From: a virus
Lineage: Duplodnaviria > Heunggongvirae > Uroviricota > Caudoviricetes
Reading direction: 5' to 3' (one strand)
DNA: 49,713 bases
IMG/VR virus record: IMGVR_UViG_2529292882_000007
Shown: positions 1 to 49,713 of the stretch, piece after piece
How the letters are laid out: the number at the start of each line of letters is the position of its first letter
Position numbering within the stretch: position 1 is the first letter of the stretch
Notes under the pieces: model-generated
Told to the model about the DNA's origin: nothing
The model's database searches: none
The model's input: the letters and a program-made list of their open reading frames with translations, nothing else
Program-made: the position numbers and the translations under genes

Positions 1-95
1 CCAGCCGCTACAGCACCAGTTTGTAATCCTGACCTTACAAGTTGACTCTTTGCCTCACCAAGATGCTCTCGCTTCAATTCACGCTGCCTTTCCAA
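1..95. repeat. Terminal direct repeat; identical to 49619..49713, consistent with overlapping ends of a circular molecule
   Basis: Positions 1..95 and 49619..49713 read as the same 95 nt. Confidence 0.9.
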
Positions 96-755
96 CGCGC
101 GGTTTAACTCCTCCTGAGCACGTTTTACTGCAAGAACATTTTTCCGTGCTTCAGCCAACGCATTTTTATAGCTGTTAATTTTATCAATACGTTGTTTTTC
201 TAATGCCCGGTTAAGTTCCTCCTGCTGTTTTTTCACTTGCTGAACATTTGCTCTGGCTAAAGCCAAAGCCGTTCTGTAGCGGTTAACCTGCTCAACGCTA
301 CGGACCTGAGCCTCACGATTACGATCAATGCTGGCTTTAAGCTCTTTCTCTCTTGAAGCCAAAGCTCTGGCAGATGTATCAGCTCCCTGATAGGCAGACT
401 TTAAAGCGGCCAGTTCTTCACGCTGAGAACGTAGTGATGCTCGTAAATTCGATGAATGTGTTTTTGCCTTCTCAAAGTCACGAAGCATCGCTCTGGTTGG
501 ATTGGCCGTGTTTTTTATTTGCTTCTGTAACTCTTCAACGCGAGCGGCAGCTTTATGATATTCGAGGGCAGTCTGTCCAACCTTTACTTTTACAGATTGT
601 AGCTTTTGAATTTCCCCATGTTCTTTCGTTAATCCAGCAAGCTCGGCATTTAATTTAGCAACAGCCTGATTAGCTGTAGTAAAACTTTTGGGGAGAGAGG
701 CGGCAACTTTGCCGCCAATTTCAAAAGCCAGCTTAAAGTTCTTATTGCTGGCCAT
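1..755 (-). CDS. Tail tape measure protein, N-terminal part (continues across the window junction into 47581..49713)
   Basis: ATG at 755 with GAGGA Shine-Dalgarno; reading frame continuous with the minus ORF at the window end; coiled-coil ELNRALE-type internal repeats; position between chaperone and baseplate genes. Confidence 0.7.
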   Translation of the reverse strand, partial: MASNKNFKLAFEIGGKVAASLPKSFTTANQAVAKLNAELAGLTKEHGEIQKLQSVKVKVGQTALEYHKAAARVEELQKQIKNTANPTRAMLRDFEKAKTHSSNLRASLRSQREELAALKSAYQGADTSARALASREKELKASIDRNREAQVRSVEQVNRYRTALALARANVQQVKKQQEELNRALEKQRIDKINSYKNALAEARKNVLAVKRAQEELNRALERQRELKREHLGEAKSQLVRSGLQTGAVAA

Positions 756-760
756 TAGTA

Positions 761-925
761 TTAATCCTCATTAAACACATCAATCCATGCGACGATTCGC
801 CTCAACCGAAGCGAAAGCCAGTAGGATATAGGTGTTGATTGAGATGATTGAGATAGAGAACTCGCGGCCCTCATTATTTGCTTATCAATAGGTTTTTGCT
901 CATCAAAACCTACGAGAGCAAAAAA
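761..925 (-). CDS. Tail assembly chaperone -1 frameshift extension (E-prime/GT-like)
   Basis: ORF 761..943 overlaps the 3' end of the chaperone ORF in the -1 frame; slippery heptamer T TTT TTG at 919..925. Confidence 0.5.
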   Translation of the reverse strand, partial: FFALVGFDEQKPIDKQIMRAASSLSQSSQSTPISYWLSLRLRRIVAWIDVFNED

Positions 926-1191
926 TTCTGTACCTTTTGACAAACTTTAACAAAGTCTTTCGCTGGCAATCCATTCAGATACTCTATTGGACGGCCAATA
1001 CAGCGAGCAGCCAAGGCTGCATGGACTTTATTATCAAGTGATGTTTGAACTGAAACATGCCCTTGAGATTGCAGTAAGTCCGATACCTCTAAAATATCAC
1101 TGCCTTTTAAGTTGTCTAAATCAAGGTTGAGTTCAGTCACCGGCTCAAAGTCTTCAAAACGATATTCTTTACTTAATTTAACGGTTTCCAT
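910..1191 (-). CDS. Tail assembly chaperone (P2 E / lambda G-like position)
   Basis: 93-aa ORF between tail tube and tape measure genes; ends in slippery site. Confidence 0.55.
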   Translation of the reverse strand: METVKLSKEYRFEDFEPVTELNLDLDNLKGSDILEVSDLLQSQGHVSVQTSLDNKVHAALAARCIGRPIEYLNGLPAKDFVKVCQKVQNFLLS

Positions 1192-1200
1192 TTTGTCACC

Positions 1201-1722
1201 TTATAAACCTAAATCATCACGAACGCTTTTTAATATATCTTCACCATCAAAGATACAAATAAAGTTCAACTTATCAATTTCCAAGACTTCTTTTCCATCA
1301 ATAAATAATTTGATATAGAGAACTTCAAATTCATTCTCTGAATCAGTAGCCTTTGCCACCTGTAGCGAACCTAAATCCAGTTTTTTAGGGTTTAGCTTCA
1401 TTGAAGCCCGAATAGGAACCGTTTTATATTTTCCTGTTCCTGCATCATAAACCTGCTGGCTACCGCGAAAATCTACCTGATGCGATGAGGATAGAAATAA
1501 TTTTGTACCAGCAGAGGTCAGAGTTCGCCATTTAAGAGAGACAGTCATTGGTTTGAAATGCCCCAGCGTTCCGCTCTCAAGCTCTCCAGCGATACCTGCA
1601 CCACTAACAGTTTCTGTCATCATCTCAATTGATGGCAGCTTTGCGTCAGCAACACCGATAATACGGTTTCCCTCACCGTATACTGTAAAGTTAATAAGTC
1701 TCTCAGGAATTTGATTGCTCAA
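1201..1722 (-). CDS. Tail tube protein (contractile tail)
   Basis: 173-aa ORF immediately downstream of sheath gene. Confidence 0.65.
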   Translation of the reverse strand: MSNQIPERLINFTVYGEGNRIIGVADAKLPSIEMMTETVSGAGIAGELESGTLGHFKPMTVSLKWRTLTSAGTKLFLSSSHQVDFRGSQQVYDAGTGKYKTVPIRASMKLNPKKLDLGSLQVAKATDSENEFEVLYIKLFIDGKEVLEIDKLNFICIFDGEDILKSVRDDLGL

Positions 1723-1738
1723 AGCAACCTCCTATTAT

Positions 1739-3202
1739 TTATTCAGAAAACAAGTTCAGCAGATAATCAGGATTATATTCCATGACGAACTCTATATCTC
1801 TGGCAGGTGAGAATGGTGTCATTTTTACATGGAATTTAACAATCCCGTCCATCAATGACGTAATCGTGTTTTCAGACTGATCAAAGGTAACAACACCACC
1901 TGCAATATCCTGATTACCTGTGAGGCCGTTAAGCCAAATATTCGCACTTGTAACAATCGATTCAATTAATCGACGGTTTGCAGGATTGTCTATTTTTGAC
2001 CAATGCGAAAGAATTAACGTATTACCCACCCAGTTAAACATACGTCGGCAAACACGAAATGCGTCTTTGGGGTCTGTAGATGTTGGATAAATAGCATTAC
2101 GGTTTCCCCATGATTTCCAACCATCAAAATTAAGGCTTGTTACAATCCCCTGACCATTTAAGTAGTTTGCCTGGCTAATGTTAAGCCATACTTCACTGCC
2201 ATCTTTACGTACAGCACCGTCCATCTGTAGTTTTATATTTGACGGAGAACGTGATGGAATATCACCATACTGACTATCCAGCAAGCATGTTGCGGCCGCT
2301 AAATGGGTTGAGTGATGGTAAATATTGTCACCAAGTTTCACCATCGGCCAGCACACTGTCTGGTTAGCGGCCATGTGATTATTGTTCTGTTTCCATTCAG
2401 GAACAGCCGAGTAATCACTGATAGTAGATTTATCGGTCGGTGCATCAGTTATGGCTTCTGCTTTGAACAATTCACTAATCAACGCGGCTTTAGTCGCCAT
2501 TAGCTGACCAACTTCACTATCAGAACTAAATCCAGGCGCAATCACTTGTCCAGGAACCAACTTGAAGCGGGGATACACATCAGACAGTAACTCAAGCCCT
2601 GTATTGGCTTTAGTGTTGGAATCCACACCACCGATAATGTCATTTTTAGTTACGGCACCGGGATCAAGATGCGTATAACTAACCTTAAGAGTAGCGTCTT
2701 TTTCGGTAATTTTTCCTCCGCTAATAGCGGTAATGACCGTATAGCCATTATCATCCAGCGCCAGCACATAATCGGTATCAACCGTTAACCCTGGCGAATC
2801 ACCATCTGCTTTTTTCACAACAACAGATTTATATAAGACACCATCGTTAGAGAGCGTACCTTTCCCGCCAGAAAGTTTTACTACCTCATCAGTTACGTCT
2901 TTCTTATGCTTTGCTGGATCAAGCACATTGATAAATACAACTGGCGCAACACCATATATTCCAAATGCGACTTTAATTACTTCGCTTAAAGTATATTTCT
3001 CGAAGTTTGTGCTATATCCTATTTTAGATACGGCCTCTGCGTATGTATAAGCAATGATAGGTTTATTTACTGCTGAGGCTGGATCTTCTAACTGATTAAC
3101 AGGAGCTGTACCAAATGCGACAATCAACCCAGCACTAACTTGTACTGGAGGAGTTATAGATGTAGCCAGCTCAGATATATAAATACCGTGGCGATATCCC
3201 AT
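1739..3202 (-). CDS. Tail sheath protein
   Basis: 487-aa ORF; C-terminal WGNR-containing region typical of myovirus sheath proteins; followed by tube gene. Confidence 0.8.
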   Translation of the reverse strand: MGYRHGIYISELATSITPPVQVSAGLIVAFGTAPVNQLEDPASAVNKPIIAYTYAEAVSKIGYSTNFEKYTLSEVIKVAFGIYGVAPVVFINVLDPAKHKKDVTDEVVKLSGGKGTLSNDGVLYKSVVVKKADGDSPGLTVDTDYVLALDDNGYTVITAISGGKITEKDATLKVSYTHLDPGAVTKNDIIGGVDSNTKANTGLELLSDVYPRFKLVPGQVIAPGFSSDSEVGQLMATKAALISELFKAEAITDAPTDKSTISDYSAVPEWKQNNNHMAANQTVCWPMVKLGDNIYHHSTHLAAATCLLDSQYGDIPSRSPSNIKLQMDGAVRKDGSEVWLNISQANYLNGQGIVTSLNFDGWKSWGNRNAIYPTSTDPKDAFRVCRRMFNWVGNTLILSHWSKIDNPANRRLIESIVTSANIWLNGLTGNQDIAGGVVTFDQSENTITSLMDGIVKFHVKMTPFSPARDIEFVMEYNPDYLLNLFSE

Positions 3203-3492
3203 TATTTAATCTCCATGATAGAAGAAGAAACTCTAGAGTACATTACATACTCGACACTGGTTTTATCAGAAAGTCTTTTTTCTGCATCTGCAAAATCACT
3301 GGTTGCCACAAACAAACACTTTGCACCAGGAATATGTGATATTAATTTTTCACACTCTGGAGATAAGCCATTCTTAAATAGTTTATGCTTCAAAATTGAG
3401 AGTTGAGGGATTGTTGGTCCTATATATACAAATGTTTGAGCAACATCTTCCTTCTTTTCTATATCTTCTTTACTACTTTTCTTATTAGCCAT
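3202..3492 (-). CDS. Hypothetical neck/tail protein
   Basis: 96-aa ORF between head and tail modules. Confidence 0.3.
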   Translation of the reverse strand: MANKKSSKEDIEKKEDVAQTFVYIGPTIPQLSILKHKLFKNGLSPECEKLISHIPGAKCLFVATSDFADAEKRLSDKTSVEYVMYSRVSSSIMEIK

Positions 3493-3978
3493 TTAGATAA
3501 ACTCCTGAGACTGAATATTCTGAGGCTTTAATACTAGCCACGTTCCAGTTGCTTCCGTTATCCAATATGGATATGGTTGATCATCAAACATTCGCCATCT
3601 GATATCACCCTGAAAGAGAAATTTCTCTTCAAGTAAAGGCTTCTCCTGAAAATGAAACATCATCCTTTCAAGAAGAGCCATTACCCATTCATATCCAGTA
3701 TGGTCCTCACAAAAACCACCTAGAAGAAACTTAACCTTAACTTCATCCATTTCAGGCTGCATTCCTCCTTCCGTGGGTCTGATAATCACATGAGGAAATT
3801 CTGGCGGTTTATCTGGAGATGGTTGTGATTTAGGAGGCAAGTACCCTTTAAATATTGTTGGAACAAACAATTTAATATCGCTGTCTGTTTCATCATAAGG
3901 AGGCCCCTGCACTAATAAATCATGGAAAACCTCATGTTCCAACCGATTTTTTATTGCATCTATCAAAAGATTAATCAA
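3493..3978 (-). CDS. Hypothetical tail completion/neck protein
   Basis: 161-aa ORF; start overlaps stop of upstream gene. Confidence 0.3.
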   Translation of the reverse strand: MINLLIDAIKNRLEHEVFHDLLVQGPPYDETDSDIKLFVPTIFKGYLPPKSQPSPDKPPEFPHVIIRPTEGGMQPEMDEVKVKFLLGGFCEDHTGYEWVMALLERMMFHFQEKPLLEEKFLFQGDIRWRMFDDQPYPYWITEATGTWLVLKPQNIQSQEFI

Positions 3979-4319
3979 ATCGGCATTCCTCTGTTAGTAT
4001 TAACAGTGAGAGTTATTTCTAATACACCAACATTATCTGATACTTCATCAACAATATAATTTTTACCGTTGATTTTCATTGACTGGTCTTTGACAGGGAG
4101 AACAGGAAAATCTTTTCTTGAAACAAATAATATTATTTGCCCCTGATTTATTCCCTCTGCAAACTCAGCATATGAGCGTTTATTACGCTCATGAATAAGG
4201 TCTGTATCAATAACGGCAAGGATATCCTTGCCGTCTATGTTATATGTATCGGCAAACTCTTTTTCATTGAGGAATATTGCAGAAATATCTTGCGCTATAA
4301 CCTCTTTGAAGGAGTTCAT
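3975..4319 (-). CDS. Putative head-tail connector (FII-like position)
   Basis: 114-aa ORF, start overlaps stop of upstream gene; position after capsid gene. Confidence 0.35.
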   Translation of the reverse strand: MNSFKEVIAQDISAIFLNEKEFADTYNIDGKDILAVIDTDLIHERNKRSYAEFAEGINQGQIILFVSRKDFPVLPVKDQSMKINGKNYIVDEVSDNVGVLEITLTVNTNRGMPI

Positions 4320-4711
4320 TACTTCTTATTACCTTTTTTTTGCGTTGATTTTTTCGCATTACTGGTATCAGAAGTAGCTACAGATTCAGATGAATCATCA
4401 GCAACCATTTCCTCATTGCCGCTATCATCCTCAAACTCAACCTCGAATACACAGCTACCCGCCTCCGTTCGCGTAATCAACCCCGTGTCCACAGCATCAT
4501 TAACAGCAGATGCGTATCCATGCTCAAAAGCTAACTTAGCAGCATCATAGCCCCCAGCCGATGCCAAATCACCATCCTCTTCGGTGGCAATAGCATGTCC
4601 TGACGCAATCAGTTCGGCAATTCTGGAGTTATCCATTAGCCCATTAAGCAAACGGCCCGCTTTTAGCGAGCCGTGGCTTATCGTATCAATGTTTTTAATC
4701 AGTCTGGCCAT
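4319..4711 (-). CDS. Putative head completion/DNA packaging protein (FI-like position), acidic C-terminal half
   Basis: 130-aa ORF directly after major capsid gene; acidic stretch EVEFEDDSGNEEMVADDSSE. Confidence 0.3.
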   Translation of the reverse strand: MARLIKNIDTISHGSLKAGRLLNGLMDNSRIAELIASGHAIATEEDGDLASAGGYDAAKLAFEHGYASAVNDAVDTGLITRTEAGSCVFEVEFEDDSGNEEMVADDSSESVATSDTSNAKKSTQKKGNKK

Positions 4712-5755
4712 TTAAACCACCTTAGCCACCAGATAGGCATCAGCCACACCAGGATTAGGCAGTGGAGATGACTTCATGGCAACATAACGGCCAGCCGGCT
4801 TACGAGTTACCCAGGTGTCTGGAACTCGTGGCGACTCAACAATCGTCAGAGTCTTTTCGGCGTCATCTACAAGCTCTACAGCACCATACAGCATCGTTCC
4901 TCGACCAGGAGAGCCAAAGAGGATCTTATCTTCCGGTACTAATGGTTCTGGTTTTCCTGTTTTATCATTGCGAATAAGTTCGTCGTAACCATAAAAATCG
5001 ACACCTTCAAGATTGCCATAATGAGTTACGCCTTCTTCTAACTCCTTAGGCTCAATATACCCAAGCTCTTTTCGGCGATTATCAAGATATTTAGTTACTG
5101 CTTCATTTTTAACGAAGGCATCAACAACTTTTGCGCCCATTACGGCAACACGAGGTGTAAAACCTGAAGTTAGTGATACCCGACGTTTCCAGTTGCGAAC
5201 ATTGACCAACGGATCTGATTTTGCTGCGCTCCATAAATCATCACCTGTCAGTTCAAGATATGGTTTATCTCCTTCCTCTTCAGGCCAAAAATAAACTGTG
5301 TCATCCACTCCTTCACCAACAATATCAACCTGCCCCGTAAACAAGACTTGTGCACACATCCATTCTTCACGGCGGTTAACCATTTCATCAAGCTCAAGCA
5401 AATCTTTACCTAATTGCGCGGCGGCTCGTTCTGCTGGCGATTTTGCGTTGTAAATATTCTCACCCGGAAGCCTGTTTAAAAGCAGCTCGGCTGTTGTTAC
5501 CAAATCAGGTGCAACAAGTGGTGGCTCCAGAGTTCTCGTTACAAAGCCGCGTCGCTCAACGGTTTTTGAGCCAAAACCTTTACCAACAAACGGAGCCATA
5601 GTACGGCCACCGCGAACAAAATCCAGATCAACTTTCTTTGTATTAAAGGTCTGAACACCAGGAAAAAAGGTACGAAGAAGAAAACGACGAGCCTTGAAAT
5701 TCTGAATAACAGGCTCAAGCATTGTACGTCGTTCAAAAATATCAATATTCGGCAT
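4712..5755 (-). CDS. Major capsid protein (lambda gpE-like)
   Basis: 347-aa ORF after decoration gene; resemblance to lambda E family by memory. Confidence 0.7.
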   Translation of the reverse strand: MPNIDIFERRTMLEPVIQNFKARRFLLRTFFPGVQTFNTKKVDLDFVRGGRTMAPFVGKGFGSKTVERRGFVTRTLEPPLVAPDLVTTAELLLNRLPGENIYNAKSPAERAAAQLGKDLLELDEMVNRREEWMCAQVLFTGQVDIVGEGVDDTVYFWPEEEGDKPYLELTGDDLWSAAKSDPLVNVRNWKRRVSLTSGFTPRVAVMGAKVVDAFVKNEAVTKYLDNRRKELGYIEPKELEEGVTHYGNLEGVDFYGYDELIRNDKTGKPEPLVPEDKILFGSPGRGTMLYGAVELVDDAEKTLTIVESPRVPDTWVTRKPAGRYVAMKSSPLPNPGVADAYLVAKVV

Positions 5756-5775
5756 AAAAATACGACCTCTTTATA

Positions 5776-6159
5776 TTATGCAGATGGATTTTGTTGTGCG
5801 GTATTAAGGAATATCCCAACCTTCCGGCAAGCCAGATATACATCGGCAATCTTTGCTGATTCAGGAAGGATAACCGCATGTGCATTGAACATTCCGGTCA
5901 GCCATGCTGTTCCAACTTGCGCTGAATCAGTCGCATCAATACTATGTTGAGCGATACAATACGGTTCTTTTGCCACCCCCTCACCAGAGAGATTTATTGG
6001 TGCCACAGTGACAACATTTGTTGTCTGATCAATACTGACAAAAGCAAGCAACTCACCTCGATTTACTTTACCGCTGGCAAGTTTAATACTTGTTGTAATT
6101 GCTGGCATACCACCAGAAATAATCAGATTATCTGGTTCAAATGAAAAAGACTCTCGCAT
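5776..6159 (-). CDS. Head decoration protein (lambda gpD-like)
   Basis: 127-aa ORF between protease and capsid genes. Confidence 0.55.
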   Translation of the reverse strand: MRESFSFEPDNLIISGGMPAITTSIKLASGKVNRGELLAFVSIDQTTNVVTVAPINLSGEGVAKEPYCIAQHSIDATDSAQVGTAWLTGMFNAHAVILPESAKIADVYLACRKVGIFLNTAQQNPSA

Positions 6160-6168
6160 AAACTCACC

Positions 6169-7257
6169 TTAATTTTTATCGCGGTTTTTGAATACTGACC
6201 CAATAACATTTTTTACTACTTCAGCTTGTTTATCGCCGTTGTTTTCTGGTTGATTAACATCAACTGAATCATTCACCTCATTTGCGTCTTCTTGCCGTTG
6301 ATTAAGAAAGTTTTTGTTACGCGCTCGCTCTGCATTCATAATTTCCAAAGCAAGTTCAGCCGCAGAAATTCCCGTTTTGAATTTTGCATTCTTAACCAGG
6401 TCGTCATGACCTGGAATTACGCTATTCTCGATTGTTTCAATGCGCTCGCGTTCTGATTTAACGCCCTCGTCTTTACCAGCATTAAAAACCTGATTGTATA
6501 ATTCTGGATGTTTATTTTTTAATTCATCAAGAGTCACAACATCGTCCTCATTTTGTTCATTTAATTCAGTAGATAATTCATTTTTATTTTGTGGCAACTT
6601 TGCGAGCGAATCAGGTAATTTTGAAAACCTTGATGCTTCAAAAGTTATTCCATTGAGCGAAAGCATCCCTTCCTTTATAGAAGCGGATAAGCGCATTGGT
6701 TTTTCAACTTCGTCAGCAAATCCAAGCTCTACAGCCTCTTCTGCATTTAGCCATGTTTCCTGATCCATTAGTTCAATTAATTTATCCTCAGAAAGCCCTG
6801 TTTTCTCCTTATATGCAGATAAAATACTATCTCGTATCTTATCCATCATCTCAGCAATATCACGTAGTTCATCCGCATCACCAGCAGCAAATGTCCACGG
6901 ATTATGGATCATCATCATAGCATTAGATGGGATAACAACTTTATCACCTGCCATTGCAATAATGGTTGCAGCCGATGCAGCAATACCATCAATATAAACA
7001 GTAATATTAGCCTTATGACGTTTTAATGAAGAAAGAATAGCTTGAGCAGTAAAAACAGAACCACCATAACTATTAATTTTTACGTTGATAGCATTTGATG
7101 ATATATCCTTTAATTTATTAACTATGTCAGAAGAAGAAACCTCATCAAATTCGCCAATATATCCGTAGATTAAAAGTTCAGCCGGAGAGTCATCTTCACC
7201 CGTGCTATTTTTTATTTCCCACCAATTAGGCATCATCTGTCTCCATATTTTGTTCAT
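6169..7257 (-). CDS. Prohead protease with C-terminal scaffold region (ClpP/S49 family, lambda gpC-like)
   Basis: Motif YGGSVFTAQAI...GIAASAATIIAMAGDKVVIP typical of ClpP/S49 serine protease core; acidic/coiled C-terminal half. Confidence 0.7.
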   Translation of the reverse strand: MNKIWRQMMPNWWEIKNSTGEDDSPAELLIYGYIGEFDEVSSSDIVNKLKDISSNAINVKINSYGGSVFTAQAILSSLKRHKANITVYIDGIAASAATIIAMAGDKVVIPSNAMMMIHNPWTFAAGDADELRDIAEMMDKIRDSILSAYKEKTGLSEDKLIELMDQETWLNAEEAVELGFADEVEKPMRLSASIKEGMLSLNGITFEASRFSKLPDSLAKLPQNKNELSTELNEQNEDDVVTLDELKNKHPELYNQVFNAGKDEGVKSERERIETIENSVIPGHDDLVKNAKFKTGISAAELALEIMNAERARNKNFLNQRQEDANEVNDSVDVNQPENNGDKQAEVVKNVIGSVFKNRDKN

Positions 7258-8800
7258 TTACCTCAGAAACAGGAGGCGTAATCAGCCCCAACTCACGGCG
7301 AGCATTCTCTTCTCTGCCACAAATTTGTGCGGTTTCTTCCCAGTTAAGACCTGACATTTCAGCCGCTTCCTTTTCACGGGTAGAGAATGTTTCCTCAACA
7401 CGCAGTTTTGCAGCTTTGACTTCTTTAAGGGGATCTAATTGGCCTTGTGATGGGCCATACCATTGAGCGCCACTCCATGCAGCGCGATATTCAGGCCCAT
7501 AAAAAAAACCAGGGGCAATAACACGACCTTTAGCAACGGCTTCGGCCAACCATTCCTCATAGATCGGTTGGCAAAATGACTGAACCATCCAGTCACGTCG
7601 CATACGGAACATTTTCCAGGCTTCAAGTAATGCGGCCCTGCTAGCGCTATAACTTGCTGTAAAATGCTTTACCAAGAGTTCGTAAGGGAGTTCTAAAGCA
7701 GCCCCAATTTGACGGCATATGGCGACAACAAAACCATCAAATGCCGTATTTGGTCGCCCGGGATTTGCTGTATCTATCGACTCACCTTCACCCAAACTTA
7801 CTATGGAGCCATTCCCCATTTCTTGGGTGTTATCATCATGGTTATCGATCTGCTCGTACTGAGGGATACCCGATTCACCGACTGGTCCATCAGGAGCGTC
7901 TGTTTTAATAAAGACAGTAAACATCCCTGACACAACCGCAGCAACCAATTCAGCATCGGTGTATCGTCCTAACTGCTTCAATGCTTCAATAACAGGAGCA
8001 AGTACAGGAACGCCACGGCGTTGCCCAGGCCTTTCAAAATCCTGCATGACATGCAGAATATTTCTTCTTCCTGTTTTACTCCCATATGCGGGAATACGTT
8101 CCCACTTGCGGGTTACAAAACCAGAAGTCCCGGCTGGGTGATGTTTTGCAACCCAGTACGCCACAGGCTCGCTAAATTCACCAACCTCTACGCCACCGTA
8201 AAGATTTGGTATAAAACGATCCTCTGGATTGCAAACACGATCACCTTCAATTAAATAGACGCACAAATCATATATAACACCCTTACGCTTAATAACTGGT
8301 AACGCAGCAAATATATCGCCAGATGTTAACGCAGATATTTGGACCAATGATTGCAATTGTCCAAAAGTACACATTCTTGATGCATCACAATTTGGAGAAT
8401 CAGCCCATAATCTAAACTCACGCTCAACATGCTTTTCCCATGCTCGCGCTTCTTCCTGCGTCATCCCCAAGAAATCGGCATCAATGTTCGCATTTAGTTT
8501 TAAACCGGAACCAACAACGTTTGTCCTGATAGTTTTTATTGCGCCAACCGATAGCGGGTTTCCCATGAAGAGATCACGAGAACGCTCACGCAATTTATCT
8601 ATATTTTTAACAATATCATCATCAGGAGAACCAGCTTTACTAAACCAACCCCTTAATGATTTTTTATGAGTGCTTGCACCATGACGTGAATATCCAAGGT
8701 TATTAATACCTTCAAGTGCTTCTAACCGTTTTCTTGCCAAAGCTCGATTTAATGCCCTCTGAGGTGAAAACGGCGCAATAACTCGATCAAGAATATTCAT
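7226..8800 (-). CDS. Portal protein (lambda gpB-like)
   Basis: 524-aa ORF following large terminase and gpW; lambda-B-like segments. Confidence 0.75.
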   Translation of the reverse strand: MNILDRVIAPFSPQRALNRALARKRLEALEGINNLGYSRHGASTHKKSLRGWFSKAGSPDDDIVKNIDKLRERSRDLFMGNPLSVGAIKTIRTNVVGSGLKLNANIDADFLGMTQEEARAWEKHVEREFRLWADSPNCDASRMCTFGQLQSLVQISALTSGDIFAALPVIKRKGVIYDLCVYLIEGDRVCNPEDRFIPNLYGGVEVGEFSEPVAYWVAKHHPAGTSGFVTRKWERIPAYGSKTGRRNILHVMQDFERPGQRRGVPVLAPVIEALKQLGRYTDAELVAAVVSGMFTVFIKTDAPDGPVGESGIPQYEQIDNHDDNTQEMGNGSIVSLGEGESIDTANPGRPNTAFDGFVVAICRQIGAALELPYELLVKHFTASYSASRAALLEAWKMFRMRRDWMVQSFCQPIYEEWLAEAVAKGRVIAPGFFYGPEYRAAWSGAQWYGPSQGQLDPLKEVKAAKLRVEETFSTREKEAAEMSGLNWEETAQICGREENARRELGLITPPVSEVNEQNMETDDA

Positions 8801-9036
8801 AAATCTCTTATCACCACTCGTTTAATTCGTGGGCCTCGGCGTATACCTGCTGATAATCTTTCTACTTCATTACGCCAGTAATCCATCTCTTTTCTGACTT
8901 CTGATAAATCCGCACGAGTTAACTGCCGCGTACCAAATTTATATGACTGACCGCCAATAGCAATAGCGCGATATGCTTCCCGCCAGACAGATAACATCTC
9001 TCTGGCTTCAGTCAGAGAAAATGCTTCATTGTTCAT
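8797..9036 (-). CDS. Head-tail joining protein gpW-like
   Basis: 79-aa ORF between large terminase and portal, conserved lambda gene order. Confidence 0.45.
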   Translation of the reverse strand: MNNEAFSLTEAREMLSVWREAYRAIAIGGQSYKFGTRQLTRADLSEVRKEMDYWRNEVERLSAGIRRGPRIKRVVIRDL

Positions 9037-9047
9037 TTATATTTCCT

Positions 9048-10904
9048 CTATATGGTTACGCCTTTACTTATAACTCTACGGCGTCTTCTACGTATACCTG
9101 ACGAGTTCTGCACATACACATTACCTCGCATTTCCTGTTCGGCAAGCCAGTTAAAATTAGGGTTCAGAATTTCCATCGCGGCAGTTGCATAGTTACGGCA
9201 ATCAAGAGGCTCGTTACGCTCGTAGACTTTCACCCACTTTTCTTTTGTCTGCCCATTTTTATATTCAAATATTTTCTTCTCTGATAATAATCCTTTAAAG
9301 TATTCGGTATCATATCCTCTGTCAGAATCTAATGGGAAATGCATATAACCAGGACCAGGATCATGTAGTTTAATTCTTGCCATGATGGTCCCTTTACCAT
9401 CATCAACCCCCAAATTAAACAACATAGCACCCACACGGTTATTATTACTTGGCTTTCCTATAAATGGTAAACCTACCCCACCACGCCCCCTGATAGAGTA
9501 TATTCGCCTTGATTCTCTCGGCTTAGTAAAGCGATATACCTCTGTCGTAAAATGCCCACCAGAGTCAATACAAACGGAAGAAATCTGTAATTTTCGACCG
9601 TCACGGAATGACCAGCTACGGAGTAAGTATTCATCAAGTTGTTTCCAGACAACATCTTGTGCGGGATCACCTGGGAATATTTTATATTCTATCCCCCATG
9701 ACTCCTTACCTTTTCCCCAACCGACCAATTCACAAACTAAATACGTGTCCTGTACGTCAACACCAGCACTTAACAATAAAACATCATCTGGTAAAAACTC
9801 TTCAAACCTTATTCTGCGTTGCAACAAGTATTCAGGATCGATATCGTCTTTAGCATCCTCTTTCCATGGCTCACCCAGCTTAAGGTTAATAAACTCCATT
9901 AATCCATTTTTATCGCGGTTTCTGGTTGCTTCCGTAAATTCTTCAACCAGCTCTGACAATGCAACCCACGGGGAGTAAAGACTGTTAATATGAAAACCAA
10001 CAATACCTTTAACTCCAGTATGTTCAGCTATCCATACCCCCTTCGCCAACCAATCAACGTCTGGTTTACCAGATCCGCGCATAATCCCGCCGCACTCACA
10101 GCACTCATATCTGGCCGTTTCCGGTAACGCCTCACCTGAATCGCTCTTATCCCATCTGACTTGCGACCATTTCATCACCTGCATGGTGCCACAACATGGG
10201 CAAGGAACATGGTAGTAACGCTGATCGGAGAGCTTAAACCACTTGTGGATTTTGCTCGTTTCCTCCAAAACAGGAGTAGAAACAAAAACTTTCTTACGAT
10301 TATGAAAGTTGGTAGTACGCTGAATACCTAGTTTTAGTGGGTCGCCCTCCTGCGTCACACCGTAACGATCAATCTCATCAGCTAACAGTATTCGAATTGG
10401 CCTGGATGCAAGACCTGCTGGGGAATTAGCACCAACAAGTGCTATATATCCACCAGCGTAATGCTTCATACGTATAGTCGTGCTGGACTTTTTGGCTGCA
10501 CCGCGCCCCTCTTTCCCTTCATGCAGCTTGTGTTTCAAACCAGGGGAATATTTGAACGTCGGATCAATACGCTCTTTTGAAAAAGCCTCAGCCGCCTCTA
10601 CCGTTGGATAAATCATCAACTGAGGAGATGGCTCCTGATCTGCAAAGTAACCCATAACATTTAGCTGTAATTCGGATTTACCAATTTGCGAGCTACATTG
10701 CATCACTACTGTTTCTGTATCAGCGTCACCAATAACATCCATTGGTTCACGCAAATATGGCACTCGGCTTGTACGCCACGGCCCTGGCTCTGGAGACGTT
10801 CCCGGCGCTACATGACGATACTTATCAGCCCATTCGGAAACAGTTAGCCGTGATTTAGGGCGAAGCGCACGGAAAAAAGCGGTGCTCCATACTGTTTCGC
10901 CCAT
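9048..10904 (-). CDS. Terminase large subunit (lambda gpA-like)
   Basis: 618 aa; segments VSEWADKYRH and HVPCPCCG resemble lambda A; follows small terminase. Confidence 0.85.
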   Translation of the reverse strand: MGETVWSTAFFRALRPKSRLTVSEWADKYRHVAPGTSPEPGPWRTSRVPYLREPMDVIGDADTETVVMQCSSQIGKSELQLNVMGYFADQEPSPQLMIYPTVEAAEAFSKERIDPTFKYSPGLKHKLHEGKEGRGAAKKSSTTIRMKHYAGGYIALVGANSPAGLASRPIRILLADEIDRYGVTQEGDPLKLGIQRTTNFHNRKKVFVSTPVLEETSKIHKWFKLSDQRYYHVPCPCCGTMQVMKWSQVRWDKSDSGEALPETARYECCECGGIMRGSGKPDVDWLAKGVWIAEHTGVKGIVGFHINSLYSPWVALSELVEEFTEATRNRDKNGLMEFINLKLGEPWKEDAKDDIDPEYLLQRRIRFEEFLPDDVLLLSAGVDVQDTYLVCELVGWGKGKESWGIEYKIFPGDPAQDVVWKQLDEYLLRSWSFRDGRKLQISSVCIDSGGHFTTEVYRFTKPRESRRIYSIRGRGGVGLPFIGKPSNNNRVGAMLFNLGVDDGKGTIMARIKLHDPGPGYMHFPLDSDRGYDTEYFKGLLSEKKIFEYKNGQTKEKWVKVYERNEPLDCRNYATAAMEILNPNFNWLAEQEMRGNVYVQNSSGIRRRRRRVISKGVTI

Positions 10905-10909
10905 GAGGT

Positions 10910-11470
10910 TTATTCTTCCTGCTTAATAAATCGGGATTCCTGGAGCGCCTGAAGCGCAAAATTAATCTCGTCTTCAATAATGCGTTCGATCTCCCTGGCT
11001 GTTTTGCCTTCACAACGGGGAGCTGCTCTTGGAGCAATACTAAATAAGCGGCTACGCAATTCATTAGCTGCCAGAAATGCATCATCCCTGACCGCATCTT
11101 TAGCGATGAGAGAGCCTTCCTTTTCTTCAAATTCAAGGCGTTTCAGCTTTGCCTGATAAATTTTTTCTGCGGTCTTAGCCTTGTTGAATTGCACCGCAAC
11201 ACCGGAAGTACCACCAGCTAATCCGGCATCATCAGCGGGTAACTCTGGTTGTTCCGAAGATATCCCATGCCCTCTTTTTCCATTTTCAGCAGATACCTCA
11301 CGACCAACCTGTCGGCTCGCTTCATAAGCCGCACTAGCTTTATCAAAATCCAGCTTGCCGCTTTTCAGCACTGGAATGCGACCGGAACGACAGAGCTTCG
11401 TAACCATTGCCGGAGAAATACCTTTTCGGCGGGCAAACTCTGACTTACTGACGATGGCCATTACTTGCAA
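10910..11470 (-). CDS. Terminase small subunit (HTH DNA-binding)
   Basis: 186 aa with N-terminal HTH-like SKSEFARRKGISPAMVTKL; immediately upstream of large terminase. Confidence 0.6.
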   Translation of the reverse strand: MQVMAIVSKSEFARRKGISPAMVTKLCRSGRIPVLKSGKLDFDKASAAYEASRQVGREVSAENGKRGHGISSEQPELPADDAGLAGGTSGVAVQFNKAKTAEKIYQAKLKRLEFEEKEGSLIAKDAVRDDAFLAANELRSRLFSIAPRAAPRCEGKTAREIERIIEDEINFALQALQESRFIKQEE

Positions 11471-12051
11471 CCATTAGCAAGATACTGAACAAATCCCTCA
11501 TGCGTTTCATGCGCGTCGTGGTACTGACGATAAACATCCAGTAACAATGCAATTTCCATATCCGTCGCGGGAATACGTTCTTTATCAATAGCCAGGTACT
11601 TAATTTGAACAACAGGGGAAGAATTATCGTCTTCTTCCTGCGGCTGTTCATCGCTTAACATTTCGTCAAGCTCTGCATCATTAAACCCAAGCAGATCAAT
11701 ATCAAAATCATCATCCATTAACGCTTTGACTTCTTCGGCAAGAAGCTGCATATCCCAGCCAGCATTTAAGGCCAGCTTGTTATCTGCAATCCTGTAAGCC
11801 TTCTTCTGTTTTTCAGAAAGGTTACTCAACCGAATCGCTGGAACTTTATCCATTTCCAGAATTTCGGCTGCTGCAAGCCGCCCATGCCCCGCAATCAGTT
11901 CATTCTTTTCATCGATCAGCACAGGATTAGTGAAACCGAACTCACGGATACTGTTCACCAACTGTTCAACTTGCTCATCTGAATGAGTCCGTGAATTTTT
12001 GGCGTATCTGAGCAGCTTACCGACTGGTAAATATTCGATTTTTAGAGCCAT
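11461..12051 (-). CDS. ParB-like N-terminal domain protein (paralog 1)
   Basis: ParB-box-like AGHGRLAAA motif; 10-nt overlap with small terminase start. Confidence 0.65.
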   Translation of the reverse strand: MALKIEYLPVGKLLRYAKNSRTHSDEQVEQLVNSIREFGFTNPVLIDEKNELIAGHGRLAAAEILEMDKVPAIRLSNLSEKQKKAYRIADNKLALNAGWDMQLLAEEVKALMDDDFDIDLLGFNDAELDEMLSDEQPQEEDDNSSPVVQIKYLAIDKERIPATDMEIALLLDVYRQYHDAHETHEGFVQYLANGCK

Positions 12052-12417
12052 TTTTTAACCGCCATAACACAACAGGTTAAAGAAAACTGTTTAACTTATT
12101 GATACTAAAAGAGAAAAATGACGATCTTTTTACTCATAAAAAATCACACAAACCAGCATAATCATCTGATTTTATTAAGTTTTTATAAGTAAAAAGGATC
12201 TTGAGATGGTGTTTTGGTTAAAAGATTGGATGTATTTGCATGATTTATAACGATTTTTATTAGAACAACATCACATTGGTTAAAGATCTGCGCGTATCTT
12301 GATGATCTAAAAGAAAATTTTCTACTTTCTTTTTACCAGCACAAATACAGCAAAAAATCACGTTTTCCCGATATTTTTCAATGAGATGAGTAAATTTCTT
12401 TTACCGCAACTTTTAAC
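12052..12417. promoter_or_regulatory. AT-rich non-coding region with four GATCT sites, upstream of the packaging operon
   Basis: No convincing ORF; GATC at about 12123, 12197, 12285, 12304. Confidence 0.3.
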
Positions 12418-12608
12418 CTAACTTTTTTCACGTTTAGCTAGCCGAACATCGGGGTTCGAATGACCCGCATCCAACGCTTTTGGCCAGAAGGACCCAATTC
12501 TGCCGGACGATGAAACGATGCTCGTGCTCCCCCACAGACAGCCAGCGAGCGACGCTACAGAACACAGTGAATACACTCTGCATAACAACACCATCAACCA
12601 CACGATGA

Positions 12609-13328
12609 TTAACGAGAGAAGGTCTTAGAAAGAATGTCATCAATAGCCTTTGTGACTTCATCAGCAAACGCATCCTCACCAGCACGCAGCGCCACGCCAT
12701 GCCAATCAAGACGCTGCGAATAGTTAGGTTGCTGGATAAACGTAAGGATCAACGTAGGACGCCGCCCAACGCGCTGCCAGACGCCTGGTTGAAGCGGGTT
12801 ACTTGTACCAGGTCGAACAACAAAAAACTCCGTAGGCTTGCCCTGACGGCGATTTTGATGCGCATCTCGCTGAACTCTTAGGCCAGATAAGACCTGCTGT
12901 AATTGCCCCCGCGAAATATTCCCATATTTGTCCAGCTTTGCGCCGGGACCAGGAGCAAGCTGCCAGCCGTTAGGCAAATATCCACCAGCCCTTAGCGCCC
13001 CTTCTGAACGTTTGTACTGTCGTTGGCCACCTTCGATTTGCGGAGTCAACGTTACAGGGGCTGGCGTTCCGCCCCATTCACGAGCATACACAATGGCTGT
13101 AGGATCACTCTTCTTTGCGGCCAAAACGTAAGTAGAGTTCTGAATCCACGGCGTGGGCCTGTCAAATACCCGATTAATTTCATTCTTAATCGCAGCCTGA
13201 GAAGCCTTTGCCGTTCTGGTTGCCGCAAGCGCCATTGCGAACGGCAATTCGCGTTCTTCAAGGCGCTGGAGTTGTCGTTGAATATCCTGAGAAGAAAAAT
13301 CCATCTTTATCTCAATTCTGTCAGCCAC
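12609..13328 (-). CDS. Hypothetical protein
   Basis: 239-aa ORF downstream of the ParB-methyltransferase fusion gene. Confidence 0.4.
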   Translation of the reverse strand: MADRIEIKMDFSSQDIQRQLQRLEERELPFAMALAATRTAKASQAAIKNEINRVFDRPTPWIQNSTYVLAAKKSDPTAIVYAREWGGTPAPVTLTPQIEGGQRQYKRSEGALRAGGYLPNGWQLAPGPGAKLDKYGNISRGQLQQVLSGLRVQRDAHQNRRQGKPTEFFVVRPGTSNPLQPGVWQRVGRRPTLILTFIQQPNYSQRLDWHGVALRAGEDAFADEVTKAIDDILSKTFSR

Positions 13329-13344
13329 CAGCGCCTCCTACACA

Positions 13345-14724
13345 CTACTTAATCAACGGCCGGAAAGCCGCCAGCACATCATCAGATCGTCCGATTGTTG
13401 AACCACCAGGCAACGGCAACTCAAACTCAAAACGAACAGCTTTCTCCAGACTCTCCCAGCGAAGAGAATCATCGTTAATAACGTGCAAATACCAGCTCTT
13501 ACCGTTAAATACCGACCGCTTTATTCTGAAGCTATGCTCACGGCACAATTGCTTCACTTCCTCATCAGAATGAAACTTCTGATAAAACCAGTGTCCCTTC
13601 CGGTACAAAGCAGAAAAACCATTATGGTCAATAAAATAAAGCCGACTTATAGAGCTAGCAGCTTGCGTTCGTTTAAGCACACTCTCCAGCTCTCCACGGC
13701 TACGGCCAGAAAAGAATATTGACCCACCAGCTTTACACAGGCCTTTCAGAACCGTCAGAACGGACCATTCAGCCTCGACACTATCGACCGAGTTCAAAAC
13801 GCTATCGCAAATCACGTAGTCGTAACGCCCTCGCGTTTTTAAGTCGTCCACCAGCGTATCAATCATCCGGTTTGTTGCGGTCCTATCCAGAGTGTTTCCA
13901 GCGCCCTTACGGCGGAAAAGCTCGAGATCATGCAGGTTATATCCCTTTGCCCTGAGCATTCGCGCGTAGTCTCCCTGCCCCGAACCAAAATCAATTCCTC
14001 TTGGCGTCTTGGCAATGATCGGGAGGATCAACGACTCATACAGGTTTGATTTCAGGCTGCCACCATTACGCAACCGCATAAGCTGCGCATACGTCTGGAT
14101 GTATGTTGTTTTCTCCAGATGAGAATACTCAAATACACCATAAGTTTTATTCAGATAACTTTGGTATTTTTCCTTCTCAACATCAGGGATCACAAACACC
14201 GTTAGCGGTGTGCGCGTCATTTTCGCTGCTAATGCATACTGAGCACAGTGAATAACCTCACCAGACTGAGTAGCAACACAACCACCCCACGGACCATACT
14301 TGATAACCAGTTCCGCTATGTTCTTTCGAACATATGCCATTTTCGCGCGCATATTGCCTGAGATCTGGCTTGCCGATACCTGAACAAAACCATGCTTATC
14401 TTCTAGACCTGACACTCTGCAACGCTCATCTCCGCTGTCAAAATCCGTTCCGTTATGCAGTTGGTTAAACCGTACTTCGTCGTATACCGTCGTTTCACAG
14501 GGCAACACATACACCGCAGCACGCGTTATTCCCAACTTACGTAGCGCCTTCGTCCTTTGGTGTCCCGCCACCAGCAAATCGCCGCGCACTATCAATGGCT
14601 TCACAAGCCCCAGCTCCCTGACGCTTTCCGCCAGCCTCGCAAGATCATCCTCACCGATAAAACGCGGGTTATATTCCGCGCCGCGTAGGTGCGTTATGTC
14701 GTAATTGAGGTGAAGCATCAGCAC
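13345..14724 (-). CDS. ParB-like N-terminal domain fused to class I SAM-dependent methyltransferase-like domain
   Basis: N-terminal AGHQRTKAL ParB-box-like motif; C-terminal Rossmann motif I IDFGSGQGDYA and DYVICDSVLNSV; no DPPY/NPPY seen. Confidence 0.5.
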   Translation of the reverse strand: MLMLHLNYDITHLRGAEYNPRFIGEDDLARLAESVRELGLVKPLIVRGDLLVAGHQRTKALRKLGITRAAVYVLPCETTVYDEVRFNQLHNGTDFDSGDERCRVSGLEDKHGFVQVSASQISGNMRAKMAYVRKNIAELVIKYGPWGGCVATQSGEVIHCAQYALAAKMTRTPLTVFVIPDVEKEKYQSYLNKTYGVFEYSHLEKTTYIQTYAQLMRLRNGGSLKSNLYESLILPIIAKTPRGIDFGSGQGDYARMLRAKGYNLHDLELFRRKGAGNTLDRTATNRMIDTLVDDLKTRGRYDYVICDSVLNSVDSVEAEWSVLTVLKGLCKAGGSIFFSGRSRGELESVLKRTQAASSISRLYFIDHNGFSALYRKGHWFYQKFHSDEEVKQLCREHSFRIKRSVFNGKSWYLHVINDDSLRWESLEKAVRFEFELPLPGGSTIGRSDDVLAAFRPLIK

Positions 14725-15341
14725 ACCTCCCCAGCCAGCAATGCGGATACAAATCCGATATAGCTGCCATTATCATCAACATAACGAGACACCGCGCAGT
14801 CAAAACGATCCGCTTCCTCATCCGTTGCCGGGATTTTATGACCTCCAAATGACAGGTACTGAACTTTTACGCCTGATTTGGCCTCATCCTTCTCAAATGG
14901 GATATCCATACCCTCTGTGTCATCGTAGACTGCCGCACTCAATAAGTTATCCAGTTCGCGCTGAGTAAAACCAATTGAGTCCAGAGCAAAATCATTGGCC
15001 GCAAGATCTGCAAGCTCCGCGCTTAACAACTCTTCATCCCAACCAGCATTCAGCGGAATACGGTTGTCGGCCAGACGATATGCCTTCTTCTGATTCTCCG
15101 TTAGCCCTTCCAGAACAATGCAGGGAACATCATCCATCCCCAACTGAGTGGCCGCAGCAATTCGACCATGACCAGCAATTACAACGTTGTTCTCGTCTAT
15201 CAGGATCGGATTAGTCCATCCGTACTCCTGTATGCTGGCAACAATCTGATCTACCTGCTCCACGGAGTGTGTGCGAGCGTTCTTTTCATAACCAATCAAC
15301 ACAGAAAGTGGTAAAGAAACCACATTAAGATGTTTTGTCAT
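14718..15341 (-). CDS. ParB-like N-terminal domain protein (paralog 2)
   Basis: AGHGRIAAA motif; shares C-terminal KIPATDEE motif with paralog 1. Confidence 0.65.
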   Translation of the reverse strand: MTKHLNVVSLPLSVLIGYEKNARTHSVEQVDQIVASIQEYGWTNPILIDENNVVIAGHGRIAAATQLGMDDVPCIVLEGLTENQKKAYRLADNRIPLNAGWDEELLSAELADLAANDFALDSIGFTQRELDNLLSAAVYDDTEGMDIPFEKDEAKSGVKVQYLSFGGHKIPATDEEADRFDCAVSRYVDDNGSYIGFVSALLAGEVC

Positions 15342-15575
15342 GCCGTTTATCCGCTAAAATCCCCTCGCTTGTGCAAGCAAGTGGGCCTCGGTTTGTATCC
15401 ACGGCACCCTGTGGGTATGAATGACTGTCGTCAGGTCGCAACTGACGGCGGTCGCCCACCTTCCAGTAATAAAAAAGCCACCAGCATTAACTCCACAGCG
15501 AGCTGGAGTTAATGAGGCAGCTTTGGTTTGCGCATTATCGCAGCCCCTGATAGGCACAAGAGCTGCTGTAATGCG

Positions 15576-16055
15576 TTACGCAGGGATCAAACAGAGGCAG
15601 CCGTTATTTACCTCAATACGGGAATATTCCGGCTTACCATCCACGATTCCGGTAATGACAAGTTCGCCATCAGGCGACCATTCTTCTTTGTCGTCTTCAA
15701 GTACCGCGCCTTCTGGCAAATCAATACAGGCAAAAACAGGGCAGCCAGGATGACGTTTATCCTCCATCGCAATCAGCATCGACTCACCGAACCACTCTGT
15801 AGTAGCACGGCCATCAGCCGCCTGATAGTGAATCAGATACTGGTTTTCGCCATTTGCATACTGAGCACGGGCTTGAACTTCTCCCCATTCGTCACTGATA
15901 CGCATTGTTACCAGTTGGGATAATTCAAACTTAAACGGAACAGACTCTGCACCAATGGCAATCGGTTTATCTTCTTTCTTTTCCATAACATCACCTGAAA
16001 ATAAAAAGCCCCGCGACACCGCGAGGCTGTAAGAGTTACTTTCGATAGAAATCAA
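15576..16055 (-). CDS. Hypothetical protein (likely starts at internal Met, MEKKEDKP)
   Basis: ORF track. Confidence 0.35.
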   Translation of the reverse strand: MISIESNSYSLAVSRGFLFSGDVMEKKEDKPIAIGAESVPFKFELSQLVTMRISDEWGEVQARAQYANGENQYLIHYQAADGRATTEWFGESMLIAMEDKRHPGCPVFACIDLPEGAVLEDDKEEWSPDGELVITGIVDGKPEYSRIEVNNGCLCLIPA

Positions 16056-16188
16056 GGCGCAATTGCTCCCGCTTACGCCGAAAAGCTCTCTGCGCCACTA
16101 AGATGCGCCACAGGACACCAGCGATAACCACCAGCGAGATACAAAAACACACGGCCACAACCATCAGAAAAATGCCAACACCATTCAT
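16036..16188 (-). CDS. Possible small membrane peptide (50 aa)
   Basis: Hand translation MNGVGIFLMVVAVCFCISLVVIAGVLW...; below ORF-track size cutoff. Confidence 0.25.
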   Translation of the reverse strand: MNGVGIFLMVVAVCFCISLVVIAGVLWRILVAQRAFRRKREQLRLDFYRK

Positions 16189-16391
16189 GAAACTATCCAT
16201 TCTTCAATGAATATCTCCAGTAATGTCAAGAGATACGCCGTCCCCAGCGCGGTTCCTACCGATATAGCTAAGACAAACCTCAAAGATAACGAGGTGTCTT
16301 TCGCTTTTCTCCAGACGTAAGCGCCAGCCAGAAATACCAACAAATCTCTTATTGGAAGCGGAAACCAGAACAAATCACTCGGCAAGTCCAC
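16185..16391 (-). CDS. Small membrane protein
   Basis: 68 aa with two hydrophobic segments. Confidence 0.35.
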   Translation of the reverse strand: MDLPSDLFWFPLPIRDLLVFLAGAYVWRKAKDTSLSLRFVLAISVGTALGTAYLLTLLEIFIEEWIVS

Positions 16392-16393
16392 GG

Positions 16394-16849
16394 TTATATC
16401 CTTCCATTCATTTTTATCGGGTGACCAGATAGCCTTAGGCAGTTGAGCTGTAAAGCTCCTGTATCAACTAAATGATCAACTAACATGATTAGAGATTCAT
16501 ATTCAGCCAGATAGCTAACCTGACGCATTCGACCGCCGTTGTTCTCCAGAATGTCGGCCACCTTTGCAGCCAACTCGCTTAGACAGAAGAACTTATTCCC
16601 ATATATCGTTTTATACTCGCGCTTCTGGCATTCTTCGGCTTGCGGCTGGTTATCGAGAGCTATCAGCGACCGATGGCTATCAAGGAAGTCCACAATCTCA
16701 TTCAGGCACTCTTTGGCTGCCTCATCGTGACTTTTTCCGTATGCTTCATGGAGGACTTTCATCCTCATCATTGCTCCGTCACATATAGTCGAAAGCGCGT
16801 AAAGCACATCACTAACCGCCATTTCTTTTTTGGTGCTTGTCGAAGGCAT
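16394..16849 (-). CDS. Hypothetical protein
   Basis: 151-aa ORF in co-directional operon. Confidence 0.4.
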   Translation of the reverse strand: MPSTSTKKEMAVSDVLYALSTICDGAMMRMKVLHEAYGKSHDEAAKECLNEIVDFLDSHRSLIALDNQPQAEECQKREYKTIYGNKFFCLSELAAKVADILENNGGRMRQVSYLAEYESLIMLVDHLVDTGALQLNCLRLSGHPIKMNGRI

Positions 16850-16923
16850 CCCATGTTCTCCTTTGTCTGGATGTAAAAAAGCCCCGGCAATTGCCGAGGC
16901 TCGTTGTTCGTTATCGTTACGGT

Positions 16924-17124
16924 TTAATGCTCGCGTCGTCCGGCGACAACTTCGGATTTGTATTTCAGGTCGCCCAGCAAGAATTGCAGTTTAAGCATCT
17001 TTGCCGCCGTGTAGTTTCCTGATTCCACAACCTCTTTCATGAGGTCATAAACGGCCGCTACATCATCAGCCAGGAACTCTTTGCGTTGCTGCTCAGTCGC
17101 ACGTTTGAAGGAAATACGCATCAC
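16924..17124 (-). CDS. Hypothetical small protein
   Basis: 66-aa ORF, 4-nt overlap with upstream gene. Confidence 0.35.
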   Translation of the reverse strand: MMRISFKRATEQQRKEFLADDVAAVYDLMKEVVESGNYTAAKMLKLQFLLGDLKYKSEVVAGRREH

Positions 17125-17390
17125 TCATCATCTCCTGCCGCACATACAACCTCACAAAAAACATCAGCGGAATGTTTCTCCTTGAACGAATGACGCTCAA
17201 AACCGCACTCAATATCAGGCGCAAAAACATCCACCACATACGGTCTTTCAGAATGTTTGTTTTCCCAACGATAAGCCGTAGTGACGTTGAAATGTTTTAA
17301 CGCTTCACGGAACTCAACGCTGCCCGTCAGGTTTTTTGAGGTCAGGTATTGCAGGAGGTTTTTTACTACTTCACGGTCTTGTACTTTCAT
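17121..17390 (-). CDS. Hypothetical protein, first gene after repeated promoter/leader cassette copy 1
   Basis: ATG at 17390 preceded by GGAGATAACCCG leader shared with copy 3. Confidence 0.5.
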   Translation of the reverse strand: MKVQDREVVKNLLQYLTSKNLTGSVEFREALKHFNVTTAYRWENKHSERPYVVDVFAPDIECGFERHSFKEKHSADVFCEVVCAAGDDE

Positions 17391-17508
17391 CGGGTTATCT
17401 CCGGTTTAACCAGGGCGGGTATCGCTCGGTTTCGGGTATAACCTTAGGAAATTTTTTCCCACCCGTAAAGCACTTTTTATATAAATCTATAATTATATAA
17501 TTCTATGA
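17387..17508 (-). promoter_or_regulatory. Repeated promoter/5' leader cassette, copy 1
   Basis: About 96 percent identical to 35121..35242; contains TATATAATTATATA-type AT palindrome and identical RBS. Confidence 0.6.
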
Positions 17509-18090
17509 CACTTGCCAGAGAGCATCATGCAACTGGATACCTCCGTTGCACTGGTTGCCCCAGCCATGCCAGCCATCAGGTAAATCACCGCGAGCAAACA
17601 GCTCAATACGAGGAACATCGCCTAACAGCTTTACCAGCTTGTCACGGACCACATCAGGCTTCCGAGAATGCTCCAGACGAGGCGATGTAAACGACTGAAT
17701 GATCCCCGCATCAAGACGTGTCGGTAGTTTGCCTTTCACTGCAAACAAGCAATCTTCACTGTTTGCACGAGTCATATGCCCCATCCCCATCACCAGCTTA
17801 TCTGGTTGTCGGCTACCACATTTGTTCCATGTGAAGCCCTTCATGGTCATCAGCCTGAATCCCCATGCTTTCACCACCAGCAACGCTTCTTCTGGCTGAG
17901 TCGGAACCCACCACATGGCCAACAAACACGATTCAGGATTAGCAAGCTGCCATACAGGAATACGAGCAATATCCTCAGCTTTCATCGTTGGATACTTAAA
18001 ACCAGCGCCACGATTCCCATCCTTACACTTGTCTTTGTATTCCCAGGGGGGATCTGCATAAATCAGATTAAACAATGCAATTGCCTCCAT
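17503..18090 (-). CDS. MT-A70 family N6-adenine DNA methyltransferase
   Basis: Catalytic motif IYADPPWEY. Confidence 0.75.
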   Translation of the reverse strand: MEAIALFNLIYADPPWEYKDKCKDGNRGAGFKYPTMKAEDIARIPVWQLANPESCLLAMWWVPTQPEEALLVVKAWGFRLMTMKGFTWNKCGSRQPDKLVMGMGHMTRANSEDCLFAVKGKLPTRLDAGIIQSFTSPRLEHSRKPDVVRDKLVKLLGDVPRIELFARGDLPDGWHGWGNQCNGGIQLHDALWQVS

Positions 18091-18398
18091 GTTAGTTGTG
18101 TCTCCGGCGCTTATCTCCGGCAGTCATAACGCTGGCCAGCTCTACAGCAAACACAACGAAAAGGGCACTAACCAGACTGATTAATGCCCTTGCCTGTTGT
18201 GTGCCGGATATCGCCCGACAACGCTGTTTTGGTAACACGGCTACAGTTCCGTGCCGCTCCAGCTTTTACCCCTTTGCGGATAACAGGCCCTGCCTGTAAC
18301 TTAGCCCCACGTTCGCCCGAAATGCGCACCAGGCACGCATAAAGATGAGCACGAAGGAAGTAACTCCACCGCGCTTATCTTTATGTGTGAGAGTGAAT

Positions 18399-18474
18399 TG
18401 GTGGCCCCTACCGGATTTGAACCGATGACCGTGCGATTATGAGTCGCCTGCTCTAACCACTGAGCTAAGGGGCC
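18399..18474 (-). tRNA. tRNA, anticodon CAU (ileX-like, Ile2/Met type), CCA encoded
   Basis: 76-nt sequence GGCCCCTTAGCTCAGTGGTTAGAGCAGGCGACTCATAATCGC...GGTTCAAATCC...ACCA on minus strand. Confidence 0.9.
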
Positions 18475-18643
18475 ATATTTGATCTGTTTGTCTGGTGTGG
18501 CGCCGCGCACGAAAATCCCAGCCAATAAATTCAGGATTTTTGGGCGCGGCGGCATATCAGACAAACATGGTTGATGCTTGCGCTCATGAGAAAAGCGCAT
18601 AGAATGTTGTAACTATATATTTATATAATTATAGAAATATATA

Positions 18644-18853
18644 TTACTTTGGGCAGTTGATTTCCCATGCCCTGTTATGAGCCAGAATATCTTTCTTTGT
18701 CTGGCGGTCCATAACATCGATGTCGTGATCAGTCAGGTAGATGGGCTTTACCCAATCACAGGCGGTATCAACCACCACCGGGACGCTTCCACGACTCCCG
18801 CAGCTCGCGATCAACATCGTCATCAGCCATATGGTTAACACTCTGCTGTACAT
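18644..18853 (-). CDS. o-spanin (Rz1-like lipoprotein), partly embedded in i-spanin gene
   Basis: Lipobox LIASC; overlaps 3' part of upstream ORF. Confidence 0.5.
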   Translation of the reverse strand: MYSRVLTIWLMTMLIASCGSRGSVPVVVDTACDWVKPIYLTDHDIDVMDRQTKKDILAHNRAWEINCPK

Positions 18854-19046
18854 TCCCCACCTCTTTTGTCACTTCTATACGCCGCTCCGCAGTGGCTTTT
18901 ACGGCGGCTGCATTCTCATTAATGCGCTGCTTTTCAGCTTCATCTTCGGCCTTTTCTCGCCCCTTCATACGACCAAAACCAAACGCACCGAATGCAACCA
19001 ATATAACGGTGCCGATAAATGACAAAACGGCTTTCAAACCAGTCAT
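18768..19046 (-). CDS. i-spanin (Rz-like)
   Basis: N-terminal TM segment then charged coiled region; follows endolysin. Confidence 0.5.
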   Translation of the reverse strand: MTGLKAVLSFIGTVILVAFGAFGFGRMKGREKAEDEAEKQRINENAAAVKATAERRIEVTKEVGNVQQSVNHMADDDVDRELRESWKRPGGG

Positions 19047-19585
19047 ACCACCACTCGCTCTTTCATCCAGCCGTAGACAAACGACTCATTAGCCTCGCGC
19101 TTCTCCGCCAGCTCCAGATAGCGTTCGCCCTGCGTACAGTTCAGCGACGTCAGCATCACCCGTTCGCCGTCTTTTCCCCGATTCCCAAGATAAGCACGTA
19201 GCGCATTAATGGTACGTGGACCGATTCGTCCGTCTGCATCCAAATCGGGATACAGCTTCCCGCGCAGGTTGAACACATTCAGCCAGCGTTGAAGCATTTT
19301 TGACGCCACTGTTGGCCCCATGTTCACCCCCGTGTCACACAGCTCTGCGGCAATATCAGAGGATAATGCGGCCACCTGATCAAAGCGTGGTCCGTACCAG
19401 TAATCAGCCTCAAGGATTTCCAGTGCCTGTTCGCGGGTTAAATCGCGCATATCGCCACGGTATCCATGAGCACGGGCAGTGTTCTGAGTAATGCCCCACT
19501 TTGTTGGGCCTCCCTTGTCGTCAGGGTGATCCACATAGCCGCCCTCTTTTCCAAGAACGCTGTTAAAAATCTCATCTTTGGTCAT
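19043..19585 (-). CDS. Endolysin, GH108-type lysozyme with peptidoglycan-binding domain
   Basis: N-terminal GGYVDHPDDKGGPTKWGIT signature. Confidence 0.7.
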   Translation of the reverse strand: MTKDEIFNSVLGKEGGYVDHPDDKGGPTKWGITQNTARAHGYRGDMRDLTREQALEILEADYWYGPRFDQVAALSSDIAAELCDTGVNMGPTVASKMLQRWLNVFNLRGKLYPDLDADGRIGPRTINALRAYLGNRGKDGERVMLTSLNCTQGERYLELAEKREANESFVYGWMKERVVV

Positions 19586-19868
19586 GATTAAACCCTAATG
19601 CGTCAACTATCCGCGCCAGATTGCCCCTGAAATACAGAACAACGATGCAGATAATCAGATTTCCAATAACCACCAGCCAGTGGGATTCTTGATAAAGACC
19701 GAACACATAACGGAAGGGAACATTGGCGTATACAATGACGTAGATATAAGCCAGAAAGGAAACAAATGGACGATGCCTGGAGTCTTTCCGTCGATAAAGC
19801 ATCAGCGCCATTACTATTACTGTGCAAAGCACCGCATTAATCAGTGCTGACGGGTCACTGCTTACCAT
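19572..19868 (-). CDS. Holin/antiholin-like membrane protein
   Basis: Start ATG 19868 with GGAGGGGG SD; about three TM segments. Confidence 0.45.
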   Translation of the reverse strand: MVSSDPSALINAVLCTVIVMALMLYRRKDSRHRPFVSFLAYIYVIVYANVPFRYVFGLYQESHWLVVIGNLIICIVVLYFRGNLARIVDALGFNHDQR

Positions 19869-20250
19869 TTGAACCCCCTCCACGTAAGCGGGAAAGCATT
19901 CCAAAGATGCTACCGAGATCCTGGCTGTTTACGAACGTGAGGATTTTAATTGTCAATGCAGCCACAATAACCGCACCAAGTGCATCAAGAGGACGATCGT
20001 TGTAGCTGGTCCATTTGGCAAGAAATGAGCCAACTAACGGCGCTCCAATCACTCCAACAATGAACGATGTAAAGAAATAGCCAATCAGCTTGAGACGGCT
20101 AATATTCACCGCTGTAGCAACATAGAAAACAGCGCCAGCAAATGCCCCGAATACAACGCCGTAATCAATACCAGTTGCAATACCAAAAACGCTGGCACCC
20201 ATCAGGCCACCAGCAGCAACGGCCGTACCGGAAATTGGTTCTGCTGACAT
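19855..20250 (-). CDS. Putative holin
   Basis: Start ATG 20250 with GAGGA SD; Gly/Ala-rich TM segments; first gene of lysis cassette. Confidence 0.5.
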   Translation of the reverse strand: MSAEPISGTAVAAGGLMGASVFGIATGIDYGVVFGAFAGAVFYVATAVNISRLKLIGYFFTSFIVGVIGAPLVGSFLAKWTSYNDRPLDALGAVIVAALTIKILTFVNSQDLGSIFGMLSRLRGGGSNGKQ

Positions 20251-20264
20251 TGAAATCCTCGTTA

Positions 20265-20296
20265 AAAAAAAAAGCCCCGCCGAAAAAGGCAGGGCT
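20265..20296 (-). terminator. Intrinsic terminator-like hairpin immediately upstream of holin RBS
   Basis: GC stem GCCCCGCC/GGCAGGGC followed by U-run on the minus-strand transcript. Confidence 0.45.
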
Positions 20297-20637
20297 TCAT
20301 AAAGCAACAAATTACGCGGTAATCGCTTAACGCAGTTTTACTACGTTAAATGAAACACTACACCCAGTTACCACCTAAAACAAGGTTTCCCCATAAAAAA
20401 ACCTTCATATCGTGGTTAATCGATCAATAAAAAAGCAATGTTCAACTTTTTACCAACCGAACATCCCGACCAGGACTTCCATAATATTCGCCGATATGCC
20501 ACTGCTTAAGTTGAGTAATCTTCTCCAACTTAACTCCCATAGAGTCCAGTTTCTGCCATGTTTTCGGTTGTATGTGCTTCATTACCCGCTCTGAATATCT
20601 GAATACTGCTCGTAAGCGCATGGTTTCTCACTACAGC

Positions 20638-21075
20638 TTATATATGTTCACGACTGGACTTCCAGAATATCCACGCCAGATCAACATTCGGGTCCTGGTA
20701 ATTCATCCCTTCGTTGGCACGAAGCAATAATGTTTCATGGTTTTTATCACCCGCATGAAACCTGACAAGTGCTTCGAACTGTTCGCGACCATCATCTCGC
20801 ATTCGCTCACTACAGCTTATCAAGCCATCCGGAGTTACCGAAACTGGCGGCGCGGCATATAGTGGTTTAGGTGTTATCTCCGCGCGTTTTGCGTATGCTT
20901 CAACTGTGTCAGGGTTAAACAGGATTATGTTTTCGCCGCATTCCCACGCTATCGGCTCTGCTTCCAGCGATGCTAACGCTATTTCATAAGCCCGGCGCTC
21001 AATATCGTCTCGTACGTCCAGGCTGCTGATACGTTCTTTGATTTCTTTAATCATTTCTTTGTCGGTAAAAGCCAT
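20638..21075 (-). CDS. Hypothetical protein
   Basis: 145-aa ORF. Confidence 0.4.
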   Translation of the reverse strand: MAFTDKEMIKEIKERISSLDVRDDIERRAYEIALASLEAEPIAWECGENIILFNPDTVEAYAKRAEITPKPLYAAPPVSVTPDGLISCSERMRDDGREQFEALVRFHAGDKNHETLLLRANEGMNYQDPNVDLAWIFWKSSREHI

Positions 21076-21076
21076 T

Positions 21077-21409
21077 TCAGTTTTCCTTATATGGATTAAT
21101 TTTACTGTGCAGTGCGTTGAATGGCTCCGATGTCACGTCGGTATATAACTCAATAACTGGTTCAACTAATTTTCCGATTACCCAGACCAGGATTAACGGG
21201 AATATCGGCATCAGCAACACGATAAACACAATGAAAAACAGAAATTCTATCGTTCTGCTTCTTCGCGGATAATTTTTCCTGAATAACGTTGGCACATCAC
21301 TCTCCTTTAGTGCGCAGATAACAGTGGTTTTTCCAGCGGTTTTGCGCCGCGCTGCGCTTATCTCGGACTCCCTCTCTGGCAATTCCAGAAAATGAAAACA
21401 ACACCACAC
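21077..21409 (-). CDS. Hypothetical membrane protein (start uncertain)
   Basis: Hydrophobic segment FLFFIVFIVLLMPIFPLILVWVIG. Confidence 0.3.
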   Translation of the reverse strand: MWCCFHFLELPERESEISAARRKTAGKTTVICALKESDVPTLFRKNYPRRSRTIEFLFFIVFIVLLMPIFPLILVWVIGKLVEPVIELYTDVTSEPFNALHSKINPYKEN

Positions 21410-21498
21410 GGCGATTGCTAACTCTCAACCACTGGCTGGGATAGCAAAGTCTGTACACACGGGAGATAAGCATCTTTGCTTTACGGTTTTTCATCGCT

Positions 21499-22119
21499 TT
21501 ATTCTTCCTCACGCCCAAGATATGAAAGAGATGTGACTGCTGTTGCATGGAAACCACAAACCTTGCTAAGTGCGCTTTTAAACTCTTCAAGGTCGGATTG
21601 CGATTTGATTCTGAAAGGTGACTGCGCAATCCCGGACATAGTAATGCCGCTAACATTGCTCACTGCGTTGTAGTGATATACGTGCCTATTAGCTAATTGA
21701 GTCACGCGTTCCTGTTGGCTGTTTATATTAGCGTCCTGTCCTGTGTTGGCCTGCTCCAACTCTTCGATACGTTCAGCCATAGCAGCACACTCTTCAAAGT
21801 TACTTAATGCTTTTCGCTCCCATTCGGCGCATTGTTTTCCAAGCTCGGCAATCAGTTTGTCTTTGCCTTCCAGCTCGTCCAGCAACGCCTGCACTACTTC
21901 AGGGTTAAAAGCTGCGATATAACGAGCGTTGTTCTCTGCGTTTTTCTGTTCGTCAAATCCTGGCCAGTCGACAATATCTCCGTGATGATTATCACCTGGT
22001 GTGTGTACGGCGTATGTGCCGTGTTTGCCCGGCGAAATAAATGCGACCCATTCGCCCTGTGTTGCCTGTTTTGCTATCTCACGTAGCGCCTGATAATTAA
22101 TTGCTGTGCTGTTAGTCAT
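21499..22119 (-). CDS. Ead/Ea22-like protein
   Basis: Start MTNSTAINYQALREIAKQATQGEW with GGAG SD; coiled-coil central region. Confidence 0.5.
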   Translation of the reverse strand: MTNSTAINYQALREIAKQATQGEWVAFISPGKHGTYAVHTPGDNHHGDIVDWPGFDEQKNAENNARYIAAFNPEVVQALLDELEGKDKLIAELGKQCAEWERKALSNFEECAAMAERIEELEQANTGQDANINSQQERVTQLANRHVYHYNAVSNVSGITMSGIAQSPFRIKSQSDLEEFKSALSKVCGFHATAVTSLSYLGREEE

Positions 22120-22453
22120 TCCAAGACTCCAGCTCTGTTTCAATTTCTTTATCGATCTCATCGTTTGTGGCTTCTTCATCCAGATGGTCACGAGCCTCTT
22201 TACGATACTTTTCTCTATGCGCTTCATACCAGTTAGAAAACTCCGGCGACCAGCCTGTGTCCTTGCCGTCGTAGTCAAACTTGGCATTTTTCTCAGCCAT
22301 GCTTTCAACCATGTTTTCAGCCGTAATAAGCCCCAATTCACGCATCCCACGCAAAAAACTTTTACGCATGTGAGGGCTAACTTTCGAATCACAAACAGGC
22401 TTAAATCTGACTTCCCAACGGCGAATACAACGTGCATTAAGTGATTTGCTCAT
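22112..22453 (-). CDS. Hypothetical protein
   Basis: 113-aa ORF. Confidence 0.4.
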   Translation of the reverse strand: MSKSLNARCIRRWEVRFKPVCDSKVSPHMRKSFLRGMRELGLITAENMVESMAEKNAKFDYDGKDTGWSPEFSNWYEAHREKYRKEARDHLDEEATNDEIDKEIETELESWND

Positions 22454-22455
22454 AG

Positions 22456-23124
22456 TTATGCTTCCTGAATATGCTTAAACTCAATTACCCATACCCACGG
22501 ATTAGACAGCCAGTTATCTTGCCCATAAATACCGCGCCAGATATCACCAAAACCAACGCGATAAACAGCTTCCGGTGGCGTAATTTTGTACGTCGCCGGA
22601 AATGCGCCTTCCGCTTTCGCATCTGCCTCGCTAATGTCATGCAGCCGTTCCACACGCACGTCGGTTATTCCCAACAGAATGCGCGACGCCCAGCGCGGCA
22701 TGTGGATAGATGGGCACCACCTGCCATCAAACTTTTCATTCACAGTGCGAGGTTTCCAGTCAGCATCATCAGGTATTGACCACAGACCGTAATCACCAGG
22801 CTTTTGTTCACAACTTGCCCGATAAATCCTTGCTGCCTTCTTCTCATCGCCATGACAAAGGTTGCCGTTCCAGTCCACACTGCAACCATCCTCATTGCCT
22901 AATATTGCCCACGCTTCACGGACCCAGATGCGATCACCAACGTTACCGAACGGGCATAAACCATGTTCCGGTGCATCCATAACGTGGGTATAGACACCAT
23001 TGCGTTTCTTTGTCGGTTTACTGATAACCAGGCAGTTATCGGCCCTGACATTTTTTACAGGTCGACGAGTCTGCGTCTTCCTGCCTTCGAGGATGGCCCG
23101 GACCATCTCATCATTAAAAATCAT
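22456..23124 (-). CDS. Hypothetical protein, possible ASCH/PUA-like fold
   Basis: N-terminal MVRAILEGRKTQTRR motif; start at internal ATG 23124. Confidence 0.35.
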   Translation of the reverse strand: MIFNDEMVRAILEGRKTQTRRPVKNVRADNCLVISKPTKKRNGVYTHVMDAPEHGLCPFGNVGDRIWVREAWAILGNEDGCSVDWNGNLCHGDEKKAARIYRASCEQKPGDYGLWSIPDDADWKPRTVNEKFDGRWCPSIHMPRWASRILLGITDVRVERLHDISEADAKAEGAFPATYKITPPEAVYRVGFGDIWRGIYGQDNWLSNPWVWVIEFKHIQEA

Positions 23125-23144
23125 GCCGCGCTCTTTCACCTTGC

Positions 23145-23510
23145 TCACTTCAACTCCTCCCGACGACGTTCCTGAAGCTCTAGCATTGCGGCTCGGAAAT
23201 CCTGCCACCATTCCTCATCTGCAACGGGGGTGTTTCGCTCCAGCACCTTGTCCGCATCAGCGATCAGGTTTGCCAGACTCTTGTCTGAAATCTTCGTTAC
23301 CGGAGTCGTTGGTTGCTCAACCTGCCCGATAGGTTTTATCGTGCTCAAAAGGAGGCGACGGCTGGAAAGTGGCGACCCACAACGGCGCCCATCTTCCTTG
23401 CGATATGTTTCTTTCGGACCAACACACCAGGTTGTCGGCGTTTCGCGTAACTTCACTTTTTTCTCACCATCAATGGTGATGATTATTCCGGTATGGGTTT
23501 TGATGCTCAT
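23145..23510 (-). CDS. Hypothetical protein
   Basis: 121-aa ORF. Confidence 0.35.
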   Translation of the reverse strand: MSIKTHTGIIITIDGEKKVKLRETPTTWCVGPKETYRKEDGRRCGSPLSSRRLLLSTIKPIGQVEQPTTPVTKISDKSLANLIADADKVLERNTPVADEEWWQDFRAAMLELQERRREELK

Positions 23511-23788
23511 GCCACAGCCCCTCTCAACGGCTTAACTTTGGCTAATAAGGTGTTAAACAACATGGAGTTAGGATTCATGCCAAATGGCAATTCCGGTTTA
23601 GCGGAGTAGTACAGGCAACCATTTATTTTCCTGGTTGTTATCTGTCCTTCGGCAACCATGCTTCTCAGTCTGCAACGCATAGAGTTCTGCGACACACCAA
23701 TGTGCTCCGCGATTACGTCCACTTTTGAACATGGGTGATCGGTCAGGAAATTAATCACATCTTGGGGGTTAATAATTTTGCGTTTCAT
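23507..23788 (-). CDS. Winged-HTH DNA-binding protein
   Basis: Start ATG 23788 with AAGGA SD; HTH-like region VIAEHIGVSQNSMRCRL. Confidence 0.4.
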   Translation of the reverse strand: MKRKIINPQDVINFLTDHPCSKVDVIAEHIGVSQNSMRCRLRSMVAEGQITTRKINGCLYYSAKPELPFGMNPNSMLFNTLLAKVKPLRGAVA

Positions 23789-23865
23789 TGTCGAGACGTC
23801 CTTATACATTTATATAAATATATAATTCTATATACGGCGGGAGACATCCCGCCGTAGGCTTACTG

Positions 23866-24933
23866 TCAGGCTTTTAATAGCGATTCTTTCAGATATCGGG
23901 CATCAGCCAGGGCGTTTGGAGTAATCTTGCGAACCCATGCATTACGAGTTGGACTCCACTTAAAGGCGCGTGATTTAAGCAGCGAACGAATGTTTGCCTC
24001 TGGTTTGCCAGGGAAATAAAACAGGATGCGGTTATCCTCTGGATCTATCTCCATAGAAAAGCCGTCGTATTCTTCGCGCTGTGATCCTGTTACAGACTTG
24101 ACCGATTCAAGCTCTTTAATACGGCTCTGTAGTCGTTTGATTTCGGCGTTATTGTTACTCAGTGAGTATGAAGGAAAGCCAATGTGCCCACAGAAATCTC
24201 CGGCGAGTAACTCTTTGGCTTCGCTTTCAGTAAACTCAAGGTCAATTAATGCGGAAAGCTGCTGTAATTGGTCTTTTTTGTATTTGCGAATAGCCTTATT
24301 TGCGGCCTTCATTTTGATGTGTGACTTCATGCAGCCTTGCAGCTTACGAAGCAACTTAAATAGCGCATCAGGATCATCAGACGAAACTCCATTACGGCCG
24401 ACACCTGCGGCTTTGCTTTCGTAGTACGATGCTCTGCTTTCACACTCAACAAACGATTTTCTGAATAACGCATCAGCTTTAGACAAACGGCGGCGATGGC
24501 CTTTCGCGCTATAATGGTCAACTAAAATCGGCTGGCCTAACGGGATCACATCCAACAGTTCATGCGCTCGCTTATGCGCCACCGCACCTTCTTTTCTGGC
24601 TTTTTCTGCACGAGCAATATATCGGGCAAGACGCGCGTTCTGGCGTTCCTGATAGGTATTTACGTAATCATCTCCGCGCTGCTGCTGTTCAAGCCATGCT
24701 TTGCGCAGCTTTTCTGTTACGTCTACCAACTCCGCAGGGATACAACCTGTTTGGGATTCATAAGAGTGACCATCCTCATAAAGACGTCCATCGTCTTCAA
24801 CAAAGAAAAAGGTGTCGTGCTCATCGCTTTTGACCATACGGCCATTAACATGACGTAATCTATAGCCAGTATCAGTGCTTAACAGGCTGTCAGGGTTGTT
24901 GATCCAGTCAGAAATAATTACTTGTTTATTCAT
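23866..24933 (-). CDS. Hypothetical protein (DUF3560-like by recollection), first gene after cassette copy 2
   Basis: Start ATG 24933 directly after shared leader; ORF-track start at 25083 runs through the leader. Confidence 0.45.
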   Translation of the reverse strand: MNKQVIISDWINNPDSLLSTDTGYRLRHVNGRMVKSDEHDTFFFVEDDGRLYEDGHSYESQTGCIPAELVDVTEKLRKAWLEQQQRGDDYVNTYQERQNARLARYIARAEKARKEGAVAHKRAHELLDVIPLGQPILVDHYSAKGHRRRLSKADALFRKSFVECESRASYYESKAAGVGRNGVSSDDPDALFKLLRKLQGCMKSHIKMKAANKAIRKYKKDQLQQLSALIDLEFTESEAKELLAGDFCGHIGFPSYSLSNNNAEIKRLQSRIKELESVKSVTGSQREEYDGFSMEIDPEDNRILFYFPGKPEANIRSLLKSRAFKWSPTRNAWVRKITPNALADARYLKESLLKA

Positions 24934-24939
24934 CAGATT

Positions 24940-25041
24940 TCTCCGGTTTAACCAGGGCGGGTATCGCTCGGTTTCGGGTATAACCTTAGGAAATTTTTTC
25001 CCACCTGTAAAGCACTTTTTATATAAATCTATAATTATATA
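24940..25041 (-). promoter_or_regulatory. Repeated promoter/5' leader cassette, copy 2 (immediately downstream of Q-like gene)
   Basis: Shares about 100 bp with copies 1 and 3. Confidence 0.6.
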
Positions 25042-25103
25042 TTTATAGATTTTCCGATGTTCCCGGTGCCTACAAATCACCAAAACAGCTCAAAATGACA
25101 CTT

Positions 25104-25481
25104 TTACTCTCTTCTCTTTTTCAAGTAGTCGACAACATACGCCCTGGCCTTTGCCAGCTTCCGGCGATACTGTCTGAGACTAAGAGAAAGGGCGTGGGCT
25201 TTATCAATATGCGGTGCATTTATGTCGAGGCCCCGAATCTCCCACGCCCCGTATTCAATTCGGACAACCAGCGCCGCAGTCTCATCAACTACAGTGAGGG
25301 CCGTCACCGCTCCCTCTATACTGGTTTCCAGTGAGTCATTTGGTGCGCCGCCCCCTCCGGTAAACTGGCAGCGCGTAACCATCATCATTTCTAACATCGA
25401 CGCGAAACCGCTACGGGCGTTGCAGCCATTGCGCACCCACAGCGCCCATAGCTCAAACAAGCTATCCAGATCGCGTCTCAC
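25104..25481 (-). CDS. Putative antitermination protein Q-like late regulator
   Basis: 125 aa; W-x-W and Cys-containing pattern reminiscent of small Q-like antiterminators; position before late promoter-like cassette. Confidence 0.4.
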   Translation of the reverse strand: MRRDLDSLFELWALWVRNGCNARSGFASMLEMMMVTRCQFTGGGGAPNDSLETSIEGAVTALTVVDETAALVVRIEYGAWEIRGLDINAPHIDKAHALSLSLRQYRRKLAKARAYVVDYLKKRRE

Positions 25482-25484
25482 TGT

Positions 25485-25817
25485 TCAGATCTCCCGTATC
25501 GTGACGGGATAAAGCGCCTCTACCTGCTTTTTCTTCATGATGTAGACGTCTGTTCGCACACCTTTAGTGTCGACACAATCAATCGTCCCATCGTCATAAA
25601 ACACCATGAAATCAAGTTTATAAACGACACCACCTGGCAGATGAAAAGGCACCTGCATAAGAAACGTCACAACGCGGCCAGCTTTTCTCAGTAGCTTCAG
25701 TTCGCAGTAGTAATCAGCCTCTTTTTTGCTATCAAAAGCGATATCATCGACAACCGTTTTTTTATTGCCGTATTTGCTTTTCCTGGTCGCTGGTTTGCGA
25801 AAGCCGGTATATCTCAT
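25485..25817 (-). CDS. DUF1064-like protein
   Basis: Motif SKYGNKKTVVDDIAFDSKKEADYY. Confidence 0.5.
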   Translation of the reverse strand: MRYTGFRKPATRKSKYGNKKTVVDDIAFDSKKEADYYCELKLLRKAGRVVTFLMQVPFHLPGGVVYKLDFMVFYDDGTIDCVDTKGVRTDVYIMKKKQVEALYPVTIREI

Positions 25818-26218
25818 TTGGTATCCCCTGGTACTTCACCAAGACTAAGATCAAACCCAATTTCGTCTTTAACTGACTGCGGCAACAGCTCCCACGTCTG
25901 CGCACACAAAAACTCATCGGTGCCATAACGCTCAACAAAGCGAGCACAATTACTCAGGGGAGGGTGACGAACGGCAATATGCGGAGGCACGCGCCCACCA
26001 CCAGGCACAACACCGCGATGATGTGGGGCGCACAATCCAAAGCTATGGAAGTGGCAATTCTCATCAACGCTGCCGTAATCAGGATCGTGATGCAGCTCCG
26101 TCCACAGCTCTGGATTCTCAATTTCACGGCCATCAATAATGCAAGCTATGCACCCCACGTGAGTGAGCACCGCTTGTATATAAAGTTTCTCTTTCTTCGT
26201 TGGTGTACGTCCGTTCAT
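25814..26218 (-). CDS. Putative HNH/Ref-like nuclease
   Basis: Cys/His-rich motifs GCIACIIDG and ELHHDP. Confidence 0.3.
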   Translation of the reverse strand: MNGRTPTKKEKLYIQAVLTHVGCIACIIDGREIENPELWTELHHDPDYGSVDENCHFHSFGLCAPHHRGVVPGGGRVPPHIAVRHPPLSNCARFVERYGTDEFLCAQTWELLPQSVKDEIGFDLSLGEVPGDTK

Positions 26219-26451
26219 CAGCGCCCCTTACCATTGATAAAGAGGTTGAACTCGTTGATTAACTGGACATACATGCTTCTGGCCGCGTAGTTCTTTGCCA
26301 GCTCTTTACGGGATGAGATCCCGCAAAACTCACGCAGAATCACAGAGGCCTCAGAACTGTTTGAAACGTTCTTCCCTGTTTTACTGGTCAGAAAGCGCCA
26401 GAATTGGGGATTCTGGCAATGCATCGCAGCACCGCGAACATAACTACTCAT
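26218..26451 (-). CDS. Hypothetical protein
   Basis: 77-aa ORF. Confidence 0.3.
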   Translation of the reverse strand: MSSYVRGAAMHCQNPQFWRFLTSKTGKNVSNSSEASVILREFCGISSRKELAKNYAARSMYVQLINEFNLFINGKGR

Positions 26452-26963
26452 TGATGGCCCCCGTCATTTCTGGTGCTTTTCACCGTGCGGCTTCTTAAAA
26501 ACCTGCCATCACGAACAACAGACACTTCTCGTTTACCCAACCTCATTTCACGGCGGTAACATTCAGAAAATGCCTCGTCCGGCATCATATAAATGCGACG
26601 CTTCGCCTCCGTATCCAGAAGGGAACGGCTTGGGGTTACATATAAGAACGACTCATCAATAGGGACAAAACCACGAGCAAGAATTGCTGGCAGAATGCCA
26701 GGAAGAACGCAGAAAACAGCTCCACGATGCAGCAACATCTGGTACTCCATGACCTCCGTTATCCCCGTGACTACTGTTACGGTGTCACGTCTGTTACGGC
26801 TGGCAACCAGTCGCTGCACACGTCCAATTTTCTGATCTACAGATAGATGTTTGCTATCGTTATCAATATGATCGATAACAAATCCTTTAATCGTTTGATC
26901 AAGGTAGTGCACCACCTGCGATTGAATCTGGTGATTATCACCAAAGAAGGCCAGAATCATCAT
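26448..26963 (-). CDS. Hypothetical protein
   Basis: 171-aa ORF. Confidence 0.4.
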   Translation of the reverse strand: MMILAFFGDNHQIQSQVVHYLDQTIKGFVIDHIDNDSKHLSVDQKIGRVQRLVASRNRRDTVTVVTGITEVMEYQMLLHRGAVFCVLPGILPAILARGFVPIDESFLYVTPSRSLLDTEAKRRIYMMPDEAFSECYRREMRLGKREVSVVRDGRFLRSRTVKSTRNDGGHQ

Positions 26964-27454
26964 TCCTCAAGCCTCCCAAGTGCTGAACGCCGGGCGTTGC
27001 TAATCTCCTTATGAATCAGCTCGATATCGCTAGAATCTTTATTCTTAAACTCCAGCACGGCAATCGCATCACGAACCTCTGAAACGGTTACGTGTGAGTG
27101 TTTCCAGCGAGCAATGAATCGCGGACCGCGTAAATTACAACGCTCCGCAGGCATCCCCAGCTCAGAGAAAACCGCTTTCAGCCTTGATAAGCAGTTAACA
27201 GGGAGATTCCCTTTGATCTTGTTCTGCCGAACCGATGTGCCATCGCTACGCTGGCGCTGACGTTCGGCAAAATCTGCCGCCCATTGCTGGACGTTAATCC
27301 GGCCTTCCGAATACGCCACCAGCAGCGTCAGGTTATCCGCACGAGGGAATCTCTCGAAGCGATACCAGGCACCAATCAGTGATGACGTAAAGCCAAACTT
27401 TCTGGCAACACCAATTTGGCCTCCATTCTCGTCAACCCACTCCTGAAAGGTCAT
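26960..27454 (-). CDS. Cro/YdaS-like HTH regulator
   Basis: N-terminal HTH-like GGQIGVARKFGFTSSLIGAWYRF; divergent from CI-like gene. Confidence 0.5.
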   Translation of the reverse strand: MTFQEWVDENGGQIGVARKFGFTSSLIGAWYRFERFPRADNLTLLVAYSEGRINVQQWAADFAERQRQRSDGTSVRQNKIKGNLPVNCLSRLKAVFSELGMPAERCNLRGPRFIARWKHSHVTVSEVRDAIAVLEFKNKDSSDIELIHKEISNARRSALGRLEE

Positions 27455-27472
27455 TTAACGAACTCCAGTTAA

Positions 27473-27590
27473 ACCACGATATGTGGTATTAAAACCACAT
27501 ATCGTGAGTTTTTCAATGGGCGAAACAAAAAATAACCTTCTATTTGTGGTCCACCTCTCGTCTTACCATGTGAAAACCACTAAATGTGGT
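27473..27590. promoter_or_regulatory. Operator cluster: ACCAC-N5-GTGGT palindromes O1 27473..27487, O2 27494..27508 (imperfect), O3 27576..27590
   Basis: Three 15-bp inverted repeats in the divergent intergenic region. Confidence 0.6.
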
Positions 27591-27627
27591 AATGTATAAA
27601 TAACCCACCATTCACGATTGATGAGAC

Positions 27628-28284
27628 ATGAAAAGCAACGACGAGAACATCAAGAAAGAAATAGGTCTGCGCATTCAGACTCTACGGAAACAATCCGGCA
27701 TGACTGCCGGAGATCTCCAGCAAGTCACTGGAATAGGCTTAAGCACCTTGCAGAACTATGAGGCCGGATTAAGACAACCATCTATACCTGCCATCAAGAA
27801 AATCGCGCACGCCCTGAAAGCATCAGCGCCTTATATCGCGTGCTTAACAGATAACCCGTTCCCACCCCAGAATACTAACGCTCCTGTTATTCCTGGGCTT
27901 GTAGCTATAAAAAATGACATAGCATCGCACGCCGGAGAAAAGCCAGTGCTGGCGATAGAACAGGAGATTCTACGAAGCAAGAACATCAACCCATCGTCTC
28001 TGTCAGTTCTCCAGAGCAACGATGAGTTAATGTCACCAACAATATCCCCTGGCTCCCAAGTCCTGATTAATACAGACGATACAGAGATTCATGAGGGGAT
28101 CTATGCCCTTGAAGACAGAAATGGCCTGGTTGTTTTGAGGCACTGTAGAGTCATACCGGGTGACAATGCTGTTATGCTGTCAACCGAAAGGGATGCTGAA
28201 ATGAACACTAAGCATCTGAATAACGAGGAATTTAAGCGTTATAAAGTTCTTGGCCGCGTAGTTAGTGTTGTCAACTGGTTATGA
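27628..28284 (+). CDS. CI-like repressor (HTH-XRE plus S24/LexA-like C-terminal domain)
   Basis: N-terminal HTH; C-terminal region with MSP-type Ser motif. Confidence 0.65.
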   Translation: MKSNDENIKKEIGLRIQTLRKQSGMTAGDLQQVTGIGLSTLQNYEAGLRQPSIPAIKKIAHALKASAPYIACLTDNPFPPQNTNAPVIPGLVAIKNDIASHAGEKPVLAIEQEILRSKNINPSSLSVLQSNDELMSPTISPGSQVLINTDDTEIHEGIYALEDRNGLVVLRHCRVIPGDNAVMLSTERDAEMNTKHLNNEEFKRYKVLGRVVSVVNWL

Positions 28285-28326
28285 TACACAGCACGGCGAA
28301 AGCCGTGCATTTCTACGCTCAAAAAA

Positions 28327-28341
28327 ACCACATTTTGTGGT
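28327..28341. promoter_or_regulatory. Operator O4 ACCACattttGTGGT
   Basis: Perfect 15-bp match to operator consensus upstream of ORF 28377. Confidence 0.5.
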
Positions 28342-28376
28342 TTTGACAACATGTAAAAGTATAAAAGAGGCTACGC

Positions 28377-28751
28377 ATGGAATTACATACAGCCAATAAA
28401 AACGAAACTCTGATCACTGCTGGAATCGAAATCCAAGCGTTGAACATAGCGATTGAGTGTATGTTATGCCAAATCATTGATAATGAGAAAGATATCGACT
28501 GGATAGAATCTATCCTTCATCTGGCATCAGAACAAAAAGTCTGCCTCAAAACGGCCTTACAATACGATGTGCCAGCGGTATCGAAGCTGTGCCAGCCATT
28601 AATGGCATATAACAGGGCTATTATTTCTGTATGCCTCATGATTCTTGATGAAAACACCCCTCTTAGCGACCGCTCAGAAGCTGCTCTAACCCTCTCACGT
28701 AAACAGCGACAGCTAGCAAATCAACTGATATCAACGATAGCTGACCTCTGA
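28377..28751 (+). CDS. Hypothetical protein
   Basis: 124-aa ORF followed by hairpin 28755..28775. Confidence 0.4.
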   Translation: MELHTANKNETLITAGIEIQALNIAIECMLCQIIDNEKDIDWIESILHLASEQKVCLKTALQYDVPAVSKLCQPLMAYNRAIISVCLMILDENTPLSDRSEAALTLSRKQRQLANQLISTIADL

Positions 28752-28775
28752 CTGCAAGCGGGCTAACGCCCGCTT

Positions 28776-28878
28776 ATATGATTATAGATTTATATAATTA
28801 TATAAAACGCTTTTCATCCGCCAAAAAGTTGGTTATGCTTACCTCGTTCTATAAATATAGATTTATAGAATTATATAA
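28776..28878. repeat. AT-rich palindromic repeat cluster upstream of parA (candidate centromere/operator)
   Basis: Two blocks containing TATATAATTATATA-like motifs. Confidence 0.45.
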
Positions 28879-28886
28879 CCAAACAC

Positions 28887-29555
28887 ATGGAGTCTCGACA
28901 AATGACTATCTCTGTAGGTATTTTCAACGGAAAAGGCGGCGTAACCAAATCAACAATTGCCCGTGCTTTAGCAGTTGCTTATGCAAAGGCCGGCTGGAAT
29001 GTATGCCTGATCGATATGGATGTGCTTAACGGAACGGTAACGCGTTGGGTACAACGCAGAATGGCCAACAATATCGAACCAGCAATCGCGGCACAGCCGT
29101 GCGGCACACCATCACAAGTCCAGAAAATCATCGAATCAGAAGTATACGACCTGGTTATCGTAGATGGCGGTGCCTACGCATCTGAATCAGTACCGAAGCT
29201 CTCTGAATTTCTGGATATGGTTATTTTGCCAACCAGATTCTCTACCGATGACCTGGAAACCACCGTTAACACAGCTCACGGCATCGTTAAAAAGGGTGTA
29301 CCAATCAAGAAAATTTGCATGGTGTTTTCCGGCGCGGCTGAAAACGAAGCTGACTATATTGAAGCCCAAGAGTACCTGGCTAATACGCCATACTTTGTTG
29401 TCGATAAGTACATTCCCCACAAGCCAGCTCTGAGCAAAGCTCAGGATAAGGGCTTAAGCCTCATTGAGTGCTCATACGTTGCGCCACGCAAAAAGGCAGA
29501 CGACGTTATTCAGGGGATTATCAACCAGCTTGAGGCTCTGACTACTGCCGCGTAA
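28887..29555 (+). CDS. ParA-family partition ATPase (small type Ib, ParF-like); probable start at 28902
   Basis: Deviant Walker A FNGKGGVTKST. Confidence 0.8.
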   Translation: MESRQMTISVGIFNGKGGVTKSTIARALAVAYAKAGWNVCLIDMDVLNGTVTRWVQRRMANNIEPAIAAQPCGTPSQVQKIIESEVYDLVIVDGGAYASESVPKLSEFLDMVILPTRFSTDDLETTVNTAHGIVKKGVPIKKICMVFSGAAENEADYIEAQEYLANTPYFVVDKYIPHKPALSKAQDKGLSLIECSYVAPRKKADDVIQGIINQLEALTTAA

Positions 29556-29598
29556 TATATAATTATAGTTTTATAGATTTATATAAGAGGGGATACAC

Positions 29599-29847
29599 AT
29601 GGCCGCACCATCAAAACCACCAAAGAAGAACAGCAAAGGCGTACCGCCATCGATCGAACAACCGCAGGTTTTCGACCCGACTGAAACGCCAACCAGAACC
29701 AAATCAGGTGGGGCACAAATGGCGTTTAACGTCGACCCTGAATTTAAACGCGAGTACAAAACGTTCGCCAGCTCAATGGATATGTCATTGAAAGAAGTGC
29801 TGACAAAATCTTTTGAGTTACTCAAGGCTCAATACAACCAGAAGTAA
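29599..29847 (+). CDS. Putative ParG-like ribbon-helix-helix centromere-binding protein
   Basis: 82 aa, basic/Pro-rich N-terminal tail, RHH-like C-terminal region; immediately downstream of parA. Confidence 0.45.
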   Translation: MAAPSKPPKKNSKGVPPSIEQPQVFDPTETPTRTKSGGAQMAFNVDPEFKREYKTFASSMDMSLKEVLTKSFELLKAQYNQK

Positions 29848-29876
29848 GAGAAGGTGACGGCCTCCAGCGCCAACTG

Positions 29877-30059
29877 TTGGCCGTCGCGACACAACAAGGG
29901 GAATTTGTTATGTCCGAACAACAATATACACGGTTACTGAAAACTCGTCTAACCGACCTCAAACGGCTGCAAGCTGGTTGCTTATTTGCCCTGCTATCTA
30001 CCAGGCCAGAATGGGTACGTGAAGCAGTTCTGAAAGGCTTAATGCGCTCCAGCGTTTAA
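29877..30059 (+). CDS. Hypothetical small protein
   Basis: ORF track; probable start at internal Met. Confidence 0.3.
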   Translation: MAVATQQGEFVMSEQQYTRLLKTRLTDLKRLQAGCLFALLSTRPEWVREAVLKGLMRSSV

Positions 30060-30069
30060 ATTCAACCAT

Positions 30070-30091
30070 AAAAAAGGCCCCCGAAGGGGCC
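30070..30091. terminator. Hairpin terminator between convergent small genes
   Basis: GGCCCC cgaa GGGGCC stem with flanking A-run/T-run. Confidence 0.55.
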
Positions 30092-30097
30092 TAATCG

Positions 30098-30220
30098 CTA
30101 CTTGCTGCTAATGTTTATCGTCACATTCAGAGCGTTATCAGTAATCTTCCAACCCTCCCCATGTGGCGTAAACAAAGCTCCAGTAACAACGATAAAAATA
30201 CACATGTAGTATTTTTTCAT
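30098..30220 (-). CDS. Small hydrophobic peptide (40 aa)
   Basis: MKKYYMCIFIVVTGALF...; AAGGG SD upstream of ATG 30220; strong terminator downstream. Confidence 0.35.
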   Translation of the reverse strand: MKKYYMCIFIVVTGALFTPHGEGWKITDNALNVTINISSK

Positions 30221-30606
30221 TGTGTGGCCCTTACAGGCCGTTTCACGGCATCCCCACCGACGAAAATGACGCGAGAGCAAGCACGCTGTTTGTGCCTGCG
30301 TGGTACGGCAAGTGGATAATCCTTTCCTGAAAGTCAGTGCCCGGGTGCGAATCGGCGGAAAGGCCCCAAGCCATATTACACGTCATACCCTTCATAATGA
30401 AGGAATAAAAAACGCTTTTATTACATAAGATTACACGTAAATAAGTTAAAAACCTTCATTTTGCATGAGCTAATGAGCTAAATTTTTTTATATGAATAGT
30501 GGACTATTCACCTCAGTTGGGTAAGAATGTAGTTGCTGTTTGTGCTTGCGTGGTTGTATTTATACAACAACGTAATGCTGAAAGGACCGCGAATCCGATC
30601 AGCACG

Positions 30607-30638
30607 AAAGAACCGTCCTCAAAAGGACGGTTTTTTTG
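30607..30638. terminator. Hairpin terminator at 3' end of HTH regulator gene
   Basis: CCGTCCT caaa AGGACGG stem plus T7 run. Confidence 0.5.
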
Positions 30639-31191
30639 TTTCTTCACTCATTAAAAACCGTCCAAGACCTGTTGATGACTCCAGATAATCTCGATTATCC
30701 ATATCAGCACCGTTATCGACCCAATGTCTATATGCTTCATTGCAACAATACATTACAGCAGTTGGAGTAACAGGGAAGCCGCCCCCAAATGAGAATCCCA
30801 TTGAGCTAATGCTAATTCTTTCGAATGGCCTATTTCTCAATGCTTCAAACCCCTTACTGTTGAAGTAACTCAGCATCAGAGGCAAAAGGTTATCCTCGTC
30901 CTGATCGATTGTTCCCGGGAAAAAGTAGTAACCACAGCGATTAAATTCGGGAATCAGTTTTTCTACCAACAACATGAAATTCATTGGGCTAATATTAAGG
31001 GCAGAGCAAGCACCAAAAAGAGCATCAACCGTTAATACAGACTGCCCGTTCTCTATCTTTGTCCATGCGTTTGGTGTTTTTCCAGCCGCTTGAGCCAGCA
31101 CTCCTTGATGCACACCTCTTTCTAGCCTAAGTTCTTTTATGATCATTAGGTGAATTGTTGAAAAACATGAGTTTTTTGACAGTTCAGTCAT
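30619..31191 (-). CDS. HTH-XRE regulator (putative immunity repressor) with unknown C-terminal domain
   Basis: N-terminal HTH-like LERGVHQGVLAQAAGKTPNAWTKIENG; divergent from antirepressor operon. Confidence 0.5.
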   Translation of the reverse strand: MTELSKNSCFSTIHLMIIKELRLERGVHQGVLAQAAGKTPNAWTKIENGQSVLTVDALFGACSALNISPMNFMLLVEKLIPEFNRCGYYFFPGTIDQDEDNLLPLMLSYFNSKGFEALRNRPFERISISSMGFSFGGGFPVTPTAVMYCCNEAYRHWVDNGADMDNRDYLESSTGLGRFLMSEETKKPSF

Positions 31192-31260
31192 TTTTTACCT
31201 CCTCTGCATTAAATTCACTACCAATTTCCATTCTCAAAAGAAACCACATCCAATACAATG

Positions 31261-31388
31261 AAGTTCCCTACATTCAAATCATACCCAAAAAATTGGATTC
31301 GAAGCAACTTTTTTCAACAAAAAATCACGTTAAGTTCCCAATACTCATGTTAAAGTTCCTTACATTCACATAAGATTCCCAAAATTCA
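31261..31388. promoter_or_regulatory. Four direct repeats AAGTTCC-N3-CAWTCA (operator-like array)
   Basis: Repeats at about 31261..31276, 31332..31347, 31353..31368, 31372..31388. Confidence 0.5.
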
Positions 31389-31479
31389 CTATCAAACAAA
31401 TTTGATTGGTCAAATCATGCGCTTAATGAGCAGAAAATTCCGTTTTTCAAACCCACGCTATGTGGTTGTCTCTGTTAAA

Positions 31480-31720
31480 ATCCCGCCGTATTGACATGAA
31501 TGCGCCATTGGTGGACACTTTCCGAGCCGTAGCAAAATCTACGGTCGGGATTAGCCTCCTGAATAACACGATGGCGCATACCGCGTTAGCGGTTTTTTTT
31601 ATGCGTAGAGCACTGTTACGCCCAAATTATGGTGGGTCGTACAGGGGCGGAGAAATCCGCGCCGGTTCGTCATTGTGTCCGGTAAGGCTAACCCTGTACG
31701 GCTCACCACCATTTGATTAG
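31480..31720 (+). ncRNA. Candidate structured regulatory RNA/leader upstream of the small-ORF/antirepressor operon
   Basis: TTGACA at 31491..31496; hairpin plus T8 at 31580..31600; long-range stem 31631..31646 with 31692..31710. Confidence 0.3.
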
Positions 31721-31762
31721 CCTCGAATGGCGGTGATAGTTCCATATACTGGAGATATCACA

Positions 31763-31954
31763 ATGACAAACCTACCCCATGACTATTACGTCAACCTCGT
31801 AAAGATCCTTCTCAAGAAAGCCTCATACGCCGATAAATTCCGCCTGGCTGAAATCATCGAGCGCGAAGCTATGCGCATCGCCAGCAACGATAACGCTGTT
31901 TCTGACGCAAAAATCTCCCTCGTAACCAAAGTAGTTATGGGAGGTGCAAAATGA
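31763..31954 (+). CDS. Small protein upstream of antirepressor (Icd-like position)
   Basis: ATG 31763 with GGAG SD; 63 aa; stop overlaps antirepressor start. Confidence 0.4.
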   Translation: MTNLPHDYYVNLVKILLKKASYADKFRLAEIIEREAMRIASNDNAVSDAKISLVTKVVMGGAK

Positions 31955-33102
31955 AAACGCTTCCGATCCTTAACACCCTACAGCCTATCCTGCATAATCA
32001 GATTCCAGTAATCACAACTGAGCTACTCGCCCGCCTTTATGGAACAGAAGCAATCCGTATACAGCAAAATCACCATGAAAATAAAACTCGGTTCATTGAG
32101 GGGAAGCACTTCTTTAAAGCTGTTGGTGATGAACTCAAAAATTTGCGACTAGTTTTAAACGAGTCACAAAATGAAGTGCAAATTTCCCCCAAAACTCGCT
32201 CTCTCATCCTCTGGACAGAACGCGGGGCTGCACGTCATGCCAAAATGCTTGAAACTAACCAAGCGTGGGATGTGTTCGAACGGCTGGAAGACAGCTATTT
32301 CAACCAGAACGCGCAAACGGCCGCGACCGTTACCGTCTCGCCAGACAATGCTCGTGAGGTTGTCGATACGCTCAACGCCAAACCGATGTTTTACATTAAG
32401 GTGTGCAACAACGAGCCACTCACAACCTCAGCCGATGTTGCCCAGGCATTCAGCACCACAAACAATTCCATCGTTATGGCCATCGATGCGTTACGCATTC
32501 CTCGCACGGCTGCGGCGCGTCACTTCTTTAAAGAACAACGACCGCTGGAAGGAAGCGACCGCGAAATAACAATCTATCGCATGACAAAAGACGGATTTAC
32601 CTTGCTCATGGAGAGCATCGACGGACCAGGCGTAAAAGATATCAAGCTGGCCTACATTGAGGCCTTTAACGCTATCAGCAGCGTGTTAAAAACACAGTAC
32701 GAGCGTGATCTGGCTAAACGACTGTACCAGGAAAAAACGATTATCCGCGCGGCAACAGAGCACAATCGGCTACTAACGGAACCGAACTACAGGAAGGAAC
32801 TAATCAAGGAGTTTGACAAGGCAACGGGGAAAACCAAAGCGGCGCTAAGTCTGCCAGCAATGACTCAGGAAAATGTGATATCAGCCTTACTTCTTGATCT
32901 GCTCAGAAACGCCAGAGCACTGATCAGCTTTGACGAAAACCTGAATCCTCAGCTCAAGCTACTACCACCGACAGGCAAAGTAGTCGACCAGGCAGATCAC
33001 AACAGCATACTCAGCGTACTGGATGCAAACCTACCAGCCAGGACACTACAGGAACTGATAAAGATATCTGCGGATAAACTGGCCGCAGGTGCAAAACCAT
33101 AA
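31951..33102 (+). CDS. Putative antirepressor (Ant-like N-terminal domain)
   Basis: 383 aa; N-terminal region ITTELLARLYGTE...GKHFFKAVG...LWTERGAARHAKMLETNQAW. Confidence 0.45.
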   Translation: MKTLPILNTLQPILHNQIPVITTELLARLYGTEAIRIQQNHHENKTRFIEGKHFFKAVGDELKNLRLVLNESQNEVQISPKTRSLILWTERGAARHAKMLETNQAWDVFERLEDSYFNQNAQTAATVTVSPDNAREVVDTLNAKPMFYIKVCNNEPLTTSADVAQAFSTTNNSIVMAIDALRIPRTAAARHFFKEQRPLEGSDREITIYRMTKDGFTLLMESIDGPGVKDIKLAYIEAFNAISSVLKTQYERDLAKRLYQEKTIIRAATEHNRLLTEPNYRKELIKEFDKATGKTKAALSLPAMTQENVISALLLDLLRNARALISFDENLNPQLKLLPPTGKVVDQADHNSILSVLDANLPARTLQELIKISADKLAAGAKP

Positions 33103-33136
33103 AACAAAGCGCCCGATTTGGGCGCTTCTTCAATTC

Positions 33137-33772
33137 TTAATATTTCGGTGTAATCAGTAGCGACACGTGCCCTGATTTGTCACGAGAAACGTAATACTCG
33201 CCTCTCTTAGTCTTAAACTCAGCTTTCTGCGTATCAGATTTAACAATCTGCTCTAACTGCGCGATCACTGTGTCTCTATCACTTGATGCATCCAAGACTT
33301 CAACAGCTACGGCCATAGAAAGCAAGGAATCAGAGCTAGGCTTAGATACTCGCCATAATAACTCTGAAATCTTCCCATCCTTATCAACTCTAGCTCGACC
33401 GTTAACAGATGAGTTGATGGCAAATTCAACTGTGTTGTTACCTTGTTTAACTGACTTAATTCTTATAGCGGAGGTGGATTTTCCTGATGTAGCGATACCT
33501 TCAAGGTCATCATTATATAGCTGCTTAAACTTATCTACGGTCACACCATCGAAAGCAGCTCCGGTAGTAGCCGTAGTGCCGGAGTCTTCTGGTATCAAGG
33601 CCACAGCCGCAAGAGTATTAACAACAACAAAAGTAGCAATCCCAAGAAACCCACTCACTAAAACAGCTTTGAACTTACTACCAGAAGATGAGCCACATTG
33701 TTTCCGATATGCACCACGAACTACGAAGAAACACAAAATCAGGCTAATAATAAACGCCACCAGCATCCCCAT
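33137..33772 (-). CDS. Membrane-anchored protein with periplasmic domain
   Basis: Two N-terminal TM segments. Confidence 0.45.
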   Translation of the reverse strand: MGMLVAFIISLILCFFVVRGAYRKQCGSSSGSKFKAVLVSGFLGIATFVVVNTLAAVALIPEDSGTTATTGAAFDGVTVDKFKQLYNDDLEGIATSGKSTSAIRIKSVKQGNNTVEFAINSSVNGRARVDKDGKISELLWRVSKPSSDSLLSMAVAVEVLDASSDRDTVIAQLEQIVKSDTQKAEFKTKRGEYYVSRDKSGHVSLLITPKY

Positions 33773-34336
33773 AGAAATCTCCTTTTAGATATAAGGGTAA
33801 AGCAATATCGTATTGGATCTTCCTTTAGACACAACCCCCCCTCCCCCCATACAGGGTGCCCTTTACCGGAGTTCCGGCCCCTTCTCAAAAGCATCAAAAA
33901 AAGCTCGAGATCGAGTACCGGAACTCATGCCACCAGATAGCTCCACATCGTTTCCAATGCTTCGCCGCCGTGTGCGCCCTGTGGCCCACAATCATGCCAT
34001 TGGTCGTCTGATATACCTTCTTCTGCTCATTGAGCACAGGCGAGTTGTCGCACTCCTGCCTTTCTCAGACTCGACTTAGTTTAGATCGCTGTTCCTAGCT
34101 TGCGTCAGCACACTTTCCCCTTGTACGCATACCCGCGCGCCACTCCGCCCAAAAACACCGAACCCAACGAAGTGGCAAAGACAACGACGCGAGCGTGAGT
34201 CTGAAACAGGCACCAGTAAAAAAGGGGTTGCAGGCGCAAAAAGATTTGATTATCTTTAGACGCAAGAAAGCCGCCCCAATCAAGAGGTGTCTTTTTAAAT
34301 CCAGCCTACCAAGCAAGATTTAAATTTCAGACTGAA

Positions 34337-34362
34337 AACCGCCCGGCAAGGCGGTTTTTGTC
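34337..34362 (+). terminator. Intrinsic terminator, plus-strand orientation
   Basis: ACCGCC cggcaa GGCGGT stem followed by TTTTTGTCTTTC. Confidence 0.5.
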
Positions 34363-34407
34363 TTTCTGGCGCTTACATTACACCACCATAAAACGATCCG
34401 TAAAGGA

Positions 34408-34680
34408 TCATTTGATCCCTTGTTCCAATTCTGACGACACTTTAACCTTTTCCCATACAAGGGTTTGCAGCCTTAACAGAATCGCATCTTTATCAAGGTG
34501 TGAAAGATCCTTAACCATATCGTCAAACGACAGAACGCGAATGGCCATCTCAATGACCCTCGGCGGCTCCCCCTTCTCATATCGCTTATATGTAGCCAAC
34601 GATATCCCAAATTCTTCGGCGGCTCGCTCCTGCGTCCAGTTCATCCCACGACGCCATAATTTCAATTCATAACCCGTCAT
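34408..34680 (-). CDS. HTH-XRE DNA-binding protein (Aca-like position)
   Basis: Start ATG 34680 with GAGGAGGA SD; HTH-like WTQERAAEEFGISLATYKRYEKG. Confidence 0.55.
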   Translation of the reverse strand: MTGYELKLWRRGMNWTQERAAEEFGISLATYKRYEKGEPPRVIEMAIRVLSFDDMVKDLSHLDKDAILLRLQTLVWEKVKVSSELEQGIK

Positions 34681-34743
34681 AGCATCCTCCTCGCACAATA
34701 TTAACACTCGCAAAGTGTCAAAATGACACTTTGCGCATTGTGT

Positions 34744-35124
34744 TTACTTAACGAGGAATAAAAATGGTTTATTGTTCGGCGGTGTAATCGGGGCTGGCTC
34801 GCTTTTGCTCATGCGATCAGTGTACCAGGCCAGCTCCTTGTCAAAGTAAGCCTGATTAAAATAGGCCATGAATGTAGTTTCAAATCCATAACGACCGCTA
34901 ATACGCAGCATCTGATTGCCGTTCTCTGTTTCCAGATATACCTGGGCACGTTCCTGATTCTCCTTCAGCCAGGTTAAAGCCTCATCGCACGAGGACACAC
35001 GATACTCATCATCGTAGCCGTCATCGATGCGGCTTGAAGAAGAACGGCAAATCACGCCAACAGAACCAGCCAGGATAGTTTGAATTTTAAGGAAAGCGTT
35101 TTTGCGGATTTTAATCATGCTCAT
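34744..35124 (-). CDS. Hypothetical protein, first gene after cassette copy 3
   Basis: ATG 35124 after GGAGATAACCCG leader. Confidence 0.5.
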   Translation of the reverse strand: MSMIKIRKNAFLKIQTILAGSVGVICRSSSSRIDDGYDDEYRVSSCDEALTWLKENQERAQVYLETENGNQMLRISGRYGFETTFMAYFNQAYFDKELAWYTDRMSKSEPAPITPPNNKPFLFLVK

Positions 35125-35242
35125 CGGGTTATCTCCGGTTTAACCAGGGCGGGTATCGCTCGGTTTCGGGTATAACCATAGGAATTTTTTTCCCACCTGT
35201 AAAGCACTTTTTATATAAATATATAATTATATAATTCTATGA
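35121..35242 (-). promoter_or_regulatory. Repeated promoter/5' leader cassette, copy 3
   Basis: About 96 percent identical to 17387..17508. Confidence 0.6.
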
Positions 35243-35244
35243 AC

Positions 35245-35273
35245 ACAAAAAAGCCCCTTTGCAACAGGGGCTT
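35245..35273 (-). terminator. Intrinsic terminator after toxin-antitoxin operon
   Basis: AAGCCCCT ttgcaac AGGGGCTT stem with U-run on minus transcript. Confidence 0.6.
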
Positions 35274-35287
35274 ATCATTCGTTCAGA

Positions 35288-35587
35288 TCAGATGTTAAAC
35301 GCTATTCGTTTTCCTGTGGGAAGCTCAACATCCAAGCTTAATTTGCCTCCCATAGCTTCAACGTAACGCTTTAATGTCGCCAGCTTTAAATCATTTCCGC
35401 GCTGCTCCAGCTTTGTTACTGCTGGCTGGCTTATACCCATCGCCTCAGCAACCTGTTTTTGTGATAACTGGAGTTCTTCACGCATCATCTGCAAGCCGAC
35501 CTCAAGAATCATCTCATCTGCCATTTCTTTAATTCGCGCCTGGCTTTCAGGTGAACGGCTGGCAATCACCTCATCTAATGTTCTCAT
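35288..35587 (-). CDS. HTH-XRE antitoxin (HigA-like)
   Basis: HTH-like LQLSQKQVAEAMGISQPAVTKLE; downstream of and overlapping toxin gene. Confidence 0.55.
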   Translation of the reverse strand: MRTLDEVIASRSPESQARIKEMADEMILEVGLQMMREELQLSQKQVAEAMGISQPAVTKLEQRGNDLKLATLKRYVEAMGGKLSLDVELPTGKRIAFNI

Positions 35588-35940
35588 TACTTGCTCTCCA
35601 GTGTGTTCAGATGTGCTGCAAACTCATCCTCAGCTATACGCACCAGTTTTTCATAAAACCGTTTATCGTTACTTTTGTCTCCTGCACAAAGAACGATGGC
35701 CCGGCGAATCGGATCGAACGCATAAAAGGCTCTTATCGGACGGCCAGAAAACTGAACGCGAAGCTCTTTCATATTTTTGTACCGAGAACCTTTTACGGTA
35801 TCGGCATATGGCCTGGGTAACTCAGGTCCGTAAACCTGTAGCTTTTTCAAATCAGCCAAAACCTTTTCCTGAAGAGCGTCTTCTTGCTCATTTAGCCAGT
35901 CGTCAAATCGCTGGCTAAAAAGTACCGTCCACATGCTCAA
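35587..35940 (-). CDS. RelE/HigB-like toxin (Gp49-like addiction module killer)
   Basis: 117 aa; gene order toxin then antitoxin with 1-nt overlap. Confidence 0.5.
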   Translation of the reverse strand: MSMWTVLFSQRFDDWLNEQEDALQEKVLADLKKLQVYGPELPRPYADTVKGSRYKNMKELRVQFSGRPIRAFYAFDPIRRAIVLCAGDKSNDKRFYEKLVRIAEDEFAAHLNTLESK

Positions 35941-36178
35941 TCCTATAACCTGTAGTTTATATCACTAACTATATAACCTGTGGGTTATAATTTCAAGAAA
36001 AACGGGGCTATTTAACATAATGGACGTTATCGGCACCACCGGATCACCGTTCATTGTCGGATCTAAAAAATCCGCTCAAAAGATCATGTTTTCCTGGGCG
36101 TTTTCCACCGTTTTTTATGTTGCTTATTTGTTAATGAAATCTCGTTTTCAGTTTCGCCTCATTTTCGACGCGAAAGCC

Positions 36179-36469
36179 CTATTTTTGTGACTTTACTCCT
36201 GGCATATGGACTTCCCAGCGACGAATCCCCATAGCTGCGCAAAAATCAGCCACATAATTCAATCCCGCCCATTCGCGGATACCACCACGGGCTTTTTCAA
36301 TGAAAACGGCAATCCCTTTTTTATTGAGAGCAAAAAGCCGCCAGCTTTTTGTCACTTCGTCCTGGGTAGCCACAACACAAGTGAAAGCTCCCATGCGATA
36401 CAGGTCCAAGAACTCTTTGCGTGTTTTGCGTACAAGTTCCATAACAAACCTCATATTTGCATGTTTCAA
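36179..36469 (-). CDS. Hypothetical protein
   Basis: 96 aa; 4-nt overlap with upstream gene. Confidence 0.35.
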   Translation of the reverse strand: MKHANMRFVMELVRKTRKEFLDLYRMGAFTCVVATQDEVTKSWRLFALNKKGIAVFIEKARGGIREWAGLNYVADFCAAMGIRRWEVHMPGVKSQK

Positions 36470-36765
36470 ACATCTGTTTTGTTATCAATGAAGATTAACC
36501 CTAACCCAGCGAAGTAACACAGCAGCGCCCAGGCTGCATACGGAATGCTGGATCTGGATGTGGACTCCTTTAACATCTGCCAGTTGCGAACATTGCGACT
36601 ATCTTTTAAGCCAAGTTTTTTGGCCAACTGCGAGCCGCTCATTCCGGTCAGGCCAATGACTGCCCGAACTTCTCCACATGTAGGAGATTCCCATTCATCC
36701 GCTTTTTTTAAACAAGCCGGATTCAACATTTTTAAAACAGTATCTTTATCCATAACCATCTCCAT
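36466..36765 (-). CDS. Hypothetical protein, possible DNA-binding
   Basis: 99 aa; HTH-like GMSGSQLAKKLGLKDSRNVRNWQ. Confidence 0.35.
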   Translation of the reverse strand: MEMVMDKDTVLKMLNPACLKKADEWESPTCGEVRAVIGLTGMSGSQLAKKLGLKDSRNVRNWQMLKESTSRSSIPYAAWALLCYFAGLGLIFIDNKTDV

Positions 36766-36779
36766 TTATTATATCTACG

Positions 36780-37396
36780 ATGGTAGGAAATCTTTTCCTA
36801 CGTGGCAATAGAAATTTACTACATTGCGTATAAGACAAGTTTTCTATGTCTAATAGGAAATGATGTTTCTTACGTTTTATCGCGTTCTGATGGCTACTGT
36901 GTGCGTATTTATCGACGTTTATTGATAAGGCTCGCCCCTTCCTCCTGCAAAGCCCGGCCGTAGGCCTTATTTCGGCCTTATATAAATTGATTTTGTATAG
37001 TTCGAAACGCGCCGTTTCGAAAAGGATGATCAGGCTGCTCCATGCCTCCGGCAAGTGCCGGAGGAGGTATATTTGAGCGTAGCGACTCGAACCGGCGCGA
37101 GCTTTAGCTCGCTGCAAGGGCGAACATATTCACAGGCAAAGCCTGCGTAAGTTAAATAAAGAAAGTTTTAATAAAAGAAAGTGATTTTGCATTTATTTGT
37201 TTAGTGCATCTATTATAAAAAACCATTTGCATATACATATCAAAACTGTGGATAACTTTATTAGCCGATGCCTGTAAAGGCGATATTTTTGCTGTGTTCA
37301 GGTTTAGAGAAAATTAATTTAGATTGTTTTTTGAACAGATATTTTATTGCGACGTAGATAATCCTCCGGTAAAACCGGATTCATCATTCAGGTGGG
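36780..37396. other. Putative replication origin region downstream of repA
   Basis: DnaA box TGTGGATAA at 37247..37255; AT-rich 37130..37330; palindromes at 37001..37021, 37045..37064, 37097..37112. Confidence 0.45.
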
Positions 37397-38245
37397 TTAA
37401 TGTTGGAGTGATTTCCAGGTCTTTCTTAGCCTGTTATAACGCTGCTCAACGAGGGAGCGTAAATATGCAAGGTCAGCACCAGGATACATGCCATCAGCAA
37501 ATTCCTGGCTAACCTCTCTAGTGATTTGATGACGAAGTTCGGCCTCTCCCTTTTCCTGAACAAGACGCGCAGCTCTCTCCGCTGCTTTCTGTTTTGCCTT
37601 TATCTCTCTGGCCGTCTTCCTCTGACGCCATACATTCTCCATCTGCTCCTGAATAACAATACGCTTATAATCAGCCTCCGTTATCGCTTTTTTAAGCCGT
37701 TCGCTATTCTTCGCATTGAAGTAATTAAGTTTCTGGCTAACCGCACGTCTCCATGCTTGTTCAGTAATACCAACTGTTTCCAGCAGTTGATCACGAATCT
37801 CGATTTTCGCTGGCCAATACTGTTTATTCACCCGATCCCAGCGACGTTCATAATCAATAAAACCTAACTCTTTCAGTTGCGACAACGCCCTTGTACAGCG
37901 CGTTATAGACTTGTTCCCAGCTTCGGATACGGTAGACAGGCCGCAAAAATCAGCCAACGCCTCAGCACTGGCCAGAACCCGCTTAGAAATGATGTTTACA
38001 TGGTGCAAAATCGCAGCAATCACAGCATTAATCGCCCGACGACGATGCTCGTTTATCCGGCGTTTCCGCTCTGACGGTTGATTAACGTAGAACGCAACCT
38101 CACACGTAAGATCACGACCATTAATGCGCTGTAAAGCATCAGATAACACCAGCGGCAGCTTGTGCGTATGGTGCTTTGGAGGCTGGAACTCCGGCGACAA
38201 ATTACAAACGTAAGCTGAACGTAGAGACGGCATTGGTCTATCCAT
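37397..38245 (-). CDS. repA: Replication initiator RepA, IncFII RepA1-like (ORF track extends to alternative start 38389)
   Basis: Segment RRRAINAVIA...GNKSITRCTRALSQLKELGFIDYE resembles IncFII RepA1 RRRAIDALLQ...GKLSITRATRALTFLSELGLITYQ. Confidence 0.7.
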   Translation of the reverse strand: MDRPMPSLRSAYVCNLSPEFQPPKHHTHKLPLVLSDALQRINGRDLTCEVAFYVNQPSERKRRINEHRRRAINAVIAAILHHVNIISKRVLASAEALADFCGLSTVSEAGNKSITRCTRALSQLKELGFIDYERRWDRVNKQYWPAKIEIRDQLLETVGITEQAWRRAVSQKLNYFNAKNSERLKKAITEADYKRIVIQEQMENVWRQRKTAREIKAKQKAAERAARLVQEKGEAELRHQITREVSQEFADGMYPGADLAYLRSLVEQRYNRLRKTWKSLQH

Positions 38246-38289
38246 ATGTTCGCTCTTGCGTCCACGGAAAACCAACGTATAATGGGAGT

Positions 38290-38372
38290 TGTCGAGGCGC
38301 CCATGGTTAGTTGTTGGTTTTCCTTTCCGTGGATGTCGCAAGAAGCCCGCAGATTTATCTGCGGGCTTTTTG
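38290..38372 (+). ncRNA. Predicted CopA-like antisense RNA complementary to the repA leader
   Basis: Promoter -35 TTGCGT 38256..38261, 16-nt spacer, -10 TATAAT 38278..38283; terminator hairpin 38343..38371 with T-run. Confidence 0.5.
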
Positions 38373-38415
38373 TTTCCATATCTGGTCACTTTTCAACCAG
38401 ACACCCACAATCATA

Positions 38416-38430
38416 ACCACGTTACGTGGT
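38416..38430. promoter_or_regulatory. ACCACgttacGTGGT operator-like palindrome in repA upstream region
   Basis: Matches operator consensus seen at the CI/Cro intergenic region. Confidence 0.4.
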
Positions 38431-38560
38431 TTTAAGAGAACTCTACCACAACACTTTCGGTCATGCACGAAGTCTCTCACTGATCGAACGATAATCCACC
38501 AGTAAAAGGATCTAAATTGGATCTCGTTTTGCGAGCATCATACTACTGGCCTAACTCCAG

Positions 38561-39115
38561 TCAATGATTCCCAGCCGGAAACCTGCGGTAAAGCGTGGAT
38601 AAGGTAACATCGAAGATAATCGCTATCCGCTTACGTGAAACACCATTCGCAATAAGCCTTCCGATCTGTTCCCATTGCTCTGGTGCCAGTTTTGAGCGGC
38701 GTCCTCCTATCCTGCCGTTAGCCCTTGCCACCGCCAATCCTGCACGCGTTCTTTCAATCATATTTTCCCGCTCCATCTCTGCGACTGCACTCAGCATCGT
38801 GTAGGCAAAGCGGCCAATTGAAGTGCTAATTTTTATCCCTTCCGTAATCGAAATAAACTCAATGTTGTTTGATAAAAAATGGTTAAGTAAATCAACAAGA
38901 TGAATCAGAGAACGCCCCATTCGGTCCAGCTTCCAGACAATAACCGTATCGCCCGGTCGTAACACCTTCAGTAGCTTATCAAGTCCTGGTCGTTTTGATT
39001 TAGCACCGGATATTTTATCTTCAAAAATCCGGTCACATCCTGAACTCCTGAGCGCCTCCAGTTGTAATTCCAAATTCTGGTCAAAAGTTGACACCCTCGC
39101 ATAACCATATTGCAT
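38561..39115 (-). CDS. Serine DNA invertase (Hin/Gin/Cin/Pin family)
   Basis: N-terminal YARVSTFDQ catalytic motif; VWKLDRMGRS; C-terminal HTH; adjacent to invertible segment. Confidence 0.9.
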   Translation of the reverse strand: MQYGYARVSTFDQNLELQLEALRSSGCDRIFEDKISGAKSKRPGLDKLLKVLRPGDTVIVWKLDRMGRSLIHLVDLLNHFLSNNIEFISITEGIKISTSIGRFAYTMLSAVAEMERENMIERTRAGLAVARANGRIGGRRSKLAPEQWEQIGRLIANGVSRKRIAIIFDVTLSTLYRRFPAGNH

Positions 39116-39179
39116 ACTTTCTAAACCGCGATTGTTGCTAAAAGCGGGAAAAAATATCGTTCAGACGACACAGAGGCAA

Positions 39180-39205
39180 TTCGCAAAAACCTCGGTTTAC
39201 GAGAA
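39180..39205. repeat. gix/hix-like crossover site (proximal)
   Basis: TTCGCAAAAACCTCGGTTTACGAGAA; inverted relative to 41876..41901, shared core AAACCGAGGT. Confidence 0.7.
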
Positions 39206-39901
39206 CTCGGCACAAGCGGGGAAAAAATACCGTTACTCAGTACGGCGAATACCTGGACCAATCGACAAACATTCAGTGGTGGCCTTTCTGGGGAACTGTC
39301 CGGCAATGCCGCTACTGCAACAAAGCTGAAAACAGCACGAAAAATTGCTGGAGTTGGTTTTGATGGTTCTAGCGATATTTCAATTAGTGCCAAAAATGTC
39401 AATGCATTTGCACTCCGACAAACAGGTAATACTGTTAATGGTGATACATCCGTTGGATGGAATTGGGATAGTGGTGCATATAACGCCCTAATTGGTGGTG
39501 CATCTGCATTAATTCTTCACTTTAATATAAATGCTGGTAGCTGTCCTGCCGTACAATTCCGTGTGAATTATAAAAATGGTGGCATTTCCTACAGGTCGGC
39601 TCGTGATGGTTATGGGTTTGAATTAGGTTGGTCAGATTTCTATACCACGACACGAAAACCTTCAGCGGGAGATGTTGGTGCATATACTCAGGCAGAATGT
39701 AACTCAAGGTTTATTACAGGTATTCGCCTTGGCGGTCTGTCATCTGTTCAGACATGGAATGGCCCCGGCTGGTCTGACAGGTCAGGTTATGTCGTTACGG
39801 GTTCAGTTAACGGGAACCGTGACGAATTAATTGATACAACTCAGGCAAGGCCAATTCAGTATTGCATTAATGGGACTTGGTATAACGCGGGAAGTATTTA
39901 A
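39206..39901 (+). CDS. Alternative tail-fibre C-terminal segment, promoterless in this orientation
   Basis: Open frame from the crossover site; fibre-like NAATATKL motif; ends in NGTWYNAGSI like active fibre NGTWYNVAQV. Confidence 0.6.
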   Translation, partial: LGTSGEKIPLLSTANTWTNRQTFSGGLSGELSGNAATATKLKTARKIAGVGFDGSSDISISAKNVNAFALRQTGNTVNGDTSVGWNWDSGAYNALIGGASALILHFNINAGSCPAVQFRVNYKNGGISYRSARDGYGFELGWSDFYTTTRKPSAGDVGAYTQAECNSRFITGIRLGGLSSVQTWNGPGWSDRSGYVVTGSVNGNRDELIDTTQARPIQYCINGTWYNAGSI

Positions 39902-39903
39902 TT

Positions 39904-40437
39904 ATGATGCACTTAAAAAACATTACCGCTGGTAATCCTAAAACAGTGGAGCAGTACCAGCTAACAAAGCAATTTAACATTAAGTGGCTTTATTCAGATG
40001 ATGGAAAAAACTGGTATGAGGAACAAAAGAATTTCCAGCCAGACACTTTGAAAATGGTCTATGACCATAACGGCGTTATTATTTGCATTGAAAAGGATGT
40101 TTCAGCAATTAATCCAGAGGGGGCAAGCGTCGTTGAATTACCTGATATTACAGCAAATCGCCGGGCTGATATTTCGGGTAAATGGATGTTCAAAGATGGC
40201 GTAGTGATAAAGCGAACTTACACCGAGGAAGAGCAGAGGCAACAAGCGGAAAATGAAAAGCAAAGCCTGTTGCAACTTGTCAGGGATAAAACCCAGCTAT
40301 GGGACTCACAGCTACGGCTGGGCATCATTTCCGACGAGAATAAACAAAAATTAACCGAGTGGATGCTCTACGCGCAGAAAGTCGAATCCACAGACACCTC
40401 CAGCCTGCCAGTAACGTTTCCCGAACAACCAGAATGA
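39904..40437 (+). CDS. Tail fibre assembly chaperone (alternative copy)
   Basis: 177 aa, about 65 percent identical to 40466..40993 product. Confidence 0.75.
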   Translation: MMHLKNITAGNPKTVEQYQLTKQFNIKWLYSDDGKNWYEEQKNFQPDTLKMVYDHNGVIICIEKDVSAINPEGASVVELPDITANRRADISGKWMFKDGVVIKRTYTEEEQRQQAENEKQSLLQLVRDKTQLWDSQLRLGIISDENKQKLTEWMLYAQKVESTDTSSLPVTFPEQPE

Positions 40438-40465
40438 GAGAAGGCCCGCTATCGGGCCTTAATTT

Positions 40466-40993
40466 TTACTCTGGTTTTTGTGGCCATTCTGGCTTTGCCG
40501 TATCCACGCGGCTGACCAGAACGCTGTAGCGTTCCCATGACTCCAGTCGTGTACGCTCCTCATCTGTTGCCATATTCAATCTGACAGCGCGTTCCAGTGG
40601 CTGGATAACTGATTCAGCTTCGGAAAGTAACGCGGACTTTTGTGATTCAGCCTGTTGTTGCTGTTCGTCTTCCGTATAAATCCGTTTAACCACAGCTCCA
40701 TCCTTAAACATCCACTTCCCTGAATCATCGGCACGACGATTAGCTGTTATATCGGGAACCTCAACGACGCTAAAACCTTCAGGATTAAGCGTGGAGGCAT
40801 CTTTAGTGATGGCGACAATAATATTATTTTCGTCGTAAACAATCTTTATTGTGTCTTCCTGAAAATTATTTACTTCCTCATACCAGTTTTTATCATCTTC
40901 GGACCATAACCATATAACATCAAAATTCTTTGTTAGCTGATATTGTTCTTTTGTTTTTGGATTTCCTGATCTGATATTTTTTAAATGCTGCAT
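40466..40993 (-). CDS. Tail fibre assembly chaperone (active orientation)
   Basis: 175 aa immediately downstream of tail fibre gene. Confidence 0.75.
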
Positions 40994-40996
40994 AAT

Positions 40997-43249
40997 TTAT
41001 ACCTGTGCGACGTTATACCATGTGCCATTGATGTATTTCTGAATTGGTCTGAAAATAGCTTCATCATCGCCATCAACTTCACCAATAATTCTTAATCCGG
41101 TAAGTGCGTGTCCGGCAATCTCATAACGCCCGCCGCGTGACATTAATTGAACAACTCGCGTACCAAGCCGGACATCTCCCACATAGCGAGAGTCAAAATT
41201 GCTGTAATTGGATGGGATAACCTGTCCGTGCACATTCAGACCGTGCCCCATAGTAACAAGACCAGTATTAAGCGCGATATAGAATGGACGAAGACCATTC
41301 CAGCTACCGTACTGGTCACCACTGGCAGTAAATAACAGATACAAGCTGCCACCATCCTGTCGCAGAATTGCACCATAATTTCCTGCAATCATCCTTAAAG
41401 CATTCTGTGATGTAGTTATCAGTTCCCCAGTCATGGTATCGCCAGCACGATTCCAGTCGCGACGCCAGCCAGGCGCGTAGGTGTCACCATGATTAATATA
41501 AGTAAATTGCGCTTTTGCTGTACCGTTCGTTGCAGTTGTTGGAGTAGTGACGCGAATAGTCATTGCGCTCTTGGTGCCCATCACTTCAACCACCGAGCCA
41601 GCAAGTTGAATATTCCCGCAACCTGTATCTGTAATAATTTTATTATTGGCGTAAGACCATGAACCTTTGCACATCCAGTATGGGTGATTAAATGCCCCCT
41701 GAGACTCCAGCCACGCAATAAACTGTGCTGTCGTCCAGTTGCTGCTATCTCCTCCAATATTGATACTTCCGCTGGCCGCTTTCGCTGCACCAATATTTTT
41801 TGTGAAAGTATCTTTCCCTGGAATATCCGCACCGTTCTGGTTTTTCTGCAATGCACCAGAAGCCTTGTTTATCGTTTCCTGCAAACCGAGGTATCCGATA
41901 ACGGCAGCAACGGTCGATTTCGCAAGAATATCCCGCCCGACTTTTGTCAGGGTTGCCAGGCTGGCGACATCATTCCCCGTAAAATACGGAAACTTGTCTG
42001 CCGCAGTAGCAAGCCCGGCCAGCGCCGTCAGGGTGGCATCTTTCGGTTGCTTACCCGCAAGCGCGTTAGTCATGGTGGTCGCAAAATTCGGGTCGTTTCC
42101 CAGCGCCGCCGCTAACTCGTTCAGCGTATTCAGTGCGTCAGGCGACGAGTCCACGAGGGCAGCGATCGCAGCCATAACATAAGCCGTGCTTGCGATCTGA
42201 GTATTGTTAGTACCTTTTGGCGCAGTTGGTGTTGTTGGTGTTCCGGTCAGCGCCGGACTGTTCAGGGGCGCTTTCTTGTTCGTTTCATCCATTACCACCT
42301 TTACAGCTTTCGATGTCGCGGCCAGTGTTTCAGACGTGCTGTTGGTGGCACTACTGAGCTGAGTTATTCCCCTTACAGTCAGTGAAGCTACAGGCACATT
42401 TGTTATCTGCGCCCACGAATGCGTGTGATTGGACGGAGCCTTTCCGGCCGCAAGATCATACGCTGCCTTAACAGCCTTTGGTGTTGCTGCCAGCGTTTCA
42501 GACGTGCTGTTGGTGGCACTACTGAGCTGAACAATCCCTTTTCGCGCTGTGGTAGCGTCCTGTGCGGTGTATTTAGCGTTAGCCAGGTCATATGCTGCCT
42601 TAACAGCCTTAGGCGTCGCAGCAAGCGTTTCAGACGTGCTATTGGTGGCGCTGCTAAGTTGAACAAAGCCTTTTGAGGTTAAAGTTGCATCAGGATGATT
42701 ACGTGATTGCTCATGTTTCACAATGGCTTGCTTAAGCCGCTTTGCTGAAACAGCAAGGGAATCATCTGTACCTGCATCAATTTCTTGTTCATTAGCAAAT
42801 CTTGCCACCCCAACAACAGTTTCGGTCGCGGGAGGATTAATAAACTCAATATCACCAAATGTAATATTTTTAGTATCAAGAGTTTTAATTGCTATATCAC
42901 TTGATATTAAAGCGATAGTAGATGATGCTTTATTTATTATTGCTTGTTCTTGTGAGTATACAGCAAACAACGTACCCTTATTCGTATACAATCCTATTGT
43001 ATGGACAACATACTCATCTTTACTATCATCCTTCGCTGTCACATGAATTGTATCAGGGGAAACAACTTTGCCACCTATTGTGGTAAGTCGTTTTATTTCG
43101 TTTGTTATATTTGTTTGTGAAGTTGACGTGACATAATATCTACTACCTAAACCAACAGAAACAATCTCAACTTTATTTGTTCCTGTTTTGTTGGCATTAA
43201 CCAGCTCCTGACGCCCGGCGTCAGTCATCGTAAATAATAATTTACTCAC
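40997..43249 (-). CDS. Tail fibre protein
   Basis: 750 aa; three tandem QLSSATNSTSETLAATPKAVKAAYDLA repeats; crossover site inside gene at 41876..41901. Confidence 0.8.
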   Translation of the reverse strand: MSKLLFTMTDAGRQELVNANKTGTNKVEIVSVGLGSRYYVTSTSQTNITNEIKRLTTIGGKVVSPDTIHVTAKDDSKDEYVVHTIGLYTNKGTLFAVYSQEQAIINKASSTIALISSDIAIKTLDTKNITFGDIEFINPPATETVVGVARFANEQEIDAGTDDSLAVSAKRLKQAIVKHEQSRNHPDATLTSKGFVQLSSATNSTSETLAATPKAVKAAYDLANAKYTAQDATTARKGIVQLSSATNSTSETLAATPKAVKAAYDLAAGKAPSNHTHSWAQITNVPVASLTVRGITQLSSATNSTSETLAATSKAVKVVMDETNKKAPLNSPALTGTPTTPTAPKGTNNTQIASTAYVMAAIAALVDSSPDALNTLNELAAALGNDPNFATTMTNALAGKQPKDATLTALAGLATAADKFPYFTGNDVASLATLTKVGRDILAKSTVAAVIGYLGLQETINKASGALQKNQNGADIPGKDTFTKNIGAAKAASGSINIGGDSSNWTTAQFIAWLESQGAFNHPYWMCKGSWSYANNKIITDTGCGNIQLAGSVVEVMGTKSAMTIRVTTPTTATNGTAKAQFTYINHGDTYAPGWRRDWNRAGDTMTGELITTSQNALRMIAGNYGAILRQDGGSLYLLFTASGDQYGSWNGLRPFYIALNTGLVTMGHGLNVHGQVIPSNYSNFDSRYVGDVRLGTRVVQLMSRGGRYEIAGHALTGLRIIGEVDGDDEAIFRPIQKYINGTWYNVAQV
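41876..41901. repeat. gix/hix-like crossover site (distal, inside tail fibre gene)
   Basis: TTCCTGCAAACCGAGGTATCCGATAA encoding fibre residues ...GYLGLQE... Confidence 0.7.
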
Positions 43250-43279
43250 GCTTAATTCCTTGAATTAACAAATTGCGAA

Positions 43280-43861
43280 TTAGCACTCGCCAATTAATCG
43301 TACATAAGACACAGGCTGACAAGCACCAACAATACCGACACCACCAGAAACATTGGCTGCTTGCGAAAATGTAAATAATGTTCTTGCCGACTTTGCGCTC
43401 TTGATACTTCTTAACGTATCTTCCAACATCTCTTTCGAAGGAACGGCACCATCAAAAGAGTTAATCGAAGCAACAATTGAGGCTGTATATGGTTCGCCAG
43501 GTGGTGATGTTTCAAACCATTCTGTTATGTTTACCTCTCCACCCAAGCTATTTACTACATCTTCAACCGCTGCCCTTGTACCCTTTATTCGCTTTGTTCG
43601 TATTATTGATTTAAAAACAGAACGCTTTAACGATACAGGCCAACTATCCCTCCATGTATCAGCATTCCATTGCCAAGCTAAATGATCGAGAACAACTGAG
43701 TCCAGGTTATCAACAACGCTATATATTTCTGTCTTATATATTAAATTGTTAATTGCTTGTAGTTCATCATCGATAGCTTTCGACATAGCTATCACGTTGG
43801 GATCTCTAGCTAAGTTAGGAGGTAAAACATCCAACAAGCTAACATTAAAGATATCAGCCAT
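43280..43861 (-). CDS. Baseplate/tail protein I-like
   Basis: 193-aa ORF between baseplate J-like and tail fibre genes. Confidence 0.5.
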   Translation of the reverse strand: MADIFNVSLLDVLPPNLARDPNVIAMSKAIDDELQAINNLIYKTEIYSVVDNLDSVVLDHLAWQWNADTWRDSWPVSLKRSVFKSIIRTKRIKGTRAAVEDVVNSLGGEVNITEWFETSPPGEPYTASIVASINSFDGAVPSKEMLEDTLRSIKSAKSARTLFTFSQAANVSGGVGIVGACQPVSYVRLIGEC

Positions 43862-44978
43862 CCTCTAACCCCGCATACTGGCAATTTATATTTCTCTCTC
43901 TGGCGACCTGCGTCTCTCCAACCACAGTAAATACAGGACTTGATATTTCTAATCTTTTAGCCCCAGCATTTTTTAAACGTTGAATAATTTCATCTGGATT
44001 TATATCTCTTCCCATAACCGAACGTTGCCATTGTTTATACTCATCAATAGCTTTCTCAACCTCACTTTGAATTAAAGTTGTTCTGTTTTTGTCCGATGAG
44101 TTAATCCAGTATTTAATTATTATATCGTATTCAATGCTCTCTGGTTTCTTAACAAGAACTTTATCTGTGAATGGTCGAATATTAGTTGCAGAGAGAACGC
44201 TATTTATCTGCTCTAATAATTCATCAGAAGGTATATCTCCGTTCTCTAACAAAGAACGGATTTCTACAGTTCCGGGCGATGGTGTATATACATTCACATC
44301 TTTTATATTCTGATTGGCTGTTCTTGTCCAATATTTATAAGAATCCTCCGGCCCTGCTGTAGATAGTTTTTCCGGCGAAAGCTTTATTCTTTCAGCATAA
44401 TTATCATCTGACTCTGTATCAGCACCAGAATTAGATGTTGTTAGATTCCTTACGCTGGAAACATACGGCAACGGAGTCACCAACTCATTTATTTGCCCTG
44501 GTAAAAAGCCATTCCCCGATAAACCAGGTATAACAGCATATCCTGAGACTGTACCAACTGTTTTCCCAGCTGGTATTTCCAACAAAACATCTGTTTGGAA
44601 AATAACACTATTTCCAGTTGAAATTTGAGTGCCAGCAGGTATTGTATATATCCCCGATAATTTTGTTGACAGATTAAACTCAAATGTAGTCAAGGCAGAT
44701 TGAGCTTCCAGCCTAGGCGTATCCGTCAGATAGCCTATATGGTCGAGATATTCACCTTCACCATATGTAAGAAGGTTTTGTTTTGCAGAAAAATCGATAG
44801 CTTTTCTTTGCTGTATAATAATCTCACACAATGACAAGATGAATAATCTACGTGGATCAGCAGGTGCTAATGTTTCACCTGTTATACTCTCAAAAGCCCT
44901 GATTGAACGAGTTGTTATATCAGTCGGGTTAGAATCTGCGAAAGTAATATCTGGCAAACCACCGCGCGGCAACGTCAT
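43854..44978 (-). CDS. Baseplate J-like protein
   Basis: 374-aa ORF in conserved baseplate order. Confidence 0.55.
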   Translation of the reverse strand: MTLPRGGLPDITFADSNPTDITTRSIRAFESITGETLAPADPRRLFILSLCEIIIQQRKAIDFSAKQNLLTYGEGEYLDHIGYLTDTPRLEAQSALTTFEFNLSTKLSGIYTIPAGTQISTGNSVIFQTDVLLEIPAGKTVGTVSGYAVIPGLSGNGFLPGQINELVTPLPYVSSVRNLTTSNSGADTESDDNYAERIKLSPEKLSTAGPEDSYKYWTRTANQNIKDVNVYTPSPGTVEIRSLLENGDIPSDELLEQINSVLSATNIRPFTDKVLVKKPESIEYDIIIKYWINSSDKNRTTLIQSEVEKAIDEYKQWQRSVMGRDINPDEIIQRLKNAGAKRLEISSPVFTVVGETQVARERNINCQYAGLEDG

Positions 44979-45295
44979 TCTCTAACTCCTATCACAAGTT
45001 TTGGCCTAATAAAACCATCAGAAACGTCCGTTCTTTCAAAAGTAACAGAATGGATAATCGCTCTAGGCTCAAACTCACTAATTTTTTGAATTATTTCTCG
45101 TGTTGCTGTAGCAATAAAAATTGGGCTGGGGCTATCAACAAGACTTGAATTAACTCCTAATTTTCTGGCATATGGTACAGTGCCAATCTGAGTATTAATA
45201 ATAGTAGAGACATTTTGCAAAACTTCTTCTACAACTGTTTTGGGCGACCAATCAATCGAGTAAGAAGGTGATGATATGGTAAACGTATTATTCAT
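44975..45295 (-). CDS. Baseplate wedge protein (gp25/GPW-like)
   Basis: 106-aa ORF upstream of J-like gene. Confidence 0.5.
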   Translation of the reverse strand: MNNTFTISSPSYSIDWSPKTVVEEVLQNVSTIINTQIGTVPYARKLGVNSSLVDSPSPIFIATATREIIQKISEFEPRAIIHSVTFERTDVSDGFIRPKLVIGVRE

Positions 45296-45759
45296 AATAA
45301 TTTACCTAACGCACTTCTAGTTTTTGACTCTATATTGCCAGCAATATCAACTAATGCTTCTTTCAGAGAGGTCTGTCCGACTTCCTGTAATTTAATGCCG
45401 ACGATAATCACTCGTGGATTCCCAGTTGGACCGAAATAAGTCCATGATTCCTCTATATCTGTAATTATAAAATTACCAAAATACTGAATACCAATTACAA
45501 CAGGATTTACTTCCTGAATTGATTGCATTGTCCTAAGTAATGAAAGCGCAGCCAATGGAACAATGCCAAGTGTTGTATCCAACCGCATATTAAAACTAAC
45601 TTCATCCAGATCTGGACCTATATCCTCCAGAACAGGTTTAAGCCCAATAACATCATGGCGCGCTACACGACGCTTTGACGTCCTTTTAAAATTGTTGAAC
45701 GTATTCACCACTATTGATGAGGCAACAAAAGGCATTGTACCAAGCATACCCACAATCAT
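45292..45759 (-). CDS. Putative baseplate protein
   Basis: 155-aa ORF in baseplate cluster. Confidence 0.35.
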   Translation of the reverse strand: MIVGMLGTMPFVASSIVVNTFNNFKRTSKRRVARHDVIGLKPVLEDIGPDLDEVSFNMRLDTTLGIVPLAALSLLRTMQSIQEVNPVVIGIQYFGNFIITDIEESWTYFGPTGNPRVIIVGIKLQEVGQTSLKEALVDIAGNIESKTRSALGKLL

Positions 45760-46376
45760 GCCTGAGCCTCCGTTGTCGGAGCGTATTCCCCCTGAGCTGT
45801 GTGATGGTGGCCTTTAGATTTAATACCATCAACATCTATATCACCACCAACAACCTTAACATCCCCAGAAATTGTAGCTGCAACACCTCCAGCAGAAGAT
45901 CCTTTCATTCCACCTTTGAAGGTTAGTAATCCTTCAACTGTAGCATTTCCGGTAATGATGGTTTCTGGAGCATCAATAGTTACGGTTCCTGTAGCCTTAA
46001 CGGTTACATCTCCGACAGCATCAACAAGGAGTAAATTAGATTCTCTGTCTACCTCAATACGAGTTCCGTTATTAAATCTAATGACGCGTTTATTAACAGT
46101 ATTAGATGGCGGCTTCTGTGTTTCATCATAAAAACTACCAAGAATAAAACCTTGTTGCGGCCCTGCGGGATGAAAGATACACAAAACTTGCTCACCAATA
46201 TCTGGCATCCAGTAATCAGCATTCTTATCCGTATTTTTCACAATAACTGATAACTTTGCCGAAGTGACGTTATCCTGATCATCGAAAGTAACTCTTGCTG
46301 TAACATCACCATCATCAATATCAGAAACAACGCCAACTCTTATAGTCTGACGTAATAATGTTTCTAAATCATTCAT
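45756..46376 (-). CDS. Baseplate hub/spike protein (gpV-like)
   Basis: 206 aa; N-terminal GVVSDIDDGD...VLCIFHPAG resembles gpV. Confidence 0.55.
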   Translation of the reverse strand: MNDLETLLRQTIRVGVVSDIDDGDVTARVTFDDQDNVTSAKLSVIVKNTDKNADYWMPDIGEQVLCIFHPAGPQQGFILGSFYDETQKPPSNTVNKRVIRFNNGTRIEVDRESNLLLVDAVGDVTVKATGTVTIDAPETIITGNATVEGLLTFKGGMKGSSAGGVAATISGDVKVVGGDIDVDGIKSKGHHHTAQGEYAPTTEAQA

Positions 46377-46378
46377 AA

Positions 46379-47380
46379 TTAATACCCATTAATTACTCTT
46401 CGGACATCAATCGAGGTGGTATAACCACTAGCCCCAATTGAATGCACAGCTTTCGATATAAGATATTTTCCAGAAAATGAACCGAATCCGTCCAGATTTA
46501 TAGTTACACCAGCTACCAATCTAGTGTCTCCAACCAATACTAAAGATCCTGTATTTTGATATCTATTTTTAAGCCGCAAAGCAGCCTTTGCCTTACGTTT
46601 TGCTTCATCTAAATTAGCTACCAGTTTTCTTATCTTAAGATTCGACCCTTCTTCTACGGATGGATCTACCCAAGTATACGAAAGCGACTTTCTTTTTTTA
46701 GGTACGCGATATTTGCACGTGCAACTTTTATACAAATCTGTAGATTGTGTGCTAAAGCTATATCTGATTATCTCATCAATACCTAACGTAAGCGTAGCGA
46801 TAGGATCTTTTTGCTCAAACATCTCTTGAGCAAATATTATTAATTGGCTATCAGTGACCTTTAACGACACCCCTTCATCCTGGCAAAGTCGATGGAGAAA
46901 TTTTAAATCGCTTTCCTCCATTTGATCTTCACGCGCATAATATGGATTACTATCACCATCAATAAGAAACAACAGTTCAAGGTTAGCTAATTTAGCTATA
47001 GAGGTTGCTATATCTTTAAGAGTTGTTTTTTCCCATGCATTACTTTTTAAATCACGTCTAATGCCTGATGAAACAGGAACAGAAACAGCAGTCACCTCAA
47101 CAACAGAAGGTGGTCCAGAGCAAGTTATGCCATCTACCTGGAATTTCCCGCACTCAAGGACGATTTGATTTATAGGCTTAAAGCTCAAATCAATAAAATC
47201 ACCCTTTTTAGGTGTCCAGTCTCCAGACCATTTCCCATCATCATTTTTTAATATAATAGAAATATCATCGACCTGACCATCTTCATTATCTGTATAAGAC
47301 ATTGACAAAACATCAGGTGACATATGAGCGGTAACATTTACATTCTGATATATAACATCAAAAAGCGTTTTACGTAACAC
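46379..47380 (-). CDS. Tail protein (P2 gpD / Mu gpP-like)
   Basis: 333-aa ORF downstream of tape measure and LysM protein. Confidence 0.5.
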   Translation of the reverse strand: MLRKTLFDVIYQNVNVTAHMSPDVLSMSYTDNEDGQVDDISIILKNDDGKWSGDWTPKKGDFIDLSFKPINQIVLECGKFQVDGITCSGPPSVVEVTAVSVPVSSGIRRDLKSNAWEKTTLKDIATSIAKLANLELLFLIDGDSNPYYAREDQMEESDLKFLHRLCQDEGVSLKVTDSQLIIFAQEMFEQKDPIATLTLGIDEIIRYSFSTQSTDLYKSCTCKYRVPKKRKSLSYTWVDPSVEEGSNLKIRKLVANLDEAKRKAKAALRLKNRYQNTGSLVLVGDTRLVAGVTINLDGFGSFSGKYLISKAVHSIGASGYTTSIDVRRVINGY

Positions 47381-47588
47381 TATTGCGTCTCCACGGAGGC
47401 AAATTGTTTACTGATATTGGCATAACCGGAGCATCAGGAACTTTAAGAATAATTCCCGCAGAAAAAAGCACCGTAAAGCGGTGCTCAGTATTAGCATCAA
47501 TAAGAAGATAAGACAGGTACTCATTACCATACAACTTTAACGCGATACTATCCCATGAGTCCCCTTGAACCGTTCTATAATCATCCAA
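47370..47588 (-). CDS. LysM-domain tail protein (P2 gpX-like)
   Basis: 72 aa; LysM-like VQGDSWDSIALKLYG. Confidence 0.5.
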   Translation of the reverse strand: MDDYRTVQGDSWDSIALKLYGNEYLSYLLIDANTEHRFTVLFSAGIILKVPDAPVMPISVNNLPPWRRNSVT

Positions 47589-49713
47589 AACTTAATCTCC
47601 GTTGTTGGAACATATGAGCACTCAATTTCTTCTCAAAATCAGAATATCCCGCATCTAATGCTCTTTTAGCTGCCGCCTCAGTTTCCTTTGGTGAACCAGC
47701 CGGAAGATTGATTACAGGTGAATAGGTTATTCCACCAGTCACAGCATTAACGTTCTGGCGAGGTCCAGAAGTCCCGGCGGCAGATATCCCGTGAGGTGAT
47801 AAATTTGATTGCCCGAACTTGGTTGCTATTGCATTCTGTAAGCTGTTATTCCTGCTAACGCCTGATGCCAGAGTAGTCATTATTGCACCACCTGACTTTG
47901 TTAGCTGTGAGAATGGACCTTTTTTCGCGTCAGAGAACGGTAAATACTCACGTACAGAAGAAAAAACGCCTTTCACTTCATTAATTAAAGCATTTGCTTT
48001 TGATTTTATCCCAGTGATTAACGTCTCAATTATTTTTGCGCCTGACTCACTCCAGTTTATTCCAGACAAATAAGCCGTTACAGATTGGAATGCTCTTATA
48101 AAGAGTCCAACTGGTGAAAAACGCATAAAAACAGATACCAGTGTATCTATGATTTTCTTTCCTGTTTCGCTCCAGTTAATACCAGAAAGGTAATTTGTTG
48201 TAAGTTTAAATGCTTTAATTAAGAACGGAAGCGGAGACATCCATTTAAAAGCACTAATTAATGTACTGTAAATTCTTACTCCTGCCGAACTCCAGTTTAT
48301 GTTGGAAAGATAATCCCATGCTTTACCAAACATAGATATAATCCATCCATTGAGATCAAAGTTTAAGATAAAGTTTTTTATAGCTTCAAACGATTTAACT
48401 GTATATTCCTTAACAGAAGGCCAAACTCTGACAGCATAATCTCTGATCTTATCCCAGTTCTGATAGAGCAATATTCCTGCGGCAACCAGCGCAGATATAG
48501 CCATCTGAATCCACCCGAAGGGTGTTAGCTTTGTCGCTACAGATAAAGCCAGCATAGCTACCCTACACGCTATAACCACACTTTTCATGGTTAGAAACGC
48601 ACCTGCCGCCATCACAATCTGAGACACAAAATTGGGGTTGTTAGCTACAAATTCACTAATTTTTGTAATCAGCGGAACCAAAACACTAAGCGCGGCATTC
48701 AAAGCAGGTTGCAAGGCCTGACCAAAACTTAATGATGCATTGCTAGCCTGAATACGTAATTGTTTCAATCGCTCCGCATTGTCTTTCGTTATGTTGGCAA
48801 AATCGCGGTCAATAACAGCACTTCCAGCACCAAGAGATGTTGCTTTGATTCTCTGGTATTCCTTCCAGTTTTGAATCATCGGACGAACAAAGTTCTGAAC
48901 CTGCATATCGCCAAATAGCTCACCAAGTAACTTCTGATCTCCGTTCTTAGTCATTTTCATGACAGAATGCATTGCAGCTTCGAATGGATTCTTCCCTTTT
49001 TTCTGCGCTGTTGTGACAATTTTATATAAATCTACACCGAAATTTTTCTTTGCTTTTTTTAGTGTTTCAGGGGAAAGTATTTTCGCCAAAAAGTTGTTCA
49101 TATTATTAGCAGCCTCATCCGAAGTTGCAGCACCTTTGCGAGCTATCTGCAAAGCTGCCCCCATCGTCGCGGCGGCTTCTTTACCTCCCATTTTTAATGC
49201 CTGGAACTGGGCACCAAGCACAGGAAGATTTTTGGCCATATCTTTAAATTCAAAATTTCCCTCTTTCCCTGCCTGAACCAGAATCCCCATTGCAGACTTC
49301 ATTTGAGATGGATCAATCTTCAATGAGTCACTTAATGTAAATGATGCTTTCGAGACATCGAGGATATCAGAGCCAGTAGCTGTAGCTGTTCGCCCAATAG
49401 TTAGTAGATTCGCCTGAGCCTCTTTATAATCCTGCCCAGCAGCGACGAGAAAACCCTGAGCAGCCTGAATATCAGATGCAAACTGGTTGGTAGCCGTTCC
49501 GGTAACAAGCATCGCCTGCCCCATCGCCTGAACTTCTTCCGGCTTCATATCTGCCGTAAGACCAATCATTTTGTTTTCACGATTGAAATTTGCTGCATTG
49601 TTAGCAGCAGCAAATGCACCAGCCGCTACAGCACCAGTTTGTAATCCTGACCTTACAAGTTGACTCTTTGCCTCACCAAGATGCTCTCGCTTCAATTCAC
49701 GCTGCCTTTCCAA
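47581..49713 (-). CDS. Tail tape measure protein, C-terminal part (N-terminal part at 1..755)
   Basis: 710-aa ORF running off the window end in frame with 1..755; repeated hydrophobic W-containing motifs. Confidence 0.75.
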   Translation of the reverse strand: MERQRELKREHLGEAKSQLVRSGLQTGAVAAGAFAAANNAANFNRENKMIGLTADMKPEEVQAMGQAMLVTGTATNQFASDIQAAQGFLVAAGQDYKEAQANLLTIGRTATATGSDILDVSKASFTLSDSLKIDPSQMKSAMGILVQAGKEGNFEFKDMAKNLPVLGAQFQALKMGGKEAAATMGAALQIARKGAATSDEAANNMNNFLAKILSPETLKKAKKNFGVDLYKIVTTAQKKGKNPFEAAMHSVMKMTKNGDQKLLGELFGDMQVQNFVRPMIQNWKEYQRIKATSLGAGSAVIDRDFANITKDNAERLKQLRIQASNASLSFGQALQPALNAALSVLVPLITKISEFVANNPNFVSQIVMAAGAFLTMKSVVIACRVAMLALSVATKLTPFGWIQMAISALVAAGILLYQNWDKIRDYAVRVWPSVKEYTVKSFEAIKNFILNFDLNGWIISMFGKAWDYLSNINWSSAGVRIYSTLISAFKWMSPLPFLIKAFKLTTNYLSGINWSETGKKIIDTLVSVFMRFSPVGLFIRAFQSVTAYLSGINWSESGAKIIETLITGIKSKANALINEVKGVFSSVREYLPFSDAKKGPFSQLTKSGGAIMTTLASGVSRNNSLQNAIATKFGQSNLSPHGISAAGTSGPRQNVNAVTGGITYSPVINLPAGSPKETEAAAKRALDAGYSDFEKKLSAHMFQQRRLSFG

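Follow-up and report, generated by a model that had tools for sequence, protein, structure and literature searches.

The closest known relatives of the element analysed here are a 48.5-kb plasmid of E. coli ATCC 25922 (NZ_CP009073.1), further 46–50 kb relatives from E. coli, E. fergusonii and E. albertii, and the Yersinia phages vB_YpM_39, 41 and 44 (OR545053–55). This family is very common and already sequenced, yet little described. It is not among the ten phage-plasmid types handled by the tyPPing tool, and PLSDB's MOB-suite record lists no replicon type for the ATCC 25922 relative. The window, meaning the whole 49,713-nt stretch of DNA under study, was 97–99% identical (megablast) to the ~49-kb Yersinia phages and to many circular 46–50 kb E. 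coli plasmids, with this identity extending over ~91% of the genome. It shares with them its gene order, size class, RepA, ParA, HigBA, CI, antirepressor, invertase and late genes, and differs by mosaic replacements in the Ead/Ea22 region (about 20.6–23.1 kb), around the antirepressor (30.6–32.2 kb) and in the fibre ends. By sequence, the window's genome belongs to the family of the ATCC 25922 plasmid and the three Yersinia phages. We consider it highly probable (about 0.9) that the window represents, in full, the 49,618-bp genome of a temperate myovirus that persists in E. coli as a circular plasmid of low copy number without integrating, i.e., a phage-plasmid, although the physical state of this particular element is judged from that of its relatives.

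The initial annotation had described a closed circle of about 49,618 bp with identical first and last 95 nt and a tape-measure frame continuous across the junction, and all three points held. The longest exact match between prefix and suffix was 95 nt (1..95 and 49619..49713), leaving a unique circle of 49,618 bp. After closure, the tape-measure gene is one 930-aa minus-strand ORF spanning the join, from its start codon at 755 (N-terminal part 1..755) to its stop at 47581 (C-terminal part 47581..49713). It contains a Pfam PhageMin_Tail domain (PF10145) and equals the annotated tape-measure genes of relatives in length. A 1200-bp segment centred on the join was collinear and gap-free at 98.8–99.4% identity with two circular E. 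coli plasmids and Yersinia phage vB_YpM_41, and a chromosomal prophage in CP117606.1 likewise aligned straight over the join. Because the join aligns collinearly in these relatives, the repeat is intragenic and single-copy there. These alignments indicate that the repeat is an assembler overlap from a circular or circularised molecule and not a physical genome end, with the caveat that a 95-nt overlap alone would also be expected from annealed or circularised cos ends or from concatemers in virion DNA. That the circle is instead an assembly artefact, either through chimeric assembly or because a linear phage genome carried short direct repeats at its ends, is hardly credible. The window itself offers only the exact end overlap, but it is collinear over its whole length with many independently assembled circular 46–50 kb records, the repeat lies within an ORF that carries it once in relatives, and lambda gpA-type terminases, such as the one found here, are established cos enzymes and do not generate genomes that end in short direct repeats.

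The late gene set is full and intact-looking: terminase, portal, protease and capsid are of lambda type, the contractile tail is of P2 type, and both holins and an endolysin are present. The minus-strand head module (3202..10904), which includes connector genes and a gpD-like decoration protein, encodes major capsid protein E (4712–5755), a ClpP-type prohead protease (6169–7257), a lambda-family portal (7226–8800) and a lambda gpA-type large terminase (9048–10904), and is preceded by a small terminase subunit (10910..11470, minus strand; phrog_57). An AT-rich intergenic region upstream of this packaging operon (12052..12608) is a candidate cos region, and the three Yersinia phage records begin within it, at about 12453–12465. 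Cleavage of the DNA would take place at a cos site on the 5' side of the terminase genes. The P2-type tail block (761..3202, minus strand) comprises a tail assembly chaperone (910–1191), tail tube (1201–1722) and tail sheath (1739–3202, named after the annotation of relatives), and P2-type baseplate and hub genes I, J, W, U, V and D occupy 43280..47588 on the same strand. The lysis cassette (19043..20310, minus strand) has two holins and a GH108 endolysin.

Completeness of these genes bears on whether the element might be a cryptic, defective plasmid prophage, a phage-descended plasmid no longer making infectious particles. Some relatives are damaged: the antirepressor gene is split in NZ_CP062206.1, IS1203 lies within the terminase gene of NZ_CP173475.1, and others bear Tn3-, IS26-, IS21- or IS91-type insertions. 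In the window, however, the antirepressor gene is whole and no IS element or transposase was found. Its tape-measure, sheath, tube, capsid, portal, large terminase and baseplate ORFs match those of relatives exactly in length, and the few other checked ORFs that differ do so by start-codon choice only. The relatives in this comparison include records deposited as phages; near-identical genomes exist among such phage deposits. We therefore regard a defective element as improbable.

Integration was assessed by HMM scans (Pfam and PHROGs) of every ORF of at least 100 aa, in which no tyrosine integrase, large serine integrase or transposase was detected, in agreement with the initial annotation. 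The sole recombinase in these scans was a 184-aa Gin/Cin-type invertase adjoining an invertible tail-fibre segment. The repA region was found in 71 of 5,426 complete E. coli genomes, at 82 places of which none was chromosomal, and the head module in 72, all 72 records being 31–94 kb. One head-module place counted by the tool as chromosomal was rejected because it is a 31-kb record labelled 'extrachromosomal'. Wherever a complete E. coli genome carries a close relative, that relative is thus a replicon of its own, and the search of host assemblies for chromosomal junctions was negative across this set. Publicly available draft and metagenome assemblies contained the exact RepA protein in 788 index blocks, none on a contig >1 Mb, and the exact capsid protein in 983, none on a contig >200 kb and 699 in the 20–50 kb class; for the exact tail tube protein, 7,333 of 10,547 blocks fell at 20–50 kb. 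Parts of the family do sit on large contigs in a few assemblies, including a 310-kb draft contig (L018).

These distributions leave little room for the excised circular form of a prophage that otherwise integrates, whether through XerCD at a dif-like site (36010–36037) or through an unrecognised integrase, which we consider very improbable. The repA side was found on 214-kb and 310-kb draft contigs, and the late module does occur in the 4.69-Mb chromosome CP117606.1, where an integrated lambdoid prophage is 95–97% identical over ~21 kb and shares a 239-aa gene, a ParB/Srx gene, terminase, head, tail, baseplate and the constant part of the fibre. However, that copy holds late genes only (window 13431 through the join to 41883), with homology ending at the gix site (window 41883) and lambdoid genes (YbcO, Q-type antiterminator) upstream, and the window's repA, par and toxin–antitoxin regions had no homology in the 31 kb of CP117606.1 compared. 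On the 214-kb contig, fibre sequence common to both links the element to P2-type tail genes, a junction in keeping with homologous recombination or a misjoin at repeated sequence and not with site-specific integration. Finally, neither repA nor the head module lies on a chromosome in any of the complete E. coli genomes searched, and a phage that integrates would have no need of a complete set of replication and partition genes. The lifestyle proposed in the initial annotation, that of a phage-plasmid, is supported by the missing integrase match and by the lack of chromosomal copies among complete E. coli genomes.

Maintenance functions expected of such a plasmid were identified, and the RepA, ParA and HigBA named earlier were each recovered by profile matches. 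The minus-strand repA (37397..38389; longest ORF 330 aa, with the true start likely at ATG 38245 or 38233) belongs to the IncFII family (PF02387), scoring 233 bits against NCBIfam RepA_IncFII_LM (cutoff 70) and 82 bits against the narrower incFII_RepA equivalog, far under its cutoff of 447. Just 3' of the gene lies an oriR-like region (37150..37396, minus strand) in which the window's only consensus DnaA box (37247–37255), 142 nt beyond the stop codon of repA, sits beside an AT-rich stretch; RepA may fire this origin directly downstream of its own gene. Opposite the repA leader, a candidate countertranscript (38258..38378, plus strand) folds into two stem-loops (−63.6 kcal/mol, z = −8.9) with a U run after the second on the antisense strand, and would throttle RepA; no promoter for it passed a consensus scan. 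This arrangement resembles IncFII replicons of the R1/R100 type in the Pfam IncFII_repA and RepA_IncFII_LM matches, in the position of the DnaA box and AT-rich stretch, and in the structured RNA candidate opposite the leader, but differs in that RepA falls below the equivalog cutoff and no Rfam CopA match was found.

A short Walker-type ParA of 222 aa (28887..29555, plus strand) precedes an 82-aa ORF (29599..29847, plus strand), a candidate centromere-binding protein that had been called ParG. Its position fits, as does its predicted fold, a disordered basic tail followed by two C-terminal helices compatible with ribbon-helix-helix. Sequence support for the name did not emerge: there was no Pfam, NCBIfam or PDB match, a Foldseek search was empty, and no similarity was detectable to a ParG query sequence. 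AT-rich repeats of 8-bp period form two clusters upstream of parA (28766..28886), a centromere/operator candidate, and a third at 29555–29594, and the two proteins may segregate copies via these repeats. The likeness to type Ib partition (ParF/ParG of plasmid TP228) thus lies in gene order, predicted fold and short flanking repeats, whereas the 82-aa protein lacks any ParG, Pfam ParG, PDB-chain or Foldseek match. Three proteins with ParB/Srx-N domains, of which one also has a methyltransferase domain, are encoded together with a 239-aa protein at 11461..15341 (minus strand); they were rejected as a partition system, being phage ParB-nuclease/MTase-like.

Dimers may be resolved by host XerCD at the dif/cer-like site GGTGCCGATAA-CGTCCA-TTATGTTAAAT (36010..36037, minus strand), the one match in a scan in which 0.17 was expected. 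Plasmid loss would be penalised by a HigB2-type toxin of the Gp49 family (35587–35940) and the HTH antitoxin HigA that follows it (35288–35587), both minus-strand, and by a ryfA-family RNA (30070..30368, minus strand; 134.6 bits, above its gathering score) with a 40-codon hydrophobic ORF, a candidate type I toxin.

A CI-like repressor (27628..28284, plus strand), with an HTH_3 domain and a weak S24-like C-terminal domain scoring under Pfam's cutoff, may hold the phage silent. The adjacent divergent control region (27455..27627) has three ACCAC-N5-GTGGT-type palindromes, read by eye as candidate operators. The phage might be switched on by a candidate antirepressor, a 383-aa ORF6N and Rha-domain protein whose start is overlapped by a 75-aa ORF (31727..33102, plus strand), under the control of IsrK-like (31526–31599; 65.7 bits) and C4 antisense-like (31625–31713; 70.8 bits) RNAs on the same strand, both over their gathering scores. 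An early leftward operon (20638..27454, minus strand) encodes Ead/Ea22-like, DUF4014, DUF3560 and DUF1064 proteins, a Ref-type RecA-dependent nuclease and unknowns. Other minus-strand genes encode an MT-A70 family DNA methyltransferase (17503..18090), a tRNA with anticodon CAT (18399..18474; Met per ARAGORN, Ile in the RefSeq annotation of relatives) and a 211-aa protein of unknown function (33137..33772) missing from the three closest records compared.

The invertase (38561..39115, minus strand), a Gin/Cin/Hin-type small serine recombinase with Resolvase and HTH_7 domains, lies next to a segment (39180..41901) bounded by gix/cix-like 26-bp sites (39180–39205 and 41876–41901). This segment holds the current end of the 750-aa tail fibre gene (40997..43249, minus strand, the present fusion), an open reading frame for the alternative end Sv' (39197–39901, plus strand), and two tail-fibre assembly genes (39904–40437, plus strand; 40466–40993, minus strand). 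The inner fibre segment is oppositely oriented in the ATCC 25922 plasmid, and the invertase may alternate the two fibre ends, thereby changing host range.

Phage P1 offers the broadest parallel to this organisation. Both live as plasmids, lack an integrase and have contractile tails, and each encodes a Ref-type nuclease as well as a Cin-type invertase, the latter with a fibre segment that can be inverted. In P1 immI, a C4 antisense RNA is followed by a small ORF and then an antirepressor-like gene; the window has its C4 RNA, small ORF and antirepressor-like gene in the same order, so that its C4 and IsrK RNAs, 75-aa ORF and candidate antirepressor resemble the c4-icd-ant layout. Nevertheless, P1 is 94 kb and the window's genome half that size at 49.6 kb, and only ~2% of the window's first half aligns to P1. 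P1 has an iteron RepA, its own type of ParB and Cre/lox, whereas the window combines head and packaging genes of lambda type with a RepA of the IncFII family and a short ParA, lacks a ParB of the P1 type, and has, in place of Cre/lox, a host Xer site as the candidate resolver.

The longest prefix of the window that equals its suffix is 95 nt, the repeat reported in the initial annotation, and it leaves a unique circle of 49,618 bp. On closure, a single minus-strand ORF of 930 aa (start 755, stop 47581) spans the join at which position 49618 meets position 1, as expected from the earlier claim that the tape-measure frame is continuous through the junction. This ORF carries a Pfam minor-tail/tape-measure domain and equals in length the genes annotated as tape measures in relatives. 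When a 1200-bp stretch with the join at its centre was aligned to two E. coli plasmids, both circular, and Yersinia phage vB_YpM_41, the match ran end to end without gaps (98.8–99.4%); a prophage in the chromosome CP117606.1 likewise aligns straight through the join. Because relatives align without gaps across this point, the join is real sequence. The 95-nt repeat sits within a gene and is single-copy in relatives; it is an assembler overlap from a circular or circularised molecule and not a genome end. The G+C content of the window (44.4%) is well below that of E. coli chromosomes, at ~51%.

We defined a set of 87 non-overlapping ORFs, scanned all those of at least ~100 aa and two long alternative-frame ORFs against Pfam, and compared unmatched large ORFs with PHROGs. 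Late genes occupy about half of the circle, and the virion, packaging and lysis gene set is complete in the window. Packaging and head genes encode small and large terminases (the latter with lambda gpA ATPase and nuclease domains), a lambda-family portal, a ClpP-type protease, a gpD-like decoration protein and capsid protein E. The tail genes encode a P2-type tube, sheath, chaperone, tape measure, gpD, V, U, W-like, J and I proteins, a 750-aa fibre and two fibre-assembly proteins, and lysis is represented by two holins and a GH108 endolysin. The window has one tRNA gene (anticodon CAT; 18399–18474, minus strand), which is assigned to Met by ARAGORN and the phage record, and to Ile by the RefSeq plasmid annotation. 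Three minus-strand genes with ParB/Srx N-terminal domains (11461–15341), one of which also has a methyltransferase domain, flank the presumed cos region; two match the PADLOC type II MTase model over the N-terminal part only, and these genes are unrelated to the ParA partition system. A 211-aa protein (33137–33772, minus strand; phrog_23465, function unknown) had no Pfam, NCBIfam or PADLOC match, and none of the three closest records used for comparison has it. The identical protein occurs in 201 assembly blocks, and in the eight places shown it occupies the same slot beside the antirepressor gene. PADLOC found no defence system in this window-specific gene or its neighbours, its only matches being the MTase-like ones to the ParB/Srx genes.

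The initial annotation recognised no tyrosine or large serine integrase, and homology searching bears this out. No tyrosine or large serine recombinase domain (Phage_integrase, Recombinase) and no DDE transposase domain (rve or other) was found with Pfam or PHROGs in any scanned ORF of at least ~100 aa, nor was a protelomerase domain found in any scanned ORF. The sole recombinase in the window is a 184-aa protein with Resolvase and HTH_7 domains (38561–39115) encoded next to the fibre region. A 2.7-kb segment is enclosed by a pair of 26-bp sites that are inverted relative to each other: the left at 39180–39205 (TTCGCAAAAACC-TC-GGTTTACGAGAA) and the right, within the fibre gene, at 41876–41901 (TTCCTGCAAACC-GA-GGTATCCGATAA). 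Both are similar to the gix/cix crossover sequences known from Mu and P1. An alternative fibre frame that lacks its own start codon at the left site is open from there for 234 codons, as far as the stop at 39901; it is an alternative fibre end awaiting fusion, and each fibre end has its own assembly gene next in line. The plasmid of ATCC 25922 has the inner stretch corresponding to 39497–41051 reversed relative to its flanks. This fits natural inversion of the segment, although mosaicism in the fibre sequences blurs the exact end points. A small serine recombinase with inverted 26-bp sites around alternative fibre ends is the make-up of the Gin/Cin/Hin invertible segments. The fibre location, the inverted sites, the alternative fibre end and the opposite orientation in a relative thus account for this recombinase as a host-range invertase rather than an integrase.

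Close relatives of the element are extrachromosomal in the complete E. coli genomes that carry them. Megablast recovered Yersinia phages vB_YpM_39/41/44 (~49 kb, 97–99% identity; record declared circular, host given as Y. pestis EV76-CN) together with many circular plasmids of 46–50 kb from E. coli, E. fergusonii and E. albertii, the ATCC 25922 plasmid (48,488 bp) being one of these. Three relatives cover ~91% of the window at ~97.7% identity. The repA region was present in 71 of 5,426 complete E. coli genomes, at 82 places, none of them chromosomal. The head module was present in 72 of these genomes, and all 72 records, on inspection, were 31–94 kb in length; the single place that the search counted as chromosomal (NZ_CP035831.1) is a 31-kb linear record marked "extrachromosomal". 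Chromosomal junctions, which the initial annotation proposed seeking in host assemblies, were found at none of the 82 repA places. For draft and metagenome assemblies, exact-protein look-ups were counted in index blocks and binned by longest contig. RepA occurred in 788 blocks (255 at 20–50 kb, two at 0.2–1 Mb and none above 1 Mb), the capsid protein in 983 (699 at 20–50 kb, none above 200 kb) and the tail-tube protein in 10,547 (7,333 at 20–50 kb). For the family, the complete genomes show extrachromosomal maintenance in the lysogen, and the contig sizes in draft and metagenome assemblies are in line with this. The sole pointer to the production of infectious virions is the deposition of near-identical genomes as Yersinia phages vB_YpM_39/41/44, and our literature search found no paper describing them. 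Several family members (NZ_CP173475.1, NZ_CP098182.1, NZ_CP032259.1, NZ_JBRERL010000006.1 and the public contigs L016, L026 and L033) carry insertions, including IS1203 in the terminase gene, Tn5403/Tn3-type transposons, IS21, IS26 and an IS91-type element, so the family backbone picks up cargo. In L033 a SMODS and S_4TM gene pair lies beside the lysis genes.

Parts of the family were also found on larger contigs. In the 4.69-Mb chromosome CP117606.1 (stretches L023/L029), an integrated lambdoid prophage shares with the window only the late module, from window position 13431 via the join to 41883 (~21 kb, 95–97% identity), and homology ends at the gix site. Upstream of this module the prophage carries YbcO and Q-type genes of lambdoid kind, and the 31 kb read contains no homology to the repA or par regions of the window. 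As only the late module is shared, it has been exchanged between integrated lambdoid prophages and the plasmid family of the window. In a 214-kb draft contig (CAKKDS010000005.1, L012) and a 56-kb metagenome contig (k141_17339, L015), the repA side is joined to P2-type tail genes, and the junctions run through shared fibre and assembly-gene sequence; these could be repeat-driven misjoins or homologous recombinants. In the interior part read, a 310-kb draft contig (JAAMFU010000031.1, L018) holds the tape-measure-to-CI stretch, with the repA side of the element; it and the two preceding contigs may be either misassemblies or real cointegrates. CP050217.1 has only a 3.8-kb CI fragment amid plasmid debris. 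Site-specific integration of the whole element was seen in none of these five sequences.

The plasmid replication gene named in the initial annotation is present. RepA (37397–38389, minus strand) matches Pfam IncFII_repA PF02387 (E = 5.5e-44) and NCBIfam RepA_IncFII_LM NF040977 (233 bits, cutoff 70), placing it in the IncFII family. Its domain begins at residue 57 of the longest ORF, a 278-aa form is often called in public assemblies and in-frame ATGs lie at 38245 and 38233; for these reasons the forms of 326–330 aa are probably over-extended. On the plus strand opposite the repA leader (38258–38378), two hairpins with a U run after the second are predicted at -63.6 kcal/mol (z = -8.9); the RefSeq repA starts of relatives (326 aa) would then overlap this structure and are probably too far upstream. 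The two-hairpin RNA fits a candidate copy-control countertranscript. Rfam CopA gave only sub-threshold, chance-level matches in the leader, and a scan found no consensus promoter for the candidate. The sole consensus copy of the DnaA box in the window (TTATCCACA, 37247–37255) lies 142 nt past the repA stop and adjoins an AT-rich stretch; when the whole window was shuffled 100 times, 34 of the shuffled sequences had at least one such box somewhere. A DnaA box with an AT-rich stretch downstream of repA is the arrangement of R1-type origins, and the sequence here points to a putative IncFII-type origin with its DnaA box just downstream of repA.

Of the ParA/ParG pair proposed initially, the ATPase stands. 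ParA (28887–29555) is a short Walker ATPase of 222 aa whose CbiA/ParA domain covers residues 10–211; it has no N-terminal DNA-binding domain, as in the short ParA proteins of type Ib partition, and AT-rich repeat clusters with an 8-bp period lie directly upstream and directly downstream of its gene. The 82-aa ORF after parA had no Pfam, NCBIfam or PDB sequence match and its AlphaFold model none in Foldseek. The model has a disordered basic tail (residues 1–40) and helices at 47–59 and 62–81 with pLDDT > 90, and would be compatible with a ribbon-helix-helix protein, making the ParG label plausible but unproven. The HigBA system, a putative addiction module, was correctly identified: a HigB toxin of the Gp49 family (E = 5.7e-23), in the RelE/ParE superfamily, is encoded upstream of an HTH_3/HTH_37 antitoxin, the two genes abutting such that start and stop share one base. 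Between this pair and repA, the minus strand carries a dif/cer-like XerC/XerD site (36010–36037; one match against 0.17 expected) whose XerD arm is perfect and which is identical in two relatives. The site is a candidate for resolving dimers of the element, which has neither Cre nor a resolvase. A full-length Rfam match to ryfA (30070–30368, minus strand; 134.6 bits, cutoff 80) contains a 40-codon hydrophobic ORF (MKKYYMCIFIVVTGALFTPHGEGW...) that may encode a type I toxin resembling TimP, with a role in plasmid addiction.

Control of lysogeny appears to combine a CI-like repressor with an antirepressor. The CI-like HTH protein (27628–28284, plus strand) faces a leftward early operon, and the 173-bp region between them holds three palindromes of the ACCAC-N5-GTGGT type. 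Its S24-like C-terminal domain falls below the Pfam cutoff and, by eye, reads D-E-L-M where G-D-S-M is usual, with Leu in the catalytic Ser position. RecA-driven self-cleavage is doubtful for this reason, and the motif hints at induction by an antirepressor instead. IsrK-like and C4 antisense RNAs (31526–31713, plus strand) scored above the Rfam gathering thresholds, and directly after them, in the region 31526–31954, a 75-aa ORF overlaps the start of a gene for an ORF6N and Rha-domain protein. The order c4-icd-ant is the layout of P1 immI, and the order of RNA, 75-aa ORF and ORF6N/Rha gene resembles it in a phage that is not P1. By this analogy, induction may proceed through an RNA-gated antirepressor.

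With no integrase, plasmid genes present and relatives extrachromosomal in complete E. coli genomes, the phage-plasmid lifestyle first proposed from the sequence is supported, and the element is best described as a new member, with slight mosaicism, of a phage-plasmid family that is abundant and already sequenced. The window itself adds little: it repeats an element for which many plasmid records and three phage records have already been deposited. The family is of some practical interest, since it occurs in ~1.3% of complete E. coli genomes, reference strain ATCC 25922 included, and its tail-tube protein is found, identical, in more than 10,000 index blocks of public assemblies. It seems to lack a formal description and type. 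Our broader proposal is tentative, with a probability of roughly 0.3: that this is a very common, formally undescribed Escherichia phage-plasmid type deserving a type of its own. Such a type would bring together a late module traded with integrated lambdoid prophages, a replicon of IncFII type that is possibly antisense-controlled, partition of type Ib, a site for resolution by host Xer and an antirepressor under RNA control as in P1, and it may sometimes recombine into chromosomal prophages via shared fibre and late modules.

Our literature search found no paper naming the family. Two candidate names were set aside, pSLy3 belonging to an SSU5-type group and pTZ20_1P being P1-like. CP009073, CP020497, CP009861, CP023368 and CP062206 were not found in the paper supplements searched, and the only mention of vB_EcoM-613R2 describes a prophage fragment with 'ParB without ParA'. 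Yersinia phage HQ103, described as 'pseudolysogenic, plasmid-like', was rejected as kin, being a 32-kb P2-type phage with an integrase. Phage-plasmids are temperate phages kept as plasmids, in the sense of Pfeifer et al. 2021 (PMC7969092), and the element has the replication and partition genes of this class in its IncFII-family RepA and ParA; it encodes none of the tyrosine or large serine integrases or DDE transposases of integrating temperate phages. The ten types of tyPPing are AB_1, cp32, N15, P1_1, P1_2, pCAV, pKpn, pMT1, pSLy3 and SSU5_pHCM2 (PMC12977533). None of them fits the element, so surveys relying on this tool would leave the family untyped. N15-type elements are linear plasmids with hairpin ends and a protelomerase, whereas the window encodes no protelomerase and its relatives are circular records. 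The SSU5 supergroup (SSU5_pHCM2, pKpn, pSLy3, pMT1) comprises ~100-kb siphovirus-type elements related to SSU5 (PMC7969092, PMC12977533); the element, in contrast, has a contractile tail and half that size (49.6 kb), and no SSU5-group record is among the top phage and plasmid matches listed. The P1 types (P1_1/P1_2) have the P1/D6 repertoire, ~90 kb of DNA and Cre/lox, whereas the element has 49.6 kb and no tyrosine recombinase and aligns with them only in short patches (the pmgT region and a fibre segment). It nevertheless shares the plasmid lifestyle of P1, and several of its control parts, namely the C4 RNA, the invertible fibre and a Ref nuclease, echo those of that phage.

Follow-up and report, generated by a model that had tools for sequence, protein, structure and literature searches.

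The window, that is, the whole stretch of 49,713 nucleotides that was analysed, belongs to an E. coli phage-plasmid. Just 5' of its DNA-packaging genes lies a pair of genes encoding ParB207, a small stand-alone ParB/Srx protein, and a fusion of a ParB N-terminal domain, a middle region and a class I SAM methyltransferase. An earlier note had joined this pair with two further ORFs into one 3.9-kb module. All four ORFs were confirmed on the minus strand, i.e. ParB207 (14718..15341), the fusion (13345..14724; 459 aa as the longest ORF), a 239-aa protein (12609..13328) and ParB196 (11461..12051), and three of them encode, as claimed, an N-terminal ParB/Srx domain that contains a GHxR box. The module is broken by a non-coding stretch of 558 bp (12052..12608), which holds an inferred cos site; no convincing ORF was found in this stretch, and it is also unannotated in RefSeq and in phage records. 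We conclude that the module comprises three units, i.e. a core cassette, the 239-aa gene and ParB196, and that the functional unit is the two-gene cassette of ParB207 and the fusion.

The records of the Yersinia phages vB_YpM_44 and vB_YpM_41 break either side of exactly GGTCATTCGAAC (12454..12465, minus-strand reading), and we infer from these record ends, rather than from a mapped terminus, that this is the 12-nt cohesive end. Between the inferred cos cut and ParB196, five of the nine window-wide matches to GGTTAAAR fall within 366 bp (12053..12418); part of this enrichment is compositional because the stretch is AT-rich, and the cluster represents candidate cosB-like protein-binding sites.

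ParB196, the first gene after cos, is paralogous to ParB207 (full-length identity 47%; BLASTP E 2e-60), and its ParB_N match (E 4e-8) scores above the gathering score. Its stop codon overlaps the start of terS (TAATG), and it was found only in close relatives. The ParB-N domain for which ParB196 had been placed in the module is thus present, whereas the gene itself lies across cos from the cassette, and we conclude that it is an additional copy, linked to terS and specific to this lineage. The terS gene for the small terminase subunit occupies 10910..11470 on the minus strand (phrog_57, E 7.4e-42), and its start context suggests that ATG 11461 is likely the true start. It is followed on the same strand by the gene for a large terminase subunit of the lambda gpA type (9048..10904; GpA_ATPase, E 7e-76; GpA_nuclease, E 1e-84).

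The 239-aa gene is the last gene before cos. Its product, left unassigned before, has a match to phrog_1924, annotated 'minor tail protein' (E 2.5e-97). A Pfam search of the window protein gave no match, 8 of 45 relatives weakly match Minor_tail_Z (PF06763, lambda gpZ; best E 1.3e-4), and a profile search of PDB sequences found nothing. Only close relatives (L011-L018) have the gene beside the fusion. A homologue lies directly 5' of terS and a GpA-type TerL gene in three distant contigs, and a homologue is the last gene in the Pseudomonas F10/JBD68/MD8 genomes. The family always lies immediately 5' of packaging genes of the Nu1/gpA type, and its sequence is weakly lambda gpZ-like. In total, we conclude that this is a separate cos-adjacent gene outside the ParB cassette, a companion of packaging genes and not, as had been proposed, of the ParB genes.

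The ParB-methyltransferase fusion

The true start of the fusion is most likely ATG 14718, which would give a protein of 457 aa instead of 459; this codon has a GGGGAGG Shine-Dalgarno sequence and overlaps the ParB207 stop codon (TGATG), and relatives in RefSeq are annotated with the equivalent start. Residues 1-95 (14440..14724, minus strand) form a ParB/Srx nucleotide-binding domain with the alpha+beta fold of this group, NPR at residues 19-21 and GHQR at 54-57. The ParB_N match (E 3.1e-5, 24.4 bits) is below the gathering cut-off of 26.3; N19, P20, R21, G54, H55, Q56 and R57 are invariant among the fusion homologues (n=55), and both the NxR of nucleotide-pocket Box I and the GxxR arginine of Box II are conserved. 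Residues 96-225 (14050..14439) are basic and constitute the most conserved region of the family, with the blocks GTDxDxGDE, GPWGG, HCAQYALA, YGVFxY and TYIQTxAQ; no family match was found for this middle region. Residues 226-459 (13348..14049) contain a Rossmann-fold class I SAM methyltransferase and a C-terminal subdomain. Methyltransf_23 (PF13489) matches residues 233-342 with 31.2 bits (cut-off 27; E 2.2e-7), and the domain has the seven-strand Rossmann-like fold, the GxGxG of motif I and an acidic residue after strand 2, the SAM residues being motif I DFGxGxG at 245-249, E268 and D307. The motifs that the earlier note had quoted were all located, with GHQR at residue 54, IDFGSGQGDYA at 244 and DYVICDSVLNSV at 302.

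The description of this methyltransferase as non-canonical was borne out: its SAM motifs are intact, and it has neither a DPPY/NPPY nor a PCQ/ENV signature. Specifically, [DNS]PP[YFWH] and PC[QK] are absent in all 55 family members, and ENV occurs in only five of the 55, at scattered, non-aligned positions. Where DNA amino-methyltransferases carry (D/N/S)PP(Y/F/W) after strand 4, the fusion reads CDSVLNSV. The Pfam families N6_N4_Mtase (PF01555), MT-A70 (PF05063) and PF00145 did not match the fusion, its C-terminal domain has no match among the N6/N4 DNA methyltransferase families, and its PADLOC MTase_II match is limited to the ParB part (residues 11-75). With neither a profile match nor the catalytic motifs, the fusion was rejected as an N6/N4 amino- or C5 DNA methyltransferase. 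The methyltransferase domain is structurally nearest to small-molecule and tRNA methyltransferases. Because these nearest structures are of non-DNA enzymes and the catalytic motifs of all well-known DNA methyltransferase classes are missing, DNA can be regarded only as a putative substrate of the fusion.

The architecture had been put forward as undescribed; it is already on record. The fusion matches phrog_5475, a phage family without functional annotation, end to end (residues 3-459 on profile positions 1-457 of 458; E 4.6e-261). Moreover, a 2025 survey (bioRxiv 10.1101/2025.10.10.680097) describes ParB-CTPase + Methyltransf_23 fusions, identical in architecture and family to the window fusion, as phage-enriched and concentrated in prophages, and calls them 'perhaps' anti-defence with no function assigned. 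It reports ATP binding in some bacterial ParB-SAM methyltransferase fusions, and this family does not appear, in the passages searched, among the proteins tested. By contrast with our findings, these passages contain no mention of a small-ParB partner, a terminase-proximal place, the middle region or a triple fusion.

A small acidic ParB paired with the fusion

The ParB_N (PF02195) match of ParB207 (E 2.2e-5, 24.8 bits) is under the cut-off of 26.3, and its match to the phrog_620 profile has E 3.4e-74. In the small ParBs (n=53), N21, G57, R60, E176 and G196 are invariant. ParB207 and ParB196 have net charges of -20 and -18 (small-ParB mean -15), and the fusion is basic (+11; family mean +7). 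The ParB proteins did not match small terminases, nor did they match canonical partition ParBs, and none of the three was found to have an HTH or another recognised DNA-binding domain. The earlier note would have been refuted by a canonical DNA methyltransferase domain in the fusion together with ParB proteins of these two kinds, and neither was found.

Over residues 1-150, both ParB207 and ParB196 align with the N-terminal module of phrog_498 (E 1e-50 to 1e-52), and their N-terminal parts match PADLOC MTase_II (PDLC03229; E 7e-38 and 1e-40). Across 393 phage records, DNA methylases with a fused ParB carry an N-terminal module that shares 30-60% identity with the small ParB over its first ~135 residues. 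PMC5512222 cites B. cereus Bce_0392, an example of a ParB-N domain fused to a DNA amino-methyltransferase. The phrog_498/MTase_II ParB-N6_N4 methylases thus share with the window cassette the ParB subtype, the phage-borne location and the joining of ParB to a SAM methyltransferase. However, the window catalytic domain is of the Methyltransf_23 type without (D/N/S)PP(Y/F/W), and the window fusion has a 130-residue middle insert and an almost obligatory small ParB partner.

Among 71 IMG/VR loci with sequence upstream of the fusion, the small ParB gene directly abuts or overlaps the fusion gene in 63 and lies within 1.5 kb of it in six more. In P0365 and P0366 (658-659 aa), the small ParB is naturally joined to the N terminus of the fusion protein. 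The same pair is present in Bradyrhizobium, Serratia, metagenomic contigs and Bacteroides phage BS-TP3, and the cassette recurs in phages of several bacterial phyla, including Proteobacteria and Bacteroides phages. At least four terminase families, i.e. GpA, Terminase_6, TerL_ATPase and Terminase_3, are encoded downstream of it; in most loci terS or the TerL gene follows directly, and the stop codon of one gene often overlaps the start codon of the next. Brochothrix phage BtpYZU02 has the fusion but no small ParB, and the fusion gene there lies inside the replication module, far from the terminase gene. The GmrS/GmrSD Type IV restriction systems also include doublets of a ParB-only and a ParB-effector protein (PMC12373910), i.e. 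two genes of which one encodes ParB-N only and the other ParB-N plus an effector; by contrast, their effector is an HNH/DUF1524 nuclease, their ParB-N belongs to the DUF262 branch and they serve host defence, while the window pair would be expressed as phage late genes.

Possible functions of the cassette

The window cassette is located between the lysis and packaging genes, suggesting that it is expressed alongside the late genes; this timing is read from gene position, and no promoter support for late expression of the cassette was found. Our preferred reading, which we hold tentatively and at slightly less than an even chance, is that the cassette encodes two late proteins that act as an NTP-gated module, by which nucleic acid (probably DNA) would be methylated before it is packaged. 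In this scheme, the small acidic ParB would form a complex with the basic fusion, probably via their ParB/Srx domains, and a nucleotide bound in the conserved NxR/GxxR pockets would gate this complex. The class I SAM methyltransferase would then be activated or guided to nucleic acid, most likely to phage DNA that has been replicated and is about to be packaged, leaving a protective or regulatory methyl mark on the virion genome. The pairing, the natural fusion, the TGATG junction, the conserved pockets and the opposite charges count in favour of DNA marking, as do the likeness of the small ParB to ParB-fused DNA methylases, the position upstream of the terminase genes and the precedents of the GmrS/GmrSD doublets and of ParB-activated dioxygenases (below). 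The structural likeness of the methyltransferase to small-molecule and tRNA enzymes, its missing DNA methyltransferase motifs, the lack of a recognised DNA-binding domain in the three ParB proteins, the canonical MT-A70 DNA adenine methylase that this phage also encodes (17503-18090) and the exception in BtpYZU02 count against it. The earlier suggestion that DNA methyltransferases use this slot agrees with two contigs of related phages (L093 and L094), in which C5 and N6_N4 methyltransferase genes lie near the same place, a few genes 5' of the 239-aa homologue and hence of cos/terS.

The best functional analogue of the small ParB-enzyme pair is 5mYOX176/ParB176, from a group of phage DNA thymine dioxygenases that rely for activation on their cognate stand-alone ParBs, which have no DNA-binding domain (PNAS 2026, PMC13229309); by analogy, the methyltransferase may depend on ParB207. 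In both cases a stand-alone ParB free of a DNA-binding domain adjoins the enzyme (in 63 of 71 loci here), but the enzyme there is an Fe/2OG dioxygenase without a ParB of its own while the methyltransferase here carries one. It is distinctly doubtful, though conceivable, that a non-canonical class I methyltransferase is brought to phage DNA by a nucleotide-gated heteromeric ParB device and that the mark is none of m6A, m4C and m5C; ring-nitrogen, backbone or other unusual methylation may be examples of such a mark. If true, this would represent a novel type of DNA modification in phages, spread over several phyla, by which phages escape host defences before packaging.

Rather than DNA, the methyltransferase could act on RNA (for example tRNA or rRNA), on a nucleotide or other small molecule in the ParB/Srx pocket or on a protein, and its role would then be in taking over the host or in counter-defence. 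Since the middle and methyltransferase domains are basic, a nucleic acid would suit them as substrate, DNA and RNA being indistinguishable on this evidence. The small ParB partner is of a subtype otherwise fused to DNA methylases, and the fixed place heading the packaging operon fits a late DNA-directed role better than early counter-defence. We consider a non-DNA substrate unlikely, though it deserves serious weight.

Alternatively, the ParB proteins could assist the terminase in recognising, nicking or holding the concatemer or the pac/cos region, as HNH proteins assist HK97-type terminases, and methylation would be aimed at the packaging site or at a packaging protein. The direct contact of the cassette with terS/TerL genes in most loci supports this, as do the place of ParB196 after cos and over the terS start and the DNA nicking reported for methylase-fused ParB domains (Bce_0392, as cited in PMC5512222). 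However, the terminase families beside the cassette, at least four, are unrelated and of both cos and pac types, which argues against a specific terminase partner, and the cassette is missing from most phages with these terminase types. Moreover, the fusion is distant from the terminase gene in the Brochothrix phage, and the strictly conserved SAM-binding residues call for catalytic methyl transfer, for which a packaging accessory offers no explanation. This role therefore seems rather improbable.

That the ParB paralogs are centromere-binding proteins that segregate the phage-plasmid is highly improbable: although 78 of the 81 matches to the element in E. coli are plasmids, both small ParB genes are labelled 'chromosome (plasmid) partitioning protein ParB' in GenBank, and the N-terminal ParB/Srx fold with Box I and Box II equivalents is shared with the canonical ParABS ParB/Noc CTP-dependent clamps, the window proteins lack an HTH, a recognisable C-terminal dimerisation domain and an adjacent ParA, have GHxR instead of GERR, score 31.1, 16.4 and 40.1 bits against the TIGR00180 cut-off of 58.45 with alignments covering only about residues 10-98 (PDB alignments likewise end with the N-terminal domain), and, in the case of the small ParBs, carry net charges of -18 to -20, while the sole ParA-type ATPase gene (28887-29555) lies about 13.5-14 kb from ParB207, IncFII RepA (37397-38389) lies up to about 23 kb off, and the same cassette lies beside terminase genes in integrated prophages and viral contigs.

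The locus and the phage-plasmid that carries it

The window represents a myovirus-type phage-plasmid of Enterobacteria of 49.7 kb that also encodes lambda-like head genes, a contractile tail and a lysis cassette; nearly all of its genes, including every gene of the locus discussed here, lie on the minus strand. Circular plasmids of ~48 kb match the 4.6 kb around the locus with 98-99% identity in 74 of 5,426 complete E. coli genomes, and 78 of the 81 matching places in these genomes are located on plasmids. Escherichia phage vB_EcoM-613R2 and the Yersinia phages vB_YpM_39, 41 and 44 are equally close, and there are plaque-forming relatives that grow on Yersinia pestis EV76.

In transcription order, the locus consists of the genes for the small stand-alone ParB-like protein ParB207 (15341-14718), the fusion of a ParB N-terminal domain, a middle region and a class I SAM methyltransferase (14724-13345) and a 239-aa protein (13328-12609), a non-coding gap of 558 bp, and the genes for a second small ParB-like protein, ParB196 (12051-11461), TerS (11470-10910) and a gpA-type TerL (10904-9048), all on the minus strand. 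An earlier note had put forward the ParB-like genes, the fusion and the 239-aa gene as a candidate DNA-modification or anti-defence module. ORF calling established that these four ORFs are real, Pfam recovered ParB_N in the three proteins said to contain it (ParB196, E 4e-8; ParB207, 2.2e-5; fusion, 3.1e-5, the latter two scoring just below the Pfam gathering score), and the motifs quoted for the fusion were found where they had been placed. PHROG profiles were decisive for the predicted family assignment: phrog_620 matches both small ParBs (E ~1e-74) while phrog_5475 matches the fusion end to end (E 4.6e-261). Thus, the family was already present in databases, and its architecture is not undescribed.

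Translation of the fusion very probably begins at ATG 14718 and yields 457 aa: this start has a GGGGAGG ribosome-binding site, and its first base also ends the ParB207 stop codon (TGATG). The RefSeq annotation of relatives agrees with this start. In a promoter scan, sites were less numerous than in shuffled controls, and ParB207 had none upstream.

The longest ORF just upstream of ParB207 (15576-16055, minus strand) contains a terminator-like hairpin (16028-16007), and the real gene probably starts later. Because related plasmids hold a different gene (DUF2513) at this position, it looks like a variable slot. A gene for a canonical MT-A70 DNA adenine methyltransferase (17503-18090, minus strand; IYADPPWEY motif, E 4e-23) lies 2.2 kb upstream and, therefore, the phage is already equipped with a standard DNA methylase. 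Further upstream is a tRNA gene with a CAT anticodon (18399-18474, minus strand), which ARAGORN calls tRNA-Met and RefSeq, for the homologue on a related plasmid, tRNA-Ile.

The fusion family and its small ParB partner

The fusion family is compact and well conserved. It has 703 matches at E<1e-5 in a 90%-clustered protein collection, and a search of 1.84 billion 50%-identity clusters gave 310 representatives at E≤1e-30, almost all of which are 450-490 aa long and match end to end. We fetched 80 viral contigs with a fusion relative, called their ORFs and searched them with the proteins of the window. Upstream sequence of 600 nt or more was available for 71 loci; among these, a ParB207 homologue abuts or overlaps the fusion start in 63 and is present within 1.5 kb in 6 more, while in the remaining 2 it was not detectable. 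The same gene pair is found in a Bradyrhizobium prophage, a Serratia prophage, a 51-kb metagenomic phage contig and Bacteroides phage BS-TP3, while Brochothrix phage BtpYZU02, in which the gene sits in the replication module, is the sole named case of a fusion alone. Moreover, the cluster representatives P0365 and P0366 (658-659 aa) are single polypeptides composed of the small ParB, a further ParB domain, the middle region and the methyltransferase, and this 'Rosetta stone' gene fusion suggests joint action of the small ParB and the fusion. The 239-aa gene and ParB196, on the other hand, occur with the fusion only in its closest relatives (the contigs L011-L018), and the 239-aa protein does not belong to the module to which it had been assigned. 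The unit comprises two genes, not four, for which a naturally fused protein and a number of invariant residues have been defined as well.

In 23 of the 80 loci, a gene of a family of ~135-165 aa with HCA[RK]C, CGV and TCRN[FW]QF motifs lies directly 3' of the fusion, often overlapping it (L023-L026, L032-L039, L045-L055, L060, L078 and L086; e.g. L032 1821-2252). ORFs comparable to it in size and position are present in L004 (9419-9883) and L006 (2210-2644). This family has no Pfam or PHROG match, is not encoded in this window, and may be an optional third component.

A ParB-associated methyltransferase and its possible functions

PDB alignments of the ParBs cover the N-terminal domain only. 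Over their first ~135 residues, the small ParBs share 30-60% identity with the N-terminal module of proteins annotated as DNA or adenine methyltransferases in 393 phage records, and phrog_498 and PADLOC MTase_II display the same likeness. Judged by sequence, the small ParBs are of a subtype that normally rides on DNA methylases. N21, G57 and R60 in the nucleotide pocket as well as E176 and G196 in a conserved C-terminal domain are invariant in the small ParBs; in the fusion, the invariant pocket residues are N19, P20, R21, G54, H55, Q56 and R57, and the SAM site is conserved. The small ParBs are strikingly acidic (net charge -20 and -18 in the window; mean -15) while the fusion is basic (+11 in the window; mean +7), with the charge located in the middle and methyltransferase parts.

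The catalytic domain of the fusion falls outside all standard DNA methylase classes. As the earlier note had observed, it is without the signatures of ordinary DNA methyltransferases, and neither (D/N/S)PP(Y/F/W/H) nor PC(Q/K) is present in any of 55 aligned family sequences. A PDB sequence search with the fusion gave only weak ParB and generic methyltransferase matches, and the BFVD library of viral structures held no full-length match (TM-scores ≤0.32).

The gene pairing, the natural joining of both proteins in one chain and the conservation of the pockets and the SAM site are direct observations. Beyond these, we infer that the small, acidic ParB would bind the basic fusion via the ParB domains of both proteins, giving a complex gated by nucleotide. 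The complex would turn the methyltransferase on or guide it to nucleic acid, most likely phage DNA, and methyl transfer would be timed late in infection, before packaging. Two precedents have been published. Stand-alone phage ParBs without a DNA-binding domain switch on their cognate DNA thymine dioxygenases, the first mechanistic case, published in 2026 (PMC13229309), and this resembles the pairing of a small ParB with an enzyme; similarly, doublets of ParB-only and ParB-effector proteins are known from the GmrS/GmrSD systems (PMC12373910). We count the cassette, as a proposed member, among the ParB-associated nucleic-acid-modifying enzymes.

The main weakness of this model is the likeness of the catalytic domain to methyltransferases of small molecules or tRNA and, therefore, action of the fusion on RNA, a nucleotide or a protein is a serious rival explanation. 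A role of the cassette as a packaging accessory is a second rival, and the genes downstream bear on it. The usual order there is a small ORF followed by a large ORF, and Pfam scans of 35 representative large ORFs identified 9 of the GpA type, about 9 Terminase_6, 3 TerL_ATPase/nuclease, 3 Terminase_3, 2 with a T7-type terminase RNase H-like domain and 4 portal proteins. Thus, the cassette heads the packaging operon whatever the terminase family, in Proteobacteria as well as in Bacteroidota, making a partnership with one specific terminase unlikely; this position fits a general late function. Known defence and anti-defence families were rejected, with PADLOC matches limited to the ParB module of MTase_II and NCBIfam giving only sub-threshold ParB and Noc matches. 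Finally, plasmid partition is effectively excluded: an HTH was not found in ParB207, ParB196 or the fusion, all three proteins score far below the cut-off of the canonical ParB model TIGR00180 (16-40 bits vs 58.45), and their genes are distant from the plasmid maintenance genes for a small ParA-type ATPase (28887-29555, plus strand) and an IncFII-type RepA (37397-38389, minus strand).

A 2025 survey includes hundreds of ParB-fold fusions without assigned function among its results (bioRxiv 10.1101/2025.10.10.680097), and literature searches returned nothing specific in the way of functional work on the fusion family, terminase-adjacent ParBs or these phages. New here are the findings that a small-ParB partner is nearly obligatory, that both proteins also occur as one natural polypeptide, that the cassette lies close to terminase genes across phyla, that the middle region is conserved and has no family assignment, that the two proteins carry opposite charges, and that the 239-aa gene and ParB196 stand apart from the core. 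For phage ParB-fold proteins outside chromosome segregation, the locus adds a test case that differs from the first one and, being part of an E. coli phage-plasmid, has a tractable host. If the target is DNA, it could reveal a new base or backbone methylation and a methyltransferase gated or directed by a nucleotide-binding ParB pair; if not, the ParB fold would be put to a new use among the late functions of phages.

The putative cos gap and its flanking genes

The records of the Yersinia phages vB_YpM_44 and vB_YpM_41 are broken either side of the 12-mer GGTCATTCGAAC. Because these breaks fit a 12-nt cohesive end assigned to different record ends, we infer that cos lies within the 558-bp gap, at 12465-12454 on the minus strand. 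If this is right, the four genes originally grouped as one module are split in virion DNA, with ParB207, the fusion and the 239-aa gene ending the chromosome and ParB196 and terS beginning it. Five of the nine GGTTAAAR matches in the window lie at 12053-12418, between the inferred cut and ParB196, and may be cosB-like sites to which TerS or another protein binds. A repeat search of the gap detected only weak AT-rich repeats. In vB_YpM_44, ~88 bp of the gap (12238-12325) are missing while the flanks are 99% identical.

The 239-aa protein belongs to a family with about 100 relatives, to which Pfam assigns no domain. In three distant contigs, the homologue (L093 6001-6729, L094 6001-6747, L095 6001-6744) immediately precedes a Nu1-like terS and a GpA-type TerL gene, separated by a gap of 145-180 bp, and the genomes of the Pseudomonas phages F10, JBD68 and MD8 end with this gene. 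We conclude that the 239-aa gene is a conserved cos-adjacent gene of lambda-type packaging modules. Its product matches phrog_1924, 'minor tail protein' (E 2.5e-97), 8 of 45 relatives match the lambda gpZ family Minor_tail_Z of Pfam weakly (best E 1.3e-4), and a PDB sequence search with the protein or its profile gave nothing; it may be part of the virion. We rejected it as a third subunit of the cassette, since it is missing outside the closest relatives and its family accompanies Nu1/gpA-type packaging genes. In related lambda-like phages, C5 and N6_N4 DNA methylase genes are present a few genes upstream of the 239-aa homologue, before cos and terS, and the remark that phages keep DNA-modification genes in this region was, therefore, fair.

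ParB196, with 47% identity to ParB207 along the full length, has the appearance of a duplicate specific to this lineage that was set before terS; its stop codon and the likely terS start overlap in a TAATG junction.

Follow-up and report, generated by a model that had tools for sequence, protein, structure and literature searches.

A probable accessory array of six small genes behind a repeated cassette in an E. coli phage-plasmid

Behind the first copy of a repeated cassette, a circular E. coli phage-plasmid of about 48 kb carries a run of small genes located between its lysis/tRNA/MT-A70 block and its ParB-like/packaging block, and the question raised by this locus is what such genes do for the element. 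The window analyzed was the whole stretch of 49,713 nucleotides of IMG/VR record IMGVR_UViG_2529292882_000007, and coordinates refer to it unless another genome is named. A sequence-only reading had proposed host-takeover or anti-defence functions, a role which is only a guess from protein size, divergence and the methyltransferase/ParB-like neighbours. We hold, with moderate confidence, that the genes form a lineage-specific accessory array of the phage-plasmid, the products of which would target the host cell or competing elements and have no part in virion assembly or replication.

Layout and transcription of the array

The six small ORFs (89, 65/66, 151, 68, 50/54 and 136 aa) which had been placed after cassette copy 1 are all present on the minus strand. 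The features of the locus, in the direction of transcription, are as follows.

17387..17508, minus strand: cassette copy 1, comprising repeats, a promoter-like site, the 5'UTR, an SD and the ATG of p89
17477-17508, minus strand: TATA-type 8-nt periodic repeats inside cassette copy 1
17469-17464 (-35, TTTACG) and 17446-17441 (-10, TAAGGT), minus strand: sigma-70-like promoter with a 17-nt spacer
17402-17399, minus strand: SD GGAG ahead of the p89 ATG
17121..17390, minus strand: p89, first gene after the cassette, 89 aa, mildly acidic, predicted cytoplasmic
16924..17124, minus strand: p65/p66, 66 aa from GTG or 65 aa from ATG 17121, small helical basic protein
16879..16902, minus strand: T1, between p65 and p151, 10-bp G+C-rich stem and T6 run (terminator scan)
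16394..16849, minus strand: p151, 151 aa, predicted all-helical, cytoplasmic, two domains
16185..16391, minus strand: p68, 68 aa from a GTG start, predicted small membrane protein
16036..16200, minus strand: p50/p54, 50 aa from ATG 16188 or 54 aa from ATG 16200
16007..16028, minus strand: T2, between p50 and p136, 9-bp stem and T-run (terminator scan)
15576..15986, minus strand: p136, acidic, pI 4.4, net charge -14
15469..15524, minus strand: T3, long hairpin with T-run, after p136

The locus had been described as an operon. The term needs qualifying, as there are three units with two strong intrinsic terminators inside the array and a third one after it, in the order p89-p65, T1, p151-p68-p50, T2, p136, T3. 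Within units, stop and start codons overlap or lie 2 nt apart and the genes inside each unit are translationally coupled: the p65 start overlaps the p89 stop, the p68 GTG follows the p151 stop by 2 nt with an SD (GGAAGGA) ahead of it, and the p50 ATG at 16188 shares the sequence ATGA with the p68 stop. The alternative ATG at 16200 yields the MD... N-terminus found in p50 homologues. In relatives p65 is called by PGAP from ATG 17121, and no PGAP call is made for p68. The last protein had been given as 159 aa; that ORF exists (16055-15576, TTG start) and is the TTG-extended form of the 136-aa gene. The start is probably ATG 15986, since the PHROG match of the 159-aa ORF begins at residue 24, all homologues begin MEKKEDKP, the PGAP call is 411 nt in length and the 23-codon TTG extension would overlap T2 and the last part of the 50-aa gene.

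There are three copies of the cassette, with 89-97% identity to copy 1 and an identical 5'UTR throughout. This 122-nt promoter/5'UTR/RBS cassette also heads a DUF3560/primase-like operon and a third operon, and from the common cassette it follows that the array is probably co-regulated with both. The hexamers of copy 1 are the weakest among the three and fall below the threshold of the promoter scan, which did detect the homologous promoter (TTTACA-17-TATGGT) of L016, a diverged relative. On the coding strand the scan returned no other sigma-70-like site and none ahead of p151 or p136, and we infer that the site in cassette copy 1 is the sole recognizable promoter of the array. Within the array the gap from a terminator to the next start codon is only about 20-30 nt. 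Expression would probably fall at T1 and again at T2 if nothing overrides termination, and read-through from the upstream MT-A70 gene may be an additional source of transcript. The genes that precede the lysis cassette include no recognizable antiterminator. Pairing of the cassette 5'UTR with the C4, isrK and ryfA RNAs of the element was considered and rejected, as the complementarity was no better than in shuffled controls. TATA-type 8-nt repeats also bracket the partition genes of the element.

The positions of all three terminators are conserved in L016. In the interior of the island, only the region around T1 (16900-16827) is still similar at the DNA level to that relative, in which an equivalent hairpin is visible at about 7949-7975; at the T2 position (9080-9098) L016 has a terminator of different sequence. 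T3 sits within a conserved, strongly structured 234-nt spacer (15342-15575, fold z-score -4.7) ahead of the ParB-like gene, and its hairpin is kept in L016 with altered stem bases. A search of the island with Rfam at a permissive threshold gave nothing credible.

Conservation, divergence and dispensability

Synteny of the array extends over a sub-lineage of circular phage-plasmids of about 48 kb, which was detected in 76 of 5,426 E. coli genomes and in three Yersinia phages. Relatives number roughly 76 in RefSeq E. coli and 63 in PLSDB, two sets that overlap, and one carried by E. coli ATCC 25922 is 48,488 bp long (NZ_CP101926.1). L016 contains all six genes in the same order at 30%-52% amino acid identity with no detectable DNA similarity, and the relative L023 contains five of the six, p68 being missing. 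The persistence of gene order where the DNA no longer aligns indicates that all six ORFs are real genes, and their intact, syntenic state in diverged relatives despite fast divergence argues that they are functional. The locus had also been taken for an insertion. GC content at 15-17 kb (0.47-0.49) does not differ from that of the flanks at 13-20 kb, and this, together with the gene order shared with L016 and L023, speaks against the claim and marks the array as an old, fast-evolving resident of the lineage.

The proteins of the array diverge three to four times faster than the flanking proteins, and between the window and L016 dN is 0.4-0.8 for the island genes and 0.14-0.21 for the flanks. 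Omega, where it could be computed, was lower for p89 and p136 (0.08-0.11) than for p151 and p50 (0.37-0.52). In comparisons of close relatives we counted 5 synonymous and 2 non-synonymous substitutions in p65, 7 and 21 in p151, and 4 and 10 in p50. The near-neutral pattern of the last two is compatible with relaxed constraint and equally with conflict-driven change, and with the frequent truncations and deletions it could suggest that the genes are decaying or non-functional remnants. This explanation, which we regard as extremely improbable, is largely refuted by conservation: six intact ORFs are kept in order in L016, omega is well below 1 where measurable, and 52 sequences from several genera share a highly conserved p136 core.

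Description of the genes as accessory stood up well. In natural relatives p89, p136 or most of p151/p68 has been lost or exchanged for other sequence, and the breakpoints of the deletions, allele swaps and fusions in close relatives lie at or near gene boundaries; in the more distant relative L025 the whole array is absent and the same slot holds unrelated cargo. The p89 gene is cleanly deleted in two relatives (L001, L006) and swapped for an unrelated 86-aa gene in two others (L005, L008). The full six-gene set with the window-type allele occurs in only a minority of relatives, and the commonest class among the matches listed was that with 87% coverage (23 of 40). Deposited phage genomes lacking p89, p136 or the C-domain of p151 were also found; the variants include the Yersinia phages vB_YpM_39/41/44, three records entered as complete genomes of phages. 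As complete plasmids and these three phage genomes carry deletions, swaps and fusions, the array genes are dispensable.

Array products and their candidate roles

The six proteins were searched against Pfam, NCBIfam, PADLOC and PHROGs, and most alternative alleles and homologues against Pfam, PADLOC and PHROGs. That none could be assigned had been claimed before and holds on a wider search: there was no significant match for the six in Pfam, NCBIfam or PADLOC, sequence and profile searches of the PDB gave nothing, and the only matches were to PHROGs, all of unknown function. Homology to structural or replication proteins, which the sequence-only reading had named as the result that would speak against its proposal, was looked for in Pfam, PHROGs and NCBIfam and none was found. 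Four of the proteins are already catalogued by significant matches, p89 to phrog_6143 (E 3e-52, covering only positions 1-88 of a 218-position profile), p65 to phrog_6621 (E 7e-49), p151 to phrog_14707 (E 6.5e-106) and p136 to phrog_1935 (E 9e-66), while p68 and p50 stand outside PHROGs with no match above noise. Foldseek comparison of the low-confidence p136 and p151 models with the PDB gave nothing below E 0.3, and the Tudor/SH3-like and four-helix-bundle matches above that value were dismissed as generic noise. No literature on DUF2513 or on the WP accessions was found, and the only paper found which names a related phage (vB_EcoM-613R2) contains no functional data.

We propose that p89 and p65 would work as a small pair in the cytoplasm, with p65 as the partner that is always kept. 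The p65 gene is present in every variant examined, with a divergent allele in L005 and L016 (36% identical, E 4e-15), and tblastn against a phage collection matched three Yersinia phages only. Homologues of p89 comprise only 11 protein clusters, all from E. coli or metagenomes, and that of L023 is 71% identical (omega about 0.11). Two small overlapping genes, one product acidic and the other basic, do resemble a type II toxin-antitoxin pair, and p50 as a small hydrophobic peptide could be a membrane toxin; either would stabilize the plasmid-state prophage, and the cassette is common to a putative replication operon. Such a maintenance role is nevertheless very unlikely, given that no known toxin-antitoxin family was matched in Pfam, PHROG or PADLOC, no DNA-binding domain was detected in p89 or p65, p89 is deleted or replaced while p65 stays so that the partners do not co-vary, and a Gp49/HigB-like toxin gene is already present elsewhere in the element, as is a ryfA-type locus.

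The middle unit contains both of the membrane peptides noted at the outset, p50 and p68, as confirmed by hydropathy. The p68 protein has a clear TM at about residues 37-58 and a weaker N-terminal hydrophobic stretch; p50 is single-pass, with a maximum of 3.13 in a 19-aa Kyte-Doolittle window followed by a basic C-terminal tail giving a net charge of +7. This membrane character is retained in homologues (p68 of L016, 67 aa, 47% identical, E 3e-19, overlapping the upstream stop codon; p50 of L016 and L023, 50 aa, 29%-30% identical). The domains of p151 are residues 1-60 (N) and 72-139 (C), and an AF2 model from 7 sequences reached a pLDDT of 55. Its homologues form 16 clusters and vary in length, with 246 aa in L016, 123 aa (N-domain only) in L023 and 99 aa in the commonest allele of close relatives, in which p68 is kept with a new ATG start. 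An exhaustive HMMER search added two remote relatives only (251 and 323 aa), a third match being a repeat protein judged spurious, and a scan of genome contigs for p151 relatives found none. The N-domain of the long homologues has a sub-threshold match to DUF1804 (E 0.003-0.06) and a weak one to phrog_756, "DNA binding protein" (E 3e-4), which p151 of the window does not share and to which we give no weight. A lambdoid pair of a 141-aa "TerB-faint" protein and a 50-aa DUF3927 protein was compared as possible kin of p151 and p50 and found to be unrelated. We suggest that p151, p68 and p50 could form a small inner-membrane-associated complex of an exclusion or envelope-modulating type; such a complex would not be obligatory, since L023 has no p68 and many relatives have no p151 C-domain.

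Only p136, among the six, has relatives elsewhere, with homologues in 98 clusters from E. coli, Salmonella, Citrobacter and Enterobacter. The protein consists of a conserved core of about 80 aa and a 40-aa C-terminal extension, and an AF2 model from 52 sequences (pLDDT 50) allows the core to be described, with low confidence, as a small beta-barrel. In 14 of 14 places examined, on three backbones (lambdoid, Terminase_4-type and P2-like prophages), the family is found immediately after the Rz/LysB-type genes of a lysis cassette, and in P2-like prophages translation of one homologue is coupled to that of a LysB-like gene. We therefore describe p136 as a putative mobile late gene which would travel with lysis cassettes.

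This linkage bears on two other explanations. In the first, p136, perhaps with p68 and p50, would extend the lysis module and tune lysis timing or envelope disruption in an antiholin-like or spanin-associated manner. The array does lie downstream of the lysis cassette in the same orientation, and p50 with one TM and a highly basic C-terminal tail has a holin-like layout. However, a tRNA gene, a terminator-like hairpin and the MT-A70 gene separate Rz/Rz1 from the array, the array has its own promoter cassette, no holin or antiholin family was matched in Pfam or PHROGs, p136 is absent from a deposited phage genome and the element is already provided with a full lysis set (two holin-like genes, endolysin, Rz and Rz1), and we consider such an extension decidedly unlikely.

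The second is the anti-defence or anti-restriction island, in which early-made inhibitors of host RM or other defences would complement the MT-A70 and ParB-methyltransferase genes. The array is flanked by an MT-A70 methyltransferase gene and by ParB-like and ParB-methyltransferase genes, its proteins are small, quickly diverging and swapped between relatives, and the cassette promoter is common to operons that look early or replicative. DNA-mimic inhibitors are typically strongly acidic, as p136 is. Against this, the window proteins and alternative alleles had no match in Pfam, PADLOC or annotated PHROG families (zero PADLOC matches, with ten alternative alleles or homologues searched beside the six proteins, PADLOC holding models of defence and not of anti-defence), and the p136 homologues are found in late operons after lysis genes, too late to guard incoming DNA. 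Two of the six products are membrane peptides, which to our knowledge are unusual among inhibitors of cytoplasmic defence systems. The position of p136 at the ends of lysis cassettes points to a late or lysis-linked role at least as much, and we judge an anti-defence island unlikely.

A further, joint reading, distinctly improbable as a whole, would make the array a conflict module private to the lineage. In it p151-p68-p50 would be an undescribed membrane-anchored exclusion or counter-defence device, p136 a widespread factor travelling with lambdoid, P2-like and other enterobacterial lysis cassettes, and the whole array and the two other operons would be switched by the repeated cassette, the 8-nt repeats of which may bind the ParG-like partition protein. 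If that protein does bind the repeats, a link would exist between plasmid partition and global gene control.

Comparison with known systems

Morons such as lambda bor/lom and those of the HK97/HK022 type are small, dispensable, terminator-ended genes located between conserved modules and exchanged among genomes; the classical criteria are an own terminator, an own promoter, presence/absence, atypical composition and expression from a repressed prophage. The accessory array resembles them in several respects. Each unit ends in its own intrinsic terminator, its small dispensable genes lie between conserved late-region modules and are exchanged among related genomes, units are deleted or replaced among close relatives with the array absent from L025, and the p136 family holds the classic lysis-to-terminase slot in lambdoid prophages. 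It differs from morons in that only unit 1 is preceded by a promoter, the base composition is typical of the surroundings and the array recurs in synteny in diverged relatives instead of sporadically.

In plasmid leading regions, anti-restriction clusters accompany orphan methyltransferases and ParB-methyltransferase fusions. Small unannotated ORFs adjoin an MT-A70 gene and a ParB-methyltransferase fusion here as well, but the context is that of a phage late region, two of the products are predicted membrane peptides and no ArdA, KlcA, Ssb or PsiB-type genes were detected. Nor do the array proteins match known anti-defence proteins in sequence or fold (Pfam, PHROGs, NCBIfam, PDB, Foldseek). 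Likeness to type II toxin-antitoxin systems extends to the gene overlap of p89/p65 and not to family membership, as neither a toxin, an antitoxin nor a DNA-binding family was matched and p65 persists without p89. Likeness to holins or antiholins is confined to the single TM and highly charged C-terminal tail of p50, which has no holin-family match and is encoded 2.4 kb downstream of Rz1, outside the lysis cassette.

Phage-plasmids carry conserved phage genes beside variable accessory repertoires (PMC7969092). As at hotspots of such elements, a fixed slot holds differing cargo (the six genes, the unrelated genes of L025, swapped alleles), although no cargo of this slot has a recognized defence or anti-defence identity. 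Membership of the element in the pSLy3/SSU5 supergroup was considered and rejected, that supergroup being a distinct set of elements.

The present result is mostly one of annotation, namely that the genes are real, accessory and fast-evolving, and an ordinary accessory array would hold no surprise for the specialist. Should a role in exclusion, counter-defence or lysis control prove true, new families of small proteins would be added, in a well-delimited and non-essential set of six genes of which one, p136, belongs to a family already known from several genera and from three phage backbones. About 1.4% of complete E. coli genomes carry a member of this phage-plasmid family, and relatives are present in the reference strain ATCC 25922 (Seattle 1946).

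Gene calls and transcription units of the array

The six small minus-strand ORFs that the sequence-only reading had placed behind cassette copy 1 were present as described, with three refinements of start sites, and their products are named here by length (p89, p65, p151, p68, p50 and p136). The last had been read as a protein of 159 aa; that ORF exists, but a 136-aa reading that starts at ATG 15986 is preferable, since the PHROG match starts at residue 24 of the longer version, MEKKEDKP forms the N-terminus of all p136 homologues, PGAP calls the gene at 411 nt in relatives, and the TTG extension would cross terminator T2. The second gene encodes 65 aa from an ATG or 66 aa from a GTG. The fifth encodes 50 aa from ATG 16188, overlapping the p68 stop as ATGA, and an alternative start at ATG 16200 (54 aa) gives the "MD" N-terminus common to its homologues. 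A plausible Shine-Dalgarno sequence was found ahead of each of the six genes.

This gene run had also been called an operon. The run is there, but two strong intrinsic terminators inside it argue against a plain operon; the layout is p89-p65, T1, p151-p68-p50, T2, p136, T3, and within units stop and start codons overlap or sit 2 nt apart.

Terminators of the array
16902-16879, minus strand, T1: strong intrinsic terminator inside the array
16028-16007, minus strand, T2: strong intrinsic terminator inside the array
~15524-15469, minus strand, T3: long hairpin after p136

Judged from sequence, the terminator architecture itself is conserved, since in L016, a diverged 47-kb IMG/VR contig of the same family, terminators occupy equivalent positions with partly unrelated sequence. 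The sole promoter-like element on the array coding strand lies in cassette copy 1 (TTTACG, 17 nt, TAAGGT), and the homologous L016 site (TTTACA-17-TATGGT) exceeded the promoter-scan threshold. Because the next start codon follows only ~20-30 nt beyond T1 and T2, too short a gap to fit a promoter, units 2 and 3 are probably transcribed through read-through.

T3 lies in the 234 nt that separate p136 from the ParB-like gene (15342-15575); this spacer shows strong structure (MFE -98 kcal/mol, z = -4.7) and is kept in L016 with changed stem bases; ~100 nt of it was found at 92% identity in one STEC chromosome. No Rfam match was obtained in the spacer, which besides carrying T3 may contain a leader or small RNA for the ParB operon. 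All genes surrounding the array are on the minus strand. ParB/Srx-like genes are unusually dense at 11461-15341 (196 aa, 207 aa and a 459-aa ParB-methyltransferase fusion), and an MT-A70 methyltransferase (17503-18090) joins them between the lysis cassette and the terminase genes.

Conservation and mosaicism

Flanking proteins of the window and L016 (MT-A70, ParB-like, ParB-methyltransferase and a 239-aa protein) are 76-90% identical, and L016 carries six ORFs in matching order between MT-A70 and ParB.

Homologues of the array proteins in L016 (length, amino-acid identity)
p89: 97 aa, 47%
p65: 64 aa, 36%
p151 (C-half): 246 aa, 48%
p68: 67 aa, 47% (E 3e-19)
p50: 50 aa, 30%
p136 (core): 87 aa, 52%

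DNA similarity within the island was undetectable between the window and L016, except in the cassette and over 74 nt near T1 and the start of p151. By this comparison the six ORFs are real genes, and p68, left unannotated by PGAP, is validated in particular because its homologue is kept where the DNA is no longer similar. In a second diverged family member (L023), p89 and p65 are kept at 71% identity and p151 is short, having the N-domain alone; p50 and p136 are also encoded, p68 is absent and one extra gene is present.

Nei-Gojobori omega values (unsaturated dS only) were 0.11 for p89, 0.08 for p136, 0.37-0.39 for p151 and ~0.5 for p50, with flanks at 0.05-0.12, and dN between the window and L016 was 0.39-0.69 for island genes and 0.14-0.21 for flanks. 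Synonymous versus non-synonymous changes among close relatives numbered 26 versus 6 in MT-A70, 7 versus 21 in p151 and 4 versus 10 in p50. From these rates and counts we infer that the array genes are functional, several of them under weak or shifting constraint; the chance that they are non-functional ORFs appears negligible.

Comparison of the window with ten close relatives revealed homology breaks at or near gene boundaries (17382/17367, 17125, 16908, 16743, 16671, 16384, 16262, 16058, 15966 and 15574).

Array variants in close relatives
p89 deleted, leaving a 73-aa fusion of the first 8 p89 codons and p65: L001, L006
p89 and p65 replaced by an unrelated 86-aa gene and a p65 allele 36% identical: L005, L008
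p151 C-domain replaced, giving a 99-aa protein, with p68 kept from a new ATG start: L004
most of p151 and p68 deleted: L009
p136 replaced by a protein annotated by PGAP as DUF2513-containing: L002, L006
p136 fused to a tail-fibre-assembly fragment: L001, L007

The 99-aa class of p151 was the commonest (23 of 40 among the matches listed). The DUF2513 match was sub-threshold in Pfam (E 0.0015, 19.3 bits against a 29.6-bit cut-off). Variants of these kinds are carried by three Yersinia phage records which match the window and were deposited as complete phage genomes (vB_YpM_39, 41 and 44); if their isolates were viable virions, which the deposition suggests, p89, the p151 C-domain and p136 are dispensable for phage production. 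In L025, a relative at greater distance (ParB 59% identical), the slot between lysis cassette and ParB has three unrelated small genes and no MT-A70. These deletions, replacements, fusions and unrelated cargo bear out the accessory appearance noted earlier. The insertion also proposed is not a recent one, given a GC content equal to that of the flanks and the gene order kept in L016; the slot is variable, and one sub-lineage fills it with an array that is old and evolves fast. Among known arrangements the array comes nearest to the phage moron, or accessory hotspot, with which it shares terminators and presence/absence variation, whereas it lacks a moron's own promoter for each unit and atypical composition.

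Protein distribution and candidate functions

None of the six proteins had been assignable by motif, and this held: no significant match was obtained for any of them in Pfam, NCBIfam, PADLOC or PDB sequences, and four of the six match PHROGs, all without assigned function. The array sequences are thus already catalogued, as hypothetical proteins and functionless PHROGs. Neither homology searches nor structure prediction assigned a function; the two AF2 models (p136 and p151) were of low confidence (pLDDT 50 and 55) and gave no Foldseek match below E 0.3. Hydropathy supported the two membrane peptides proposed earlier, p50 (a strong TM segment and a basic tail, net +7) and p68 (one clear and one weaker hydrophobic segment).

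Five of the proteins (p89, p65, p151, p68 and p50) were found solely within the window's phage-plasmid family, with 11 protein clusters for p89 and 16 for p151. An exhaustive HMMER search with p151 added only two longer relatives (251 and 323 aa) sharing both end domains, the 323-aa one ~80% identical to the L016 homologue, and tblastn matches to p65 were limited to the three Yersinia phages. The p136 homologues, by contrast, form 98 clusters from E. coli, Salmonella, Citrobacter and Enterobacter and share a core of ~80 aa that is highly conserved. A lysis cassette directly precedes the p136 homologue at all 14 of the genomic places examined. The homologue sits between spanin genes and Nu1 in lambdoid prophages and is flanked by Rz and an HNH/Terminase_4 block in Salmonella prophages, and in P2-like prophages its start overlaps the stop of a DUF2514/LysB-like gene.

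With moderate confidence we favour an accessory array that is dispensable and acts on competing elements or the host envelope, in which p151-p68-p50 would form a translationally coupled, membrane-associated trio, p136 would be a mobile late gene linked to lysis cassettes, and p89-p65 a small cytoplasmic pair with p65 as its constant member. The anti-defence role suggested by the sequence-only reading seems unlikely, the late-operon setting of p136 homologues fitting it poorly, and a role in tuning lysis is more doubtful still.

Lambdoid E. coli prophages (L010 2344-2918, L014 and L056) encode, just upstream of holin genes, a 141-aa protein that matches TerB faintly and a 50-aa DUF3927 protein; as counterparts of p151 and p50 these are a superficial parallel only, the sequences being unrelated.

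Cassette copies, repeats and the phage-plasmid genome

The 122-nt cassette comprises TATA-type repeats, a sigma-70-like promoter, an identical 5'UTR, an RBS and an ATG, and occurs in three copies.

Cassette copies
17387-17508, minus strand: heads the small-gene array; weakest promoter hexamers of the three
24929-25050: heads the DUF3560/primase-like gene (23866-24933)
35121-35242: heads the 126-aa gene (34744-35124)

That one cassette heads all three operons suggests that the array may be co-regulated with the other two. Its repeats have an 8-nt period (unit ~TTATAKAW, three to five units per site) and occupy eight intergenic sites; a 22-nt repeat pattern gave 29 matches against 0 expected from shuffles.

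Sites of 8-nt-period repeats
17477-17508
18605-18652
23794-23840
25019-25050
28774-28805
28847-28886
29555-29594
35203-35250

Two clusters bracket the ParA-like gene (28887-29555), which is followed by an 82-aa ORF (29599-29847, phrog_6024). This ORF had no match in Pfam or PDB and may resemble a ParG-type protein, its N-tail being disordered and basic and its C-half possibly a ribbon-helix-helix. The repeats may serve as dispersed sites for partition or as operators. That the array is a conflict module private to its lineage, co-switched via the repeated cassette with its partition-type repeats, is doubtful, and a maintenance or toxin-antitoxin role is highly improbable.

Bases 1-95 of the window recur exactly at 49619-49713, an assembly overlap that closes a circular genome of ~49.6 kb. 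Of 5,426 complete E. coli genomes, 76 have near-identical DNA on circular plasmids of ~47-49 kb; in these genomes plasmids account for 215 of the 220 places matching window DNA, and PLSDB holds window-like DNA on 63 plasmids, nearly all non-mobilizable. The element is a phage-plasmid, since it encodes terminase, portal, tail and lysis genes together with a LexA/CI-like repressor, a ParA-like partition ATPase and a P1/P7-type C4 antisense RNA beside an anti-repressor. Rfam placed isrK and the C4 RNA directly upstream of the 383-aa anti-repressor gene (31951-33102), the P1/P7-type immunity I arrangement, and also detected ryfA RNA; the RNA regions are 31526-31713 and 30070-30368. A tRNA with a CAT anticodon (18399-18474) was called tRNA-Met by ARAGORN and tRNA-Ile by PGAP in relatives. 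A DNA invertase gene adjoins oppositely oriented ORFs and a 750-aa ORF (regions 38561-39115 and 39563-43249) with internal 93-nt repeats at 42282-42674; the region may be an invertible tail-fibre host-range switch.

Follow-up and report, generated by a model that had tools for sequence, protein, structure and literature searches.

Operator-like palindromes recur at the immunity switch and the repA leader of an Escherichia coli plasmid prophage

Analysis of a 49,713-nucleotide window, the whole stretch of DNA studied here, suggests that the CI-like repressor of an E. coli plasmid prophage acts well beyond its own immunity region. The palindrome ACCAC-N5-GTGGT (ACCACNNNNNGTGGT) is probably the operator of this HTH repressor, which is encoded at 27628–28284. 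In the explanation that we favor and consider likely as a whole, the repressor gates P2, a predicted promoter of repA, together with the immunity switch and several other units. The operator recurs at the same places, including repA, in every relative examined; thus, phage dormancy and plasmid copy number are probably under the control of a single repressor.

Results

The ~48-kb element has a contractile tail (myovirus-type virion), encodes both ParA and RepA, and is maintained as a plasmid prophage. It is carried by 71 of 5426 complete E. coli genomes, in which all 77 matches lie on plasmids of 47–50 kb and none is chromosomal. Public records of related elements are circular, and the annotation of the relative p25POL-A lists no protelomerase. 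Records that are ~97% identical were submitted as phages with Yersinia pestis EV76-CN as the stated host.

An exact scan of the window revealed four perfect copies of the palindrome (27473–27487, 27576–27590, 28327–28341, and 38416–38430), compared with 0.01 expected; none of 100 dinucleotide shuffles contained at least four. We also trained a matrix solely on switch sites, those lying between the repressor and early genes; it identified six sites with scores of 20.9–31.6, all above the maximum of 18.7 reached across 100 simulated windows. These sites comprise the four perfect copies, an imperfect site at 27494, and a site at 31452. Matches with one mismatch at 15298, 43070, and 47100 have low matrix scores and are consistent with the chance expectation of 0.65. 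Including a degenerate site in the lysis leader, the element contains about seven operator-like sites, which are dispersed over the switch, orf124, the ant operon, repA, and the lysis leader. An earlier note had reported that the motif recurs upstream of repA and before an accessory gene; the scans bear this out and place its frequency above chance. The view that the sites are chance occurrences or a functionless repeat has only the shortness of the motif in its favor, and the observed excess makes it extremely improbable. Moreover, all six homologous sites in p25POL-A are intergenic, an arrangement with a chance of ~4e-5 because only 18.5% of that plasmid is non-coding, and positions are conserved across lineages while spacers vary.

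The repressor gene (27628–28284, plus strand) encodes 218 amino acids with an N-terminal XRE-type HTH (Pfam HTH_3, 4.5e-11) and a degenerate S24-like C-terminal domain. Over its full length the protein matches PHROG 4, labeled "transcriptional repressor" (1e-26). We considered a self-cleaving, LexA-like S24 repressor with a Ser/Lys dyad and rejected it: the Peptidase_S24 score of 18.4 bits falls under the Pfam cut-off of 23.3, and residues 100–218 contain no invariant Ser or Lys among 24 family members. A profile comparison with LexA was not significant. Because the family lacks a conserved Ser/Lys pair, induction probably proceeds through an antirepressor. A terminator-like hairpin (GCACGGC-GAAA-GCCGTGC; 28291–28308, plus strand) follows the gene and is conserved in all lineages.

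A 173-bp intergenic region with three operators separates the repressor gene from the divergent early operon, a layout conserved in all lineages. Two of these operators lie over the predicted early promoter and one at the repressor-proximal side. The early-lytic promoter (TTGAAA-17-TTTAAT; 27488–27516, minus strand; -35 at 27516–27511, -10 at 27493–27488) was read from the sequence and is absent from the output of the consensus scanner. O1 (ACCACGATATGTGGT; 27473–27487), a perfect palindrome, would cover the start site of this promoter, a geometry likewise taken from sequence reading. O2 (ACCACATATCGTGAG; 27494–27508) occupies the 17-nt spacer of the predicted promoter and scores 23.2 with the matrix, although it lay outside the training set. 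The centers of O1 and O2 are 21 bp apart, and the pair is kept in all lineages. O3 (ACCACTAAATGTGGT; 27576–27590) is a perfect palindrome 37 nt upstream of the repressor gene that overlaps the spacer of a weak candidate promoter (TGAAAA-18-TATAAA). The earlier note had counted three perfect or near-perfect palindromes here; all three are present, but the third, O2, is imperfect with two mismatches.

The repA gene (37397–38245, minus strand) encodes an IncFII-family initiator of 282 amino acids, counted from the likely start at ATG 38245. RepA matches Pfam IncFII_repA (PF02387) with an E-value of 3.2e-44 over profile positions 2–272 of 275, and is ~33% identical to classical IncFII RepA over ~45% of its length. 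In the repA leader lies the perfect palindrome O6 (ACCACGTTACGTGGT; 38416–38430), 171–185 nt upstream of the likely start and 10.8 kb from the switch. On its upstream side, O6 adjoins the extended -10 element TGgTAGAGT of predicted promoter P2 (38440–38448, minus strand), which belongs to a pattern, T.TG.TA.AGT, that is invariant in an alignment of six diverged lineages. P2 lacks a convincing -35, and from the consensus scan we obtained only an upstream promoter, P1 (TTGACT-16-TATGAT; 38537–38564, minus strand; 10/12 matches). The conserved leader block begins exactly at P1, even where the upstream gene is different. O6 would span about +3 to +18 of P2; in this position downstream of the -10, bound repressor should block the promoter. 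No copB was found in the ~90-nt gap between P1 and P2, where the sole ORF is a 41-amino-acid GTG ORF that overlaps the operator.

The leader is also predicted to encode a countertranscript on the plus strand (38256–38375), with a promoter (TTGCGT-16-TATAAT) at 38256–38283 and an RNA of ~38290–38375. This RNA would fold into a stem-loop I and an intrinsic terminator (-40.6 kcal/mol, z = -5.7). Its -10 and terminator are conserved in all lineages, and the loop is hypervariable among E. coli plasmids. Against Rfam, no family reaches threshold and there is no CopA match. Control of IncFII-type replicons is largely RNA-based, and the palindrome at 38416–38430 is transcribed from P1 and probably P2. 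It might instead act as RNA: a 5-bp hairpin close to the 5' end of the leader could influence the stability of the mRNA or its pairing with the antisense RNA, and the operator resemblance would be secondary. We regard this as very unlikely: the segment that could pair with the predicted antisense RNA does not include the site, the same 15-mer design occurs at non-homologous promoters, and the Serratia-type counterparts ACCCCGAAATGTGGT and CTCCCAATTTGTGGT pair poorly as RNA, yet resemble the DNA operators of that lineage.

Conservation across relatives argues for a repressor operator at repA. Operator-like sites occupy matching locations in relatives from Salmonella, Yokenella, Citrobacter, and Enterobacter; their half-sites do not vary, but their spacers do. 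In five enterobacterial lineages, the switch-trained matrix recovers both the repA site and the orf124 site; at repA it gives scores of 28.8 (E. coli), 23.9 (Salmonella), 22.6 (Citrobacter), and 22.6 (Enterobacter). All ten half-site bases of the repA site are invariant, while its spacer reads GTTAC, GTTGT, or GATGT. The position of O6 is conserved in seven lineages. Two distant lineages, whose repressors are ~30% identical, keep a site at the repA position that resembles their own operators. In Serratia-type genomes, ACCACATTTCGGGGT and ACCACAAATTGGGAG occur at the homologous spot and resemble the operators of those genomes. They are the second-best and the best non-training match, respectively, with 5e-4 and 1.7e-3 expected per 60-bp target; plasmid-wide the Serratia-type site is not significant, as 0.42 matches of at least 15.2 are expected by chance. 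L020 and L021 have ACTACAAAACGTAGC at the repA position, which scores 11.3 with the matrix of the L020 lineage itself (about rank 10).

The earlier note had suggested that the phage repressor gates plasmid replication and an accessory gene. Recovery of both sites by the switch-trained matrix, retention of the repA site in distant lineages, and its adjacency to a conserved promoter element favor this suggestion. For the accessory gene, the palindrome that the note had placed upstream is a perfect one. This operator, O4 (ACCACATTTTGTGGT; 28327–28341), ends 35 nt before the ATG of orf124 (28377–28751, plus strand), a monocistronic gene assigned to PHROG 7632 (function unknown) that has no match in Pfam. 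O4 is found in all five enteric lineages with invariant half-sites and six different spacers, and in each it is bounded by a terminator and the next start codon. The gene has its own terminator before parA, and the parA promoter region is separate.

This plasmid prophage also carries a P1 immI-like antirepressor module (31526–33102, plus strand). It consists of isrK (31526–31599; Rfam, 65.7 bits), C4 antisense RNA (31625–31713; Rfam, 70.8 bits), an icd-like ORF (31727–31954), and an ORF6N/Rha antirepressor (31951–33102; Pfam ORF6N 3e-20, Phage_pRha 3.5e-12), all on the plus strand. A conserved site absent from the earlier note's list, O5 (CCCACGCTATGTGGT; 31452–31466; one mismatch, matrix score 20.9 versus the null maximum), precedes the isrK/C4/icd/ant operon promoter, with 26 nt between the site and the -35. 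It stands exactly 60 nt before the 5' end of isrK in the window and in L018, L029, and L031, with differing flanks; L003 and L020 lack an equivalent. Because O5 does not overlap the mapped isrK promoter, not every site is a simple occlusion operator.

This placement bears on another explanation, in which the distal sites (28327, 31452, and 38416) serve mainly as looping or cooperativity anchors that stabilize repression at the switch, as in lambda OL-OR. Besides the offset of O5, the distal sites are single where the switch has a pair spaced by 21 bp, the site at 28327 is just ~0.75 kb from the switch, and long-range cooperativity is an open question for phiKO2 (PMC4997575). We nevertheless consider anchoring an improbable main role. 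At 10.8 kb from the switch, the repA site keeps a fixed register with TGnTAGAGT in every lineage, which a mere anchor would not need, and the orf124 site keeps its own fixed setting between terminator and start codon.

The site in the leader of the lysis operon (ACCACGATATGAAGG; 20402–20416, minus strand) had been described as a half-site. It is present and conserved, with ACCAC-N5-GAAGG retained in five of five enteric lineages and variable spacers; here it is degenerate, and its score of about 12–13 is not significant by itself (0.14 matches of 12.2 are expected per window). In the L020–L023 lineage, a strong operator pair lies over the -35 of the homologous lysis promoter.

The repA site could instead serve mainly another regulator of the lytic phase, such as the product of the first gene of the leftward early operon (26960–27454, minus strand; 164 amino acids), and lower or otherwise tune repA expression during lytic growth instead of gating it in lysogeny. 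Lambda-type Cro and CI share operators, and the N-terminus of the 164-amino-acid protein is predicted to be all-helical. The best PDB matches of its AlphaFold2 model (mean pLDDT 67) are Cro proteins, but at non-significant E-values above 0.6. The protein belongs to PHROG 7452 (function unknown), a Pfam search is empty even at E=10, and no DNA-binding family is recognizable; the "Cro-like" label that the earlier note gave this gene is provisional. The only tested analogue, Cro of phiKO2, binds one operator and not those at repA (PMC4997575). Nor did we identify an initiator that might replace RepA during lytic growth: no second replication initiator or helicase was recognized within the early operon. 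We judge this role for the repA site unlikely. The early operon does contain a DUF3560 protein that matches a PHROG labeled "primase", so RepA is possibly not the sole replication function encoded by the phage.

Discussion

Together, these observations suggest a model in which the CI-like repressor controls both the switch and repA. The operator pair would cover the early-lytic promoter, another operator would act at the promoter region of the repressor itself, and single operators would front orf124, the antirepressor-operon promoter, the lysis leader, and the repA leader. During lysogeny, the repressor would shut P2. Transcription of repA would then depend entirely on read-through from P1, with the antisense RNA as a further brake, and copy number would be low. 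Upon fresh infection, or once the repressor is inactivated (most likely by Ant, the antirepressor), P2 would become active and RepA levels would increase, boosting replication during establishment or the lytic cycle. The sequence comparisons establish motif enrichment, positional conservation, family assignments, and a predicted RNA structure; repressor binding, promoter activity, start sites, and how strongly and in which direction repA responds are inferred. The model requires, and assumes, leaky read-through from P1 past the bound repressor, because a tightly repressed P2 would end plasmid maintenance if no other promoter were active.

The closest parallels are N15, phiKO2, and PY54, which share with this element a plasmid prophage state, several operators between the repressor gene and a divergent early gene (PMC4997575), antirepressor-based control, and a non-LexA-like repressor. 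CB of N15 and phiKO2 binds operators located at the promoter of repA, and it reduces copy number (PMC4997575); here the operator at repA is identified by sequence, whereas binding is proven in those phages. N15 is a siphovirus whose prophage is a linear plasmid with telomeres (telomere resolvase), in contrast to the circular records and myovirus-type virion of this element. N15 RepA is a large, multidomain, primase-type protein and its operators, two of which lie at repA, are 16 bp (T-A-N10-T-A); the counterparts here are an IncFII-family protein of 282 amino acids with a predicted antisense RNA, and one ACCAC-N5-GTGGT site downstream of the -10. The repressor-operator design at repA that is proven for N15 thus appears joined here to a different, IncFII-type replicon.

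P1 shares dispersed repressor operators at replication, late/lysis, and antirepressor units (PMC8546580) as well as the C4 antisense RNA/icd-like/antirepressor module (Rfam C4, isrK). C1 of P1 binds 22 dispersed operators, compared with about seven here, and its targets include control of RepL (PMC8546580). The P1 operator (ATTGCTCTAATAAATTT) is an asymmetric 17-mer, whereas the site here is a 15-bp palindrome for an unrelated XRE-type HTH repressor. C1 controls a separate lytic replicon, repL, and not the plasmid replicon; here, one replicon apparently serves both. Lambda-type switches resemble the present one in their divergent repressor and early genes and in several copies of one operator over both promoters, but the repressor here lacks the Ser/Lys dyad of the self-cleaving S24 domain.

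Like R1 and R100, the replicon has an IncFII_repA-type RepA and predicted tandem promoters of which the downstream one has a repressor site, and its leader may also encode a short countertranscript with a stem-loop and terminator. Unlike in R1 and R100, no copB lies between the promoters, the repressor site is the phage operator, and the gene for the phage repressor lies 10 kb away, within the immunity region. In R1, the dosage of the repressor gene tracks plasmid copy number, which is how CopB senses copy number. Since the dosage of the phage repressor gene likewise follows plasmid copy number, the phage repressor can act as a sensor in the same way; it would do the job of CopB in R1-type IncFII plasmids and of CB at the N15 repA promoter. 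It is tempting to speculate, at slightly less than an even chance, that the phage repressor replaced CopB as the copy-number-sensing repressor and that the same RepA and origin support both maintenance and lytic replication. If so, a single 15-bp operator at P2 of repA would be the physical switch between plasmid and phage modes of replication.

Recurrence of the operator outside the switch

The earlier note proposed that the palindromic operator of the phage switch, ACCAC-N5-GTGGT, recurs upstream of the replication gene repA and before an accessory gene, and that the phage repressor gates both. A genome-wide matrix scan places this recurrence above chance. Perfect copies of the 15-bp palindrome, ACCACNNNNNGTGGT, begin at 27473, 27576, 28327 (upstream of the accessory gene), and 38416 (upstream of repA); 0.01 were expected and no shuffle gave four. 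The 21-bp matrix found six sites in the window with scores of 20.9–31.6, all exceeding the top score of 18.7 across 100 simulated windows. Two of the six, ACCACATATCGTGAG at 27494 and CCCACGCTATGTGGT at 31452, lie outside the training set. The latter is also the only real-looking site among four further matches with one mismatch (0.65 expected). In the related plasmid p25POL-A, all six homologous sites are intergenic, an outcome with a chance of ~4e-5 given 18.5% non-coding DNA. The three palindromes described between the CI-like and Cro-like genes fared unequally: those at 27473 and 27576 are perfect, but the one at 27494 carries two mismatches.

The repressor and the geometry of the switch

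The gene at 27628–28284 (plus strand) encodes a 218-aa protein with an XRE-type HTH (Pfam HTH_3, 4.5e-11) that matches PHROG 4, annotated as transcriptional repressor, over its full length (1e-26). The C-terminal half of the protein weakly resembles Peptidase_S24, under the curated cut-off. A LexA-like, self-cleaving repressor is unlikely because an alignment of 24 family members (28–67% identical) contains no invariant Ser or Lys in this S24-like domain, an argument drawn from the family alignment rather than from an aligned active site. In place of the usual G-D-S-M motif the family has D-E-L-M, and comparison with the LexA profile was not significant with either 3 or 24 sequences. The C-terminal domain is probably a dead peptidase fold that serves oligomerization.

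The divergent early gene (26960–27454, minus strand) encodes a 164-aa protein with no Pfam family in a search to E = 10. Its AlphaFold2 model is of low confidence (mean pLDDT 67) and the top PDB matches, to Cro proteins, are non-significant (E > 0.6); we therefore did not adopt a Cro identity, and the label Cro-like is a guess from position.

As read from the sequence, the predicted early-operon promoter (TTGAAA-17-TTTAAT, minus strand) is covered by two operators. The imperfect site at 27494–27508 fills its spacer, and the perfect site at 27473–27487 directly follows the -10, which places it over the expected start. The centres of the two lie 21 bp, or two helical turns, apart. Such a layout is a classic one for tight repression. 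A further site, at 27576, is located 37 nt 5′ of the repressor gene, within the spacer of a weak candidate promoter.

Organization of the repA control region

The ORF at 37397–38389 (minus strand) exceeds the real repA gene. Pfam IncFII_repA (3.2e-44) aligns from an ATG at 38245, which yields 282 aa, and gene calls in Salmonella and Citrobacter start at the equivalent position (277 aa each). The domain and these gene calls support 38245 as the probable start. The RefSeq repA of the E. coli plasmids (~326 aa) starts inside the leader and crosses the antisense-RNA terminator.

Two minus-strand promoters are predicted ahead of the gene. The upstream promoter, P1 (38564–38537), has a consensus-like TTGACT-16-TATGAT; the downstream promoter, P2 (38448–38440), consists of the block TGgTAGAGT, which reads as an extended -10 and is without a good -35. 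The operator at 38430–38416 lies downstream of P2. A TATGAT abutting the operator was rejected as a -10 element since it is unconserved, reading TATGAA or AAGAAT in Salmonella and Citrobacter. The repA leader occupies ~170 nt ahead of the ATG, and an antisense RNA of ~85 nt is predicted within it on the plus strand (38290–38375), with a TTGCGT-16-TATAAT promoter and, downstream of this, a stem-loop and strong intrinsic terminator (fold of −40.6 kcal/mol, z = −5.7). An Rfam search of the leader returned sub-threshold generic stem-loop and terminator matches only, with no CopA, and the interval between P1 and P2 holds no CopB-sized ORF.

Three GATC sites (38482, 38509, and 38520) fall between P1 and P2, and a GATCC-N6-GATC pair is kept in every lineage. 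A similar cluster lies upstream of repA in L005, a conjugative Enterobacter plasmid that served as a non-phage comparison; its RepA is 36% identical, it has a small upstream ORF, and it contains no ACCAC-N5-GTGGT site. The GATC cluster may reflect Dam/SeqA-sensitive control. The window’s element also encodes an MT-A70 methyltransferase.

Conservation of the operators across lineages

Relatives were drawn from plasmid, viral, and assembly collections. The enteric lineages comprise that of the window, from E. coli, and those of Salmonella (L003), Yokenella (L018), and Citrobacter (L029), whose repressors are 65%, 62%, and ~61% identical to the window’s, together with an Enterobacter lineage (L031) whose early 164-aa protein is 75% identical. 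Repressor identity falls to 28–31% in the distant lineage L020–L023 and to 32–33% in the Serratia-type L004 and L024. A matrix trained only on repressor/early intergenic sites from three lineages recovered the same locations across all five enteric lineages, those upstream of repA and of the accessory gene included. The repA-leader site has the spacers GTTAC, GTTGT, and GATGT with 10 of 10 half-site bases invariant; the site that follows the repressor-gene terminator has six different spacers and likewise invariant half-sites.

Switch operators of the distant lineages read ACYAC-N5-GNGNN. Under a matrix built from those switch sites alone, the repA-leader site is the second-best non-training match in L004 and the best in L024, with 5e-4 and 1.7e-3 matches expected per 60-bp target; plasmid-wide, these scores are not significant (0.42 expected). 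At the repA-leader position, L020 and L021 have ACTACAAAACGTAGC, which ranks only about tenth under the matrix of their own lineage. In an alignment of the repA leader from six lineages, the invariant elements are the P2 -10 (T.TG.TA.AGT), part of the operator, the antisense -10, and the terminator.

The E. coli plasmids do not differ in operator, P1, or P2, and the variation falls in the loop of the antisense stem-loop. This loop of stem-loop I (~38296–38320) is the replicon’s hypervariable part: indels and substitutions occur there among plasmids otherwise 96–100% identical, as expected if it sets incompatibility or copy-control specificity. At 18039–19760, L021 carries a truncated 158-aa repA and then a second repA that is full-length (292 aa), differs from the first, and is 59% identical to the window’s; only one leader, operator, and antisense region precedes them. 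The arrangement suggests that the replicon was swapped and its control region kept.

Operator-like sites at the accessory, antirepressor, and lysis genes

The accessory gene orf124 (28377–28751, plus strand; PHROG 7632) is bounded upstream by the repressor-gene terminator and downstream by its own terminator, and parA has its own promoter, with AT-rich repeats on either side; orf124 is thus the only gene that the site at 28327 concerns. A search of the sequence for a convincing sigma-70 promoter of orf124 defined none. Between 28752 and 28886, after the orf124 terminator, AT-rich repeats of the form TATAGATTTATA(T/G)AATTATATAA bracket the parA promoter region; they are probably the partition centromere/operator.

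The antirepressor module (31526–33102, plus strand) resembles immI of phage P1 and contains isrK (65.7 bits), the C4 antisense RNA (70.8 bits), a 75-aa icd-like ORF, and a 383-aa ORF6N/Rha antirepressor. Both RNAs were found in every one of the six scanned relatives but the Serratia-type L024, where neither matched. The site at 31452 precedes the -35 of the isrK promoter (TTGACA-17-GACACT) by 26 nt and is not a simple occlusion site. It is present in four of the five enteric lineages, exactly 60 nt ahead of the isrK 5′ end, also in those with unrelated flanking sequence. A 190-aa HTH gene (30619–31191, minus strand) diverges from isrK, and three to four direct repeats of ~19 nt (TAAAGTTCCTTACATTCAC-like, 31259–31389) between it and the isrK promoter are candidate binding sites for this regulator.

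The half-site that had been noted in the lysis leader, at 20402, reads ACCACGATATGAAGG on the minus strand and scores 12.2, which is not significant alone; ACCAC-N5-GAAGG occurs there in five of five enteric lineages with variable spacers. In these lineages it is degenerate and lies ~39 nt upstream of a weak -10 (TGTAGT). L020–L023 have a strong operator over the -35 of TGgTATAGT, a TATAGT with a TG extension, and a second, weaker copy ~40 bp upstream. The window’s leader (20300–20400, minus strand) continues after the weak -10 with a conserved stem-loop, AACGTAG-TAAAA-CTGCGTT, an arrangement that recalls the late-promoter/antitermination leaders of lambdoid phages.

Identity of the element

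The 14-kb stretch around these sites is ~97% identical to three phage records of ~49 kb, Yersinia phages vB_YpM_39, _41, and _44 (host given as Y. pestis EV76-CN; vB_YpM_39 recorded as circular), and it matches dozens of E. coli plasmids of 46–52 kb, among them the plasmid or plasmids of the reference strain ATCC 25922, one carrier of the family, whose member is 48.5 kb long. RefSeq annotation of p25POL-A lists a myovirus-type tail, a lambda-like head module, a lysis cassette, an early operon, an HTH repressor, ParA, toxin-antitoxin genes, an invertible tail-fibre segment, and a gene named repA. The repA leader occurs in 71 of 5426 complete E. coli genomes (~1.3%), every time on a plasmid. The phage-record matches, the phage genes, and this exclusively plasmid location together identify the window’s element, by its sequence, as a phage-plasmid.

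The family is not among ten typed phage-plasmid groups (PMC12977533). A literature search for its regulation or for vB_YpM_39 found no paper. The plasmid pSLy3 was rejected as a member because it is an SSU5-type element, and a ParA-alignment search of genome contigs returned unrelated ParA genes only.

The window has several further features. A Hin/Cin-type invertase (38561–39115, minus strand) sits beside oppositely oriented tail-fibre and tail-fibre-assembly genes (39.1–41 kb) that are 86–97% identical to counterparts in Mu, D108, and P2-like phages; this invertible host-range segment directly adjoins the replicon. A tRNA gene (18402–18474, minus strand; Rfam, 67 bits) is kept in the Yokenella and Enterobacter relatives. 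The same relatives have the ryfA RNA (Rfam, full-length, 134.6 bits), which lies at 30070–30368 (minus strand) between the partition genes and the antirepressor region. Loci of the ryfA type are linked to a small toxic peptide, and this one may therefore be a maintenance module.

Discussion

The motif is enriched and occupies conserved intergenic positions that adjoin promoter-like elements. Its presumed binding partner is a CI-like HTH repressor, and the replicon belongs to the IncFII family and has a predicted countertranscript. We propose a model in which the CI-like repressor would bind the ACCAC-N5-GTGGT sites. Bound repressor would occlude P2 at repA, because the site there spans about +3 to +18. 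During lysogeny, RepA would be supplied only by read-through from promoter P1, damped by the antisense RNA, on the assumption that these transcripts leak past bound repressor. Infection or inactivation of the repressor would allow P2 to add RepA, raising copy number. Because the repressor family is without a conserved catalytic pair, inactivation would be expected to proceed through an antirepressor, for which the immI-like module is the candidate. The proposal that the repressor also gates repA and the accessory gene is thus supported as far as sequence and comparison reach.

No second initiator or helicase was recognized in the early operon, and RepA may therefore drive lytic replication as well. 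A counterpoint is the DUF3560 protein of that operon (23866–25083, minus strand), whose C-terminal half matches PHROG 19458, annotated as primase (5e-36); it is the sole replication-like match besides RepA.

In plasmid R1, CopB represses the downstream repA promoter and the upstream promoter reads through. The window, by contrast, is without a copB gene, and a phage operator appears to take that role. To our knowledge, P1 and N15 are the only phage-plasmids whose switch between plasmid and phage replication is understood in detail. The closest known systems are N15, phiKO2, and PY54, in which the CB repressor reduces copy number and binds three switch operators plus a further two at the repA promoter (PMC4997575). 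The window, as seen from its sequence, has this logic in common with them but differs in repressor, operator, replicon class, and genome form. Phage P1 likewise has dispersed operators and a c4/ant module; there, the C1 protein regulates a distinct lytic replicon (PMC8546580). Since the principle is already established for N15, our result extends known biology and does not overturn it.

The element is common, and ATCC 25922 is one of its hosts. Accessory and resistance genes are commonly carried by phage-plasmids. Should an IncFII-type replicon indeed be gated by the repressor, the dosage of cargo genes would rise upon repressor loss or inactivation, and the family would offer a compact, testable case of a phage module that replaces a plasmid’s own copy-number repressor.

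Follow-up and report, generated by a model that had tools for sequence, protein, structure and literature searches.

We found that the phage-plasmid genome analysed here carries eight arrays of a TATA-based 8-bp unit, each ahead of a gene start, and that these arrays are probably the binding sites of the 82-aa ParG-like protein encoded in the par locus of the same genome, as judged from comparison with related elements. The window, i.e. the whole stretch of 49,713 nt that was analysed, is circular and complete, because its first 95 bases are identical to its last 95 bases, and corresponds to a genome of 49,618 bp. Yersinia phage vB_YpM_39 shows 98% identity to the window and also possesses all eight arrays, and many non-mobilizable plasmids of 47-50 kb from E. 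coli, E. fergusonii, E. albertii and Klebsiella are about 96-97% identical over most of 17-36 kb. The window is a phage-plasmid because its relatives include both phages and plasmids and because structural, lysis and CI-like genes are found alongside a RepA-like gene and parA. The structural genes are of the myovirus type according to the annotation of a relative, and a toxin/antitoxin pair consisting of a RelE/ParE (HigB2)-type toxin and an HTH antitoxin is present as well. This phage-plasmid is represented by dozens of plasmid records, mostly from E. coli (many of them clinical) with a few from Salmonella and Klebsiella, and by three Yersinia phage genomes. We considered pSLy3 as namesake of the group and rejected it, as this plasmid belongs to the SSU5 supergroup and measures roughly 100 kb.

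The preliminary description of this DNA had taken the recurring element for an AT-rich 14-bp palindrome, TATATAATTATATA, present twice upstream of parA, once between parA and the ParG-like gene and at five other sites. The 14-mer has just two exact copies, at 28791 and 35220. When as many as three mismatches were tolerated, we counted 29 copies versus 3.4 ± 1.75 expected, a number that was reached in 0 of 100 shuffles, and 23 of these near-matches form eight clusters of 14-mers overlapping at an offset of 8 bp (three per cluster, except for two at 29556). The true repeat is an 8-bp unit that usually occurs four times in a row, and it is the resulting 30-bp array, not the palindrome, that is present at all eight of the places named. 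Each array of the window comprises four units with the consensus TATA[T/G]A[A/T][A/T] (TATAKAWW). Tallied over all 32 units, taken in the orientation of the gene downstream and in a frame that opens one base before the TATA core, the nucleotides by position are T24/A8, T30/C2, A28/C3/G1, T32, A32, T22/G10, A30/G1/T1 and A22/T9/G1. Most units contain the symmetric TATATA, ten the forward TATAGA and three the inverted TCTATA.

A scan for four TATA cores phased at 8 bp with at most one mismatch returned the eight array starts listed in Table 1 and none besides, and the same pattern was found 0 times in 200 dinucleotide-preserving shuffles. The arrays are at the same time the most AT-rich DNA of the genome and the only stretches of the window with at least 26 A/T in 28 bp. 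For such stretches a third-order Markov model predicts a mean of 0.84 and a random model of 63% AT, which is over-generous, predicts 4.8; because of this latter figure we dropped the AT-richness statistic in favor of the test for phased TATA cores. By itself, AT richness thus carries little weight as evidence; the strong argument is the phased motif. The observation that the motif always lies just upstream of a gene start was borne out: all arrays are on the strand of the gene they precede, and the distance from array end to the next ATG is 13, 13, 14, 24, 86, 87, 87 or 97 nt. The eight arrays stand before seven genes and have the unit in common.

Table 1. Position of the arrays and of associated features in the window.
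Feature	Position	Strand	Description
Array 1	17478-17507	-	Shares bases with the MT-A70 methyltransferase stop codon; cassette promoter (-35 TTTACG) downstream; 87 nt from array end to ATG 17390 of a gene of no known function (89 aa)
Array 2	18614-18643	-	13 nt from array end to ATG 18600, the first in frame in a gene of no known function (99 aa)
Array 3	23803-23832	-	Right after a G+C-rich hairpin; 14 nt from array end to ATG 23788 of a winged-helix/MarR-like gene (93 aa)
Array 4	25020-25049	-	Cassette promoter downstream (-35 25011-25006, -10 24988-24983); 86 nt from array end to ATG 24933 of a DUF3560 gene
Array 5 (par array 1)	28775-28804	+	TATATGAT TATAGATT TATATAAT TATATA; preceded by the upstream gene's hairpin GCGGGCTAACGCCCGC; 6 nt from array end to the -35 hexamer of parA
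Array 6 (par array 2)	28848-28877	+	TCTATAAA TATAGATT TATAGAAT TATATA; starts 8 nt past the -10 hexamer and covers the expected transcription start; ends 24 nt ahead of the parA ATG
Array 7 (par array 3)	29556-29585	+	TATATAAT TATAGTTT TATAGATT TATATA; directly 3' of the parA stop codon; 13 nt from the ATG of the ParG-like gene
Array 8	35212-35241	-	After a terminator-like hairpin (35273-35251); cassette promoter -35 35203-35198, -10 35180-35175; 87 nt from array end to ATG 35124 of a gene of no known function (126 aa)
Cassette copy 1 (D3)	17387-17508	-
Cassette copy 2	24929-25050	-	89% identical to copy 1
Cassette copy 3	35121-35242	-	97% identical to copy 1
Putative sigma-70 parA promoter	28811-28839	+	TTTTCA-17 bp-TATGCT, read from the sequence
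parA	28902-29555	+	217 aa
ParG-like gene	29599-29847	+	82 aa; starts 44 nt past the parA stop codon
orf60	29877-30059		Conserved 60-aa ORF after parG
CI-like repressor gene	27628-28284		HTH + S24 peptidase; 0.5 kb upstream of the par arrays
RepA-like gene	37397-38389
ACCAC-N5-GTGGT, exact	27473, 27576		Divergent immunity region
ACCAC-N5-GTGGT, exact	28327
ACCAC-N5-GTGGT, exact	38416		Before repA
ACCAC-N5-GTGGT, one mismatch	31452		Before an 86-aa gene (31460-31720)

In the par locus the putative parA promoter is enclosed by arrays 5 and 6, with a GGAG between the latter and the parA start codon. The five remaining arrays are dispersed, and three of them (1, 4 and 8) are parts of a triplicated cassette of 122 nt, whose copies are 89-97% identical and precede three unrelated genes encoding an 89-aa protein, a DUF3560 protein and a 126-aa protein. 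The order of elements in the cassette is array, AAAAGTGC, -35 hexamer TTTAC[A/G], 17 bp, -10 hexamer TA[A/T]GGT, a leader of about 45 nt and the ATG. The array adjoins the -35 hexamer on its upstream side, at roughly -40 to -75 as estimated from the positions of the hexamers. Inspection of the sequence revealed no convincing promoter inside or downstream of the arrays at 18614, 23803 and 29556, which are only 13-14 nt away from an ATG. The sequence CTCGACAA(A)TG is common to the starts of parA and orf93 and is not significant by itself. Terminator-like hairpins directly precede arrays 3, 5 and 8, so that the arrays tend to mark the starts of transcription units. Plasmid searches detected the cassette in 65 plasmids and the ParG-like gene in 63, by the hits listed largely one and the same group of phage-plasmids; outside it, three conjugative plasmids gave short fragments, and the one inspected, p0083-27kb, is pCRY-like.

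ParA is a small Walker-type ATPase that resembles those of type Ib systems, with the motif NGKGGVTKST and no N-terminal HTH domain, and it agrees in size and motif with what is typical of this type (about 200-220 aa, KGGxxK[ST], no HTH). It matches the Pfam families CbiA/ParA/MipZ and reaches 78.6 bits with the NCBIfam model ParA_partition, under the cut-off of 180. A search of the PDB with the single sequence (E 1e-5) returned no partition ATPase, ParF included, its sole match being the arsenical pump ATPase ArsA, and a profile built from ParA and three relatives gave a full-length match to ParF (4DZZ, E 7.8e-7). Two further traits of type Ib loci are found, namely a gene directly after parA for a small RHH protein whose N-terminal tail is flexible and, as far as the sequence layout indicates, short-repeat arrays adjoining the par promoter.

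The 82-aa protein yielded no match in Pfam, NCBIfam or the PDB in single-sequence searches and belongs to PHROG 6024, annotated as 'unknown function'. Residues 1-39 form a disordered, Lys/Pro-rich tail, which is followed by a C-terminal ribbon-helix-helix (RHH) with a beta-strand at about QMAFNV and helices at 47-59 and 64-80. As a first homologue search gave only near-identical proteins, we built profiles from 10 or 40 diverse homologues. These matched SvtR (2KEL, E 1e-4) and ParG (1P94, E 3-4e-4, with the whole RHH domain aligned) and, more weakly, CopG-family proteins, Mnt and ORF56 (10-sequence profile only); omega was absent from the PDB profile matches, so that homology to omega was not detected in this search. 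An AlphaFold2 model based on the alignment of 40 sequences has pLDDT values of 86-91 at residues 41-80 and a disordered N-terminal half. Nearly all Foldseek matches of the model in the PDB are RHH proteins (StnY, CdbA, CopG, AmrZ, ParD, Arc), with a target TM-score of up to 0.87, an rmsd of 1-2 A over about 42 residues, a probability of up to 0.98 and E-values that are weak (0.4-1) because the domain is so small. Profiles and model together characterize the protein as an RHH protein with a disordered tail. Membership in the ParG family proper (Pfam ParG, TP228 ParG clade) was not found, the likeness to 1P94 being at the level of profiles only, and on its sequence the protein is a distant RHH relative of ParG outside the ParG family. 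Its own family comprises 96 clusters, nearly all of them 'hypothetical' and none with a Pfam domain or a partition-related name. The tail residues K13, G14 and P17 are (near-)invariant across this family, and in view of the precedents of ParG and omega the tail may well contact ParA. The protein is a new family on a known design.

Relatives of the window, denoted by L numbers in the following, were gathered via ParA and ParG. The layout array, -35/-10, array, parA, (array), parG is kept in the Serratia plasmid L002, in L017-L022 from IMG/VR, in the Salinicola contig L023 and in the pCRY-like L006 and L030-L035. It thus spans elements from E. coli to Salinicola with array units of the TATAGA, GATATA and TTTAAA types and CTATAAAG, and the parA promoter is placed between two arrays as in the window in L002, L017, L019, L020, L023 and L006. 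The number of units varies, with three in par array 1 of L003, L015 and L016. The type of unit goes along with the beta-strand of the RHH protein. The strand QM[A/S]FNV occurs with TATAGA/TATATA (window, L001, L003, L015, L016), QLLLRL with GATATA/TATATC (L017, L018, L021, L022), QLLLQL with TATATAAA (L020), [P/L]MNFN[M/V] with TTTAAAT[A/C] (L002, L019) and LVNFRW with CTATAAAG (L023, a contig of 62% G+C). Hexamer counts follow the same classes: TATAGA is found in the arrays of the QM[A/S]FNV class and at a low count in pCRY-like plasmids, GATATA is essentially limited to the QLLLRL and QLLLQL classes (elsewhere at most one per genome), and the [P/L]MNFN[M/V] class accounts for almost all TTTAAA and CTTTAA. 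In each lineage the own unit is also present at 3-7 further gene starts, for example at the Lar restriction-alleviation gene of L002, and the dispersed arrays of class B (GATATA) are again part of a duplicated cassette and located just upstream of a -35 hexamer.

Because a lineage-specific unit recurs at all sites of a genome, these sites have co-evolved with one specificity determinant encoded by the element. This covariation does not by itself single out ParG, since ParA and other early proteins diverge between the same lineages too. The assignment to ParG rests on two further comparisons. L003, L015 and L016 retain the motif without change, and their ParG is 91-95% identical to that of the window (91-96% with ParA included), while the identity is only 62-65% for the CI-like repressor and 52-60% for the 124-aa protein encoded upstream. 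The pCRY-like conjugative plasmids (pATCCBAA1673_02, L006 and the contigs L030-L035) have a T4SS/MobC backbone unrelated to the window and share with it parA (46%) and the RHH gene (36%), besides short partial antitoxin and RepA-like matches; in pATCCBAA1673_02 we found no CI, orf60 or 124-aa gene. These plasmids show the order array, promoter, array, parA, array, parG with 8-bp units of the TATA type, and further arrays stand in front of their SprT-like, T4SS, nuclease and mobC genes. Comparative genomics thus supports the initial proposal that the motif may serve the ParG-like RHH protein as centromere or operator, given the conserved layout, the concerted change of the units and the fact that arrays travel with parA/parG. 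The other option offered at that time, a shared promoter element, holds insofar as three arrays belong to the triplicated promoter cassette, and the comparative evidence favors the centromere/operator.

The arrays could also be generic AT-rich promoter enhancers, comparable to UP elements or to easily melted or curved DNA, which would act directly on RNA polymerase and need no dedicated protein. Four arrays are located just upstream of a -35 hexamer, followed by an AAAAAG-type sequence, and their position is compatible with the approximately -40 to -60 of UP elements, as is their extreme AT richness. The four arrays lying 13-24 nt from an ATG or over +1, however, do not fit this position and would make no sense as UP elements. 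The strict 8-bp phasing and the invariant TATA core likewise speak against such enhancers, and so does the genome-wide joint change of the units, which includes the G/C-containing CTATAAAG in a host of 62% G+C. Lineage-specific phased units of this kind argue for a specific factor, and we regard generic enhancers as very improbable. This factor might be a binder other than ParG, either encoded by the element (the 60-aa ORF or the MarR-like 93-aa protein) or supplied by the host (H-NS, IHF, Fis), which we consider unlikely. Of these, orf60 is syntenic in all phage-plasmid relatives, but its product is still 72-76% identical in class-B and class-C genomes with another unit, and the gene is missing in the pCRY-like plasmids and in L023, all of them array-bearing. 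MarR-like, HTH190 and 124-aa proteins are lacking in most array-bearing relatives. AT-rich DNA is a usual target of H-NS and IHF, yet nucleoid proteins are highly conserved among Enterobacterales and therefore cannot explain units that differ among the elements of E. coli/Salmonella, Citrobacter/Enterobacter and Serratia.

That the arrays are operators of the CI-like immunity repressor has hardly any chance of being correct. The repressor gene is a close neighbor of the par arrays, and the dispersed C1 operators of P1 provide a precedent for scattered repressor sites. Yet no array lies within the divergent control region of CI and the early genes, the repressor has diverged under an unchanged motif in L003, L015 and L016 as given above, and it is absent from array-bearing conjugative plasmids. 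Tandem 8-bp units in mixed orientation are, moreover, not what an HTH dimer usually targets. The CI-like repressor apparently has sites of its own, the palindrome ACCAC-N5-GTGGT, of which eight copies with at most one mismatch were observed versus 0.65 expected (Table 1 gives the four exact copies and one with a single mismatch). We also rejected RepA iterons, considering the 8-bp units, their location at par and the lack of arrays near repA, and promoters of a phage-specific RNA polymerase or sigma factor, considering that the same arrays are present in conjugative plasmids that are not phages.

For the ParG-like protein as reader of the arrays we infer the following mode of action. One dimer of the 82-aa protein would read each 8-bp unit, in either orientation, via its beta-ribbon, and three to five adjacent units would be coated cooperatively. 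The three par arrays and the protein would form the partition complex, with the arrays acting as centromere and the Lys/Pro-rich N-terminal tail engaging the small Walker ParA. Binding at arrays 5 and 6 would autoregulate the par operon, as these arrays bracket the parA promoter, one upstream of the -35 hexamer and one over +1. The five dispersed arrays would place further transcription units under the same protein. At the cassette arrays the bound protein would most likely block an UP-element-like contribution of the AT-rich DNA and so cause repression, and elsewhere it would most likely repress from a position at the gene's 5' end. Extra centromere capacity may be a further role of the dispersed arrays.

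It is conceivable, if doubtful, that the role of the 82-aa RHH protein goes further and that it is the master regulator of the plasmid state in enterobacterial phage-plasmids and pCRY-like conjugative plasmids. The arrays would then be dispersed centromeres and operators within a portable cassette of array, promoter and leader that places newly acquired genes, possibly for establishment or anti-defence, under control of the partition protein, and each unit class (TATAGA, GATATA, TTTAAA, CTATAAAG) would mark a regulon and incompatibility group insulated from the others. The findings provide a probable function for a protein family unrecognized by Pfam and NCBIfam and of unknown function in PHROGs, and a probable centromere/operator for a widespread phage-plasmid. 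They suggest that 'early'-region genes of the phage-plasmid are under the partition protein rather than the CI-like repressor, which would make them the counterpart of the omega regulon in a Gram-negative setting. With their natural classes of beta-strand and 8-bp unit, these elements are a ready data set for the rules of RHH recognition, and the classes allow predictions on incompatibility between co-resident phage-plasmids and pCRY-like plasmids.

A search of the accessible literature for the motif, the regulon and the phage names gave no relevant description, and the partition locus in the pMET1/pCRY paper was rejected as a member of this family, being a true ParF/ParG locus. The principle of an RHH partition protein as a regulator at multiple sites is already established. 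Partition sites scattered over the replicon are known from systems in which KorB, which is also a global regulator, or SopB is the centromere-binding protein. Both KorB (RK2, IncP) and SopB (N15) have been reviewed in this respect (PMC5016525), and N15 is a phage-plasmid as well. These systems differ from the one described here in being of type Ia with a large HTH ParB and palindromic sites, in contrast to a small RHH protein and arrays of tandem units. The ParF/ParG/parH system of Salmonella plasmid TP228 has the same type Ib layout, its small ParA being followed by an RHH protein that has about 80 aa and a mobile tail. Of the partition proteins with known structure, TP228 ParG is the one that the family profile matches best (E 3e-4). 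The TP228 partition sites are confined to the par locus, whereas the sites of the window are dispersed. TP228 ParG recognizes 4-bp boxes that are arranged in arrays and separated by AT-rich spacers, and the centromere/operator upstream of parA, which is made up of these short boxes and spacers, is coated cooperatively (PMC3130281). The boxes are ACTC in TP228 and TATAKA here, and the 82-aa protein has no Pfam ParG match.

The closest functional analogue is the omega/delta system of the inc18 plasmid pSM19035 from S. pyogenes, in which omega is an RHH ParB and parS consists of arrays of 7-10 heptads over the copS, delta and omega promoters (PMC9499535). Differences concern the unit, which is TATA-based and 8 bp long here as opposed to the 7-bp WATCACW of omega, without detectable sequence similarity between the two, and the host element, here a Gram-negative phage-plasmid with eight sites, five of them before genes without a known role in maintenance and three within a duplicated promoter cassette. 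Both systems pair a small Walker ParA with an RHH protein whose N-terminal tail is flexible and which binds the centromere in pSM19035 and probably does so here, and both have contiguous short non-palindromic repeats in mixed orientation at the promoters of several operons. Activation of ParA by omega needs at least four contiguous 7-bp repeats (PMC9499535), and four is the number of units in all eight arrays of the window. The omega/delta arrays are operators and parS centromeres at once, and the same double role is predicted from the sequence for the arrays described here.

The array-bearing cassette of 122 nt, which comprises array, promoter and leader, is present in three copies in the window, each heading a different gene, and the three genes are unrelated to one another. 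Its conserved 45-nt leader (containing CCCGCCCTGGTTAAACCGGAG) may have a separate role of its own. The class-B relatives, whose arrays are built of GATATA-type units, likewise carry a duplicated cassette in their own version (L017, an IMG/VR relative, at 13195 and 13966). Coordinates of the cassettes and of the other features are listed in the table.

Features in the window and in two related plasmids
Feature	Genome	Position	Context
Cassette, three copies, 89-97% identity	window	17387-17508, 24929-25050, 35121-35242	
ACCAC-N5-GTGGT, exact	window	27473-27487, 27576-27590	divergent region, CI-like repressor gene / leftward early genes
ACCAC-N5-GTGGT, exact	window	28327-28341	3' of CI gene
ACCAC-N5-GTGGT, 1 mismatch	window	31452-31466	ahead of 86-aa gene at 31460
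ACCAC-N5-GTGGT, exact	window	38416-38430	immediately upstream of RepA-like gene
Array abutting start codon	L002 (Serratia plasmid)	27671-27714	ahead of Lar restriction-alleviation gene
Array abutting start codon	L003 (Salmonella plasmid)	27954-27987	ahead of DGQHR-domain gene
Tandem-like repeat, three copies of 93 nt, spaced by 168 and 132 nt	window	42282-42674	inside 750-aa ORF 40997-43249
Tandem-like repeat, three 45-nt copies, 120-bp spacing	window	48032-48316	inside ORF 47581-49713, running off window end

Regarding the genes beside the arrays, the translation start of parA reads (G)TCTCGACAA(A)TG in every lineage examined (window 28893-28904; par loci of the Serratia plasmid L002 and of the IMG/VR relatives L017, L019 and L020). 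Two further genes begin with the same sequence: the 93-aa gene next to an array (window 23786-23795, minus strand) and the gene following the L017 array at 6614. CTCGACAA occurs only 3 times in the window, a count that is not significant by itself. Arrays precede the Lar gene in L002 and the DGQHR-domain gene in L003, which hints that part of the array regulon is concerned with defence or anti-defence. Immediately upstream of array 8 and its terminator, at 35288-35940 (minus strand), lies a toxin-antitoxin pair, whose annotation reads HigB2 toxin and hypothetical protein in the relative L001, and RelE/ParE-family toxin and HTH protein in L003.

Besides the arrays, the window contains another dispersed motif, a palindrome (ACCAC-N5-GTGGT), with 8 occurrences at ≤1 mismatch versus 0.65 expected. 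This motif is probably an operator for the CI-like, or another HTH, repressor, in which case immunity would be tied to plasmid replication.

The genome is circular and 49,618 bp long; the window writes it out with its first 95 bp repeated at the end (positions 1-95 are identical to 49619-49713). The two sets of in-gene repeats probably represent repeated protein domains of tail components.

A piece of the cassette was also found in the pCRY-like conjugative plasmid p0083-27kb (L041, NZ_CP140467.1), where 47 bp at 2501-2547, spanning a partial array and the -35 region, are truncated by IS26, which flanks the cfr resistance gene. The piece is 100% identical to the cassette. This finding suggests that regulatory cassettes are exchanged between phage-plasmids and conjugative plasmids of similar ParG specificity.
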